A stretch of 42,145 bases of DNA. It comes from a virus. Taxonomy: Duplodnaviria > Caudoviricetes. This document shows, in pieces, positions 1 to 42,145 of the stretch (within the stretch, counting starts at the first letter, position 1; the number at the start of each line of letters is the position of its first letter). The stretch covers positions 1 to 42,145 of the IMG/VR virus record IMGVR_UViG_3300024251_000018; one strand, given 5' to 3'. Made by a program: the position numbers and the translations under genes. The notes below the pieces were generated by a model. The model saw only the letters and a program-made list of their open reading frames with translations. It was not told the DNA's origin and ran no database searches.

Positions 1-132
1 TGTGGACAGAACAGGTGCATTATCGCCGCCCATGGCAGCGGTGCGCGCATCATATTTAGCGCCAGCGTCGGCTTTGCCAGCCGCTTCAAAAGCGTTTTTA
101 CCTTCAACAATGGCATTTCCGGCAGTTTCCCT
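1..132. repeat. Terminal direct repeat (left copy), likely a circular-assembly overlap
   Basis: 1-132 matches 42014-42145 except A6 vs G42019. Confidence 0.97.
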
Positions 133-954
133 TGTGCCAGGATTGCCAAGTTTGGACGCTGCGTTTGCAACCGCATTGCCTAGATCGGCAGTTTCTTGTT
201 CAACGATAGGCGCGACGGCTTGCTGCGCTCCCGGCGTTGACAAAGCCGCGCGCTGCAAAACTTCGGTTGTCGGCGTTCCTACGGTTGCAGCGGACGGACG
301 AATATTGAGGCGATTGGCAATATTGCCCAATTCGACACGCTGCGCATTTTGAGCCGCACGTTTCGCTGCCATCTGGCCAAATTTGTTGACGACCGCCCCG
401 CCAACAATATCGCCTATTTTGCCCCCTGCGGCCCCGCCAGCCGCTTCGCTAACCAGTCCGCGCGCATCGGTCGCGTCGCCGGTCATAAGGCCCCCTGCGG
501 CTCCCTGTGCGAATACACCGCCCGGAACAAGCAACGCGGGAGCCGCGCCCGCCACGTCGCCGACAAAGCGACCGAAACCTGACGGACGAACAGGCGCGGC
601 GTCCAATTTCGCTTGATGCTCTTGCGCTGCTTTTTGCGCATTCATTTGATAACCAAACATACCAGCTAGAGCATTGATCGGTTTAATAAGGCCGGTTTTG
701 TCTGCAACATATTGCTCGGCTTGTCCGATGCGCGCTAGGCCGTGGTGAATACCTTCCGTTAGACCGGCAAGAAAGCTAGTCGGTCGATTGTCCACAGGTG
801 GCGATGGCGCGGCTTTTGCAGTTGCGTTTGGCGTTCCCGCTGCTTGCGGAAATTGGCGCAAAACTTCCGCCTGAATGGCTGCTTGCGAAGCATTAGCAGG
901 GCCGGTTATCTGATAAGTTTTGCCATCTGGCGCGGCAATGCTATAAACGGACAT
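1..954 (-). CDS. 5' part of a 682-aa DNA ejection/internal virion protein (P22 gp16-like position), continuing across the circular junction to 40919
   Basis: ATG at 954 overlaps the upstream stop (TAATG); begins MSVYSIAAPDGKTYQITGP; I checked there is no stop from 954 to 1; in frame with 40919..42046; Ala/Gly-rich; last gene of the virion operon; missing from the ORF track. Confidence 0.8.
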   Translation of the reverse strand, partial: MSVYSIAAPDGKTYQITGPANASQAAIQAEVLRQFPQAAGTPNATAKAAPSPPVDNRPTSFLAGLTEGIHHGLARIGQAEQYVADKTGLIKPINALAGMFGYQMNAQKAAQEHQAKLDAAPVRPSGFGRFVGDVAGAAPALLVPGGVFAQGAAGGLMTGDATDARGLVSEAAGGAAGGKIGDIVGGAVVNKFGQMAAKRAAQNAQRVELGNIANRLNIRPSAATVGTPTTEVLQRAALSTPGAQQAVAPIVEQETADLGNAVANAASKLGNPGTRETAGNAIVEGKNAFEAAGKADAGAKYDARTAAMGGDNAPVLST

Positions 955-3002
955 TATTTCAATACCACGGCTTTTCCCCAACCTGAACTAGGTTGAGTGG
1001 CGGGTACAGCGGCTTTACCGCCATTGCGCAAAGCGTCTTGCGTATTGCGAATTTGTCCTGAAAGCGCATTTGTCGATGAAGCCATTTCCTTTTTAGCTTG
1101 TTCAATAATAGCCGAAACTTGTTGCGGCGTCGAAGCTGTGCTAAGATGCTTAAGCATTTCCTGCCTAGCGCCTTCTGCAACACCAGCCGAGCCGGTTGCA
1201 CCGGAAACAACTTTCGCATATTCGTTTGCAAAAGTGTTAATTGCTAGGCCAAATTTAGCAACATCTGGACTGCCTTGAACATTATTTCTATATGCTTGCT
1301 GCCAAGCGTTAATCATAGGCGAACCGCTACCGGCCGCACCTGTTCCCGCTGCTTGTACAACCAAATCGCCATTGGAAATAGCAGTGTTTTTTGCAGCCGA
1401 AACAACAGCGTTACGTTTGGTTAGATCACGAAGCGCCATTGCGTTTGCTTTGCGACCTTCTTTGACAAGCACCATTGCCGCGCCGTCATTGCCGTTGCCT
1501 TTTTGAATTTCAGCAGCGCGATTGTAAATTTGTGCTTTAAGGCCAGCGGCGGCTTTTCCCATACCGAGCGCGGGAATATCGCCACCGGCTGCAACTTGCT
1601 GCGCCAATGTTTCAATCGCATCGTGCGTAAGTGTAGGAACAGCATCTTCAGGCTTAGGCGCGCCGTGAATAACCGCAGGCGGACCACCGACAACAGCTTT
1701 CGAAGCCATTCCCGGCCCAGGTTCAATGTGGACATGATCCTTTTCGTTAATTACATCAAAACCGGGCATTTTCGCGCGAATTATTCCAGCAAAAGTTCCC
1801 ATGCTCATTCCGGCGGGTGGCACAATATCACGCGCATTATCGGTCAAATGATAACTATTTGCTACGCCGCCGACTTCTGCATTGTGGGCAGCACTACGTT
1901 GGCCGCTAGTTGGTTTTGCGCCAGGAACAAGCGAAAGAACGGTTGTCTCGATTTGATGACCCAAAGGCGGTCCTGTGTAATGACCGCCACCTGTGCCCAC
2001 AGGGGCAGTTGCACCGCCGTTGACAAGCGTTGATGTCGAACCTTCTGGCGTCGTTATATATTTAGGTTCCGGCGCAACCGATGCGATTTCCTTACCGCCG
2101 ACAAAACGAGTTTGCCCTTGCCCTAGCGTGTAAGGCTCATTAGCTTTAGCAGCAACAGCAGCGGCGGTTTCTTGCTGTTTTATATAATCAGCATAAGTTG
2201 TCGCGCTTTGAATAACATTATTCAAACCTTGATCGCTCAAATCACCAGACGCAAATTGCTTAATATGTTCAGCATCCCAACCGTGCGCAGCAAACTGCGG
2301 TGCCATAGCAGCAACAGCTTGTGTACGTTGTTCAACAGGAACATTTTTCAAAGTTGCAATTAACGGAACACTTTTTTGCGCAATGTCTAGTAATTGAGCA
2401 TGATCTTCTGCGTTCAAATCGCTAAACTGTTTTGCACCAGTTAGATTGCCAGCATTAAGCAGCAAATTACGCGCGCCAGTAGCATCGCCTTTTGCATACA
2501 TTTGCGCCGCTTGTGTCGTCAAGGCTTGATCCTTGATCGATTTAATCATAGGCTGCACTTGTGCGGCTAATTGTGGATTAGTCTGTGCGAGCGTTGAAAA
2601 TGCTTCTGTGTCATTTGGGTTTTGAATAAGCGCGCCGAACGCATTTTTGCTAATGCGATCTTCCAAGCCCGGTTGATATCCAGGTTTAGCGCCGCCAATA
2701 GCCGCGATAATATCAGCAATATGACCAAGGCCACCTAGAAACCCCTGCGGGCCATTGAAAAAGCCGTTAGGATGCTGCGCTTTAGTTGCTTGCAACATCG
2801 GCAAATCGCTCAACGATTGTTTAGGAACAAGGTTTTGCATTGTCGGAAATTGCGAAGTGTCGATAGGCGGCATTGGCATGGGTGCAGACTGCGGTTGCGT
2901 AACCGTAGTGTCGCTTCCGTAAATAGATGGATCAATTTGCAATTGCGGCGTTTCCGGCTGCAAATAGTTCATGTCGGGAAGTTTAGCAAAAGCGTTTTTC
3001 AT
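954..3002 (-). CDS. DNA ejection protein with an internal peptidase M15-like (zinc DD-peptidase) domain
   Basis: Position after the gp7-like gene; Ala/Gln-rich helical regions; motifs TSGQRS-x-AHN-x3-GGVANSYHLTDNARD and DHVHIE. Confidence 0.75.
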   Translation of the reverse strand: MKNAFAKLPDMNYLQPETPQLQIDPSIYGSDTTVTQPQSAPMPMPPIDTSQFPTMQNLVPKQSLSDLPMLQATKAQHPNGFFNGPQGFLGGLGHIADIIAAIGGAKPGYQPGLEDRISKNAFGALIQNPNDTEAFSTLAQTNPQLAAQVQPMIKSIKDQALTTQAAQMYAKGDATGARNLLLNAGNLTGAKQFSDLNAEDHAQLLDIAQKSVPLIATLKNVPVEQRTQAVAAMAPQFAAHGWDAEHIKQFASGDLSDQGLNNVIQSATTYADYIKQQETAAAVAAKANEPYTLGQGQTRFVGGKEIASVAPEPKYITTPEGSTSTLVNGGATAPVGTGGGHYTGPPLGHQIETTVLSLVPGAKPTSGQRSAAHNAEVGGVANSYHLTDNARDIVPPAGMSMGTFAGIIRAKMPGFDVINEKDHVHIEPGPGMASKAVVGGPPAVIHGAPKPEDAVPTLTHDAIETLAQQVAAGGDIPALGMGKAAAGLKAQIYNRAAEIQKGNGNDGAAMVLVKEGRKANAMALRDLTKRNAVVSAAKNTAISNGDLVVQAAGTGAAGSGSPMINAWQQAYRNNVQGSPDVAKFGLAINTFANEYAKVVSGATGSAGVAEGARQEMLKHLSTASTPQQVSAIIEQAKKEMASSTNALSGQIRNTQDALRNGGKAAVPATQPSSGWGKAVVLK

Positions 3003-3499
3003 ATGCCAAATCCCGGAATTTTGGCCAATCCAGCCGCAGCGGAACCTATGCCGCTTGCAACGTTACCGATTGCGCCAAACAATCCTTGAGTACCGCCCGT
3101 TTGAGTACCACCAGCACCGCCAATCAAACTCCCAGCCTGAACGCCAGAAGTCCCCAAACCGCCCAACTGTTGCAAATATTGCGAGAAATAATTAGCACCT
3201 AGATTAGCAGAATTATTCTGTAAAGCCTTCAATGTTGAACCTGAACCAAGCAAACCTCTAGCAGCAGCCGATCCGGTAATTCCTGCATTGGACTGTTTAA
3301 GAACGTTCTGATAACCAGCCGAATTGAGGAAATTCTGATAGCCAGTTTGAGCCGCCGCAGGATCGCCGCCGATACCCAATAGACCCGCTAAAGCATTATT
3401 AGCTTGGACGCCAGTTTGCACTTGCGGGGCGTAAGTGTCTTTTAAATAGCCGTAAGCTTGGTTACTAGATTTTGCAGCTTTCCCGGTTAAAAATGACAT
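2999..3499 (-). CDS. DNA ejection/pilot protein (P22 gp7-like)
   Basis: Start refined to MSFLTGK (ATG 3499); Gly/Ala-rich with SAAARGLLGSGSTLKALQ motif typical of this family; synteny. Confidence 0.75.
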   Translation of the reverse strand: MSFLTGKAAKSSNQAYGYLKDTYAPQVQTGVQANNALAGLLGIGGDPAAAQTGYQNFLNSAGYQNVLKQSNAGITGSAAARGLLGSGSTLKALQNNSANLGANYFSQYLQQLGGLGTSGVQAGSLIGGAGGTQTGGTQGLFGAIGNVASGIGSAAAGLAKIPGFGI

Positions 3500-3891
3500 T
3501 GTGAACGCTCCAAAATAAACAATTCCACAGGCCCATTGACCGTTTGGATCATACCATAGGAAGTAAAGCCGAGCATCCGCGTGAACAAGCGGGCGGCTCT
3601 GCAATGAGCCGGGGTGAGCCCTTTTAGCACCTTCGCTCGATACTGGTCAAATGCAATTTTAACCATCTTTCTGCCCACAAAGAGAGCCTTAGCGCCTCGA
3701 TCCGCGAAGATTGCATGAACTTGCCACGTTGATCCTTCGCACTCTAGAAGCCCTATGTTTCGGCCATCCGTGAGGGCGACGTTCAAAGGGTTAGCCAGCC
3801 ATTCCGCCGCATCGAAACCTCGATCCAAGTCTGCCATGTGGGCAGAAACCGCTTTAGTTAAAAATTCAACATTTCCGGTTGGTATAATCAT
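3487..3891 (-). CDS. GNAT-like virion assembly protein (P22 gp14 / DUF2824-like)
   Basis: Start refined to MIIPTGN (3891); WQVHAIF and GLTPAHCRAARLFTRMLGF resemble a GNAT C-terminal motif; located just before the ejection genes. Confidence 0.65.
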   Translation of the reverse strand: MIIPTGNVEFLTKAVSAHMADLDRGFDAAEWLANPLNVALTDGRNIGLLECEGSTWQVHAIFADRGAKALFVGRKMVKIAFDQYRAKVLKGLTPAHCRAARLFTRMLGFTSYGMIQTVNGPVELFILERSQCHF

Positions 3892-3892
3892 G

Positions 3893-4753
3893 TTAATACC
3901 CATATAACCAGAATGTAGACCCTGATGCAAAGGCGTTTCCATTGCCATCAAGAATGACAATATCTGTTATAACAGAAGTATTGTTCCACCAACCAGATGC
4001 ACCGCCCTCTATAGGCCCAATGTTACCTTGCTCGCTGCTTAGCCGCCCTATAGCTTTTTTTACTTGGGACCCTATATAGTTGAATATGTCTATTTTGGTT
4101 GATCCAAAAGGAACTCCCGAAGTACCTGCGCTATTATTCAAACTTAAAAACATGGAAGTAGCCGAACCGCTATTTGCACCAAAACCTGTACCGCCTCCAC
4201 CGCCGTATGTTCCGAAAACACGATATAGATAATTAGCCCCTGTATCTCCATTGAATTGAATAGTTAAAGCCGCTGACGTAGTGCTATTATTTAAGACAGA
4301 ACCATGATCTCCCATTATTAACAGGTGGTTATAGGATGCGGGAATAGAGTTGAAAGATAAAGAAGTCTCGACACCTGTCGAAACAACAGTTCCAATTAAT
4401 GGCAATCCTCCACTACCGCCAGAAATAGCAACATCAACCGCCCCCGTTAACCGCCCTTGCTGGTCAACTGTAATTTGCGGAACATGTGTAGCGTCGCCGT
4501 AAGTTCCGGGTGTAACGGCCGTATCCGCCAGCGACAACGTAACATTGGCAGAGATATTACCACCGCCGCTCAATCCAGTCCCCGGAATAATATCAGTCGC
4601 ACTTAAAATCGCTTCAAGTTGCGCTAATGTTATTCCTTGTTGAATATCAATCTGCCGCTGTTGCGCCCAGCGAATAAAAAAATCAGTAGGTGTACCGTCA
4701 TCATTGACGACTTTTATCTTATTTTGTAGCGGCTGGATTGGATCATTTGCCAT
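3893..4753 (-). CDS. Tail needle/fibre-like protein
   Basis: Start refined to MANDPIQ (4753); fibre motif LADTAVTPGTYGDATHVPQITVDQQGRLT; AT-rich beta-rich C-terminal domain ending FWLYGY. Confidence 0.65.
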   Translation of the reverse strand: MANDPIQPLQNKIKVVNDDGTPTDFFIRWAQQRQIDIQQGITLAQLEAILSATDIIPGTGLSGGGNISANVTLSLADTAVTPGTYGDATHVPQITVDQQGRLTGAVDVAISGGSGGLPLIGTVVSTGVETSLSFNSIPASYNHLLIMGDHGSVLNNSTTSAALTIQFNGDTGANYLYRVFGTYGGGGGTGFGANSGSATSMFLSLNNSAGTSGVPFGSTKIDIFNYIGSQVKKAIGRLSSEQGNIGPIEGGASGWWNNTSVITDIVILDGNGNAFASGSTFWLYGY

Positions 4754-5537
4754 CGTCATTAACATCAAAGCTATCGACGCGCGTAAAAGCGCCATTATCA
4801 ACCAACTTGAACAAACGTCCTGGCGCATTTATCTGACCAAGCGAACGCCATGAAAATATTTGTGACATATCATCAGGCGTAACCGTTATTGTTCCTTTAT
4901 TATCAAATGTCGCGCCTGCATCGTCACTTGTGTAAAGCGTTACGCCCGCTCCGGTAAAGGAAGGTGCGCCTAAATTAGCGGTCAAAAACGTCACATAGCA
5001 AGGTAGCGAAGTACGCCCGCGAATAGCAACTTGCGCCATGTAAATGCGCTCAAAACTCTGCGGATCGCTTGATCCGTTTACAGCGTCATCGTCATAACCT
5101 TGACGCGGATTAAGCATCCAAAGCAAACCAAACGTATCATCACCAACTACAACATTGCTATTAAAGCCGTCGCGAAACGCTAAAGCCGTTCCGCCAAGCC
5201 AATTTGCGCCGACATTTGCGCGCCAGAAATTCAAATCGCCGCTTGTCCATTCCTGCCATGTTTCCATTGTTGCATCATAAATAAGCGAAGTTTGATCGCC
5301 AAGGCGCAATACGTAATAATCGTGGCCGTCCAACGTATAAGTCCACGCTCGCAATTTAGGATGGGCAACGCGACCCAGCACAGCCGCCAAAACGCGCGCT
5401 TGCGGCATTCTTATAGGTACAGATGCCTTAGCAGACGCTAAAACACGCGCTTCTGGCGACGCAACCCCGTTACTAGGAAAGTTAATAACCCCTAAAACGC
5501 GACCTAAAGGCGCTTGTATGCCAACCGCCACAACCAT
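4743..5537 (-). CDS. P22 gp10-like tail nozzle / packaged-DNA stabilisation protein, C-terminal half
   Basis: AWTYTLDGHDYYVL..YDATMETWQEW, SDDAGATF and WRSLG..GRLF match the C-terminal half of gp10-family proteins. Confidence 0.7.
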   Translation of the reverse strand: MVVAVGIQAPLGRVLGVINFPSNGVASPEARVLASAKASVPIRMPQARVLAAVLGRVAHPKLRAWTYTLDGHDYYVLRLGDQTSLIYDATMETWQEWTSGDLNFWRANVGANWLGGTALAFRDGFNSNVVVGDDTFGLLWMLNPRQGYDDDAVNGSSDPQSFERIYMAQVAIRGRTSLPCYVTFLTANLGAPSFTGAGVTLYTSDDAGATFDNKGTITVTPDDMSQIFSWRSLGQINAPGRLFKLVDNGAFTRVDSFDVNDDGK

Positions 5538-6631
5538 TAAGTTGTCCTATTGATTTGAATATTTGCAGCGTTTACCGCAGCCACAGTCCAAGGCGCAGCG
5601 GTTGCAGGATCTTCCTCGCTAATATCCATCCAATAAGTTTGAGCAACCGTAATAACGCGATCAGCGCCTAAATCGGTACTAACGCCGCTAATAAGGCCGA
5701 CTTGCAAAGTTGCATCGCCGCCGTCAGTTTTCGCCGCGCGAACCTGCGTCATCAATCCTTTAACGCTTGTAATATCAGGCGGCAAAGATGTTAACGTGCC
5801 CACATAGGCGGCGGGTGGCGGACTTCCGGCCGTGATATAATCACTCGCATCAACTGGCGGACTGCGGTTCAAAATATCCCAACCGTGCGTCGATCCTGTT
5901 GGCGTCCAATTCAAAGAAACGTCGCTATCTGGCGTAATATCTACAACCGAACAAGTGCCAATAAAATCAGTATTGTGAGCACCACTTGTGTTCCAAACAA
6001 TAAAATCTTTTAGATACATTGCAACGCTAGTTGACGTTCCAGTAGGACGACTTTGCACACTTACTTGCGCAATATCAGTTGCACCTAAATTTAATCCTGT
6101 TAATGTAATTACAGGTATACCTTCTACTCTAACTTCAACCGTTCCAACCGTTGCGCTTCTAAACACCTTAGTTTCTATATGATACCAACCATCGGCTGTT
6201 ACTATAGGACCGCCGCTATCGCCTAAAACAGTGCCAGTCCAATTTCCCGATCTAACGGAAATTATTCCAGTTGTACCGATAGTAACGCTTACAATTGCAT
6301 TATTACCAACATCAGCAAATTCGTGAGGAACGGGAATATTATTACCAGTTTGCGGCAAAGCAGCAAGCCAAGTGCGAGATGCTATTCCAAGTGTCGCAAT
6401 TGCTCCGCTTGGTAACGCATAGCGAATATGCGAAGCGTTGTTAGCGCCACCGTAACTATCTTGATCCATGCGAAAAACGATATCGCCACTTCCATCAGGG
6501 TCAGCGACAAGTGTAACGCCGTCAGTTCCCACACCGCCAGCGGTGCCGCCAATGCTCGCATAAACGCCATCTAGGAGAAAATTCTTATTCGTGCCATAAG
6601 CGCCGAAATTATCCATAAACACAATGCTCAT
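5537..6631 (-). CDS. Virion structural protein, beta-sandwich (LamG/concanavalin-like), lying between the two gp10 halves
   Basis: 364 aa, Thr/Gly/Val-rich; WYHIETKV..GTVEVRVEG motif; translationally coupled at both ends. Confidence 0.55.
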   Translation of the reverse strand: MSIVFMDNFGAYGTNKNFLLDGVYASIGGTAGGVGTDGVTLVADPDGSGDIVFRMDQDSYGGANNASHIRYALPSGAIATLGIASRTWLAALPQTGNNIPVPHEFADVGNNAIVSVTIGTTGIISVRSGNWTGTVLGDSGGPIVTADGWYHIETKVFRSATVGTVEVRVEGIPVITLTGLNLGATDIAQVSVQSRPTGTSTSVAMYLKDFIVWNTSGAHNTDFIGTCSVVDITPDSDVSLNWTPTGSTHGWDILNRSPPVDASDYITAGSPPPAAYVGTLTSLPPDITSVKGLMTQVRAAKTDGGDATLQVGLISGVSTDLGADRVITVAQTYWMDISEEDPATAAPWTVAAVNAANIQINRTT

Positions 6632-7893
6632 AGCAAAGCCGCCTGTTTTTGCATCGCTTCGCGAATGCGTTCTTCAACACTAGAATTACTAACGCGCTTA
6701 ATGCCGCCTTCAATTTGAAAAACGCCACCATCGCTATCGACAATTATCATGCTTGTTTTGACTTGAATTGCGGTGCCTTCCCAAGTTCCGCGATCAAAAG
6801 TAATACCTTGTAGCCGCGTTACCGGCGCATCAATATCGCCTGTAAAATACCAAACTTCTGTAGTGGTTTGTCCCGGCAACCAAAATTGATCGCCAAAAAC
6901 CACAACTTCAAAAATAGGGTCTGGCGCACGTTCAGCGGTGGCAAAATCTAACGGATCAATGATAATCTCACCTGGATTTATCCAATAAAAGCGACCGTTG
7001 ACACCTTGACCTTGCGCTGGAATGACAACAATGTAACTGGCAATATAAGCCACGCTAATCGCGCCAACGTCATCCGGCACAACCACATTCAACACACTAG
7101 GATCGCCACCGTTAGCGAGCGTTGCGCCGCCACTGGACCATGCCAGAGCCGCGCCTGTCTCAGTGGCGACCACACCGTCCCCTATAATGCCCACAGCAAG
7201 CGCCCTGACCCTTACCTGTGTGTTGTCAGCCTCATAGGCTTGCGCCTGTGTGTTGGCCACCAGAAGGGCCGTAGAATAGCTCGTACCGGGCACTCCAGTT
7301 GCGTTGATCGCATCCTTGGCGTTCGTAAAGGCGGCGAGGCTGTCAACGCCTAGAGCGATCAACCAAGGATTAGCACCTGTTCCGGCCGGGGTCCCTGCAT
7401 CAACCGAACCGCTTGTCCATTTATAATGAATTGAACCTAAAACAAAAATGTCATTATTCGCGGGCGTTCCTACAAGGTCGCCGCGCGCATAGCCATTTTC
7501 AATGTAAACATACAAATTGCGACCGTCAGCAATAAACAAATATTCCGGTGTACTTCCAATATTGCCAGTCGCAGCCATGCTAACATTGCCATTAGCACCG
7601 CCGAACAAACTGCCAACAATGAATGTCAGCACTTCGTCAGTTGTTAGTGTGTAAAGTTCATCGTAGCTAACGATAAACAATTGATCGTGAAAACTTCCAG
7701 GTTGGCTATAGACAGCACGAATTGGACCATTTCCAACTTCAATGAACCGCATCAAGCCAGGGCGATCAATCAACGCAACTTGCTGGTCAGTCAGTACCGG
7801 ATTTTGTTCAAAATAACGATTGCGTAGCGGAAGCCGCGCTTCCTTCGCGACTTCACGAAACCAATCGGTTTTGCCAAGAGGAACATTAGGCAT
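6628..7893 (-). CDS. P22 gp10-like tail nozzle protein, N-terminal half, with an inserted domain
   Basis: RPGL..GNGPIRAVY, DPLDFATAERAPD, TTEVWYFTG and KRVSNSSVEERIR match the N-terminal part of gp10-family proteins. Confidence 0.75.
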   Translation of the reverse strand: MPNVPLGKTDWFREVAKEARLPLRNRYFEQNPVLTDQQVALIDRPGLMRFIEVGNGPIRAVYSQPGSFHDQLFIVSYDELYTLTTDEVLTFIVGSLFGGANGNVSMAATGNIGSTPEYLFIADGRNLYVYIENGYARGDLVGTPANNDIFVLGSIHYKWTSGSVDAGTPAGTGANPWLIALGVDSLAAFTNAKDAINATGVPGTSYSTALLVANTQAQAYEADNTQVRVRALAVGIIGDGVVATETGAALAWSSGGATLANGGDPSVLNVVVPDDVGAISVAYIASYIVVIPAQGQGVNGRFYWINPGEIIIDPLDFATAERAPDPIFEVVVFGDQFWLPGQTTTEVWYFTGDIDAPVTRLQGITFDRGTWEGTAIQVKTSMIIVDSDGGVFQIEGGIKRVSNSSVEERIREAMQKQAALL

Positions 7894-8646
7894 TTACCAA
7901 GGCCACCCGTTGCCGCCAAAATTCCAACCGTAAGGACCGTTACCGTTAAAACTGGTCGCATCATATTCGCTAAGACGAAGCACGGCTGCATCCGCAGGCG
8001 TCACAACCGTTTGCGCATATCTCGCGGTGATTTGACGCTTCCAACGCTTCAATGCTTGAATTGTGCTATCTTGTGCCAACGCATTATTGCGAGGATCAAG
8101 CCTAATAGCCAGCATTGTAATAAAATAGTCGTCAAATTCTTCTGGAAAAGGCATCTCGTCAGAAGAAAGCAACCGCGTGTATCGTATCCAATTGCCAAGG
8201 TCAGCGCGGAAAATCCACGCGCCTGCTAAATCATCGCTATCGATAACAAGCGTTGCAGCGCCGTCAATGAGATAACCGTTACCATCAAGAGTTAACGGAT
8301 TAGTCGCAAAAACGCCATTTGTGGGCACAACAGAAACCCTAGAGCCGTCGCAAGGTTGAATTGGTAAAAAGATAATTTGCGGACTATCGACATTGTAAAT
8401 TAGCCGCACATTGATTGGCGGATATTGCCAAAAAACAGCATTCCAACTATAAGGAAAAGTGACATTAAGATTACCAATTGGCCAGTTATTGAGCTTTTCG
8501 CCAACCTCATTGCCAATAGTTGATAGCAAAATGGAGTTTAGACGTGTCAAGGCTTCGCGCCCTTGAACTGGCGTCGGATTGTTCAATTCGCCTAAAAGGT
8601 TGGTTTCATCATAGGCGCGTTCAAGTATCTCACTAACTTGCGTCAC
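7894..8646 (-). CDS. Head-to-tail adaptor (P22 gp4-like), paralogue 2
   Basis: N-terminal helix ..EALTRLNSILLS and C-terminal MPFPEEFDDYFITMLAIRLDPR; synteny. Confidence 0.65.
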   Translation of the reverse strand: MTQVSEILERAYDETNLLGELNNPTPVQGREALTRLNSILLSTIGNEVGEKLNNWPIGNLNVTFPYSWNAVFWQYPPINVRLIYNVDSPQIIFLPIQPCDGSRVSVVPTNGVFATNPLTLDGNGYLIDGAATLVIDSDDLAGAWIFRADLGNWIRYTRLLSSDEMPFPEEFDDYFITMLAIRLDPRNNALAQDSTIQALKRWKRQITARYAQTVVTPADAAVLRLSEYDATSFNGNGPYGWNFGGNGWPW

Positions 8647-9695
8647 TGACTACCACTCTGTTGACCTGACGGCGGAAAACCAAAACCAGCTTGGCGATTA
8701 ATCGGCAATTCGGCTTGGCGCAATCTGGATTGATTGTAGCGATAGAAAAGTTGTTCACGTTGCTGCGAAAGGCGCGCTGCGCTTTCGGCCGTCAGTGCGC
8801 GGCCATAGCGGGGATTAAGACGCATCGCCAACATGATGATAAAATAATCATCAAATTCTTCTGGAAACGGCATTTCCGCATCTTCATCCAACGGTTCAAT
8901 ACTAATCCAATTGCTTTGGTCTGAACGGTAAACCCATTGGCGACGCGATAAATCATCGTCCAAAAGAACAGAAGTTGCGCCATCAATCAGTCGTCCATTG
9001 CCCACAAGAGTTAGCGGACGTGTTGAGAAATTATTGCTCGCATCGATAGCGGAAAGCCGCTGTCCGTCTTGCGGTTGAGGATCAAGTTCGAATGATGTAG
9101 GCGCTAAAAGATTGCAAATAAGCCGCGATTGAGGTTGAACGGTAAATCCAGAACTATTTTGCGCAAAGCTAGACGGCTTCAAAATAACCGTTGTTTGCAC
9201 ACCACCTGTCATAAACGGTCCAGAGACAGTTGTATTCGAGGCAGTTTCAGAAAGATTAATCGCATTGCCAGCGGTGCCAGGAACTTGCGCGGTTAGCGTA
9301 ACAGTGCCAGTTACATTCACGCCAGTCACAAGATCGCTATCCAAACCTAAAGCCGTAACGAGATTTGCGCCGGTTGCGGTCGCATCGATGCCAATTGTAA
9401 CTTCAAACGGTACAGCGCGAGCCGCGCGAAATGTATAAACTTCATCGCCAATTGTCAGCGTTTGTGCAGCGGTCGGAATACCTGTAAAAAGCACCTGTCC
9501 GGTTGAAGCGGTAGCAGTGTTTGTTATATTCCAATCTTCAAGAATATAACCTATTTCATTACCCACAACAGATAGGATTAGCGAGTTTAGGCGCGTCAAT
9601 GCTTCGTCTGCTTCCGCTGGCGTCGGATTAGCGCCAATGGAAATGATATCGCTTTCCCGTAAGGATTGTGTAATTAGATCAGAGACAATCGTCAT
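8643..9695 (-). CDS. Head-to-tail adaptor (P22 gp4-like), paralogue 1, with an inserted domain of about 108 aa
   Basis: MTIVSDLITQSLRES..EALTRLNSLILS and MPFPEEFDDYFIIMLAMRLNPRYG; clear similarity to 7894..8646. Confidence 0.7.
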   Translation of the reverse strand: MTIVSDLITQSLRESDIISIGANPTPAEADEALTRLNSLILSVVGNEIGYILEDWNITNTATASTGQVLFTGIPTAAQTLTIGDEVYTFRAARAVPFEVTIGIDATATGANLVTALGLDSDLVTGVNVTGTVTLTAQVPGTAGNAINLSETASNTTVSGPFMTGGVQTTVILKPSSFAQNSSGFTVQPQSRLICNLLAPTSFELDPQPQDGQRLSAIDASNNFSTRPLTLVGNGRLIDGATSVLLDDDLSRRQWVYRSDQSNWISIEPLDEDAEMPFPEEFDDYFIIMLAMRLNPRYGRALTAESAARLSQQREQLFYRYNQSRLRQAELPINRQAGFGFPPSGQQSGSQ

Positions 9696-9704
9696 TTTAC
9701 AATC

Positions 9705-9908
9705 CTAATTAGCTAACGACATTTTAAAAACAGTGCCTATTGCAACAAACTGTGCTGGATTTTTAATTGTTAAATTTTGAGGAAAGTTTTCCCAACCGCC
9801 ATCTTGTTTGCCCAAAGTTAAACAGGTCTCTTTTCCTGGACCTTCTGTGCGCGCAATAACGACATATGAGCAATTAAATTGCATACTATCCTTAAATACT
9901 ATTAGCAA
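9705..9908 (-). CDS. Small hypothetical protein
   Basis: 67-aa ORF filling the gap in the late operon. Confidence 0.5.
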   Translation of the reverse strand: MLIVFKDSMQFNCSYVVIARTEGPGKETCLTLGKQDGGWENFPQNLTIKNPAQFVAIGTVFKMSLAN

Positions 9909-10524
9909 TCATCTTATTTGCAACATTAACGCCAACTAATTGATAAGCAGGAACTGTCAAATGAACTCCATCCGCTAAACATGATGTGCAAATGACTCTC
10001 GCTTGAATATCCTGCAAATCCTGTGCCGAACCATTGTTTAACGTGTTGACAATTGGAACAGGTGAAAAAGTCGGAACTTCTCTTGAAACCAATCCTGCGG
10101 CTATCGCTTCCATATCTAAAGTTGCTTGTGTTGGCGTTGACGAAACAGAAGGACCGCGAGGTACAGGTGGAAGATAAACAATATTAGCTATCCCGGTAAC
10201 TGCCAAAATCTGATCTACAAAACCTAAATAACTTGCAACTGAAATATAATCTGCGGCCGAACCATCCCACAATATTGTTGTCGTTATATGAGCTAAATTC
10301 GGATTAGCGGCTATTCTGGCTTCAATTTGGTCAATACTTGAACCGCCAACAGCGGTTGATAACAACCCTCTTGTTCCTCCTAGCGATTGCACTGTTTGCA
10401 AAAGCATTGGATATCCAGTACCTATTCCTGTTCCTATTGTTGAATAACTGTCACCTTCGGCTCTAATTGTCCTTAAATTTTGAGGCGTTGTTCTAAACAA
10501 TAAGCCTGAACCATCCAACGACAC
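9892..10524 (-). CDS. SGNH/GDSL hydrolase (esterase/deacetylase)
   Basis: Block I GDSYS, block II GGSS, block V DGVHL. Confidence 0.8.
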   Translation of the reverse strand: MSLDGSGLLFRTTPQNLRTIRAEGDSYSTIGTGIGTGYPMLLQTVQSLGGTRGLLSTAVGGSSIDQIEARIAANPNLAHITTTILWDGSAADYISVASYLGFVDQILAVTGIANIVYLPPVPRGPSVSSTPTQATLDMEAIAAGLVSREVPTFSPVPIVNTLNNGSAQDLQDIQARVICTSCLADGVHLTVPAYQLVGVNVANKMIANSI

Positions 10525-10533
10525 AAAGCAGCC

Positions 10534-11313
10534 TCATTGATAAAAAGTTATGACTGCGACACCTGCGACACCGTCGCCGCCCGCAGCATTTTGGCCACCA
10601 CCGCCTCCGGCAGCACCGTATTGACCAGCCGCCGCCGAAGTACCGGGCGAACCTGTGGCACCACCTATTCCGCCCCTACCGAACCAAGAGCCACCGCCGC
10701 CTCCTCCTCCAATATTAGCACCACCTGCAACCGTAAAAGTACTTGTAGCGCCATCAAGCCAATTGCGCCCAAAACCGCCGCCGCCTGAACCTGTGCCTGC
10801 ACCTGCACCACCGCATCCCCCGCAAAAAGAAACAGCACCTACAAGTGTAAGTGACCCCCCGTTAGCACCCGCCGCAGCCCCACCCGTCGCGCCGACTGCA
10901 TTGCTAGAAAAACAAGCGCCTGAATTTGCAGAATTGCCGCCATTAACAGCGCCGCCCGCTGTTGATGCGCCTGATCTAGTAGCGGTTGGCAGCGAAACGA
11001 GCGCACCTGAAATAGTTGTACCGCCGCCGACGGCGCCATCGGCGCCGATGGCGCCGCCTGTGCCTTTGGCACCAATTGTAACAACTAAAACCGAATTAGG
11101 CGTAACCGGAACATTATCAGCAAAAATAGTGCTACCACCAGTGCCACCGCCACCACCGCCGCCCGTTGCATGACCACCGCCGCCGCCGCCGCCGCCGCCG
11201 CAATATTTGACGGACATAGACGTTGCCCAAAAAGGCACCGTAACATTATTGCCACCAGCAGTTGTAACAATCACCGTTGACGATAAAAGAGCGGTTCCGC
11301 CTGACAAACCCAT
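10534..11313 (-). CDS. Glycine-rich tail fibre-like protein
   Basis: CGGGGGGGGG..YGAAGGGG..GGDGVAGVAVITF glycine-rich domain; start refined to ATG 11313. Confidence 0.7.
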   Translation of the reverse strand: MGLSGGTALLSSTVIVTTAGGNNVTVPFWATSMSVKYCGGGGGGGGGHATGGGGGGGTGGSTIFADNVPVTPNSVLVVTIGAKGTGGAIGADGAVGGGTTISGALVSLPTATRSGASTAGGAVNGGNSANSGACFSSNAVGATGGAAAGANGGSLTLVGAVSFCGGCGGAGAGTGSGGGGFGRNWLDGATSTFTVAGGANIGGGGGGGSWFGRGGIGGATGSPGTSAAAGQYGAAGGGGGQNAAGGDGVAGVAVITFYQ

Positions 11314-11315
11314 GT

Positions 11316-11879
11316 TTACCACTCCCTCGCCCAAAAAGCCTGCCCGGTAGTTGGACCAATCACAGATTGCGCATTCAAACTTACATAATCAGGCGTGTAC
11401 AACTGGCCAGGCGCAATTCTTAAAGAATTTTGATCCTGCGTTGCATTAGTCGTTCCAGCGCCGCCGCGCGAACGCACATAAATATAATCGGTCGATTGAT
11501 TTTGAATTGCCCAACCTTTACGCGTTGCATTTGCAGCAAGAAATTCTTGCGCAGTAGCTCCAAGCGTAATTGTTCCGCTACCGCTAGTCGCATCGCTAAT
11601 AACAGGTGACGTTGTAGCCGCAACTCTCAAATTACCAGCAGTATCAAGCGAAAGCGCCCTATTAGTGCCGTTAACATAAGCAGGTGCAGCAGTTGTTACC
11701 GCGCCATTTGCAAGCGTTCCTCCACCTGTGCTTGAACCGACAACAACAAGAGCTTGTGCGCTTACCGCTCCAGGTTCAGCTTGCGATGCCGCATTAATAT
11801 TAACATTCTGAACAGCAACTAAACCGTTTCTAAGAATGTCTTTTGTGCCATAAGTTGACGTTGTAGGATCAATCGCCAT
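11316..11879 (-). CDS. Hypothetical virion protein
   Basis: 187 aa, Thr/Ala/Gly-rich; C-terminal ANATRKGWAIQNQS..LRIAPG beta domain; late operon. Confidence 0.6.
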   Translation of the reverse strand: MAIDPTTSTYGTKDILRNGLVAVQNVNINAASQAEPGAVSAQALVVVGSSTGGGTLANGAVTTAAPAYVNGTNRALSLDTAGNLRVAATTSPVISDATSGSGTITLGATAQEFLAANATRKGWAIQNQSTDYIYVRSRGGAGTTNATQDQNSLRIAPGQLYTPDYVSLNAQSVIGPTTGQAFWAREW

Positions 11880-12486
11880 TGTTCTGCGCCTTTACAAAAT
11901 CAGAAAAACGACCTTTCCAAGCGAACGGTCCAATGTGCACAAATTCGATATCTGTCCGCGCTACAACCGATAGACCGCATTGTTTAGCTCGATTGCAAAA
12001 AGCCAAATCTTCGCCCCATTCGTCACCATTTTCAGCATACATTGGCGCAAACGGCTTAGGAAAATCTGCCAATATACGATGGACTGCCCGTCGAGTAACT
12101 TTCATAAACCCTGTGGGCAGTCCATCAACCGCATAAAAAGGCTGGTCCAACACTTCCCCTTGGAACGGCCAATGCGGTTTATCAGACTTCGAAGGATACA
12201 AACCCCCAACTATATCCCCATCAGTCTCCAGTAACTTGCGTAAACCACCTTCCTCCCAACCCATGTCAGCATCAATGAAAACCAACACTTCATGCTTGGA
12301 TTGCAAAAAGGCGTCTATTGCATGATGTCGTGCAAAATGGATCAAAGTGTCAGATTTGAACCACGGCTTTTCAATATACCATCCGTTTGCCGCACAATCG
12401 ATAAAATCGCGCATTAAACTTGTGACATATTCCGTTACAACATCGCCCCTATATGTAGGGGTTGCAATAAACGCCCTTCTACTCAT
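11869..12486 (-). CDS. Glycosyltransferase (GT-A / GT2-like)
   Basis: FIATPTY, FIDADM (DxD motif), GLPTGFM, GEDLAFC, FVHIG. Confidence 0.8.
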   Translation of the reverse strand: MSRRAFIATPTYRGDVVTEYVTSLMRDFIDCAANGWYIEKPWFKSDTLIHFARHHAIDAFLQSKHEVLVFIDADMGWEEGGLRKLLETDGDIVGGLYPSKSDKPHWPFQGEVLDQPFYAVDGLPTGFMKVTRRAVHRILADFPKPFAPMYAENGDEWGEDLAFCNRAKQCGLSVVARTDIEFVHIGPFAWKGRFSDFVKAQNNGD

Positions 12487-12743
12487 TAAATGCCCACAGT
12501 GGCAGCGGTAGTCGTCACAATGCCAGCCGACTGTAGCGCCGAATACATCGCATTAACCGCCGCAACAATCGCATCGCCCTGAGCAGCCGTCGCAAAGCCA
12601 AATGGCGTTGTGGACGTTGAAGCAGTTGTAATGACGCCGGTTGTGATAACCGTCATATTCTTAGGCTGTAGGACTTTTGCGCCCGCCCCATCGTCAAACA
12701 CCTTAGGCGGCGACGTTGGAAACGCATTTGAAGGATTAGCCAT
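12486..12743 (-). CDS. Small Thr/Ala-rich protein, possible capsid decoration or head fibre
   Basis: Directly after the coat gene; GGAG RBS; 85 aa. Confidence 0.55.
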   Translation of the reverse strand: MANPSNAFPTSPPKVFDDGAGAKVLQPKNMTVITTGVITTASTSTTPFGFATAAQGDAIVAAVNAMYSALQSAGIVTTTAATVGI

Positions 12744-12769
12744 CTTATTTCACTCCAATTCAAATAGGT

Positions 12770-14008
12770 TTACGCCGTACCGCTAATGCTAGTGCCCATG
12801 CGCCTATCGGCATTCTTGACGCCATAAATCACATCCCAACGATGAAGATGTTCGTCGTTGATAATGTCACTTTCGCGCCAATAACGGATAGTGATACCAG
12901 TATCGGGATCGCTCGCATAAGCAGTCTGACCGCTAAACGGCATAGTCGGCTTTGCCCAAACTAGCTTAAGACTATCGCCAACAAACTGCGAATTGCGCAA
13001 ATAGGTGGTCGAAGCCGTACCTAGCCAAGTAATAGACGCACTATCATCCGGCGCGGCTGTCACAGTCTGGTAAGGCCCGCTAGTGATAATTGGATTAGCA
13101 ATCGTCACAGTGGCAGTTGTACCTACAACAGTAACATCAGCCAACACGACAAACTGCGCGGCAATGCCAGTGTCAACTTTCGAACGAGGATTAACAAAAT
13201 TAACCGCCGTTCCGCTGACAATAGAGAAAATGTCGCCTTTCTTGATCGTATGACCATTCGTAAGGCCCTTAATCAAGAAAGTCTGCGTATAGCCGTCAGC
13301 AACCGACGCATAAGTAACATTCTGATTTGCACCATTAACCTGCGATGCACCCGATGCAGTACGCGAACCTGCCGTAAAATACGGCACATTCTGCGTCATA
13401 TACGCATCCGCACCCATCAACATCGGCAACTTGGCACGACGCAATGCAGACAGGTTCGTATCGTTGTCATTGAAAGCTGGCGTAGTGAAGAACGAAACCA
13501 TTGCGCCATAATCATTAGGCGACAAAATCGCGGAACGATCATTCTGCGGAACAGCAAGGTTGTTCAACTGCGTAATACCGATATTGAAATCGGAAGGGCT
13601 ATTGATAAGATTGCCGGGCGTGCCAACCCATGAAGGATATTCGAGCGTAAGCTGCGCAAGGTCATAGTCAATCTGCTGCGCAAGCTGCGCAGACTTGGAA
13701 ACCATGATATTGCTGCGTAAAAGGTCAGTTACTGACAATGCTTCCTGCAAGTCAGTAAACTTAATGTCGATACCTTTTTGCTTGTCAATCGTGACAGGAA
13801 CGCGACCTTCAATCACGTCCTGCATTTGGGCAATAGCGCCGGAGCGAATTGCAAAATTCACGTCACGCTTGACGTAAATTGTATCGCCAACCTGATTGAA
13901 CATCTTGGTCAGCGAACTATCAACCAATCGACCTAGGACAAGATTATTCTTGAGCAAAGCAAGAGCAGTCTTGGCATAGACCAATGGCGTAAGAAGTGCA
14001 TTAGCCAT
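12770..14008 (-). CDS. Major capsid protein (P22 coat family)
   Basis: MANALLTP..LKNNLV, GDTIYVK, LAQQIDYDL and RWDVIYG are typical of P22-coat-like proteins; follows the scaffold gene. Confidence 0.88.
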   Translation of the reverse strand: MANALLTPLVYAKTALALLKNNLVLGRLVDSSLTKMFNQVGDTIYVKRDVNFAIRSGAIAQMQDVIEGRVPVTIDKQKGIDIKFTDLQEALSVTDLLRSNIMVSKSAQLAQQIDYDLAQLTLEYPSWVGTPGNLINSPSDFNIGITQLNNLAVPQNDRSAILSPNDYGAMVSFFTTPAFNDNDTNLSALRRAKLPMLMGADAYMTQNVPYFTAGSRTASGASQVNGANQNVTYASVADGYTQTFLIKGLTNGHTIKKGDIFSIVSGTAVNFVNPRSKVDTGIAAQFVVLADVTVVGTTATVTIANPIITSGPYQTVTAAPDDSASITWLGTASTTYLRNSQFVGDSLKLVWAKPTMPFSGQTAYASDPDTGITIRYWRESDIINDEHLHRWDVIYGVKNADRRMGTSISGTA

Positions 14009-14023
14009 GTTACATTTTCCGCA

Positions 14024-14935
14024 TTATCTGCGGCGGTTCATCTGTCCTGCGGCCCACTTTTCAAAATCTGCGAAAGAGGCTGTCTCGGGGTCAAATCCCC
14101 CAATCTTTCCTCCCCCTTTGGCAGTTCGCTTAGGAGGCGGCGGCACATCAGATACCACCTTGGGTTTAACAACGGGAGCGTCCTCTAGGGTCAACTCCAA
14201 TTTGCCAATTTCCCTTGCCAGCGAGCGAAAAGGTAGTGCCGATAAACGGCGCGCCTCAGCAGGGTTTGAAGCGAGATAATAAGCGATATCGTCGCCCTTC
14301 TCGCTATCAATAATTTGCAGGGCTAAATCCTGCGAGCAATCCCATGAACCGGAGTTCGCGCCTTCAATGACTTTTGCATCAAAGTCGGCGTAATTGAGCC
14401 TCCCCCTGCTAATCGTCGCTTCCATAGCGCCTTGCAAGGCTTGGTTGTGGTCAGCTTGTGCCCTATTAACCCTTTCTTCGTCAAGAGCCTTTTTTGCTTC
14501 GAAACGAGTTAAATCGCGAATATATTTAGGGTCGGCTTCGCCATAGTCATAAGTCGCGGCATCCGGTTCATTTTCCTGTGTACCCACAGGTTGAGCGGCG
14601 CGCTGTGCTTCCTGGGCCTTGTTGCGCCAATATTCCGCTTGCCGTTCAGCTTCACGCCTTGCGGCGGTAAGTTCGTTTATCCGGCTCTTGGCGGTTTTCT
14701 TGGGCTTTTCGGCGCTGTCATCTTCGTCATCGGCTTCTTCGGCGTCATCATCGCCGTTTTCATCGGGTTCTTTGGCCGTGTCGTCGGTATCATCGTCATT
14801 TTCTTCATTGACGGGCTCCTTTGCATCTGGATCGATAACAGGTTCCTTGTCAGGATCGCCTTGGCTTCCGCCTTCACCGCTGTATTTTTCAACTTCGGCG
14901 TTCAAATCAAGTTCAGTGTTAATCGGATTGGCCAT
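14024..14935 (-). CDS. Scaffolding protein
   Basis: Start refined to MANPINTE (14935); acidic N-terminus; RINELTAARREAER and IAYYLASNPAEARRL motifs; between portal and coat. Confidence 0.8.
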   Translation of the reverse strand: MANPINTELDLNAEVEKYSGEGGSQGDPDKEPVIDPDAKEPVNEENDDDTDDTAKEPDENGDDDAEEADDEDDSAEKPKKTAKSRINELTAARREAERQAEYWRNKAQEAQRAAQPVGTQENEPDAATYDYGEADPKYIRDLTRFEAKKALDEERVNRAQADHNQALQGAMEATISRGRLNYADFDAKVIEGANSGSWDCSQDLALQIIDSEKGDDIAYYLASNPAEARRLSALPFRSLAREIGKLELTLEDAPVVKPKVVSDVPPPPKRTAKGGGKIGGFDPETASFADFEKWAAGQMNRRR

Positions 14936-17132
14936 TGTCACTCTCATTCGCGCCGTTTGCTCCATCTTCCCCATCCGGCGACACAGGGGGAGAAAGTGTA
15001 TTGAGTGCATTTGCACGGTCAATATGCGTCTTATCTTGAGCATGATCGACTTCATGCAAAGCCTTAGCCGCTTTAGCGTGAGCCTCAACAATTTCCGCAG
15101 GCGCTTTCATTGCGCCTGTTTCAGCATTGAGTGCGTCAACTGATGCGTTATATCCAGCAATTGCAGCTTGCGCCTCAGCCAAATTAGCTTGAGCATTGGT
15201 CAAACGAATTTTAGCTTCGCTTTCGGCCGTTTCGTTTTCAGCATCAATTGTAGCTTTATGAACATCAGCCTCGGCCTTAGCAACTTGTGCGTTTTTAAGG
15301 CGCATTTCAAGTTGAATGCCCATCATTTGAATTTGCTTTTGCTGGTCAGCTTCCTGAGAGGCTTGCTGCATTTGCTGCTGTTGTTCTGGCGTCGGTTCTT
15401 CGCCAATATTGGCAATTTGGGGAGGCATCATTGCTTTGAAACGGTCAGCTAGAAGCTGGGCATCTGGCATATCTTGCGCCATTACAAGTAAATCAGCAAT
15501 CGCCGGTATATATTGTTGCGGCAAAGAACGTACTAATTCGGTTAAAAATTCAGACGATTGCATCCGTTTAGTTGTATAACTAGGACCAGTATCGACAACA
15601 ATATCGTAATTACCAATAGACAAATCCGGCGATTTTTCGTCATTAGGATTGTTAATTTGCAACGATTTAGTTTCGCCATCTTCGCCTAAAACGCGAATTG
15701 TTCGCATTGTATCATAACAAAAGCCAATTAGATCATTGACCACACGTCCGCATTCGGCAATTCCAGCATTAAGATTGTCATGATACATGACCGTAGCCAC
15801 GTCACCCTCTTGCTGGCGCGCCATGATCGCCTTGCCGCTAGTCTCATTGGAGCGAATGCCGAGCGAGGCGTCCTGTAGCCCGCTGGCGTCCTTCATGCCT
15901 TGCTGTTGAGCCTGTGACCAGACCAGGAAGGCTTGAGGGAACGGCGGAGGGTCAACACGCTGGATCATGCCGCCTTGGTTGAAAACCAAAAGCGGATCGC
16001 CGTTCAAATGCGCCGCGCGGAACTTATCTTCGCGACCTTCCGCCGCAATTTCATCCGCCAACCATTGCGCGCGCGGTGCCATGCTCAAAAATTCAGCAAT
16101 CTGGCTATCAGCGTAATTCTTAAGTCGCTGTTGATCCTTGATAAATCTAACCAAGCCAAACCGAACGCGATTGTTACTAACAAAAACTTCGCGGCCAGTT
16201 ACACGAAATACCGGAACGCGATCAATCGGAAGTTTGTAAGGTCCGTCAAGAATAGCATTGCCGCTAATCAAATACATAATCGCGAATTTGCGCTTAGTCT
16301 TACGAACCTTTATCGGTTCTTCTGTGGGAATACTATCAAGATAACGTGTTGAACCGTCCTGAAATAATCCAACAACAGCATCTTCCTCGTGAACTTGCCA
16401 AAATTCGCTAATTCTAACAGTCTCGCCGCTATACCAGCCCTCAATATCTTGAACTGGCAATTCGTCACCAACCGGAGAAATCAACGCTTCCGGCCATTCT
16501 TTCTCAAACTCGCGACGGCTAATCAAATCGTCAACAAAACAATAGTTCGCATCCTTACCTGTAACATCAATAGCGCCAGGGTCCCAAATAACCGCCAAAG
16601 CGTTTGGGATTTCACGAATGAAAATATCTTGGTCGAAAACTTGCTTGCTTGCGTAATCAAGTGCAACCTTAAAATTACCAATACCGCAAGTAACCTGATT
16701 TGTGCCAGCACGAACATAAATGCGGGCTGCATCTGATTGATTTTCAATTGCGCGGATTAATCCTTCGCGAATGTCAGCAATGTCTTTATCGCCATCTTCC
16801 GCAGCGCGAACCTTAATTGACGTTTTATTAATCGTCATGTCGCCGACGACTTGCCCTATAAACTGCGGCAAAACGTTCGTTACAAGGCAAGGGCGACCTT
16901 GCGCACGGCGGGAAGCACGAACCTGTTCATCCCATTGCATACCGTCAAAATCGGCAACAAATTGAAGGTCGTCTAGCGCAGCATAGCGATTGAGCCGGTC
17001 AGCATCCAAGGCATCCTGGCGCAGCTTCAATATGTGTTGATGGAAATCGTCCGCGCCTTCAAAATCGTCAGGAAACCAACGATCCTGTTCGGAAACATCG
17101 TCTATTTCACCGGTAAAAGGTTTGGTTGCCAT
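14919..17132 (-). CDS. Portal protein (P22-like)
   Basis: 737 aa; QWDEQVR..GRPCLVTNVL, SNETSGKAIMARQ, YDIVVDTGPSYTTKR; Gln-rich C-terminal coiled coil. Confidence 0.92.
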   Translation of the reverse strand: MATKPFTGEIDDVSEQDRWFPDDFEGADDFHQHILKLRQDALDADRLNRYAALDDLQFVADFDGMQWDEQVRASRRAQGRPCLVTNVLPQFIGQVVGDMTINKTSIKVRAAEDGDKDIADIREGLIRAIENQSDAARIYVRAGTNQVTCGIGNFKVALDYASKQVFDQDIFIREIPNALAVIWDPGAIDVTGKDANYCFVDDLISRREFEKEWPEALISPVGDELPVQDIEGWYSGETVRISEFWQVHEEDAVVGLFQDGSTRYLDSIPTEEPIKVRKTKRKFAIMYLISGNAILDGPYKLPIDRVPVFRVTGREVFVSNNRVRFGLVRFIKDQQRLKNYADSQIAEFLSMAPRAQWLADEIAAEGREDKFRAAHLNGDPLLVFNQGGMIQRVDPPPFPQAFLVWSQAQQQGMKDASGLQDASLGIRSNETSGKAIMARQQEGDVATVMYHDNLNAGIAECGRVVNDLIGFCYDTMRTIRVLGEDGETKSLQINNPNDEKSPDLSIGNYDIVVDTGPSYTTKRMQSSEFLTELVRSLPQQYIPAIADLLVMAQDMPDAQLLADRFKAMMPPQIANIGEEPTPEQQQQMQQASQEADQQKQIQMMGIQLEMRLKNAQVAKAEADVHKATIDAENETAESEAKIRLTNAQANLAEAQAAIAGYNASVDALNAETGAMKAPAEIVEAHAKAAKALHEVDHAQDKTHIDRANALNTLSPPVSPDGEDGANGANESDNGQSD

Positions 17133-17170
17133 GATTGGTTAATATCTGCCCACATGAGGCTTGGCAAGCC

Positions 17171-17329
17171 TCATTCTGCGGCGCTGTGCTGTGCTGTCGC
17201 GTCGGCTAGCAACGTTTCCAGCCGGTCAATCTCAGCCTCCAGCGCGGGCACATTCTCGCGAAAAGCCATTGAACCGCGTCTAGCGGCAAGTTTGCGCTTT
17301 AGGTCGGTTATGCGATTTTCCATGCTCAT
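17171..17329 (-). CDS. Small hypothetical protein (52 aa, coiled-coil)
   Basis: My translation MSMENRITDLKRKLAARRG..SAAE; fills the gap; not in the ORF track. Confidence 0.5.
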   Translation of the reverse strand: MSMENRITDLKRKLAARRGSMAFRENVPALEAEIDRLETLLADATAQHSAAE

Positions 17330-17340
17330 TTGCAAATAAT

Positions 17341-17562
17341 TCATTCGCTAACAACCTTAAATAATTCTAGTTTTGCAGTTTCAAAAAGCCAAAGTTGAAA
17401 ACCACCGTCTGCTTTATTAGATGCAAAATAAAAGTTGCCTTCTTTATCGTAACCGACAATAGTTATATCTTGTAAATCAGCATCAATAGCACCTTTTATA
17501 ATACGTTCGACCGGAACATCTAAAGTTGTTATAAATTTGCCAATTACAACATTATTGGTCAT
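17341..17562 (-). CDS. Hypothetical protein
   Basis: ATGA overlap with the TerL stop; begins MTNNVVIGKF. Confidence 0.65.
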   Translation of the reverse strand: MTNNVVIGKFITTLDVPVERIIKGAIDADLQDITIVGYDKEGNFYFASNKADGGFQLWLFETAKLELFKVVSE

Positions 17563-18797
17563 GCGCCCATCCAACTATTGGCAGATTGAATAATCCTACT
17601 TTTAGGTTGTTCTTCTTTACGCTTGCCGCTCAATCGAACGCCTTCAACAGCGTAACGAAGGCTATCGATCAAATGATTATCTTTATCAGCAAGCAAAGGC
17701 AAAACATCCTCGGTTACAGGATCAATCTTATAGCTATAACTATTCAATTCCTGAATAACATGTACACAACGCGGATGAACAATTATATTAAAACTTTTAA
17801 GAAACTCAACGCCATCTTCAATAGAACGCGGCCCTTTGACCGCTGGCACCATTTTGAATTTTTCTTGCTGTAAATATCTAATTGTCTCAGGTCGCGATGT
17901 ATCGGCGGTTGTCATCCATCGACGGCTATCAGGGATGCTTTCAAACAATTGAGGCAAATCACGAATGTTAATACCGTGCCCGTAAGCTTCATGCGTTATG
18001 TATAGATTGAAACCGTCAATATATAGTCGCACCATGCAACTAGGATCGCCAGTAAGCTCAAGACTATGACCAAAATCAGCCCCTTGACGGAAAATCGCAT
18101 CGGACGGAATTTCAAAATCTTCTTCCTTCCAATTATTAAATACGCGCGCTTGGCTGTTTTTGCGATATTCACCGCCCCAAACCCAATTATATTTATCCAT
18201 ATCGCGCTTGCGATCATATTCCATATCCGAAAGCAGCGTATCTGGAAAGAACGGGTTATCATGCCAATTAACTTCATGCACAAGCGAACGCGGTGGCGCA
18301 CCGCCTTCACCCCTGAACATATAATCAACCGGGTCTGTAGGCAAATCAGGGTTCCAATCGCACCATATTTCCGAGCCTTCCGCTCTTATGGTTGGTCTAA
18401 GAACGTCCCAGCTTCCTTGCGACACTTTTGAAGCTTCACTGATCCAGGCAATTTGCACACCTTCTGTTGATCGGATGTTATCAATGTTGTGCCGTAAGCC
18501 AGCGAAGAGGAATTGTGTTCCGTTAATCCCAACGATATCGGTTTTTGTAGAGCGATAAAAGCCATTCAAACCCTCCCTTTGGATAACGTCATCTAAAATC
18601 TGTTTAGAAGAAGTTGCAATGGAACGTTGCAATTCGCGATAGCAACCGATGCGCAAAGGTTGCTGCATTCCTAAAGCCACTAACGCCGATGCAATCCCCC
18701 ATGATTTTCCAGAACCGCGACCGCCATAGGTTGCGCGATAACGCACTGACCCTAACGGCGGATCGAATAAGAATTGAAAGGCGGAAGGCACTTGCAA
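17559..18797 (-). CDS. terL: Terminase large subunit (PBSX family)
   Basis: Walker A GGRGSGKS, Walker B WISEA, WNP coupling motif, nuclease GADFG..DNHLIDSLRY. Confidence 0.95.
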   Translation of the reverse strand: MQVPSAFQFLFDPPLGSVRYRATYGGRGSGKSWGIASALVALGMQQPLRIGCYRELQRSIATSSKQILDDVIQREGLNGFYRSTKTDIVGINGTQFLFAGLRHNIDNIRSTEGVQIAWISEASKVSQGSWDVLRPTIRAEGSEIWCDWNPDLPTDPVDYMFRGEGGAPPRSLVHEVNWHDNPFFPDTLLSDMEYDRKRDMDKYNWVWGGEYRKNSQARVFNNWKEEDFEIPSDAIFRQGADFGHSLELTGDPSCMVRLYIDGFNLYITHEAYGHGINIRDLPQLFESIPDSRRWMTTADTSRPETIRYLQQEKFKMVPAVKGPRSIEDGVEFLKSFNIIVHPRCVHVIQELNSYSYKIDPVTEDVLPLLADKDNHLIDSLRYAVEGVRLSGKRKEEQPKSRIIQSANSWMGA

Positions 18798-19217
18798 TTA
18801 CAACTTTCCAACAATCTCGCACTTTTCTTTGTCAGCGTTGACAAACTCAACCTTAACACTTGTGGGCACACCTTTACCCAAAGCCGCTGCATCCTTAGCC
18901 GTAAATCCACAAATATCAGCAAATAACTTAAAAGCGTTGGTTCTTTCACGCGGATCACGAATATCCCGTGCAAAATTCAAAACTTCTCGCGCAAATTCTT
19001 CTTTTTCAGGGATAATTCGCGATAATTTCGTGTATTCATCCAATACAATCGGATCAGAAGGCCAATGCACAGAAGCAGGTAAAGCGCGCCAATCATCAAC
19101 GAAAATATCATAACCAATGCGTCCATGCCGATGCGGATTGCGCGCCCAATGATGCGCGAACGCCATTTTAAGGGCCAGTTCGTCTTCACCATCAAAAATT
19201 GGTACGCGATCACTCAT
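18798..19217 (-). CDS. Putative terminase small subunit
   Basis: Immediately upstream of TerL; 139 aa helical with C-terminal VKVEFV strand. Confidence 0.6.
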   Translation of the reverse strand: MSDRVPIFDGEDELALKMAFAHHWARNPHRHGRIGYDIFVDDWRALPASVHWPSDPIVLDEYTKLSRIIPEKEEFAREVLNFARDIRDPRERTNAFKLFADICGFTAKDAAALGKGVPTSVKVEFVNADKEKCEIVGKL

Positions 19218-19229
19218 GCCTGCTATTAA

Positions 19230-19550
19230 CTAATTATTCGGGCCTTTGTCAATTTTCAAAGGCGGTTGAACTTGGGATGCCCACACTTCGACATCATGTT
19301 CCCAGCGTTCGCGCCCTTCGTTCCATTTCGCTTGCGAGGCAAGTTGCTGTGTCTGCCCTTGAACGACAAGCATAGACGTGTTCAAATTTTGATAAATACT
19401 GCCAAGAAAAAACGCAATCGCGACAAGAGGAACCACCTGCATTATGACAGCAGTCATAATCCAAATCTTAAGGCGGCTTTCCAATAGATTGTCCTGATCG
19501 CGAACAAAGTCTTTTAGGTGCGCTTCCAAGTCTGCCAATTCGACCGCCAT
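19230..19550 (-). CDS. Single-TM membrane protein (lysis accessory candidate)
   Basis: TM segment IWIMTAVIMQVVPLVAIAFFLG followed by a coiled coil; next to the endolysin. Confidence 0.55.
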   Translation of the reverse strand: MAVELADLEAHLKDFVRDQDNLLESRLKIWIMTAVIMQVVPLVAIAFFLGSIYQNLNTSMLVVQGQTQQLASQAKWNEGRERWEHDVEVWASQVQPPLKIDKGPNN

Positions 19551-19565
19551 AATTAAGGTTCCGAT

Positions 19566-20093
19566 CTAGATGTTTACCCTAGCGCGCAACCATCCTGCAA
19601 CAAATATTTTTTGGGTCGGATTTGCTTCTGCAATTTCGATATATCGAGAACCTTGCAAGCAATTCAATGCTTTGAGCATAAGTTGCTCGCCGTCATCAGG
19701 TCGCTTTGTAAGGAACGCTTGAAGAGCCGATCTAGTTGCAGGACCACATGCGCCATCCACAACAAGCCGCGTGTCCGTAAGCACGTTCAGCGCCCGCTGG
19801 AGGAACTTTCCGGCCGCATTCGGCCCCATATTGACGCCCGTATCAACAAGCTCCGCCGCAATCCCCTCAGACATTGGCAAAATTAACCCAAAGCCAGGAT
19901 CGTCAACATATTGTTTGCGATAAATATTGATGGCGGTTTCTTTGGATAAATTATGCATATCCCCCATAAAGCCGAAAGCGCGAGCTACCTTTTGAGTAAT
20001 CCCAAAATTGGTAGCTCCGCCTTGGTCATTCGGGTTATTGCTGTAACCGCCTTCATTACTTAAAACACCGGCGATTATGTCATCGATATTCAC
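19566..20093 (-). CDS. Endolysin, glycoside hydrolase family 108 with a PG-binding domain
   Basis: EGGYSNNPNDQGGATNFGIT, DTGVNMG, LQRALN, VDGACGPAT, GWLRAR. Confidence 0.93.
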   Translation of the reverse strand: MNIDDIIAGVLSNEGGYSNNPNDQGGATNFGITQKVARAFGFMGDMHNLSKETAINIYRKQYVDDPGFGLILPMSEGIAAELVDTGVNMGPNAAGKFLQRALNVLTDTRLVVDGACGPATRSALQAFLTKRPDDGEQLMLKALNCLQGSRYIEIAEANPTQKIFVAGWLRARVNI

Positions 20094-20362
20094 GGCGCGG
20101 GCGGCGCTTCAGCATCGATCTTGTCAGAAACCGCGTTGATGCTTGCAGCAGCCGCGTTATCAGCATCAGCAACTGCCTGTGCACTCATGCCAGCATTGGC
20201 GGCATCCTGTGCAATAAGCCGGTCGGCAGAAGCAGAAAGACGCGCAATCGCAGCATTGGTATTGGTAAGCTCAACCATGAACATTATCCTTGCAAGTAAC
20301 GGACCAATATGACGACCAGTTAACAGGGTCCAAGCTGCTAAAAGGCGTTGTCGAAACTTCAT
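20090..20362 (-). CDS. Hypothetical Ala-rich protein
   Basis: Overlapping start/stop codons with both neighbours. Confidence 0.55.
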   Translation of the reverse strand: MKFRQRLLAAWTLLTGRHIGPLLARIMFMVELTNTNAAIARLSASADRLIAQDAANAGMSAQAVADADNAAAASINAVSDKIDAEAPPAP

Positions 20363-20583
20363 TTTAGATCAACTTCGGCTTGATCTACGTCGCTATTCAT
20401 CTTTGCAAGCAATCCTAACAACGCAGCTTCAAGCGCCGCTTGATCTATTGACGAAAGTGTCGGCTTAACACTTTCAACCAAAGCAGTTATTGCGCCAATA
20501 GCTTTAACGGCGGCATCGGCACCAGGAACAACCGCTTCCGCTACACTTTCAACAACTGAAATCAACTTTGAAACATCAAACAT
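20359..20583 (-). CDS. Hypothetical amphipathic protein (74 aa)
   Basis: Start refined to MFDVSK (20583) behind GGGAGG. Confidence 0.6.
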   Translation of the reverse strand: MFDVSKLISVVESVAEAVVPGADAAVKAIGAITALVESVKPTLSSIDQAALEAALLGLLAKMNSDVDQAEVDLK

Positions 20584-20584
20584 G

Positions 20585-20959
20585 TTAGCCTCCCAAAGCT
20601 GATCTAATTGTTGCAATTGCCGCAGTCGCCTTTGCGAGCGCCGTGCTATAATTTGTCGCGTTGCAAGCCTCTCGCGCCAATTCTGCGGAATTGACCCCAA
20701 TGCGCGCCTCATCAAGACCCTTGGCGAGTTTGAACGCATTCGATGAACCTTTCGTGACAACGCCAGCCTTGACCAGCGCGCTTGCCGACAAGGCCAACAC
20801 ATCAACCGATTGAGCGGCCAGCGTCAAGGCTTTTTCGTCAAGCGATGTTTTGCCGCACGTTATCGGCGGTTTACTGCCCACAGTGTTAAGGACGCTTGCG
20901 CCGTTCGAAGCGGTGCAACTTGCTAAAAGTAGTGGCGCCAGAATTAGATATTTCATCAT
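20585..20959 (-). CDS. Lipoprotein (spanin-like candidate)
   Basis: Signal MKYLILAPLLLAS-C with a lipobox; lysis region. Confidence 0.65.
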   Translation of the reverse strand: MMKYLILAPLLLASCTASNGASVLNTVGSKPPITCGKTSLDEKALTLAAQSVDVLALSASALVKAGVVTKGSSNAFKLAKGLDEARIGVNSAELAREACNATNYSTALAKATAAIATIRSALGG

Positions 20960-21162
20960 TTGCCTTTCAAAATGCGATTAGCCTTACTATCTATTTTCGC
21001 TTTCGATGCAGGGCTAAGATTGCCAGCATTAACTTGTTGAGTAGCGCGACTTTTTGCATTGGCGGCGTGACTTTTATCGGGCATCGGATATTTCTTTTGC
21101 CCTGGCAATCCGAATGTCGATTTCGGTAATGCGTTGCGCCCTTTAGAAGTCAACTTAGCCAT
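20956..21162 (-). CDS. Small basic conserved phage protein (DUF6582-like)
   Basis: Start refined to MAKLTSKGRNALPKSTFGLPGQKKYPMPDKSHAANAKSRA. Confidence 0.7.
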   Translation of the reverse strand: MAKLTSKGRNALPKSTFGLPGQKKYPMPDKSHAANAKSRATQQVNAGNLSPASKAKIDSKANRILKGK

Positions 21163-21340
21163 AATGCCAAACTCCCGCTCGATCCAAAACATACAAAAGC
21201 AAAAGCAACAGAAACAAAATCTTAACTGCCATCCACAATCGAGGATCACCGCCAACCGCGTCAGCAACCAAATCAATTATCATAAAGATGATAATGAAAA
21301 TCACTATTGCAATTATGAAAGTCATCAAAAGGCTAATCAT
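21155..21340 (-). CDS. Small two-TM membrane protein
   Basis: 61 aa, two hydrophobic helices. Confidence 0.65.
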   Translation of the reverse strand: MISLLMTFIIAIVIFIIIFMIIDLVADAVGGDPRLWMAVKILFLLLLLLYVLDRAGVWHYG

Positions 21341-21678
21341 ATTGTTTTATCCTCTGCTTGTGCAGTTTCACCGGCTTTCAATATAACGTCTGGGACTACA
21401 GGATTACCCACAGCAGCCGTCACAGCGTCAAAAGCCTTGCTAGTGTTATCCGCTCGCTTTGCATCCAAAGCATCCTGGCCAGCCTTTTGCGTAAAGTAGA
21501 ACGCCAAACATGTTGTCGCCATGCCGCTTAATTGACCAAGAATGTAAACAACAATCTCTTTATTAGCAGCCGGAACAATCTTATAAATTAGCATTGGCAA
21601 CGTTAGTACAAAAGCAGTTATTAGAAAGAAAGCCAATGCGTTTCTGAACCAATCAACTTTAACCTTGTCCGCGTTCAT
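21337..21678 (-). CDS. Two-TM holin candidate
   Basis: Two TM segments, then YFTQKAGQ and a charged tail; near the endolysin. Confidence 0.6.
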   Translation of the reverse strand: MNADKVKVDWFRNALAFFLITAFVLTLPMLIYKIVPAANKEIVVYILGQLSGMATTCLAFYFTQKAGQDALDAKRADNTSKAFDAVTAAVGNPVVPDVILKAGETAQAEDKTI

Positions 21679-21935
21679 TGCTGAGGCTCATTAGCTTTGT
21701 CTAAAACTTGTCCTGCAACGGCATAACCACGAAACGGATTGGCCTGTTTAGCTTGGTTAAGCCAATAGCTGAGAAAATTGAGCGGATGCATGATTGACGG
21801 CGAAGGTCCGCCTTGTTGCGTTTGCGGTCCCTGATTGGTCAGCGCTGCTGTCCTATGAGCGTACCAAGCTTGCATGGTCGCATAGTCAGGATAACCTTGG
21901 GCGCGCGCCATTCTATCGAGTTCGGGACTGGACAT
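21675..21935 (-). CDS. Hypothetical protein, first gene of the late arm
   Basis: MSSPELDRMARAQGYPDY..; ATGA overlap with the next gene. Confidence 0.55.
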   Translation of the reverse strand: MSSPELDRMARAQGYPDYATMQAWYAHRTAALTNQGPQTQQGGPSPSIMHPLNFLSYWLNQAKQANPFRGYAVAGQVLDKANEPQQ

Positions 21936-21950
21936 GGACGCGGTGCTTAA

Positions 21951-21992
21951 CACACAAAACAAGGCCCGCCAACCCTAAGATTGACGAGCCTT
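21951..21992 (-). terminator. Intrinsic terminator candidate
   Basis: Minus strand AAGGCTCGTCAA-8 nt loop-TTGGCGGGCCTT (12 bp with 2 G-U pairs), then GTTTTGTGTG. Confidence 0.6.
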
Positions 21993-22109
21993 GCTCCCTC
22001 GGTCGGGACTGGAAAAAGCGACGGACCGGCGTGTTCAAAACCGGCACTCAACGGGAGTTAAGTTTCACCGGGAACTCAGGGAAAAGGCCGGCTTATCCGT
22101 CTATCTCAA

Positions 22110-22757
22110 TCAATCGATTGCAATTCGTCCAATGACCGCGCCGCCGCTCGGAATGTCCTGCGCTTCGAACTTGCGAAGCGGCCTACGCATCGGCACAACA
22201 ACATCACGTCCGCCGATCTTGCGCGCCTTGGTTTCGCCTGTCAACTCCGAATAGAGTTTGTTGGCGTTACGCACGGACGAACCAAGTTCCTTGGCGGTTT
22301 TGCCAGCAACGAAGATGCCCTTGCCGATTTCGAGATTTTCAAAATCATATTTGAGCTTGCGCGGACCTGACGCCTTACGGGTTTTCACCTTTGGTGTGTA
22401 ATCGACAATCGCGCCGGTTTCGAGTGCAACGGACGCATTCGCAGCCGCCACGTTCTCATCCTGAACAGTCTCGACATTCGCATCCTGTTCAGCTTCCACA
22501 ACATCAGTCTGCGGTTCAACAGCCACCTCGTTCGTCTTAGCCAATTCCGTTTCCTTTCCTTCATTCTCAACAGCCCAAATCCCCGAAGGCGTCAAACGAG
22601 CGGCAACATCGCCATCGTCATCGACAATCGTAGGATTAATCTCAACCAATCCGCGCGCGGTCAAAACTTCACCATCGCCCGGATCAATAAACTTGTAACC
22701 TGGATCACCCTGCATCGCCGCATGGATGGAAGCCAGCAAATTAGCGTATTCGTCCAT
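22110..22757 (-). CDS. Putative DNA-binding protein
   Basis: C-terminal KYDFENLEIGKGIFV..SVRNANK domain, similar to 24395..24670; strong AAAGGA RBS. Confidence 0.6.
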   Translation of the reverse strand: MDEYANLLASIHAAMQGDPGYKFIDPGDGEVLTARGLVEINPTIVDDDGDVAARLTPSGIWAVENEGKETELAKTNEVAVEPQTDVVEAEQDANVETVQDENVAAANASVALETGAIVDYTPKVKTRKASGPRKLKYDFENLEIGKGIFVAGKTAKELGSSVRNANKLYSELTGETKARKIGGRDVVVPMRRPLRKFEAQDIPSGGAVIGRIAID

Positions 22758-22778
22758 ATAAATCCTTTCTGTCCGCCA

Positions 22779-22807
22779 ACGCTAAAACCACGTTTACGGT
22801 TTGTCAA
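22779..22807 (-). promoter_or_regulatory. Sigma70-like promoter candidate for 22110..22757
   Basis: TTGACA-N17-TAGCGT on the minus strand. Confidence 0.55.
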
Positions 22808-22973
22808 CCATCAATTTTGCATGTTGTTCCGAAAGTATGGTTAACAAGCGAGAAACTTCCGTTTCGTCAACCTCAGTTGGATATCGGACGTGCAATTCCA
22901 TTTCGATATCGGTCAATGTGCGACGGATTTGGCGGATTTGGCTTTCGCGTGGGTCAAAGAGGCGGTCAGTCAT
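22794..22973 (-). CDS. Hypothetical protein (59 aa)
   Basis: My translation MTDRLFDPRESQIRQIRR..DKP; ATGA overlap with the upstream gene; not in the ORF track. Confidence 0.6.
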   Translation of the reverse strand: MTDRLFDPRESQIRQIRRTLTDIEMELHVRYPTEVDETEVSRLLTILSEQHAKLMVDKP

Positions 22974-23368
22974 GCAATTGTTCCCAAACTTTTAAAGCCG
23001 ACTAAGATCGATGGCGGCAAACGCTGCTCTTGTACCGTATCGCGAAACATATGCAAGCAATATGAGTGATTATTGACATATTCGCTTTCAGGAGGATGAA
23101 ACTGAATTACAGTTTCCTCGCTACTCCAAAACAACGACTTTACAAAACACATTTCCGGCCAATTAGGGCATCGGTTTTTGCAAGAAACTGAGACATGTTC
23201 CCATCCTTCGGAAATATTAGAAGCATTGCCTTCGCTCGCTATAATTTTCAATTCGGCTCCGCAAGGCCCTTGCACTAAAAACGCGCCGTTAAGCGAGCTA
23301 TCATCAGATGCAAAATAGCCGCTTCTAATGCGACCAGATTTCAATTTACCGTCAACGTTGGTTCTCAT
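22970..23368 (-). CDS. Conserved phage protein of unknown function
   Basis: WEHVSVS..RCPNWPEMCFVK..QFHPPESEYVNNHSYCLH is a recurrent phage family signature. Confidence 0.8.
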   Translation of the reverse strand: MRTNVDGKLKSGRIRSGYFASDDSSLNGAFLVQGPCGAELKIIASEGNASNISEGWEHVSVSCKNRCPNWPEMCFVKSLFWSSEETVIQFHPPESEYVNNHSYCLHMFRDTVQEQRLPPSILVGFKSLGTIA

Positions 23369-23480
23369 TTAACATAATCCGTTCTCGTTATGTCTTGCCC
23401 ACAGAATGGCGTCGGATGTTCAGTGGCAGCGCGGGAGCCGAATTGCTCCCGATGCGGTCTGTTGCCCCGGAAATCGCATC

Positions 23481-23618
23481 CTAGGTGGCAAAGAGCGCGT
23501 CATCGTCCCCGTCATCCAGGTACGAACCTAGCGCCTCCTCGCAATCCGGGCAAATTGCATCTGCTGCAGGAAGCTCGCGGTCGCAGCCGTAGCAGCGGTG
23601 GATTGGTTCTTCAATCAT
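23481..23618 (-). CDS. Small zinc-finger protein (45 aa)
   Basis: CYGC..CPDC with an acidic tail; ATGA overlap. Confidence 0.6.
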   Translation of the reverse strand: MIEEPIHRCYGCDRELPAADAICPDCEEALGSYLDDGDDDALFAT

Positions 23619-23710
23619 GCTGGTACTTTTCCAATTACGATCAACATCGAATATGTCAATTGCCAAACGATTGACCAGCCAATCGCAAATTGTGCAATCT
23701 TATTAACCAT
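23615..23710 (-). CDS. Small TM peptide (31 aa)
   Basis: MVNKIAQFAIGWSIVWQLTYSMLIVIGKVPA behind an AACGGGAGA leader; not in the ORF track. Confidence 0.5.
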   Translation of the reverse strand: MVNKIAQFAIGWSIVWQLTYSMLIVIGKVPA

Positions 23711-23799
23711 TTCAAATCTCCCGTTTCAATGACACCTTTTTAATGGGCAATTATTAACAAGTCAATAACAAAATGCAATCTTTTTATCGTGCCCACATT

Positions 23800-24390
23800 G
23801 TTGCAGTGCAGCATTTATGGAAATAGAATTTTGTAGGTTTTTCAAGAGGTTGGTTGATTTAGTCGGCTTTGAAACTGGTCTAAAATAACATTAGTCAATG
23901 TTTTCAAGGTTTTATCGGATTTGAAACAAAAATATAAAAATCAGCGCGGTTCTCTGTATATAGTATATACCTATATACTTCACGTATAAATACAAAACTA
24001 TATATATTTATATTCTAAGTAAGTAAGTAGGTATGTAAGTATATAAGTATATAAGTATATATTGAGAGACAAAACCCTCCATTTTTATATTTCATTTTAG
24101 AACACACTTCAACACTTACGAAATCTGCCATTTTTGACAATTCCAAGGGCCTTTCATTTTGCCATCTGAAAATGAGAAAAAGAACAAACCAAGACCGACT
24201 GTTTTATCCAAACAATACACTTGTAATTTAATTACTTCGCTACATATTTACACAACTATGTAAAAAGATATCAATTCGAAACCTAACCGAACTGATAGAC
24301 AAAGGTGTCCTATATTGATACATAAATACATACTTGACATCCTCAAATCAGTATGACACTATATAACCACAGACAGTTTCAGGAGTATGT
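23800..24390. other. AT-rich non-coding region with an imperfect inverted repeat, between divergent arms (origin or packaging-site candidate)
   Basis: AAATATAAAAAT 23930-23941 pairs with 24081-24092; (AAGTATAT)x3 at 24037-24060; (TAAG)x3 at 24016-24027. Confidence 0.6.
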
Positions 24391-24394
24391 ATAA

Positions 24395-24670
24395 ATGCCG
24401 TTCGATATATTTTCTTGCTCGCCACAAGCGCAATCCAGGTTGAAACCCGTAGAAAATCCCGTAAAAGGTGACACGATCGTTCACATGAACGCCAAGTTTC
24501 CATTCACTTTATTGGACTACGGGCAAAGTTTCGCGCTCATGTTTGAAGCTGGCGACGAAGCAAACTTGCGAAGCGCTATGCGCTATCACAATCTAAAACG
24601 CAACGGTAAGGAATTTGAAATTGTCAAACATGTCGAAGGCAAATGTTTCGAATTGGTGAGGGTTAAATGA
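24395..24670 (+). CDS. Putative small DNA-binding protein, paralogue of the C-terminal domain of 22110..22757
   Basis: KFPFTLLDYGQSFAL..NLRSAMRYHN..FELVRVK; AGGAG RBS. Confidence 0.65.
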   Translation: MPFDIFSCSPQAQSRLKPVENPVKGDTIVHMNAKFPFTLLDYGQSFALMFEAGDEANLRSAMRYHNLKRNGKEFEIVKHVEGKCFELVRVK

Positions 24671-24695
24671 CGCCTCTAAAATAAATTCCCCCTCA

Positions 24696-24711
24696 TTAAC
24701 CTTTTGTTAAC
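24696..24711 (+). promoter_or_regulatory. CtrA-binding box
   Basis: TTAA-CCTTTTG-TTAAC, a perfect TTAA-N7-TTAAC, 40 bp upstream of ATG 24752. Confidence 0.75.
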
Positions 24712-24751
24712 TTTTACGCCCTAAACTTATCAAACCAACGGGAGACAAACA

Positions 24752-25282
24752 ATGGTTTTCAAAGTCACTAAAGAGCAACTTATCGCAATGCGTCCTTGCA
24801 ATCTAAACAAGCATATAGCGCTATTTAACAAGCACAAGGAACTATCCGCAGGGCAAGCTTTCGCAGCCGGTGCGAGCATCCGCGACCTTTTATGGGTAGC
24901 CGGTCGATTGGGCCGCAAGGAGTTGTGCGTCAAGTTTGCGCTGGCATGTGCTGTGCGCGCTGGACACTTTACAAAAGATCGGCGAGTGCACGATTGCTTG
25001 AAAGCAACGCAGGCTTATATCGATGCGCCTACGAATGTTAATTTGGACACGTTAAAGGTTGCGAGACGAAACGCCGACGCCGCCGCCTACGCCGCCGCCG
25101 CCTACGCCGCCGACGCCGCCGCCACCGCCGCCTACGCCGCCGACGCCGCCGACGCCGCCGCCTACGCCGCCGCCACCGCCGCCTACGCCGCCGCCGCCTA
25201 CGCCGCCGACACCGCCTACGCCGAACGGCAAAAAGAAATCAAAGCTCAACAAACAATCTTCATAAAACTTTTCAATTTTTAA
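24752..25282 (+). CDS. Early hypothetical protein with an Ala-rich repeat
   Basis: GGGAGA RBS; DLLWVA..FALACA domain followed by AAAYAA repeats. Confidence 0.8.
   Translation: MVFKVTKEQLIAMRPCNLNKHIALFNKHKELSAGQAFAAGASIRDLLWVAGRLGRKELCVKFALACAVRAGHFTKDRRVHDCLKATQAYIDAPTNVNLDTLKVARRNADAAAYAAAAYAADAAATAAYAADAADAAAYAAATAAYAAAAYAADTAYAERQKEIKAQQTIFIKLFNF
25073..25223 (+). repeat. (GCC)n-based coding low-complexity repeat
   Basis: GCC codons interrupted only by TAC, GAC or ACC. Confidence 0.9.
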
Positions 25283-25294
25283 CGGTTTGTTAAC
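25279..25294 (+). promoter_or_regulatory. CtrA-binding box
   Basis: TTAA-CGGTTTG-TTAAC; shares the flank TTTGTTAACTTTTAC with the 24696 box. Confidence 0.75.
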
Positions 25295-25343
25295 TTTTAC
25301 CTGCTACAACGGACAAATCGAAACGAACAACGGGAGAAATTCA

Positions 25344-25529
25344 ATGAACAACATTCCCAACGATTATACAGAATGCGAAGTCTATAACGGCTACACAATT
25401 GCATTACGCGGCGAACGCTATTATGCTTTCGATAATTACGGCGACCGTATAAAATTTGGTGGTTGTGAAACGCGCGAAAAATGCCGCCGTAAGATTGACA
25501 ATAATCTTTACCCTATTAACGAGATTTGA
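25344..25529 (+). CDS. Early hypothetical protein (61 aa)
   Basis: Start refined to MNNIPND behind CAACGGGAGA. Confidence 0.65.
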   Translation: MNNIPNDYTECEVYNGYTIALRGERYYAFDNYGDRIKFGGCETREKCRRKIDNNLYPINEI

Positions 25530-25530
25530 C

Positions 25531-25752
25531 ATGCCCCTAGCTGACATAATTACCCTAAATCGCACCCGCATGACCAATCAACAGCTAGCCGACTTGGCAT
25601 GGTACGAGGACCGCGCCAGACGCGCGGCAGAGGCCAGGGGGGACGCTGAGGCAGCCTGTGGGCATGAGAGGGAGACAGTGGCGCTGTGCGCGCTGATGTC
25701 GCCTAGAGCGGCTGCTTGGGATGCCGCCACGGCACAGGTCGAACGCCCATGA
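25531..25752 (+). CDS. Hypothetical protein
   Basis: Begins MPLADII; packed operon. Confidence 0.55.
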   Translation: MPLADIITLNRTRMTNQQLADLAWYEDRARRAAEARGDAEAACGHERETVALCALMSPRAAAWDAATAQVERP

Positions 25753-25889
25753 CTATCGATGAACTTCTCTATCTGGACGCACCTGTCTTGCACGTGTCGC
25801 AATTTTATGAGCGACTACGGTTGCAAAATATCGTTGAACGCAATAAACGAGCAATGCGAACCCATGAACGTAGGAAGGTAGCGCGATGA
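25749..25889 (+). CDS. Hypothetical protein (46 aa)
   Basis: Begins MTIDELLYLD; ATGA overlaps at both ends; not in the ORF track. Confidence 0.55.
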   Translation: MTIDELLYLDAPVLHVSQFYERLRLQNIVERNKRAMRTHERRKVAR

Positions 25890-26071
25890 AAGACCGATTA
25901 GGACAATTTACCCTTGGCGCTTCTGTAATAAAAATGTCAGGTGATTATAAGTTCAAAGGCGAGATAGTTAGTATTTTCGCTAAACGTTCTGGAAATATGC
26001 GTTTAGTGGTTGAAAACGATGACGGTTTACTTTTCATCTTTAACGCTACTCAATTGAAGTTAGTTTTATGA
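25886..26071 (+). CDS. Small beta-barrel-like hypothetical protein
   Basis: ATGA overlaps; GGAAGG RBS. Confidence 0.65.
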   Translation: MKDRLGQFTLGASVIKMSGDYKFKGEIVSIFAKRSGNMRLVVENDDGLLFIFNATQLKLVL

Positions 26072-26526
26072 CCCCTTGGGAAATAGCAAAACCAGGCAGC
26101 GAAAGTGCACATCAAAAGGCGCTATTCGCATGGTCGAATATGGCGCAACGCCACGGCTTTGAATTTGCTTGGGATGAAGAATGCTATCGCGGCAATTTTT
26201 TGAACAAACCTCAAACGCCAGTGCCAGAATTAAAATGGCTGTTTACAATTCCAAACGGCGGCGCGCGTGATCCTATCACGGCGGGACGCATGAAAGCGGA
26301 AGGCGTCAAGAAAGGCGTTGCTGATATATTTTTGCCACTTGTAAAATATGACAGCGGGGGAATGATTTACGCCGGACTATGGATAGAAATGAAAAAAGAA
26401 AAAGGGCGCTTAAGCAGCGAGCAAATTGAATTTGCAAATTTTGTTGGTTATCAAGGTTATCGTTTTGAAACTTGCTTTTCTTGGATTGAAGCCGCTCAAG
26501 CTATTGAAACCTACTTAAGTCAGTAA
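26068..26526 (+). CDS. VRR-NUC domain nuclease
   Basis: IPNGG..MKAEGVKKGVADI..IEMK..GRLSSEQ. Confidence 0.9.
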   Translation: MTPWEIAKPGSESAHQKALFAWSNMAQRHGFEFAWDEECYRGNFLNKPQTPVPELKWLFTIPNGGARDPITAGRMKAEGVKKGVADIFLPLVKYDSGGMIYAGLWIEMKKEKGRLSSEQIEFANFVGYQGYRFETCFSWIEAAQAIETYLSQ

Positions 26527-28759
26527 CCTGATAAATCAATGATCGTTTATCGAACCGATTTATCCCTTCCATCTTCGTCAATTCAATAATCTCACCATCC
26601 TCTTGCATAATACGCAGCGCATCCTTAACCGCCGCTGGCACCCCGCGTCTATCGCTCTTGAAAGCCTTGTTTCCGTTCAACCGAACGTTGAGACTATTGG
26701 TTGTAAATGCACCTTCTTTCAACATTTGATCGGTCAAATTATAATTCTCTGTCGCCGCTTGCCGCGTAAACCACAAGCGAAGTACATTGCGAATAATACC
26801 AATATGCTCCATCTGATTTCCCTCTTTCTTGACGGAAACCTCGCCAGATTTGAAGCGGAATAGCATATTGTTAATATCTCGCATAATCACGTCAATAGCC
26901 CATTGCGCATCCGCAACGCTCACCATTGGAAACAGGAAATTATTGCCCACAGCGACAAGCGCCGCCAGTCTAAGCGCCTTCATGTGGGCACGATTATAAA
27001 TTTCCTCGAATTTGCTATCTGGACTTGCGTTAATCGCATCGGATGTAAAACGATCAAACTCATCAAGCATATGTTCAGCTTGGCTTTCAAACTGCACAAT
27101 CTCAACGCGGCGACCGTCAACAATCTCGCGGCAATGTGTGGCTAATTCGACTAAGCGTTGCACCATCGCTTCGGACGGCTCGGCACGCGCAAAATCCTTT
27201 GCCAGATAAGTGCGGTCGCCGTCATATTGGAAAATCAAAAAGCGCGGCAAAAAACCATCGGCAATCAAGCTATCGTCAAGTACGTCGAAAAATCGTTCTG
27301 GCGTACTTTCGCCAATCATCGTGAAACAAGGCCTTTCAATCGTCACATGCTCTTTTTGCGATTTGGTCGAATAAGCTTTAGGCTTCATTGATCCTTCAAA
27401 GCCGGATTTATGATATAGATCAAGCAACATAGTTTTGAGATTAATTTCATGGCTAGGCGCGTTTGGATTACAAATTGCCGCAAGTCTATGACCGACTTCG
27501 CCCATGACACTAAGAAAGCAACTAGACCGTTCCAACCATCCCGCTAGACCGGCACCGGATGCCATGTCACTAGGACCAATATAATCTTCAATGTGCGGAA
27601 CTATTTTGGCCGCTTTGGAAATGATTTTGTTGATACCACTGGCCATTTGCTCTTTGCCTCGACCAGTGCGCGCAATGACAATGATGTAAAGATTAAGACC
27701 GGAGTTGCTGACATTATACGCCTGCCCACAGATGCCTGCCAGAAGTCCTATTGCGGCTGCCAAGGCAATATCGTGAACCGGGCGAGGGGCCTGCTTATAG
27801 ATAAAGTCGGCTATGTCGCCGATCAAGCCAGGGGGCCACGGTATCGGCTCTTGCGATGGTTTAAGGACCGCTTTGTCGGGTTTCTTGAGCATCGCGGCCA
27901 ATTGTGTTTGGACGGCGCTCAGGTCGATAGGGGGTAACTTTTGGTCAAAGCTTTTATGAATTGTGTTGCGCAGATAGCTGGGATGCTTCCATGCTTTTTC
28001 ACGTTGACCTAAAGGACTTGCGAGAAAGACACGGGCAACTTGCGTTTTGCTGTCTGTGTAGAACGATAACATGTTAATATAAGCTTGATCGGCTTCGCTT
28101 TGTGACGGATAGCCGGTTATATCGCCAGCGTTTAGCCGGTTGAACTTTTCTTGATTTTTAGCTGAAGCTGCGACTTTTATAATTTCGTCATCTTCGCGGA
28201 TTTGTTCGCCATCTTCGGTTTCAAAATACGGATTAGGTTGTTGACCGGAACTCATTTCATTCCAAAGAATATCAAGGTTATCCTGACAATCTATAATTGG
28301 AATATCGCGTACAATGTCGCCGGTCATGGTAAAATATCTGCCTGAACTGTAACATTCGACAGACATTCGCCTACGGCCAGTTAACAATGAGCCTTTGCAA
28401 ATGATATGATAACCTTGTCCGCTTGGACTGCGTTCGCTGTAGCTTGGAAAAGCATTCCAAACTTTATCGCGCAATTGTTCTTCTGCTATATTTTTAGGAA
28501 CATCAATATCAATGCCTGCGTAACCGTCTTGCTCGGTAAAGACGAAACCTAGCCCGTTATATAAATCTGTTGTGCGTAATAGATTGACGGCTTCGCCATA
28601 GCTGCACCAATCGGCCGGATTAAGAACTGATGCTTTTTTATTGAATTTTGTGTAAAGAGGCTTAGTAGGTTTCGTGCCGCCTCTATCTTCTAATTTCCAA
28701 AGGCAAAATTGATTGAGCGCGCGAAGCTCTAGCGGGATATTGTCATATAGGTCTGTCAC
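26501..28759 (-). CDS. NrS-1-like primase-polymerase (AEP plus helix-bundle domain) fused to a DUF3987-type helicase
   Basis: GLGFVF..GIDID (DxD), YSERSPSGQGYHI, ECYSSGRYFTMTG, YPSQSEAD; P-loop ARTGRGKE; DGFLPRF. Confidence 0.88.
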   Translation of the reverse strand: MTDLYDNIPLELRALNQFCLWKLEDRGGTKPTKPLYTKFNKKASVLNPADWCSYGEAVNLLRTTDLYNGLGFVFTEQDGYAGIDIDVPKNIAEEQLRDKVWNAFPSYSERSPSGQGYHIICKGSLLTGRRRMSVECYSSGRYFTMTGDIVRDIPIIDCQDNLDILWNEMSSGQQPNPYFETEDGEQIREDDEIIKVAASAKNQEKFNRLNAGDITGYPSQSEADQAYINMLSFYTDSKTQVARVFLASPLGQREKAWKHPSYLRNTIHKSFDQKLPPIDLSAVQTQLAAMLKKPDKAVLKPSQEPIPWPPGLIGDIADFIYKQAPRPVHDIALAAAIGLLAGICGQAYNVSNSGLNLYIIVIARTGRGKEQMASGINKIISKAAKIVPHIEDYIGPSDMASGAGLAGWLERSSCFLSVMGEVGHRLAAICNPNAPSHEINLKTMLLDLYHKSGFEGSMKPKAYSTKSQKEHVTIERPCFTMIGESTPERFFDVLDDSLIADGFLPRFLIFQYDGDRTYLAKDFARAEPSEAMVQRLVELATHCREIVDGRRVEIVQFESQAEHMLDEFDRFTSDAINASPDSKFEEIYNRAHMKALRLAALVAVGNNFLFPMVSVADAQWAIDVIMRDINNMLFRFKSGEVSVKKEGNQMEHIGIIRNVLRLWFTRQAATENYNLTDQMLKEGAFTTNSLNVRLNGNKAFKSDRRGVPAAVKDALRIMQEDGEIIELTKMEGINRFDKRSLIYQVTDLSRFQ

Positions 28760-28762
28760 ACT

Positions 28763-28972
28763 TCACGCCTCTTTTGAGGCAAGAAAATCATGGAGTGCCT
28801 GGACCTTATTCACACTAGGCTCTTTTATCAAGCCGGTGCGGAGCTTCGTGATCCACGCTCCATCCACCCCGATAGCCTCAGCCATAGCTGCGAAGCTGAT
28901 ATCCCTGTGGGCATGGTTTACCAGATAGAGGGTGCGCGATAGGAGGTCTGCACTAGGGTTTGTGTCAAGCAT
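28763..28972 (-). CDS. Small HTH DNA-binding protein
   Basis: Start refined to MLDTNPS; AAMAEAIGVDGAWITKLRTG..EPSVNKVQAL is an XRE/Cro-like HTH; upstream of the primase. Confidence 0.75.
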   Translation of the reverse strand: MLDTNPSADLLSRTLYLVNHAHRDISFAAMAEAIGVDGAWITKLRTGLIKEPSVNKVQALHDFLASKEA

Positions 28973-29044
28973 GTTGTGCCTTTTGGAACGAGTTGTGCTA
29001 TCGTACCTTATGCAAGCGAGTGGCACAAGGGGCAAAATTATTGC

Positions 29045-29073
29045 TTGACACCCCTTTTCCAGCCCTTTATGAG
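29045..29073 (+). promoter_or_regulatory. Sigma70-like promoter candidate for the rightward replication operon
   Basis: TTGACA-N17-TATGAG, followed by the CAACGGGAGA leader. Confidence 0.55.
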
Positions 29074-29101
29074 GAATGTTGAACGCAACGGGAGAAAACT
29101 C

Positions 29102-29317
29102 ATGCATAATAAGGTAGTGAAAATAGTCGGCATACCTGGAATGTGCAGCGACGATGGCCGCGCACTAACCTACGGTTATAACCTATATCTCAATAATTAT
29201 GGCGGTCGCGGTTTTTATGAAAACGCGCGTTATTTTGGTGGCGATGATGGAAACATTAAGGCTCGCGAATATGCCGAAACTAATGGTTATCGCATCGAAT
29301 TGGAGGCCGTGACATGA
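29102..29317 (+). CDS. Hypothetical protein (71 aa)
   Basis: Start refined to MHNKVVK behind GGGAGA. Confidence 0.65.
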   Translation: MHNKVVKIVGIPGMCSDDGRALTYGYNLYLNNYGGRGFYENARYFGGDDGNIKAREYAETNGYRIELEAVT

Positions 29318-30891
29318 CCAAACTCTATTCCTTCAAAGACCACCCTGAACATGAAGCCCGTCTCCCAGAATGGCGAGATAAATGGATCGCTAACGTAATG
29401 TCCACTTCTGCGATGACGGAAGCCGACCGCGAAATTTGCCGCGAAGCTGTAATTGGCCTTTATGCGGCGGCTAATTTGCCGCCCCCAAAAAATATTGTTT
29501 TCGTGCCTTCGCCATTTGTTTTAGCTTTCGCAGGTGGTTTTTCAGCGGCAATTTGGTATTGTCGAAAAAAAGGTTACAATGCGACGCGCAATGCGACGGA
29601 CAATGCGACGCGCAATGCGACGCGCAATGCGACGCGCAATGCGACGGACAATGCGACGCGCAATGCGACGCACGATGCGACGTACAATGCGACGGACAAT
29701 GCGACGCGCAATGCGACGCGCAATGCGACGCGCAATGCGACGCACATTGCGACGCGCAATGCGACGGACAATGCGACGTACATTGCGACGCGCAATGCGA
29801 CGGACAATGCGACGCACATTGCGACGTACAATGCGACGTACATTGCGACGCACAATGCGACGCACATTGCGACGCACGATGCGACGTACAATGCGACGTA
29901 CAATGCGACGCACATTGCGACGCGCAATGCGACGCTCAATGCGACGGACATTGCGACGCACAATGCGACGGACAATGCGACGCGCAATGCGACGCTCAAT
30001 GCGACGTACAATGCGACGCGCAATGCGACGCTCAATGCGACGGACAGTGCGACGCGCAATGCGACGCTCAATGCGACGGACAGTGCGACGGACAGTGCGA
30101 CGCGCAATGCGACGCGCAATGCGACGGACAATGTTGATTTTTCCAAATGGTATTTATTTTTCGAAAATCCGCAAGAAATTGCCCATAGTTTTGAAATTGG
30201 CAATTTTGGATTAAATTGTGCAAAAAATGTAAAAAATATGTGGCAAGGTGGAAATCAATGGTCCGCTTGGGATAGCTATTTATCGTTTTTTAGAGAAGTT
30301 GCCAAACTCGACATAGATTATTCCAAATACAAACATTGGCAAACACTTAGCGAGCATTCAGGACCGCGCGTTATGCACCACGAGTTTTGTATGATTTCCG
30401 ACCGGCCTTGCATTTTGACGGTTGATAATCAAAACCGCCCCCATAACGAAAAAGGTCCGTTTTGCAAATGGCGTGACGGAAGCGCGCTTTATGCTTGGCA
30501 TGGCACTTATATACCGGCCGAATGGATTGAACATCGCGAAACTATCGATCCGATGAAAATTTTAAAAAGCAAAAACGTCGAAGAACGCGCAGCCGGAATT
30601 GCAATTTTAGGGGCTAGAATGATCCCTGCACTTATTGAGCAAAAGCGAGCAAAATGGATTGACAATAGCGGCTCGTCGGATATCGGAAAGCTACTTGAAA
30701 TCAAATTGCCGGAACTGGCGCAACCAGGACGCTATTTAGTTGCAAGTTGTCCGCGCAATGGCGAAATTATGGAAGGTGTACCGATGATATCTGATATTGA
30801 CGGTTTGCCAATTGATACCGCAATAGCCGCTCAAGCTTGGAGGATTGGCGATCCTCAAAGCGAATATGTTCATGCGCCAGTTAGGACTTGA
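29314..30891 (+). CDS. DUF6745-like protein with 46 tetrapeptide repeats
   Basis: N-terminal WRDKW..ST..ADRE..LYAAANLPPP..FVPSP; C-terminal SDRP..DNQNRPHNEKGP..WRDGSALYAWHG..NVEER. Confidence 0.8.
   Translation: MTKLYSFKDHPEHEARLPEWRDKWIANVMSTSAMTEADREICREAVIGLYAAANLPPPKNIVFVPSPFVLAFAGGFSAAIWYCRKKGYNATRNATDNATRNATRNATRNATDNATRNATHDATYNATDNATRNATRNATRNATHIATRNATDNATYIATRNATDNATHIATYNATYIATHNATHIATHDATYNATYNATHIATRNATLNATDIATHNATDNATRNATLNATYNATRNATLNATDSATRNATLNATDSATDSATRNATRNATDNVDFSKWYLFFENPQEIAHSFEIGNFGLNCAKNVKNMWQGGNQWSAWDSYLSFFREVAKLDIDYSKYKHWQTLSEHSGPRVMHHEFCMISDRPCILTVDNQNRPHNEKGPFCKWRDGSALYAWHGTYIPAEWIEHRETIDPMKILKSKNVEERAAGIAILGARMIPALIEQKRAKWIDNSGSSDIGKLLEIKLPELAQPGRYLVASCPRNGEIMEGVPMISDIDGLPIDTAIAAQAWRIGDPQSEYVHAPVRT
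29578..30129 (+). repeat. 12-bp tandem repeat x46, consensus AAT GCG ACG NNC
   Basis: Invariant GCGACG core every 12 bp; first codon AAT/ATT/GAT/AGT, last codon CGC/GAC/CAC/TAC/CTC. Confidence 0.97.
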
Positions 30892-30894
30892 ACA

Positions 30895-31095
30895 ATGTCA
30901 AATTTACCAGAAAGGGCGACGCTTGAAGAAAGTCTGCATATGGCGGATAATGCTTTCGAAATTTTGCTTGAAGCGTTGCGTTTTGCAGACGATGCCGTTG
31001 CGCACGGCGAAGGTATCGGCCTTATGAGTTATTGCCGCAACTATGAACCAAATCACCCGTCCGTTAAAATATTAAGTGAATTTTTGAAAGGATAA
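30895..31095 (+). CDS. Hypothetical protein
   Basis: 66 aa; AGGA RBS. Confidence 0.6.
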   Translation: MSNLPERATLEESLHMADNAFEILLEALRFADDAVAHGEGIGLMSYCRNYEPNHPSVKILSEFLKG

Positions 31096-31100
31096 TTATT

Positions 31101-31448
31101 ATGAAAAGAGTTATAGGTTGCCAAGGCGAAATCACCATAATTCAAATCGACGCTATCCCTGAAGGCATCGAAACCCGTAAGGTTGAAAAAACCAATAAAG
31201 GTTGGATTATCAGCCACAGCGAAAGCGGTCATCATCACATCCTTACGGGCGGCGAAGTTATGGAGCGCACTAATGATGTTCCCGCTGGAATGGGAATGCT
31301 CTATGCGCTTCTAACTGAACATGCGTCACTCATTCAGGACGCACAAGTTCCGCACGGCGGATTTGATTTGACCCCTGGCGCTTACATGTTCAAAATCTCA
31401 CGCGAATACGATCCTTTCGAGGAGCAAATTCGCAGGGTTGCTGACTAA
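31101..31448 (+). CDS. His-rich small protein of the type usually found next to DUF6745 genes
   Basis: QGEI..HSESGHHH..H..LTPGAY..REYDP..RRVAD. Confidence 0.8.
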   Translation: MKRVIGCQGEITIIQIDAIPEGIETRKVEKTNKGWIISHSESGHHHILTGGEVMERTNDVPAGMGMLYALLTEHASLIQDAQVPHGGFDLTPGAYMFKISREYDPFEEQIRRVAD

Positions 31449-31876
31449 TGCTTACGCTAGAACAAAATATCAAATTGCAAAGTTTGATGGCTTTGCAAAT
31501 CCAATTGGCAACGGTCAAAGCTGAGGAAGCTGAATTGCGTCGCGCGTTAGGGGAGGAACTTTTTCCAAACCCGCGCGACGGCGTAAATAACCTTGAACTT
31601 GGCAACGGCTGGATAGCCAAATTCACGCCGACGACAAATTATAAGCTGGATACGGACCGCGACAAGGTTGCGGCGATTGAAACTGCTATTGCCAATGTTG
31701 GCAATGAAGGTTCGTTTCTGGCCGACCGTTTAATTAAGTGGAAACCGGAATTGTCGGTTGCGGAATACAAGAAACTCGAAGGCGAAAGCGGTGTGCAGAT
31801 CAAAGCACTTGTTGATAGTGTTTTGACGACTACGCCGGGAATACCTAAATTTGTTGTGGAAGGGCCGAAAGCATGA
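31448..31876 (+). CDS. Conserved phage protein in the recombination module
   Basis: Coiled N-terminus; FPNPRDGVNNLELGNGW..IKWKPELSVAEYKKL. Confidence 0.7.
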   Translation: MLTLEQNIKLQSLMALQIQLATVKAEEAELRRALGEELFPNPRDGVNNLELGNGWIAKFTPTTNYKLDTDRDKVAAIETAIANVGNEGSFLADRLIKWKPELSVAEYKKLEGESGVQIKALVDSVLTTTPGIPKFVVEGPKA

Positions 31877-32046
31877 AAACTAAGTTGCGCGTAATAGATG
31901 ACTCTCATTCTTGGGATATTGCTTATGGTAAAACCTCTATGCGCAAACTTATTCCAATCGGTCGCATGGGCCTTTCTATCACCGAAAAGCGAAAGGGCGA
32001 TTGGTATTGGTCTAGCTTTGAAAGAAAGTGGAAGGTGGTTGAGTGA
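31873..32046 (+). CDS. Hypothetical protein (57 aa)
   Basis: Begins MKTKLRVID; ATGA and GTGA overlaps; not in the ORF track. Confidence 0.55.
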   Translation: MKTKLRVIDDSHSWDIAYGKTSMRKLIPIGRMGLSITEKRKGDWYWSSFERKWKVVE

Positions 32047-32864
32047 ATTATAAAACCCAAATAATAGCCACCCCTAAACCAATAGGCCAGATTATCACAA
32101 TCGCAGGCCCGGAAGGTTCAGGCAAAACCACGCTGCTAAAGGACGCGCCGCGACGACTATTTGTTCCCACAGAGACGGGAGGCAGCATTGCTAATGCAAT
32201 GCCACTGATCGAAACTTGGGAGGGGATTAACGCGCTTATTGACGATATCACGACCGACGCGCAAAAAGGTCAATTCCGATATAGCGCGATATCCTGGGAT
32301 AGCGTTACAGCAATGGAACGATTACTTTTCGATTGGACCGTTCGCACGGACCCTGCTTATAAGAACAAGCCAGGATTGAATATGGCAACTGCACACGGCG
32401 GATACGGAAAATCCTATGGAGTTGCCTTCGAGGAATTTACACGCTTCATTAACAAATGTGACATTCTCGCGCGGTATGGCGGCGTTCATCATATATTTGC
32501 TTGTCATACTTTTGTCGATAGGGTTATTGACACTGAGGCAGGTGAATACGATAGACAATTGCTCCAATTATATTCTCCGCGCAACGGTAAAAGTTATGGT
32601 CAACGTGAACTGATAATGCAGCGCAGCGACCTCGTAGGTATAATTTACGATCCAATTGTCATTAGCAAAGGCGACAAAGCTGTTCTAGCAACGAGCCTTA
32701 ATAGAGGGAGAATGTTAGCGGTTGATGCTTCACCGGCTTTTGCTGCGAAAAATAGGTTTAATATAAATGCTCCGATATCAATCCCTAAAGAGGGAGGATG
32801 GAATAGCATAGCTAAAGCAATTTACGATAATTGCGGAATTGACGTTTACAATAGAGGAGTTTAA
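32043..32864 (+). CDS. Sak4-like / AAA_24 ATPase (single-strand annealing recombinase)
   Basis: Walker A GPEGSGKT, Walker B WDS, GGYGKSY, PAFAAKNRF. Confidence 0.85.
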   Translation: MNYKTQIIATPKPIGQIITIAGPEGSGKTTLLKDAPRRLFVPTETGGSIANAMPLIETWEGINALIDDITTDAQKGQFRYSAISWDSVTAMERLLFDWTVRTDPAYKNKPGLNMATAHGGYGKSYGVAFEEFTRFINKCDILARYGGVHHIFACHTFVDRVIDTEAGEYDRQLLQLYSPRNGKSYGQRELIMQRSDLVGIIYDPIVISKGDKAVLATSLNRGRMLAVDASPAFAAKNRFNINAPISIPKEGGWNSIAKAIYDNCGIDVYNRGV

Positions 32865-32866
32865 TC

Positions 32867-33514
32867 ATGCCGAGCTTTCAATTTGACGCATCCCAACATC
32901 GCCCAGAATATGGCGGCGGCGGCTTTCTCCCTGTGGGCAAGCATCCGGTTATGATTGTTGAAACCGAGTTGAAGCCGACGAAGGACACGCACGGTGGCTA
33001 TCTCGCTTTGACAATGGAGGCTGTTGACGGTCCGGCGAAGGGAACAAAACACACAGATCGCCTTAACCTTCATAATTCAAATACAATGACGGTTGAAATC
33101 GCCAATAAGCAGCTTTCTGCCTACTGTTATGTCACTGGCGTTTTCAAATTTGCAGACACAAATGAGCTTTGCCGCCGTCCGTTTGTTGTGGAAATTGCGC
33201 CGCAAAAGAACCGACCTGAATTGACCGAAGTTGTTGCCGTTTATACCAGCGACATGCGCAAGCCTGCGGAAGTGCTACAGTCGGGAAACGCGCCCGCGCA
33301 GTCGGCAGCGATCCCGCCTGCCCAGACTGCGGCCCCTTCACAAGCCATCCCTGCCCAAACGGATGCCCAGGCCAATACTGCGTCCCATTTTGAAGCCCCT
33401 AAAGCCGATGCGTGGGGCAACGCGAACGCAACGCCTTCGCCTGCTGCATCCGCTTGGACGGCTGGCAATGCTAATCCCAGCGTGCCGCCTCCATGGGGAC
33501 CATCTGCGTCCTAA
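32867..33514 (+). CDS. DUF669-type ssDNA-binding protein
   Basis: LPVGKH..GGYLAL..DRLNLHN..VEIA..L; Ala/Pro-rich tail ending PPPWG. Confidence 0.8.
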   Translation: MPSFQFDASQHRPEYGGGGFLPVGKHPVMIVETELKPTKDTHGGYLALTMEAVDGPAKGTKHTDRLNLHNSNTMTVEIANKQLSAYCYVTGVFKFADTNELCRRPFVVEIAPQKNRPELTEVVAVYTSDMRKPAEVLQSGNAPAQSAAIPPAQTAAPSQAIPAQTDAQANTASHFEAPKADAWGNANATPSPAASAWTAGNANPSVPPPWGPSAS

Positions 33515-33547
33515 TTGAGCGTTGCGGGGTCAGAGCCCGCGCCTCAA

Positions 33548-33631
33548 TCTAGCCGCGCAACGGGAATTGGAAGCGTCGATCCCCGTTGTTTCAGCCAGAG
33601 CGCTTACAGGTGTATGCGTTGCGCGGCTAGA
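33548..33631 (+). other. Intergenic 15-bp perfect inverted repeat (structured RNA candidate)
   Basis: TCTAGCCGCGCAACG 33548-33562 pairs with CGTTGCGCGGCTAGA 33617-33631. Confidence 0.8.
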
Positions 33632-33645
33632 CTAAGGAGTTTCAA

Positions 33646-34446
33646 TTGGACACCGTTAAACTTAAATTCGATATTGACGCCGCTTGCGTTGAACATTTCC
33701 GCGAAGGCCACCGCTGGCACATGGGCGCATCGATAATTGGTCATGAATGCGAGCGTTATATTTGGAGTACATTTCGTTGGTTAAAAGCTGAAGAATTTAA
33801 CGGGCGTATGTATCGGTTATTTGAGCGCGGGCAATTGGAGGAAAATCGGTTTGTAAAGTCACTTTCTCTCGCGGGCATTAATGTACAAGAATATGATCCT
33901 ACGACCGGCAAACAATATCGAGTATCTGCCCACAATGAACATTTCGGAGGCTCGCTTGACGGCATCGGCACAGCCGGTTTCCTTGTCGAGTTCAAAACCC
34001 ACGGTGAAAGATCCTTCATCGATCTAACCAAGCATGGTGTAGCTCACAGTAAACCTCAACACGTCGCGCAAATGCAAACATATGGACCATTTTATAACTT
34101 GGACTACGGCCTATATTGCGCAGTTAATAAAAATACAGACGAATTTCATTTTGAATGGCTTCGTCTAGATAGAACTGTCGGCGCTTTGCATGTCGAAAAA
34201 GCCGGACGCTTGATTTACAGCCAAATCGCGCCGCCTAAGATTAGCGAAACGCCGACCTTTTTTAAGTGTAAGTTTTGCCACTTTTCTGGGATTTGTCATA
34301 GCAATCATATACCAGATAAGAATTGTCGCAGTTGTAAATTTGCATCGCCTGTTGAAAATGGCGAGTGGTTTTGTTCAATGTTTGGGAACGATATACCTAG
34401 GGATTTTGTGCCTAAAGGTTGCCAAGAATGGGTTGCGATAGTATAG
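33646..34446 (+). CDS. Cas4/RecB-like PD-(D/E)XK exonuclease
   Basis: GASIIGHEC, GSLDG..EFKT, QMQTY, CKFCHFSGIC; TAAGGAG RBS with a TTG start. Confidence 0.85.
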   Translation: MDTVKLKFDIDAACVEHFREGHRWHMGASIIGHECERYIWSTFRWLKAEEFNGRMYRLFERGQLEENRFVKSLSLAGINVQEYDPTTGKQYRVSAHNEHFGGSLDGIGTAGFLVEFKTHGERSFIDLTKHGVAHSKPQHVAQMQTYGPFYNLDYGLYCAVNKNTDEFHFEWLRLDRTVGALHVEKAGRLIYSQIAPPKISETPTFFKCKFCHFSGICHSNHIPDKNCRSCKFASPVENGEWFCSMFGNDIPRDFVPKGCQEWVAIV

Positions 34447-34940
34447 TGGTAGGTCATCGTAATCTCTCTTGGCAAAAATTCGGACGTTTATTCGTCAAAG
34501 AATTTGCTTACTCTAAAAATAATCGCGGTTATTGGGTTTGCGAGTGTGAATGCGGAAATTTTAAAACGGTATGCGATAGCGAACTATTGAGAGGAAATGT
34601 TAAATCGTGCGGTTGCTATCGCAAGGATAGGCTAACGGTTCACGGTCATAATCGCCTGGATAGCGGCCCTTCTCCGACGCATAATAGCTGGCGAGGAATG
34701 CGCGAAAGATGCGACGATCCGAACAATATAAACTATCCTAGATATGGCGCTTTGGGCGTCACGGTGTTCCCACAATGGGCGCTTTTCGAGAATTTCCTAA
34801 GCGATATGGGAGAGCGACCGGCTGGGAAAACGCTAGATAGAATTAATCCGTTCGGTAATTACGAACCTTCAAATTGCCGATGGACAACCTATAAAGAACA
34901 GAGCGCAAATAAACGAGCAAACTATGACCCTTGCGCTTAG
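34446..34940 (+). CDS. HNH-type homing endonuclease
   Basis: WVCECECG, SCGC, WRGMRERC, TLDRINPFGNYEPSNCRW; GTG start overlaps the upstream TAG. Confidence 0.85.
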   Translation: MVGHRNLSWQKFGRLFVKEFAYSKNNRGYWVCECECGNFKTVCDSELLRGNVKSCGCYRKDRLTVHGHNRLDSGPSPTHNSWRGMRERCDDPNNINYPRYGALGVTVFPQWALFENFLSDMGERPAGKTLDRINPFGNYEPSNCRWTTYKEQSANKRANYDPCA

Positions 34941-36579
34941 AGAATATCAACACAACGCAGTTGAAAGCGTATTTAATTATATTTGCAGCCGCACCGGCAC
35001 TGACCAATTCGGGCAACCCTATTCTGCTAACCCTTTATTAGGTTTGCCGTGTCGCAGCGGCAAAAGCCTGATAATTGCCGGAATTATCAAACGAGCATTT
35101 GAGATTTATTCTAAAACGCGCATTGTAATGGTAACTGATGTTAAAGAACTAGTCGTTAATAGCTATAACGATTTACTCGCATATTGGCCAAACTCCCCTG
35201 TGGGCATTTTATCTGCCGGGTTAAAATCTAAAGATATTCATTATCCGATTATATATGGAACATTGCAAACCGTTGTAAATTACGATTTAGGCTATCGTGA
35301 CTTCCTCATAATCGACGAAAGTCAAATGGTTTCAGATAAAGAGCAATCTCAATATCAACAAATCATTGCGCAGTTAAAAAAGCGCAATCCTTTTTTACGT
35401 GTTATTGGTATGAGCGCCACAAATTACAGACAAGGCAGCGGCTGTCTTACTAACGGTAGCGTGTTTTCCGATATAGTTTTTAATATGTGTAATATTGAAG
35501 GTTATGCTTATTTGCTTGCACAAGGCTATATTGTACCTGTTATATCCAAAAGAACAATAAATTTTATAGATACAACTGGAATAGGACGCGGGCAAGACGG
35601 AGATTTCAATAAACGCCAATTAGAGGAACTTTCTGACAATAACGACTTGAACTACAAAATGATGCAAGAAAGTTGCTATTATGGCCGTGACCGTCGTTCG
35701 TGGATTGTTTATGCAAATGGGATTAAACACGCCGAAGACTTGAACCAAATGTTAAACGAAAAATTTGGAGTTAGTTCAACAGTTGTTCATTCTAAAATGC
35801 CGTCGCATTTGCGTGACCAAAGAATTGCCGCTTACGACGCTGGCGAATATCGATGCCTTGTTAATAAAGACATTTTGACAAAAGGATACAATAATAAAAA
35901 TATTGACCTTTTAATAATGACACGCGCAACTATGTCTGTACCGCTTTGGGTGCAAATTGGTTCAAGAGGAATGACACCTGCGCTTGGAAAGACAAACTGT
36001 CTGTTACTAGATTTCGGACGTAATGTTGAGCGGTTAGGCAGGATCGATAATCCTTTGATCCCGAAAGGTAGAGGAAAAGGACCACCTGAAGAACCGCCTG
36101 TTAAAGAATGCGAAGCGTGCGGCGTTTACAACTTTTTGTCAGCGAGATTTTGCGAAGCGTGCGGAGCGGAATTTAAATTTAGAGAAAAGCTGATCGGAAC
36201 CGCTGGTAAAATCGAACCGATGGGTTCAGATTTACCGCAAATCGAAACCTTTTCTGTCACGCACGTCACTTACTCTAAACACGTCAAAAACGACATTCGC
36301 CGCGCTAATCCTGAGAAGTCGCTAGAGGAACTTCCTTTTTCTATCAAAGTGAGCTACTATTGCGGCGAACAGGTTTTTACAGAATGGGTTACGGTTGAAA
36401 GCGATAAGACATTCGTCAAACACAAAGGGCACGAATGGTTCAGGCAACGGTTGCACGGTTTGCCACCTGAGACTAATGAACAATTGCTTGCGCAATGTAG
36501 CTATGCGCGGACGCCTAAAAGTGTTAGAGTGTGGACGAATAAAGTTAAATATCCTGAGATTGTCGGAGTTGAATGGTGA
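34924..36579 (+). CDS. Superfamily 2 helicase (RadD/YejH-like) with a zinc finger
   Basis: LREYQ, SGKS, IIDESQ, SAT, QIGSRGM, CEAC..CEAC. Confidence 0.9.
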   Translation: MTLALREYQHNAVESVFNYICSRTGTDQFGQPYSANPLLGLPCRSGKSLIIAGIIKRAFEIYSKTRIVMVTDVKELVVNSYNDLLAYWPNSPVGILSAGLKSKDIHYPIIYGTLQTVVNYDLGYRDFLIIDESQMVSDKEQSQYQQIIAQLKKRNPFLRVIGMSATNYRQGSGCLTNGSVFSDIVFNMCNIEGYAYLLAQGYIVPVISKRTINFIDTTGIGRGQDGDFNKRQLEELSDNNDLNYKMMQESCYYGRDRRSWIVYANGIKHAEDLNQMLNEKFGVSSTVVHSKMPSHLRDQRIAAYDAGEYRCLVNKDILTKGYNNKNIDLLIMTRATMSVPLWVQIGSRGMTPALGKTNCLLLDFGRNVERLGRIDNPLIPKGRGKGPPEEPPVKECEACGVYNFLSARFCEACGAEFKFREKLIGTAGKIEPMGSDLPQIETFSVTHVTYSKHVKNDIRRANPEKSLEELPFSIKVSYYCGEQVFTEWVTVESDKTFVKHKGHEWFRQRLHGLPPETNEQLLAQCSYARTPKSVRVWTNKVKYPEIVGVEW

Positions 36580-37178
36580 ATGTCCTTATCGGTTGCGAAG
36601 AAAGCGGAGTTGGCAGGCGCGTTTGGCGCGAACGCGGCCATAACGCTTGGTCAAATGACCTTATCGCAGCAAGGGATAATTCGTTTCATCATTTGCGTTG
36701 CGATGTTATGCAAGCTTTGGATATGCACCTTTGGGATATAATAATCTTGCATCCTGACTGCACAAAAATGACGGTTGCAGGAAACAGAACTTATGCTGAT
36801 ACGCAAGAGCGATTAGATCAAGTTTCATGGACAGAAGCGTTATATCTTAAAGCTAAATCAAAAGCTAAAATTGGCGTTTGCTTGGAAAATCCCGTTTCCG
36901 TTTTCTTTTCTCATATGCGCAATAAATACGGTTTGAAAGTACAATATATTCAACCTTATGAGCATGGCCATTTGGAACAAAAGAAAACAGGTTTGCTATT
37001 AGACAACTTACCGCATTTAACGCCATCTAATTTCGTTTACGAAAAGATGATGCAATTGCCAGTAAACGAGAGAGAGCGAATATTTTATATGGCGCCTGGA
37101 CCAAATCGAAGCCGCGACCGCAGCGAAAGTTATTCGGGAATTTTAGGCGCAATGGCAGATCAATGGGGAATTTTATGA
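36573..37178 (+). CDS. Cytosine-C5 methyltransferase-like protein (short phage family)
   Basis: VLIGCEESG, HPDCT (motif IV variant), LENPVS (motif VI), KKTGL, AMADQWG. Confidence 0.7.
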   Translation: MVNVLIGCEESGVGRRVWRERGHNAWSNDLIAARDNSFHHLRCDVMQALDMHLWDIIILHPDCTKMTVAGNRTYADTQERLDQVSWTEALYLKAKSKAKIGVCLENPVSVFFSHMRNKYGLKVQYIQPYEHGHLEQKKTGLLLDNLPHLTPSNFVYEKMMQLPVNERERIFYMAPGPNRSRDRSESYSGILGAMADQWGIL

Positions 37179-37690
37179 TTGTATTTTGCGATACTGAAAC
37201 TACGGGCATAGGCCCAACCGCCCGCGTCATTCAAATAGCAATGGACCTTTGCACCGATGACGGACGCACAGTCGCAACGCTCAACACAATCATTAATCAA
37301 GAAACACCCTGTCATTCGCGCGCCTTAGAAGTTCACGGTATAACTGATGCAATGCAAGCAACAGGACTAGACCGCTACGTCGCTGGCAACCTGATAAGCA
37401 AAATAGCAGCCGAAGCACATGTCATTATCGGACATAATATCCCGTTCGATATTGACATGTGTAAACAAAGTTTTATGAGCGTACATCTGCCTTTTGCAAG
37501 CTACTGTACAATGCGAACGCTAACGCCAGTTTGTAAAATTCCGTCACCAAAAGGCGGTTTGAAATGGCCAAAGCTAAGCGAGGCTTATCGGCACTTTTTC
37601 AATGAGGATTTTGATAACGCACATAATGCTTGGGCAGACGTGCAAGCTTGCAAGAGGCTTTATTTTAAGTGTAAGGAACTAGGTTTATGA
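37175..37690 (+). CDS. DEDDh 3'-5' exonuclease (DnaQ-like)
   Basis: DTETTG, VHGI, HNIPFD, AHNAWADV; start refined to the ATGA overlap. Confidence 0.92.
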   Translation: MIVFCDTETTGIGPTARVIQIAMDLCTDDGRTVATLNTIINQETPCHSRALEVHGITDAMQATGLDRYVAGNLISKIAAEAHVIIGHNIPFDIDMCKQSFMSVHLPFASYCTMRTLTPVCKIPSPKGGLKWPKLSEAYRHFFNEDFDNAHNAWADVQACKRLYFKCKELGL

Positions 37691-37770
37691 CAACGGGACA
37701 ATCTTTTGCTTTATCGCTTGCATTTTGCGTTTTAACGCTTTGCGTAACGATTGTGTTAACGACAAGATGA
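37687..37770 (+). CDS. 27-aa single-TM micropeptide
   Basis: MTTGQSFALSLAFCVLTLCVTIVLTTR; ATGA overlaps at both ends; not in the ORF track. Confidence 0.6.
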   Translation: MTTGQSFALSLAFCVLTLCVTIVLTTR

Positions 37771-38732
37771 CCCTTCGCAAAGCCGTCGAATTTGTTAAAC
37801 CTGCGTCAAACGACGAATTGGCGTCCCACGCCTATCTGCGCATAGGTGGGGGCTACGTCACGGCCAGCGACGGCACCATAAGCGCCGGTTATCCGATAGA
37901 CGAGGATTTGGCCGTCTGCCCACATGCTGACAAGCTGGCAAGCGCCTTGAAGCGCGTAGGCGACCGCTACAGCGTGACGGCGCTGGATAGTGGCCGGTTA
38001 TCAGTCAAAGGTGCCAAGCTACGCGCTGTGGTGCCCTGTGTGGCCGCTGAGACGCTTCCAAGCGTGGCACCGGACCCGAACATCGCCCCGATAGGCGAGC
38101 CGCTGAGACAGGCGTTCAAGACCCTGGTCCCGCTGGTCAAGGAAGATGGACAGCGGCTTATCGAATATAGCTTTTTGATTAACAATGGCAGCATGAGTGC
38201 AACAAACGGCAATGTTATATTGCAATATTGGCATGGAACCGATTTACCACCAAATCTCATCATTCCGAGAAAATTTGGATTGCTCGCTTCCAAAGTTGAA
38301 GGATTGGTCGGATTTGGTTTTTCTGACAAATCGGTCACCTTTTGGTACGAAAATGCCGCTTGGCTGCGGACTAGTTTATGCGTTGGAGAATGGCCAGATA
38401 TCGATAAGCTATTGACTATCGAAGCAACCGCTAAACCGTTGCCCACGGACTTTTTCGAGGCTATTCAAAGCGTGGCGGATTTCTCAGATGATGGCGCGAT
38501 ACGCCTCTCGCCCGGAAAGGTCAAATCCAGCTACGTCGAACAAGGCGGTGATGGCCCGGTAACAGGTGCCAGCTTCGATTGCGAGGGATTGGACGCCAAA
38601 GCGACTTTTAACATTAAGTTACTAAGTTTGCTTAACGGCGTTGCAACTTCCATGGATTTTGCTACGCATGAAGATCGCGCGGTTTTCTATGGCGAGAATG
38701 TGCGCGGTGTGATTGCTAAGAGGAATTTCTAA
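37767..38732 (+). CDS. DNA sliding clamp (Pol III beta-like)
   Basis: About 320 aa; ASDG and SATNG repeats, GEWPDIDKLL, FNIKLL; directly before the polymerase as in KL1/PA73-like phages; start refined to MTLRK. Confidence 0.75.
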   Translation: MTLRKAVEFVKPASNDELASHAYLRIGGGYVTASDGTISAGYPIDEDLAVCPHADKLASALKRVGDRYSVTALDSGRLSVKGAKLRAVVPCVAAETLPSVAPDPNIAPIGEPLRQAFKTLVPLVKEDGQRLIEYSFLINNGSMSATNGNVILQYWHGTDLPPNLIIPRKFGLLASKVEGLVGFGFSDKSVTFWYENAAWLRTSLCVGEWPDIDKLLTIEATAKPLPTDFFEAIQSVADFSDDGAIRLSPGKVKSSYVEQGGDGPVTGASFDCEGLDAKATFNIKLLSLLNGVATSMDFATHEDRAVFYGENVRGVIAKRNF

Positions 38733-38830
38733 TTTTCTTCGATAATCTCCCAATTGAGCCAAAATCAAAAAACGTCGCGATAACCCGCGACCAACTAACT
38801 ATTGTCAATTATCCGCCCAAACCGCGTCAA

Positions 38831-40621
38831 ATGGCAACCAAACCGTGGCCACTAGGCGATGAAGTTATTTTTGACATAGAATTGTATCCAAACTTTTTCA
38901 TGTGCGGCGTGAAGCACATTAAAAGCCAAACTTACATGGCGCTAAGTGACCCTAAACAAATGTCCTACATTCTGTGGGGATATAAGGTTATCGGTTTCAA
39001 CTCATTTAATTATGACGTACCGATTATTAAAGCTGCGATCAAAGGAGCATCATTAGATGAACTTCGAGAAATTTCTCGCGATATTATTTTTCGCGAGCTT
39101 CGCATGGGCAATCGTAATGACCGCTTTAATCATATCGATATCATTGAAGTAGCGCCATTACAAGAAAGTCTTAAAACCTACGCGGGACGCTTGCATTGCG
39201 AGCGTATGCAGGATTTGCCATTTGATCCGGCTTTGCCGCTGAGCGATGCGCAAAAGGAAATTGTTACGGATTATTGCTTTAACGATTTGGACAATACGGA
39301 ATTGCTTTATGAGGAGTTACGTCCGTTCATAGCCTTGCGGGAAACGCTTGGCGAAAAATACGGAATGGAACTTCGCAGCAAATCTGATGCGCAGATTGCT
39401 GAAGCGGTGATTATGCATGAATTGGAGAATATTACCGGCTATCCGGTTGAGCGGCCGAATTATAGTGAAGGTTACACGTTTCGGTATAAAGTGCCGGATT
39501 GGTTATCGTTCTATACCGCACCGCTGCAAATCGCACTAGATACTATAACAAATGCAACTTTCAGTCTAGACAAAAACGGCTCGCCAATGTTGCCAGAAGA
39601 AATTGCAAAATTGAATATCGGTATAGGAACAAGCAACTATAAAATGGGAATTGGCGGACTGCATTCGACTGAAAAAAGCATTGCTCACAAATCAACAAAC
39701 AGTATTCAGTTGAGCGATTTTGACGTTGCGAGTTTTTATCCTGCGATTATTCTAAATTGCGGTTTAACGCCGAAACATCTTGGCGAAAATTTCCTAATTG
39801 TATTTCGCACATTAGTAGAACGTCGATTAATTGCTAAAGGCAAAAATAAAGTCGAAGCCGATGCTCTTAAGATACTTGTAAACGGAACATTTGGAAAGCT
39901 AGGTTCGCCTTATTCCAGATTATACGCACCGGAGTTGTTAATTCAAGTTACCATGACTGGACAGCTTGCATTGCTCATGCTTATTGAAAGTTTAGACGAT
40001 AGCGATTTGCCAGTTGTTTCCGCTAATACGGACGGCGTTATCGTCAAATATGACAAAGACGATTACCATAAACTATATAGCAAAGCTAAACATTGGGAAG
40101 CCGTAACAGGTTTTGTTTTAGAAGAAACGCAATTCAAAGCCACTTACAACCGTGACGTTAACAATTTTATAAATGTCAAAACAGACGGTGAAATAAAAGC
40201 CAAAGGAATTTACACTGAATTAGGTTCAGCGCTTAATTCGCGCTTGTCGAAAAACCCCGAAACGCTCGTTATCAGCGACGCGCTCAAAGCCTTCTTGTCT
40301 GTGGGCACACCGTTACGCGACACTGTCGAAGCTTGCCAGGATATGCGACGTTTCGTCGCAATCCGAAAAGCAACTGGCGGTGCCCACAAAGATGGCGTCT
40401 ATCTAGGCAAGGTTGTTCGCTGGTATTATGCCAAAGGCGCAACCGGCGTCATATCCAAGATGAACGGTGACGCAGTGCCAAAGACAGAAGGCGCAAAGCC
40501 GCTCATGCTTCTAGCTGGACTAGAGCCTGATATCGATTACGATTGGTATGTTAACGCGGCTGAAAGTGCTTTATTTGATTTGGGATATTATCAACGACCA
40601 ACGGAAAGAAAGTTACTTTAA
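38831..40621 (+). CDS. Family B DNA polymerase with a proofreading domain (true start possibly ATT 38732)
   Basis: Exo FDIE, FNSFNYD, YCFND; pol DFDVASFYP, KILVNGTFGK, SANTDG. Confidence 0.92.
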   Translation: MATKPWPLGDEVIFDIELYPNFFMCGVKHIKSQTYMALSDPKQMSYILWGYKVIGFNSFNYDVPIIKAAIKGASLDELREISRDIIFRELRMGNRNDRFNHIDIIEVAPLQESLKTYAGRLHCERMQDLPFDPALPLSDAQKEIVTDYCFNDLDNTELLYEELRPFIALRETLGEKYGMELRSKSDAQIAEAVIMHELENITGYPVERPNYSEGYTFRYKVPDWLSFYTAPLQIALDTITNATFSLDKNGSPMLPEEIAKLNIGIGTSNYKMGIGGLHSTEKSIAHKSTNSIQLSDFDVASFYPAIILNCGLTPKHLGENFLIVFRTLVERRLIAKGKNKVEADALKILVNGTFGKLGSPYSRLYAPELLIQVTMTGQLALLMLIESLDDSDLPVVSANTDGVIVKYDKDDYHKLYSKAKHWEAVTGFVLEETQFKATYNRDVNNFINVKTDGEIKAKGIYTELGSALNSRLSKNPETLVISDALKAFLSVGTPLRDTVEACQDMRRFVAIRKATGGAHKDGVYLGKVVRWYYAKGATGVISKMNGDAVPKTEGAKPLMLLAGLEPDIDYDWYVNAAESALFDLGYYQRPTERKLL

Positions 40622-40785
40622 TGGAAAACACTGGCCTTCCCGGCGATCTTCACGACGCAATCGTAGGTCGCATCAAAGTTCATGCTCCAAACCTGGATTG
40701 GAGCCGATGCAAGGTCTTGGCTGAGGATATTATTTTGACTTTTATTAAGCATTATGAGGCGCAAGAAGCTGCGACTAACAATTAA
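40621..40785 (+). CDS. Hypothetical protein (54 aa)
   Basis: TAATG overlap with the polymerase stop; begins MENTGLPGDLHDAIVG; not in the ORF track. Confidence 0.55.
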   Translation: MENTGLPGDLHDAIVGRIKVHAPNLDWSRCKVLAEDIILTFIKHYEAQEAATNN

Positions 40786-40906
40786 AATATTACTCGTTTT
40801 GCTTTTTTGGTTGCAAATAAACGAAAACAGCCTTATTGTTCAAATAGGGTTAGCTTTATATGTTGCAGAAAGATTTTGGAAATGTCGCATACTCTTGACA
40901 TCTTAA
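40754..40906 (+). CDS. Possible small membrane protein (50 aa)
   Basis: MRRKKLRLTIKILLVLLFWLQ..; fills the gap to the convergent late-arm stop. Confidence 0.35.
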   Translation: MRRKKLRLTIKILLVLLFWLQINENSLIVQIGLALYVAERFWKCRILLTS

Positions 40907-40918
40907 TTATTTTATGGG

Positions 40919-42145
40919 TTATTTCTTCTCATTCGCAGCGGGTACAGATTGACCGCTTAAAACGTCTTTAAGAGCGTTTTGCAACATTGTTATTTCGGTG
41001 CGACCGCCCGGTGTCGATCCGGCTACCTTCGGTAATTGTGCTACCAGATTACGAATAACACTAGGTTGATTATTAACTGCCGCTTTCGCTGCTAGTTTAG
41101 TCCAATTGCGACCGGCCGGCGAACGCAACAAAATCTTTGCCGCACCGTTAAGAACTATCGGAGTTGCAATACCGGCCGAAATGGCAGTTTGAAAATCGCC
41201 GCCTAGCAAATGAGTAATTGCACTAATACCAAGTCCGGCTGTAGTTGCACTAGTTGCTGTATTACTAGTATTGCGCGTTTTGTCGATATCGCGAAGACGC
41301 GAAGCATATTTGGCAATATCTTGTATATCTCGATCCGCCGCGCTACCGCTAAAAATAAGTCTTTTCCCATCTTGTGACATTTTATTATAGTTAGTTAAAA
41401 AAGTATTAAATGACCAATTATCGCCAACCGCATTTTGTGCGCCTGGATTAGCGCGGCCCATAATATCCAGATGCGACGCCGCCACATTGCCGCGATTTGC
41501 CGCAGGAAGGTTTGCCCACAATTGGCGAGCGCGTTGAATATTGCCGCCGCGATCATTCAAGTCATTTGCAAATTGATTATAGACGCTTTCTGCCGAAGTA
41601 TTAACATCGTCCCGCGCCGACGCGGAAGCGCGCTTAAGCGAGCCGCCAAGCTGTTGCTTCATCGCAGCATATGCCGCGTCGGCCGCCGTTTGATTAGCAG
41701 CCGCAGATGGCGCGGCCGGATTAAGCGAAGCATTGAACGTGTCCGCCGCTTTCGCCGATGACATTACATCGTTTTCAAGCGCCTGTTCCAAACTACCGAC
41801 ACGATTTTTAATCTCCGAAGAAATGTCATTTTTAGTTGCTAAACGTCGCACTTCGCCGCGCACATGCGAAAGCAAATTAGTTGCTTCTTTAAGCGTAAAT
41901 TCTTCTGGCGTTGTTGAAAGTTTTGTAACAAGCGGTGTATTGAAAATTTGTTGCAAAGCAGGTGGCAAGTTTGGAAAATCCTGCTTTATCTTGTCATAGA
42001 CCGCCTTTGTTTCTGTGGGCAGAACAGGTGCATTATCGCCGCCCATGGCAGCGGTGCGCGCATCATATTTAGCGCCAGCGTCGGCTTTGCCAGCCGCTTC
42101 AAAAGCGTTTTTACCTTCAACAATGGCATTTCCGGCAGTTTCCCT
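40919..42145 (-). CDS. 3' part of the junction-spanning 682-aa ejection protein
   Basis: In frame with 1..954 through the terminal repeat; helical Ala-rich; WSFNTFLTNYNKMS..NTSNTAT. Confidence 0.8.
   Translation of the reverse strand, partial: RETAGNAIVEGKNAFEAAGKADAGAKYDARTAAMGGDNAPVLPTETKAVYDKIKQDFPNLPPALQQIFNTPLVTKLSTTPEEFTLKEATNLLSHVRGEVRRLATKNDISSEIKNRVGSLEQALENDVMSSAKAADTFNASLNPAAPSAAANQTAADAAYAAMKQQLGGSLKRASASARDDVNTSAESVYNQFANDLNDRGGNIQRARQLWANLPAANRGNVAASHLDIMGRANPGAQNAVGDNWSFNTFLTNYNKMSQDGKRLIFSGSAADRDIQDIAKYASRLRDIDKTRNTSNTATSATTAGLGISAITHLLGGDFQTAISAGIATPIVLNGAAKILLRSPAGRNWTKLAAKAAVNNQPSVIRNLVAQLPKVAGSTPGGRTEITMLQNALKDVLSGQSVPAANEKK
42014..42145. repeat. Terminal direct repeat (right copy)
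   Basis: Matches 1-132 with one mismatch. Confidence 0.97.

Follow-up and report, generated by a model that had tools for sequence, protein, structure and literature searches.

T7 gp4 and T4 gp61, phage primase-helicases that read short template words at kilobase spacing in Okazaki priming, differ from the enzyme considered here in being of the DnaG type, in recognizing 3-5 nt sites and in laying RNA primers. Chi sites, read by host-encoded RecBCD or AddAB, are over-represented non-palindromic words within genes, as is the word described below, but they are other words and do not track primase clade. The same likeness and differences hold for WACTRTGAC, a motif of virion nicks that is dispersed within phage genes and crowds one side of the genome (PMC11780129). 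The Prim-Pol of phage NrS-1 recognizes 5'-TTTGGTTA-3' (consensus 5'-NTTGPuPyPyA-3', PMC10250227; PMC7102993), with 5'-GTGG-3' and GTGA being more efficient sites, and mutants at R249, K251 or Y261 lose most primase activity (PMC8718748). A 2023 report describes a GGTTACAC repeat cluster in NrS-1 as a possible origin, has GTG read by the helix bundle of the pRN1 primase ORF904, and calls the basis of NrS-1-type priming specificity unresolved (PMC10250227). In SaPIs, Rep helicases bind iterons via their C-terminal domain (PMC9371898).

The window, namely, the whole 42,145-nt stretch of phage DNA analysed, encodes a Prim-Pol/helicase fusion (Table 1) sharing 28% identity (E 3e-14) with the catalytic and helix-bundle domains of NrS-1. 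Sequence matches in the PDB were SaPI5 PriRep5 (7OLA, the best for the N-terminal domain; E 1e-22) and NrS-1 N300, the latter also being the top fold match (E 2e-13) of the predicted model (pLDDT 88.6), followed by MCM. Among 56 homologues, D84, D86, S111 and H118 are invariant and P112 and S113 near-invariant; these residues align with NrS-1 D78, D80, S108-P109-S110 and H115, with E135, Y137 and R141 also being conserved catalytic residues. The protein thus presents the DxD, SPS loop and His of an AEP-type Prim-Pol, as well as a helix bundle with the primase-critical R/K/Y, the Pfam match to the NrS-1 HBD (PF22763; E 4.6e-5) scoring 23.6 bits, below the curated cut-off of 27.9. Unlike NrS-1, the fused helicase is of the DUF3987/MCM-like type, with no sequence match to NrS-1 being found beyond residue 261 that would support an NrS-1/SF3-type helicase, and the phage encodes a separate polymerase and clamp. 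SaPIs rely on an SF3 helicase and on clustered iterons bound by its C-terminus; iteron clusters after the rep gene are present in NrS-1, phi105 and CL2, and none was found in the window, in 19 lytic relatives scanned or in 9NA. ORF904 shares the GTG core and the order Prim-Pol, helix bundle and helicase, but belongs to an archaeal plasmid and reads 3 nt rather than 8. An HTH gene adjoins the Prim-Pol gene, and the co-inherited module comprises genes for DUF7173, Sak4, SSB, a Cas4-like exonuclease, HNH, an SF2 helicase, methyltransferase, 3'-5' exonuclease, clamp and DNA polymerase.

Table 1. Copies of TGTGGGCA and replication features in the window.
Feature	Position	Strand	Basis
TGTGGGCA site	1883..1890	+	exact word count
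TGTGGGCA site	1994..2001	-	exact word count
TGTGGGCA site	3672..3679	-	exact word count
TGTGGGCA site	3837..3844	+	exact word count
TGTGGGCA site	5797..5804	-	exact word count
TGTGGGCA site	7188..7195	-	exact word count
TGTGGGCA site	8320..8327	+	exact word count
TGTGGGCA site	8999..9006	-	exact word count
TGTGGGCA site	12112..12119	+	exact word count
TGTGGGCA site	12491..12498	-	exact word count
TGTGGGCA site, intergenic	17147..17154	-	exact word count
TGTGGGCA site	18861..18868	+	exact word count
TGTGGGCA site	19278..19285	-	exact word count
TGTGGGCA site	20875..20882	-	exact word count
TGTGGGCA site	23396..23403	-	exact word count
TGTGGGCA site, intergenic	23790..23797	-	exact word count
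TGTGGGCA site	25657..25664	+	exact word count
TGTGGGCA site, within Prim-Pol gene	26944..26951	-	exact word count
TGTGGGCA site, within Prim-Pol gene	26983..26990	+	exact word count
TGTGGGCA site, within Prim-Pol gene	27723..27730	-	exact word count
TGTGGGCA site	28906..28913	+	exact word count
TGTGGGCA site	32932..32939	+	exact word count
TGTGGGCA site	33927..33934	-	exact word count
TGTGGGCA site	35199..35206	+	exact word count
TGTGGGCA site	37917..37924	-	exact word count
TGTGGGCA site	40300..40307	+	exact word count
TGTGGGCA site	40381..40388	-	exact word count
TGTGGGCA site	41513..41520	-	exact word count
TGTGGGCA site, starts 132-nt assembly overlap, = 1-8	42014..42021	+	exact word count
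Prim-Pol/helicase fusion, 752 aa, proposed motif reader	26501..28759	-	phrog_3022, E 1e-189
Catalytic Prim-Pol domain, aa ~1-170	28250..28759	-	56-homologue conservation; NrS-1 alignment
Helix-bundle domain, aa ~188-275	27935..28198	-	R253, K255, Y262 align with NrS-1 R249, K251, Y261
C-terminal DUF3987 helicase, MCM-like AAA+ fold	26504..27847	-	Pfam and fold search
Co-inherited replication/recombination module	31448..40621	+	profile matches

The most enriched 8-mer of the window is TGTGGGCA, present in 29 copies (0.69/kb), 12 on the plus strand and 17 on the minus strand (as TGCCCACA), as compared to 0.65 expected by an order-2 Markov model; none of its 24 single-base variants exceeds five copies. 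The original prediction had listed 29 coordinates, each of which proved exact, and had expected about one copy from base composition. It had also placed the copies mostly in genes and in six phases, with selection acting on the DNA rather than the protein. Indeed, 27 copies lie in called genes (15 on the coding strand, 12 on the template strand), all six reading phases are used (coding, 11/2/2; template, 6/4/2), and 1000 synonymous shuffles within genes yielded a mean of 2.4 and a maximum of 8 copies, with codon resampling over the whole genome yielding a mean of 1.6 and a maximum of 7. Since positions 1-132 overlap 42014-42145, such that the copy at 42014 recurs at positions 1-8 with a single letter changed, the circular count remains 29. 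The word is non-palindromic, strand-specific and independent of reading frame, as are primase sites.

The word family, T-G-T-G-R-N-Y-A, retains NrS-1 consensus positions T3, G4, R5, Y7 and A8 and includes GTGR, with TGTGGGCA carrying the GTGG core and differing at position 2 and, in this variant, 6; relatives use TGTGGTTA, one base removed from TTTGGTTA. The earlier statement that TTTGGTTA is enriched in NrS-1 did not hold, as only one exact copy was found there, inside the GGTTACAC cluster just after the polymerase gene. Dispersed words are only weak in NrS-1 (TGTGGACA, 7 versus 1.0), whereas in the window the exact word is evenly spread along each strand and forms no cluster.

When each strand of the window was considered alone, spacing of TGTGGGCA was more even than random (P ~0.02 and 0.014); with the strands pooled, this was not significant (P 0.13). 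Across 42 genomes (1479 sites), which are akin and for which motif sets were picked post hoc, 78 of 82 strands were more evenly spaced than random. Same-strand pairs 8-400 bp apart numbered 45 versus 224 and opposite-strand pairs 209 versus 213, such that repulsion was present within strands and absent across them. The median gap was 2.2 kb, with gaps of under 800 bp (124 versus 383) and over 6 kb (83 versus 157) being depleted and those of 1.2-3 kb (723 versus 423) being in excess. In eight distant primase-domain genomes, word spacing was not clearly regular. Upstream of sites, A was raised at -2 (0.42 versus 0.24) and G was low at -2 to -4; no other bias, including a general pyrimidine bias, was seen.

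A TGTGG-core 8-mer, be it TGTGGGCA or a variant ending in -TCA, -TTA, -ACA, -CCA or -GTA, ranked first among dispersed 8-mers in 46 of the 53 genomes that share the primase-helicase module; in four of the 53 no word exceeded threshold. The word-bearing genomes span 36-63% GC, differing hosts, podo- and sipho-type virions and differing polymerases, and in 42 genomes 1182 in-gene copies were counted, versus 115 upon synonymous resampling. Two checks proposed earlier gave the anticipated outcome. The word was at background in all five portal relatives lacking Prim-Pol and in five bacterial chromosomes, which may not include the window's host (33-137 copies per 3.2-4.7 Mb; in E. coli K-12, 91 versus 104 of a reversed control), where it is 20-100 times rarer per kb. 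Among distant primase-domain relatives, TGTGG was in the top-ten 7-mer cores in seven of 70, as compared to none of 50 controls (rank test P 0.0096), the other 63 having no TGTGG word in the top ten. Accordingly, the proposal of distributed sites for the phage's own Prim-Pol gains support at the sequence level, but the specificity is neither private to this genome nor wholly new, being common to a large lineage and containing the GTGG of NrS-1 (PMC8718748).

Co-variation of word and Prim-Pol, another check raised earlier, was found in that the variant tracks Prim-Pol clade. However, gene trees alone do not set Prim-Pol apart from the Cas4-like nuclease or clamp: motif position 6 changes twice on the trees of the Prim-Pol N-terminal part, its helicase, Cas4, DUF7173 and clamp, and three to four times on those of Sak4, SSB and SF2. 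One genome (L118) contains TGTGGGCA 43 times, yet is placed within the T clade by each gene; a convergent Prim-Pol residue was sought there and none was found.

Further evidence came from tRNA-integrated, PICI-like elements with no match to Cas4, SF2, Sak4, SSB, clamp or DUF7173. As in SaPIs and PICIs, motif-bearing elements are small, contain an integrase, an AlpA/excisionase regulator, Pri-Rep or Rep and sometimes TerS, and showed no virion genes, the scan covering part of each element's ORFs; one (L572), at tRNA-Cys, has a 15-nt repeat at both bounds. Such elements carry the variant matching their own primase clade. Five with a G-clade primase domain have 25 copies of TGTGGGCA (1.0 expected) and two of other variants (versus 3.2), and in all four scanned the helicase is not of the phage type (~25% identical, or AAA_25). 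Nine loci with other-clade primases have six copies of TGTGGGCA (versus 3.4) and 31 of other variants (versus 9.4), with five of the nine having at most one copy. Ten more elements, found on four separate branches of the G clade, contain the word 52 times (versus 1.4) and a phage-type helicase, with no primase domain being detected, such that the reader there would have to be the helicase or a protein supplied in trans. Overall, the evidence from integrated elements and from distant relatives leans towards the word following the primase domain, but helicase-only elements carry the word too. The elements likely parasitise word-bearing phages; the presence in three of TerS of the window's own PHROG offers only a hint of helper-phage induction or packaging.

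Could the word instead be a polar, Chi-like self-mark, at which resection by the Cas4-like exonuclease and SF2 helicase halts and Sak4 recombination is promoted, and which satellites would copy to escape the helper's nuclease? A polar site would also fit a non-palindromic 8-mer evenly spaced along each strand, almost every motif-rich genome encodes Cas4, whose tree accounts for the variant no worse than does that of Prim-Pol, and primase-less elements would need no extra step. Such a role is nonetheless improbable, given that the word family matches in vitro sites of the homologous NrS-1 primase, that elements have the variant of their own primase clade, that the five chromosomes show no enrichment (the window's host may differ) and that GTG-core words occur in autonomous-looking primase-domain elements without a Cas4 match. 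Indeed, in four of five distant contigs of this kind, as judged by a single-protein search of limited sensitivity, the top word has a GTG core (e.g., AGTGTGGA, 16 versus 0.6). Quite improbable is a dispersed, iteron-like site at which the C-terminal helicase half of Prim-Pol binds or is loaded, with no priming involved. The same word accompanies primase domains on unrelated helicases, iterons cluster at one origin in NrS-1, phi105 and CL2, and opposite-strand sites do not repel one another; on the other side stand the ten elements that retained both helicase and word, and the iteron binding of SaPI Rep helicases (PMC9371898).

Recognition of the word by a host factor or by a phage regulator binding double-stranded DNA, as might be suggested by the HTH gene beside Prim-Pol, is highly improbable, since phages of alpha- and gammaproteobacteria carry the same word (Paracoccus, Pseudomonas and Klebsiella phages having one variant in common), two Pseudomonas phages have different words within one host genus, chromosomes are at background, HTH was not detected in about half of motif-rich genomes and repulsion is strand-specific. 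That the word marks programmed nicks or packaging of virion DNA is hardly credible. The assembly does happen to begin at a copy and dispersed in-gene nick motifs are known, but WACTRTGAC is another word and family and crowds one genome side (PMC11780129), opposite-strand copies in the window lie only 39, 81 and 111 bp apart, the word is common to unrelated terminase, portal and capsid types, and contigs of three runs, two of them perhaps the source of the window DNA, span 42014 unbroken.

Enrichment, independence of protein coding, strand-specific spacing, lineage-wide sharing and the match to primase clade, all directly observed, make it probable that copies of TGTGGGCA are template priming sites read by the phage's own Prim-Pol. 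Weighing against this are the tied gene trees, L118, the helicase-only elements, the genomes, loci and distant relatives poor in the word, the unclear spacing in distant genomes and the lack of a general pyrimidine bias upstream of sites. The helicase half would unwind DNA, and the primase-helicase would read TGTGGGCA on single-stranded DNA and initiate strands there, probably at intervals of 2-3 kb, in the manner of lagging-strand synthesis. By analogy with NrS-1, the helix bundle and catalytic domain may dock on 5'-TGTGGGCA-3' and lay a primer just 5' of the site, to be extended by the separate phage polymerase and clamp. Sites on both strands and the lack of an iteron cluster suggest that forks run in both directions, probably being started by recombination (Sak4, SSB, the Cas4-like nuclease and the SF2 helicase). 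As the word is so much rarer in bacterial chromosomes, priming would be confined to phage DNA. We consider evenly balanced the broader proposal that the lineage has a private priming code of 8 letters running throughout the genome, with one site per Okazaki-length stretch on each strand, and that this code is hijacked by satellites. Some of these would have acquired the primase-helicase gene of the helper and, on repeated occasions, lost its primase half while keeping the helper's sites, so that the primase of the infecting phage would prime these satellites in trans.

The natural variants (GGGCA, GGTCA, GGTTA, GGACA, GGCCA, GGGTA and AGGCA) are paired with ~90 enzyme sequences, including those of the E. 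coli K-12 phages VogelGryff and JenP1, making the recognition code directly testable. If true, this would be a phage replisome that directs its priming to self DNA, with the length of fragments encoded by the genome; such phages would be constrained in their recoding and would be a source of site-specific primases, and their satellites would represent a new form of parasitism, acting on replication instead of packaging.

The copies of TGTGGGCA, the dispersed 8-mer of the window, are exactly as listed in the original prediction, in both number and position, the plus strand containing 12 and the minus strand 17. The roughly one copy said there to be expected compares with a computed expectation of 0.65, as against the 29 seen, and each single-base variant is present in at most 5 copies. 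The description of the copies as mostly genic and in any frame likewise held, with 27 of the 29 lying within called genes and all six phases being used. Enrichment outlasted a codon-preserving shuffle, with 1000 synonymous shuffles yielding a mean of 2.4 and a maximum of 8 copies versus the 27 genic copies; across 42 genomes, genic copies numbered 1182 versus 115 upon synonymous resampling. Nor was the word enriched in five bacterial chromosomes (0.01-0.03 copies/kb versus 0.69 in the window) or in five portal relatives with no Prim-Pol match, one of which was covered in its first half only (0-2 copies each). The enrichment of TGTGGGCA is real, with selection acting at the level of the DNA.

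The window phage combines a P22-like portal and coat with a replication module comprising Prim-Pol/helicase, DUF7173, Sak4, SSB, a Cas4-like exonuclease, an SF2 helicase, an exonuclease, a clamp and a DNA polymerase. The 752-aa Prim-Pol retains catalytic and helix-bundle residues, and its first 260 residues match SaPI5 PriRep5 (E 1e-22) and NrS-1 N300 (E 3e-14), the latter also being the top match of the predicted model, followed by MCM helicases. Scanning viral contigs with a single protein did not turn up any relative. Three Prim-Pol homologues (P0031, P0116 and L071) of about 1100 aa present additional Pfam PF05203/PF14528 matches, which are likely intein insertions. The ends of the window share a 132-nt overlap that begins at a TGTGGGCA copy. 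The idea that this point is a terminus or nick was rejected and it was treated as an assembly end, because contigs from three soil runs, two of which may be the source of the window DNA, cross it unbroken. The data sets listed as containing this DNA are soil metagenomes, with none derived from RNA.

Distribution of the word was considered in 60 genomes, all complete or nearly so: the window, 18 genomes of cultured phages and 41 IMG/VR contigs. Of the 60, 53 contain the phage-type helicase half and most module genes, some genes having been missed at contig cuts. In 46 of these 53, the top enriched dispersed 8-mer contains TGTGG. Copies number at least 15 in 43 module genomes and 6-14 in six, with no word above threshold in the remaining four. 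Examples include Pseudomonas phage 73 (TGTGGGCA, 19 versus 0.3 expected), Paracoccus R3 (TGTGGGCA, 26 versus 0.8), PaMx25 (TGTGGTCA, 32 versus 1.9), VogelGryff (TGTGGTTA, 47 versus 2.6) and JenP1 (34 plus 22 copies). A TGTGG word was on top in none of the seven distant temperate or other-helicase phages of the set. The top words of two gut-type relatives, L122 and L142, contain TGTGA (e.g., TGTGATTA and CTGTGATG), rather than TGTGG.

The proposed co-variation of the word with Prim-Pol was borne out in that variants follow the primase-domain clades (140 loci after removal of duplicates from 159; loci under 7-9 kb were excluded from comparisons), of which one has GGGCA, another a relaxed GG(T/A/C)CA and a third GGTYA; L118 and L102 are exceptions. 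It did not single out this protein, however, as the gene trees of Cas4, clamp and DUF7173 tie with that of Prim-Pol and do not set the latter apart as the reader. Core module genes are co-inherited, with virion, polymerase, exonuclease, methyltransferase and HTH genes differing between motif-rich genomes. The last helix of the helix bundle contains FD in the GGGCA clade and mostly IR in the others. L118 (G007), in which all module genes belong to the T clade, contains 43 copies of TGTGGGCA, 22 of TGTGGTTA and 19 of TGTGGTCA, possibly reflecting a specificity switch in progress; a diagnostic-column scan, in which the Prim-Pol alignment ran on into the helicase, revealed no convergent residue accounting for this among the columns listed.

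Spacing was addressed in 42 genomes containing 1479 sites, these genomes being related and their word sets chosen after the fact; of the 60, 17 with fewer than 15 copies and one near-duplicate, 18 in all, were excluded. Same-strand pairs at 8-400 bp numbered 45 versus 224 expected, whereas opposite-strand pairs numbered 209 versus 213, implying strand-specific or unidirectional reading of the word. Spacing was more even than random on 78 of 82 strands. In the window, this was so for each strand by itself (P about 0.02 and 0.014) but not when the two were pooled. The median gap is 2155 bp, with 1.2-3 kb being the commonest range and few gaps falling below 800 bp or above 6 kb. A pyrimidine bias that the window displays upstream of the sites was lost across genomes. 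Strand polarity of the sites was 146:115 on the downstream side of the Prim-Pol gene and 108:160 on the upstream side, but, being confounded with a bias toward the coding strand (657:525 as against a null of 68:47), it was set aside.

The assertion that TTTGGTTA is enriched in NrS-1 proved incorrect. Its single copy sits in a cluster of about 10 GGTTACAC repeats 3' of the polymerase gene. Similar clusters are found in three temperate phages, including NrS-1, but in none of 20 lytic-clade genomes scanned. NrS-1 also displays a weak dispersed excess of TGTGGACA (7 versus 1.0) and ATAGACA (21 versus 5). In locus L425, as in NrS-1, both TGTGGACA and ATAGAC are weakly represented as dispersed words, but neither ranks among the top words of the whole contig containing that locus.

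Small, low-GC elements integrated in bacterial genomes, mostly beside tRNA genes and encoding an integrase, a regulator and Pri-Rep or Rep, contain the word at about 1 copy/kb, with flanks near background; no match to other module genes was found in them. With element borders drawn by eye and fixed windows serving for most other-clade loci, five elements with a G-clade primase domain contain 25 copies of TGTGGGCA versus 1.0 expected (one has only 1), and nine other-clade primase loci, including the full-module phage L553, contain 6 versus 3.4 expected, together with 31 copies of other variants versus 9.4. Nearly all of these 31 lie in four loci, the three annotated ones also being satellite-like. 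In the four G-clade elements scanned, the primase domain is fused to non-phage-type helicases. Ten helicase-only elements, stemming from four separate branch points within the G clade of the helicase tree and giving no primase-domain match even at E 10, contain 52 copies of TGTGGGCA versus 1.4 expected. In that of L572, 10 of the genome's 33 copies fall within 7.9 kb between repeats at tRNA-Cys. No primase-domain match was found elsewhere in four of five hosts searched, these being incomplete genomes, and one further helicase-only locus was detected among 401 genomes of one class.

Coordinates of features in the window, in compared phages and in integrated elements (L-numbers)
Feature	Location	Remark
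38-nt inverted match (82%)	window 4028-4065 and 26387-26424	22 kb apart
Head-closure family phrog_578	window 4743-5537 and 6628-7893	halves match separate ORFs; another gene intervenes
Tail/connector genes	window 7894-8646 and 8643-9695	neighbouring; DNA segments 72-79% alike; apparent old tandem duplication
Ala-rich 9/12-bp repeat tract	window 25051-25242	in ORF 24752-25282
12-bp tandem array, >40 units	window 29468-30200	inside 525-aa DUF6745 gene 29314-30891; similar array in relative L007
HNH endonuclease gene	window 34419-34940	between Cas4-like exonuclease and SF2 helicase genes
Origin-like repeat cluster after primase gene	L087:17060-17380	NrS-1, temperate
Origin-like repeat cluster after primase gene	phi105 33820-34080	temperate
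Origin-like repeat cluster after primase gene	L005:32057-32294	temperate
Helicase-only PICI-like element	L572:7725-15606	phage-type DUF3987
Helicase-only PICI-like elements	L556, L557, L558, L561, L564, L565, L566, L567, L571	phage-type DUF3987
TerS-family ORF (phrog_5334)	L551:7983-8681	same family as window TerS 18798-19217
TerS-family ORF (phrog_5334)	L554:6530-7165	as above
TerS-family ORF (phrog_5334)	L557:12337-12843	as above
ORF directly 3' of Pri-Rep	L551:12204-13301	partly similar to primase-helicase family
ORF directly 3' of Pri-Rep	L554:12246-13277	partly similar to primase-helicase family

The helicase-only elements are two-edged evidence, since either a helper acting in trans or the helicase itself could be reading the word; the common TerS family hints at helpers that may resemble the window phage. 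Priming in trans is compatible with both element classes and with the biochemistry; an alternative role of the word, as a Chi-like signal to the nuclease of the helper, is likewise compatible with both classes. The primase domain is favored as the reader on the basis of homologue biochemistry, distant relatives and the integrated elements. The best NrS-1 priming site is given as NTTGPuPyPyA and GTG as being read by the pRN1 helix bundle (PMC10250227), with NrS-1 priming being more efficient at GTGG/GTGA and starting just upstream of the site (PMC8718748). Among distant elements sharing the primase domain alone (70 after removal of duplicates from 131), TGTGG appeared in the top-ten cores of 7 of 70 versus 0 of 50 controls (for which duplicate removal led from 46 to 43, with 2 more excluded for a primase match), a weak signal. 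In five such contigs with no Cas4 match, AGTGTGGA, CGTGGA, CCCGTG and TGTGTTT were the top words in four, with none in the fifth. Site spacing in distant relatives was not clearly regular, and their pooled TGTGGA excess (1.53) was set aside as only partly exceeding that of the controls (1.22).

Sequence-specific priming by the NrS-1-type enzyme family is already known; in main texts of mainly the open literature, no published report of the TGTGG word family in phages, of its strand-wise spacing or of its use by satellites was found. The copies of the word are quite probably template sites for the Prim-Pol of the phage.
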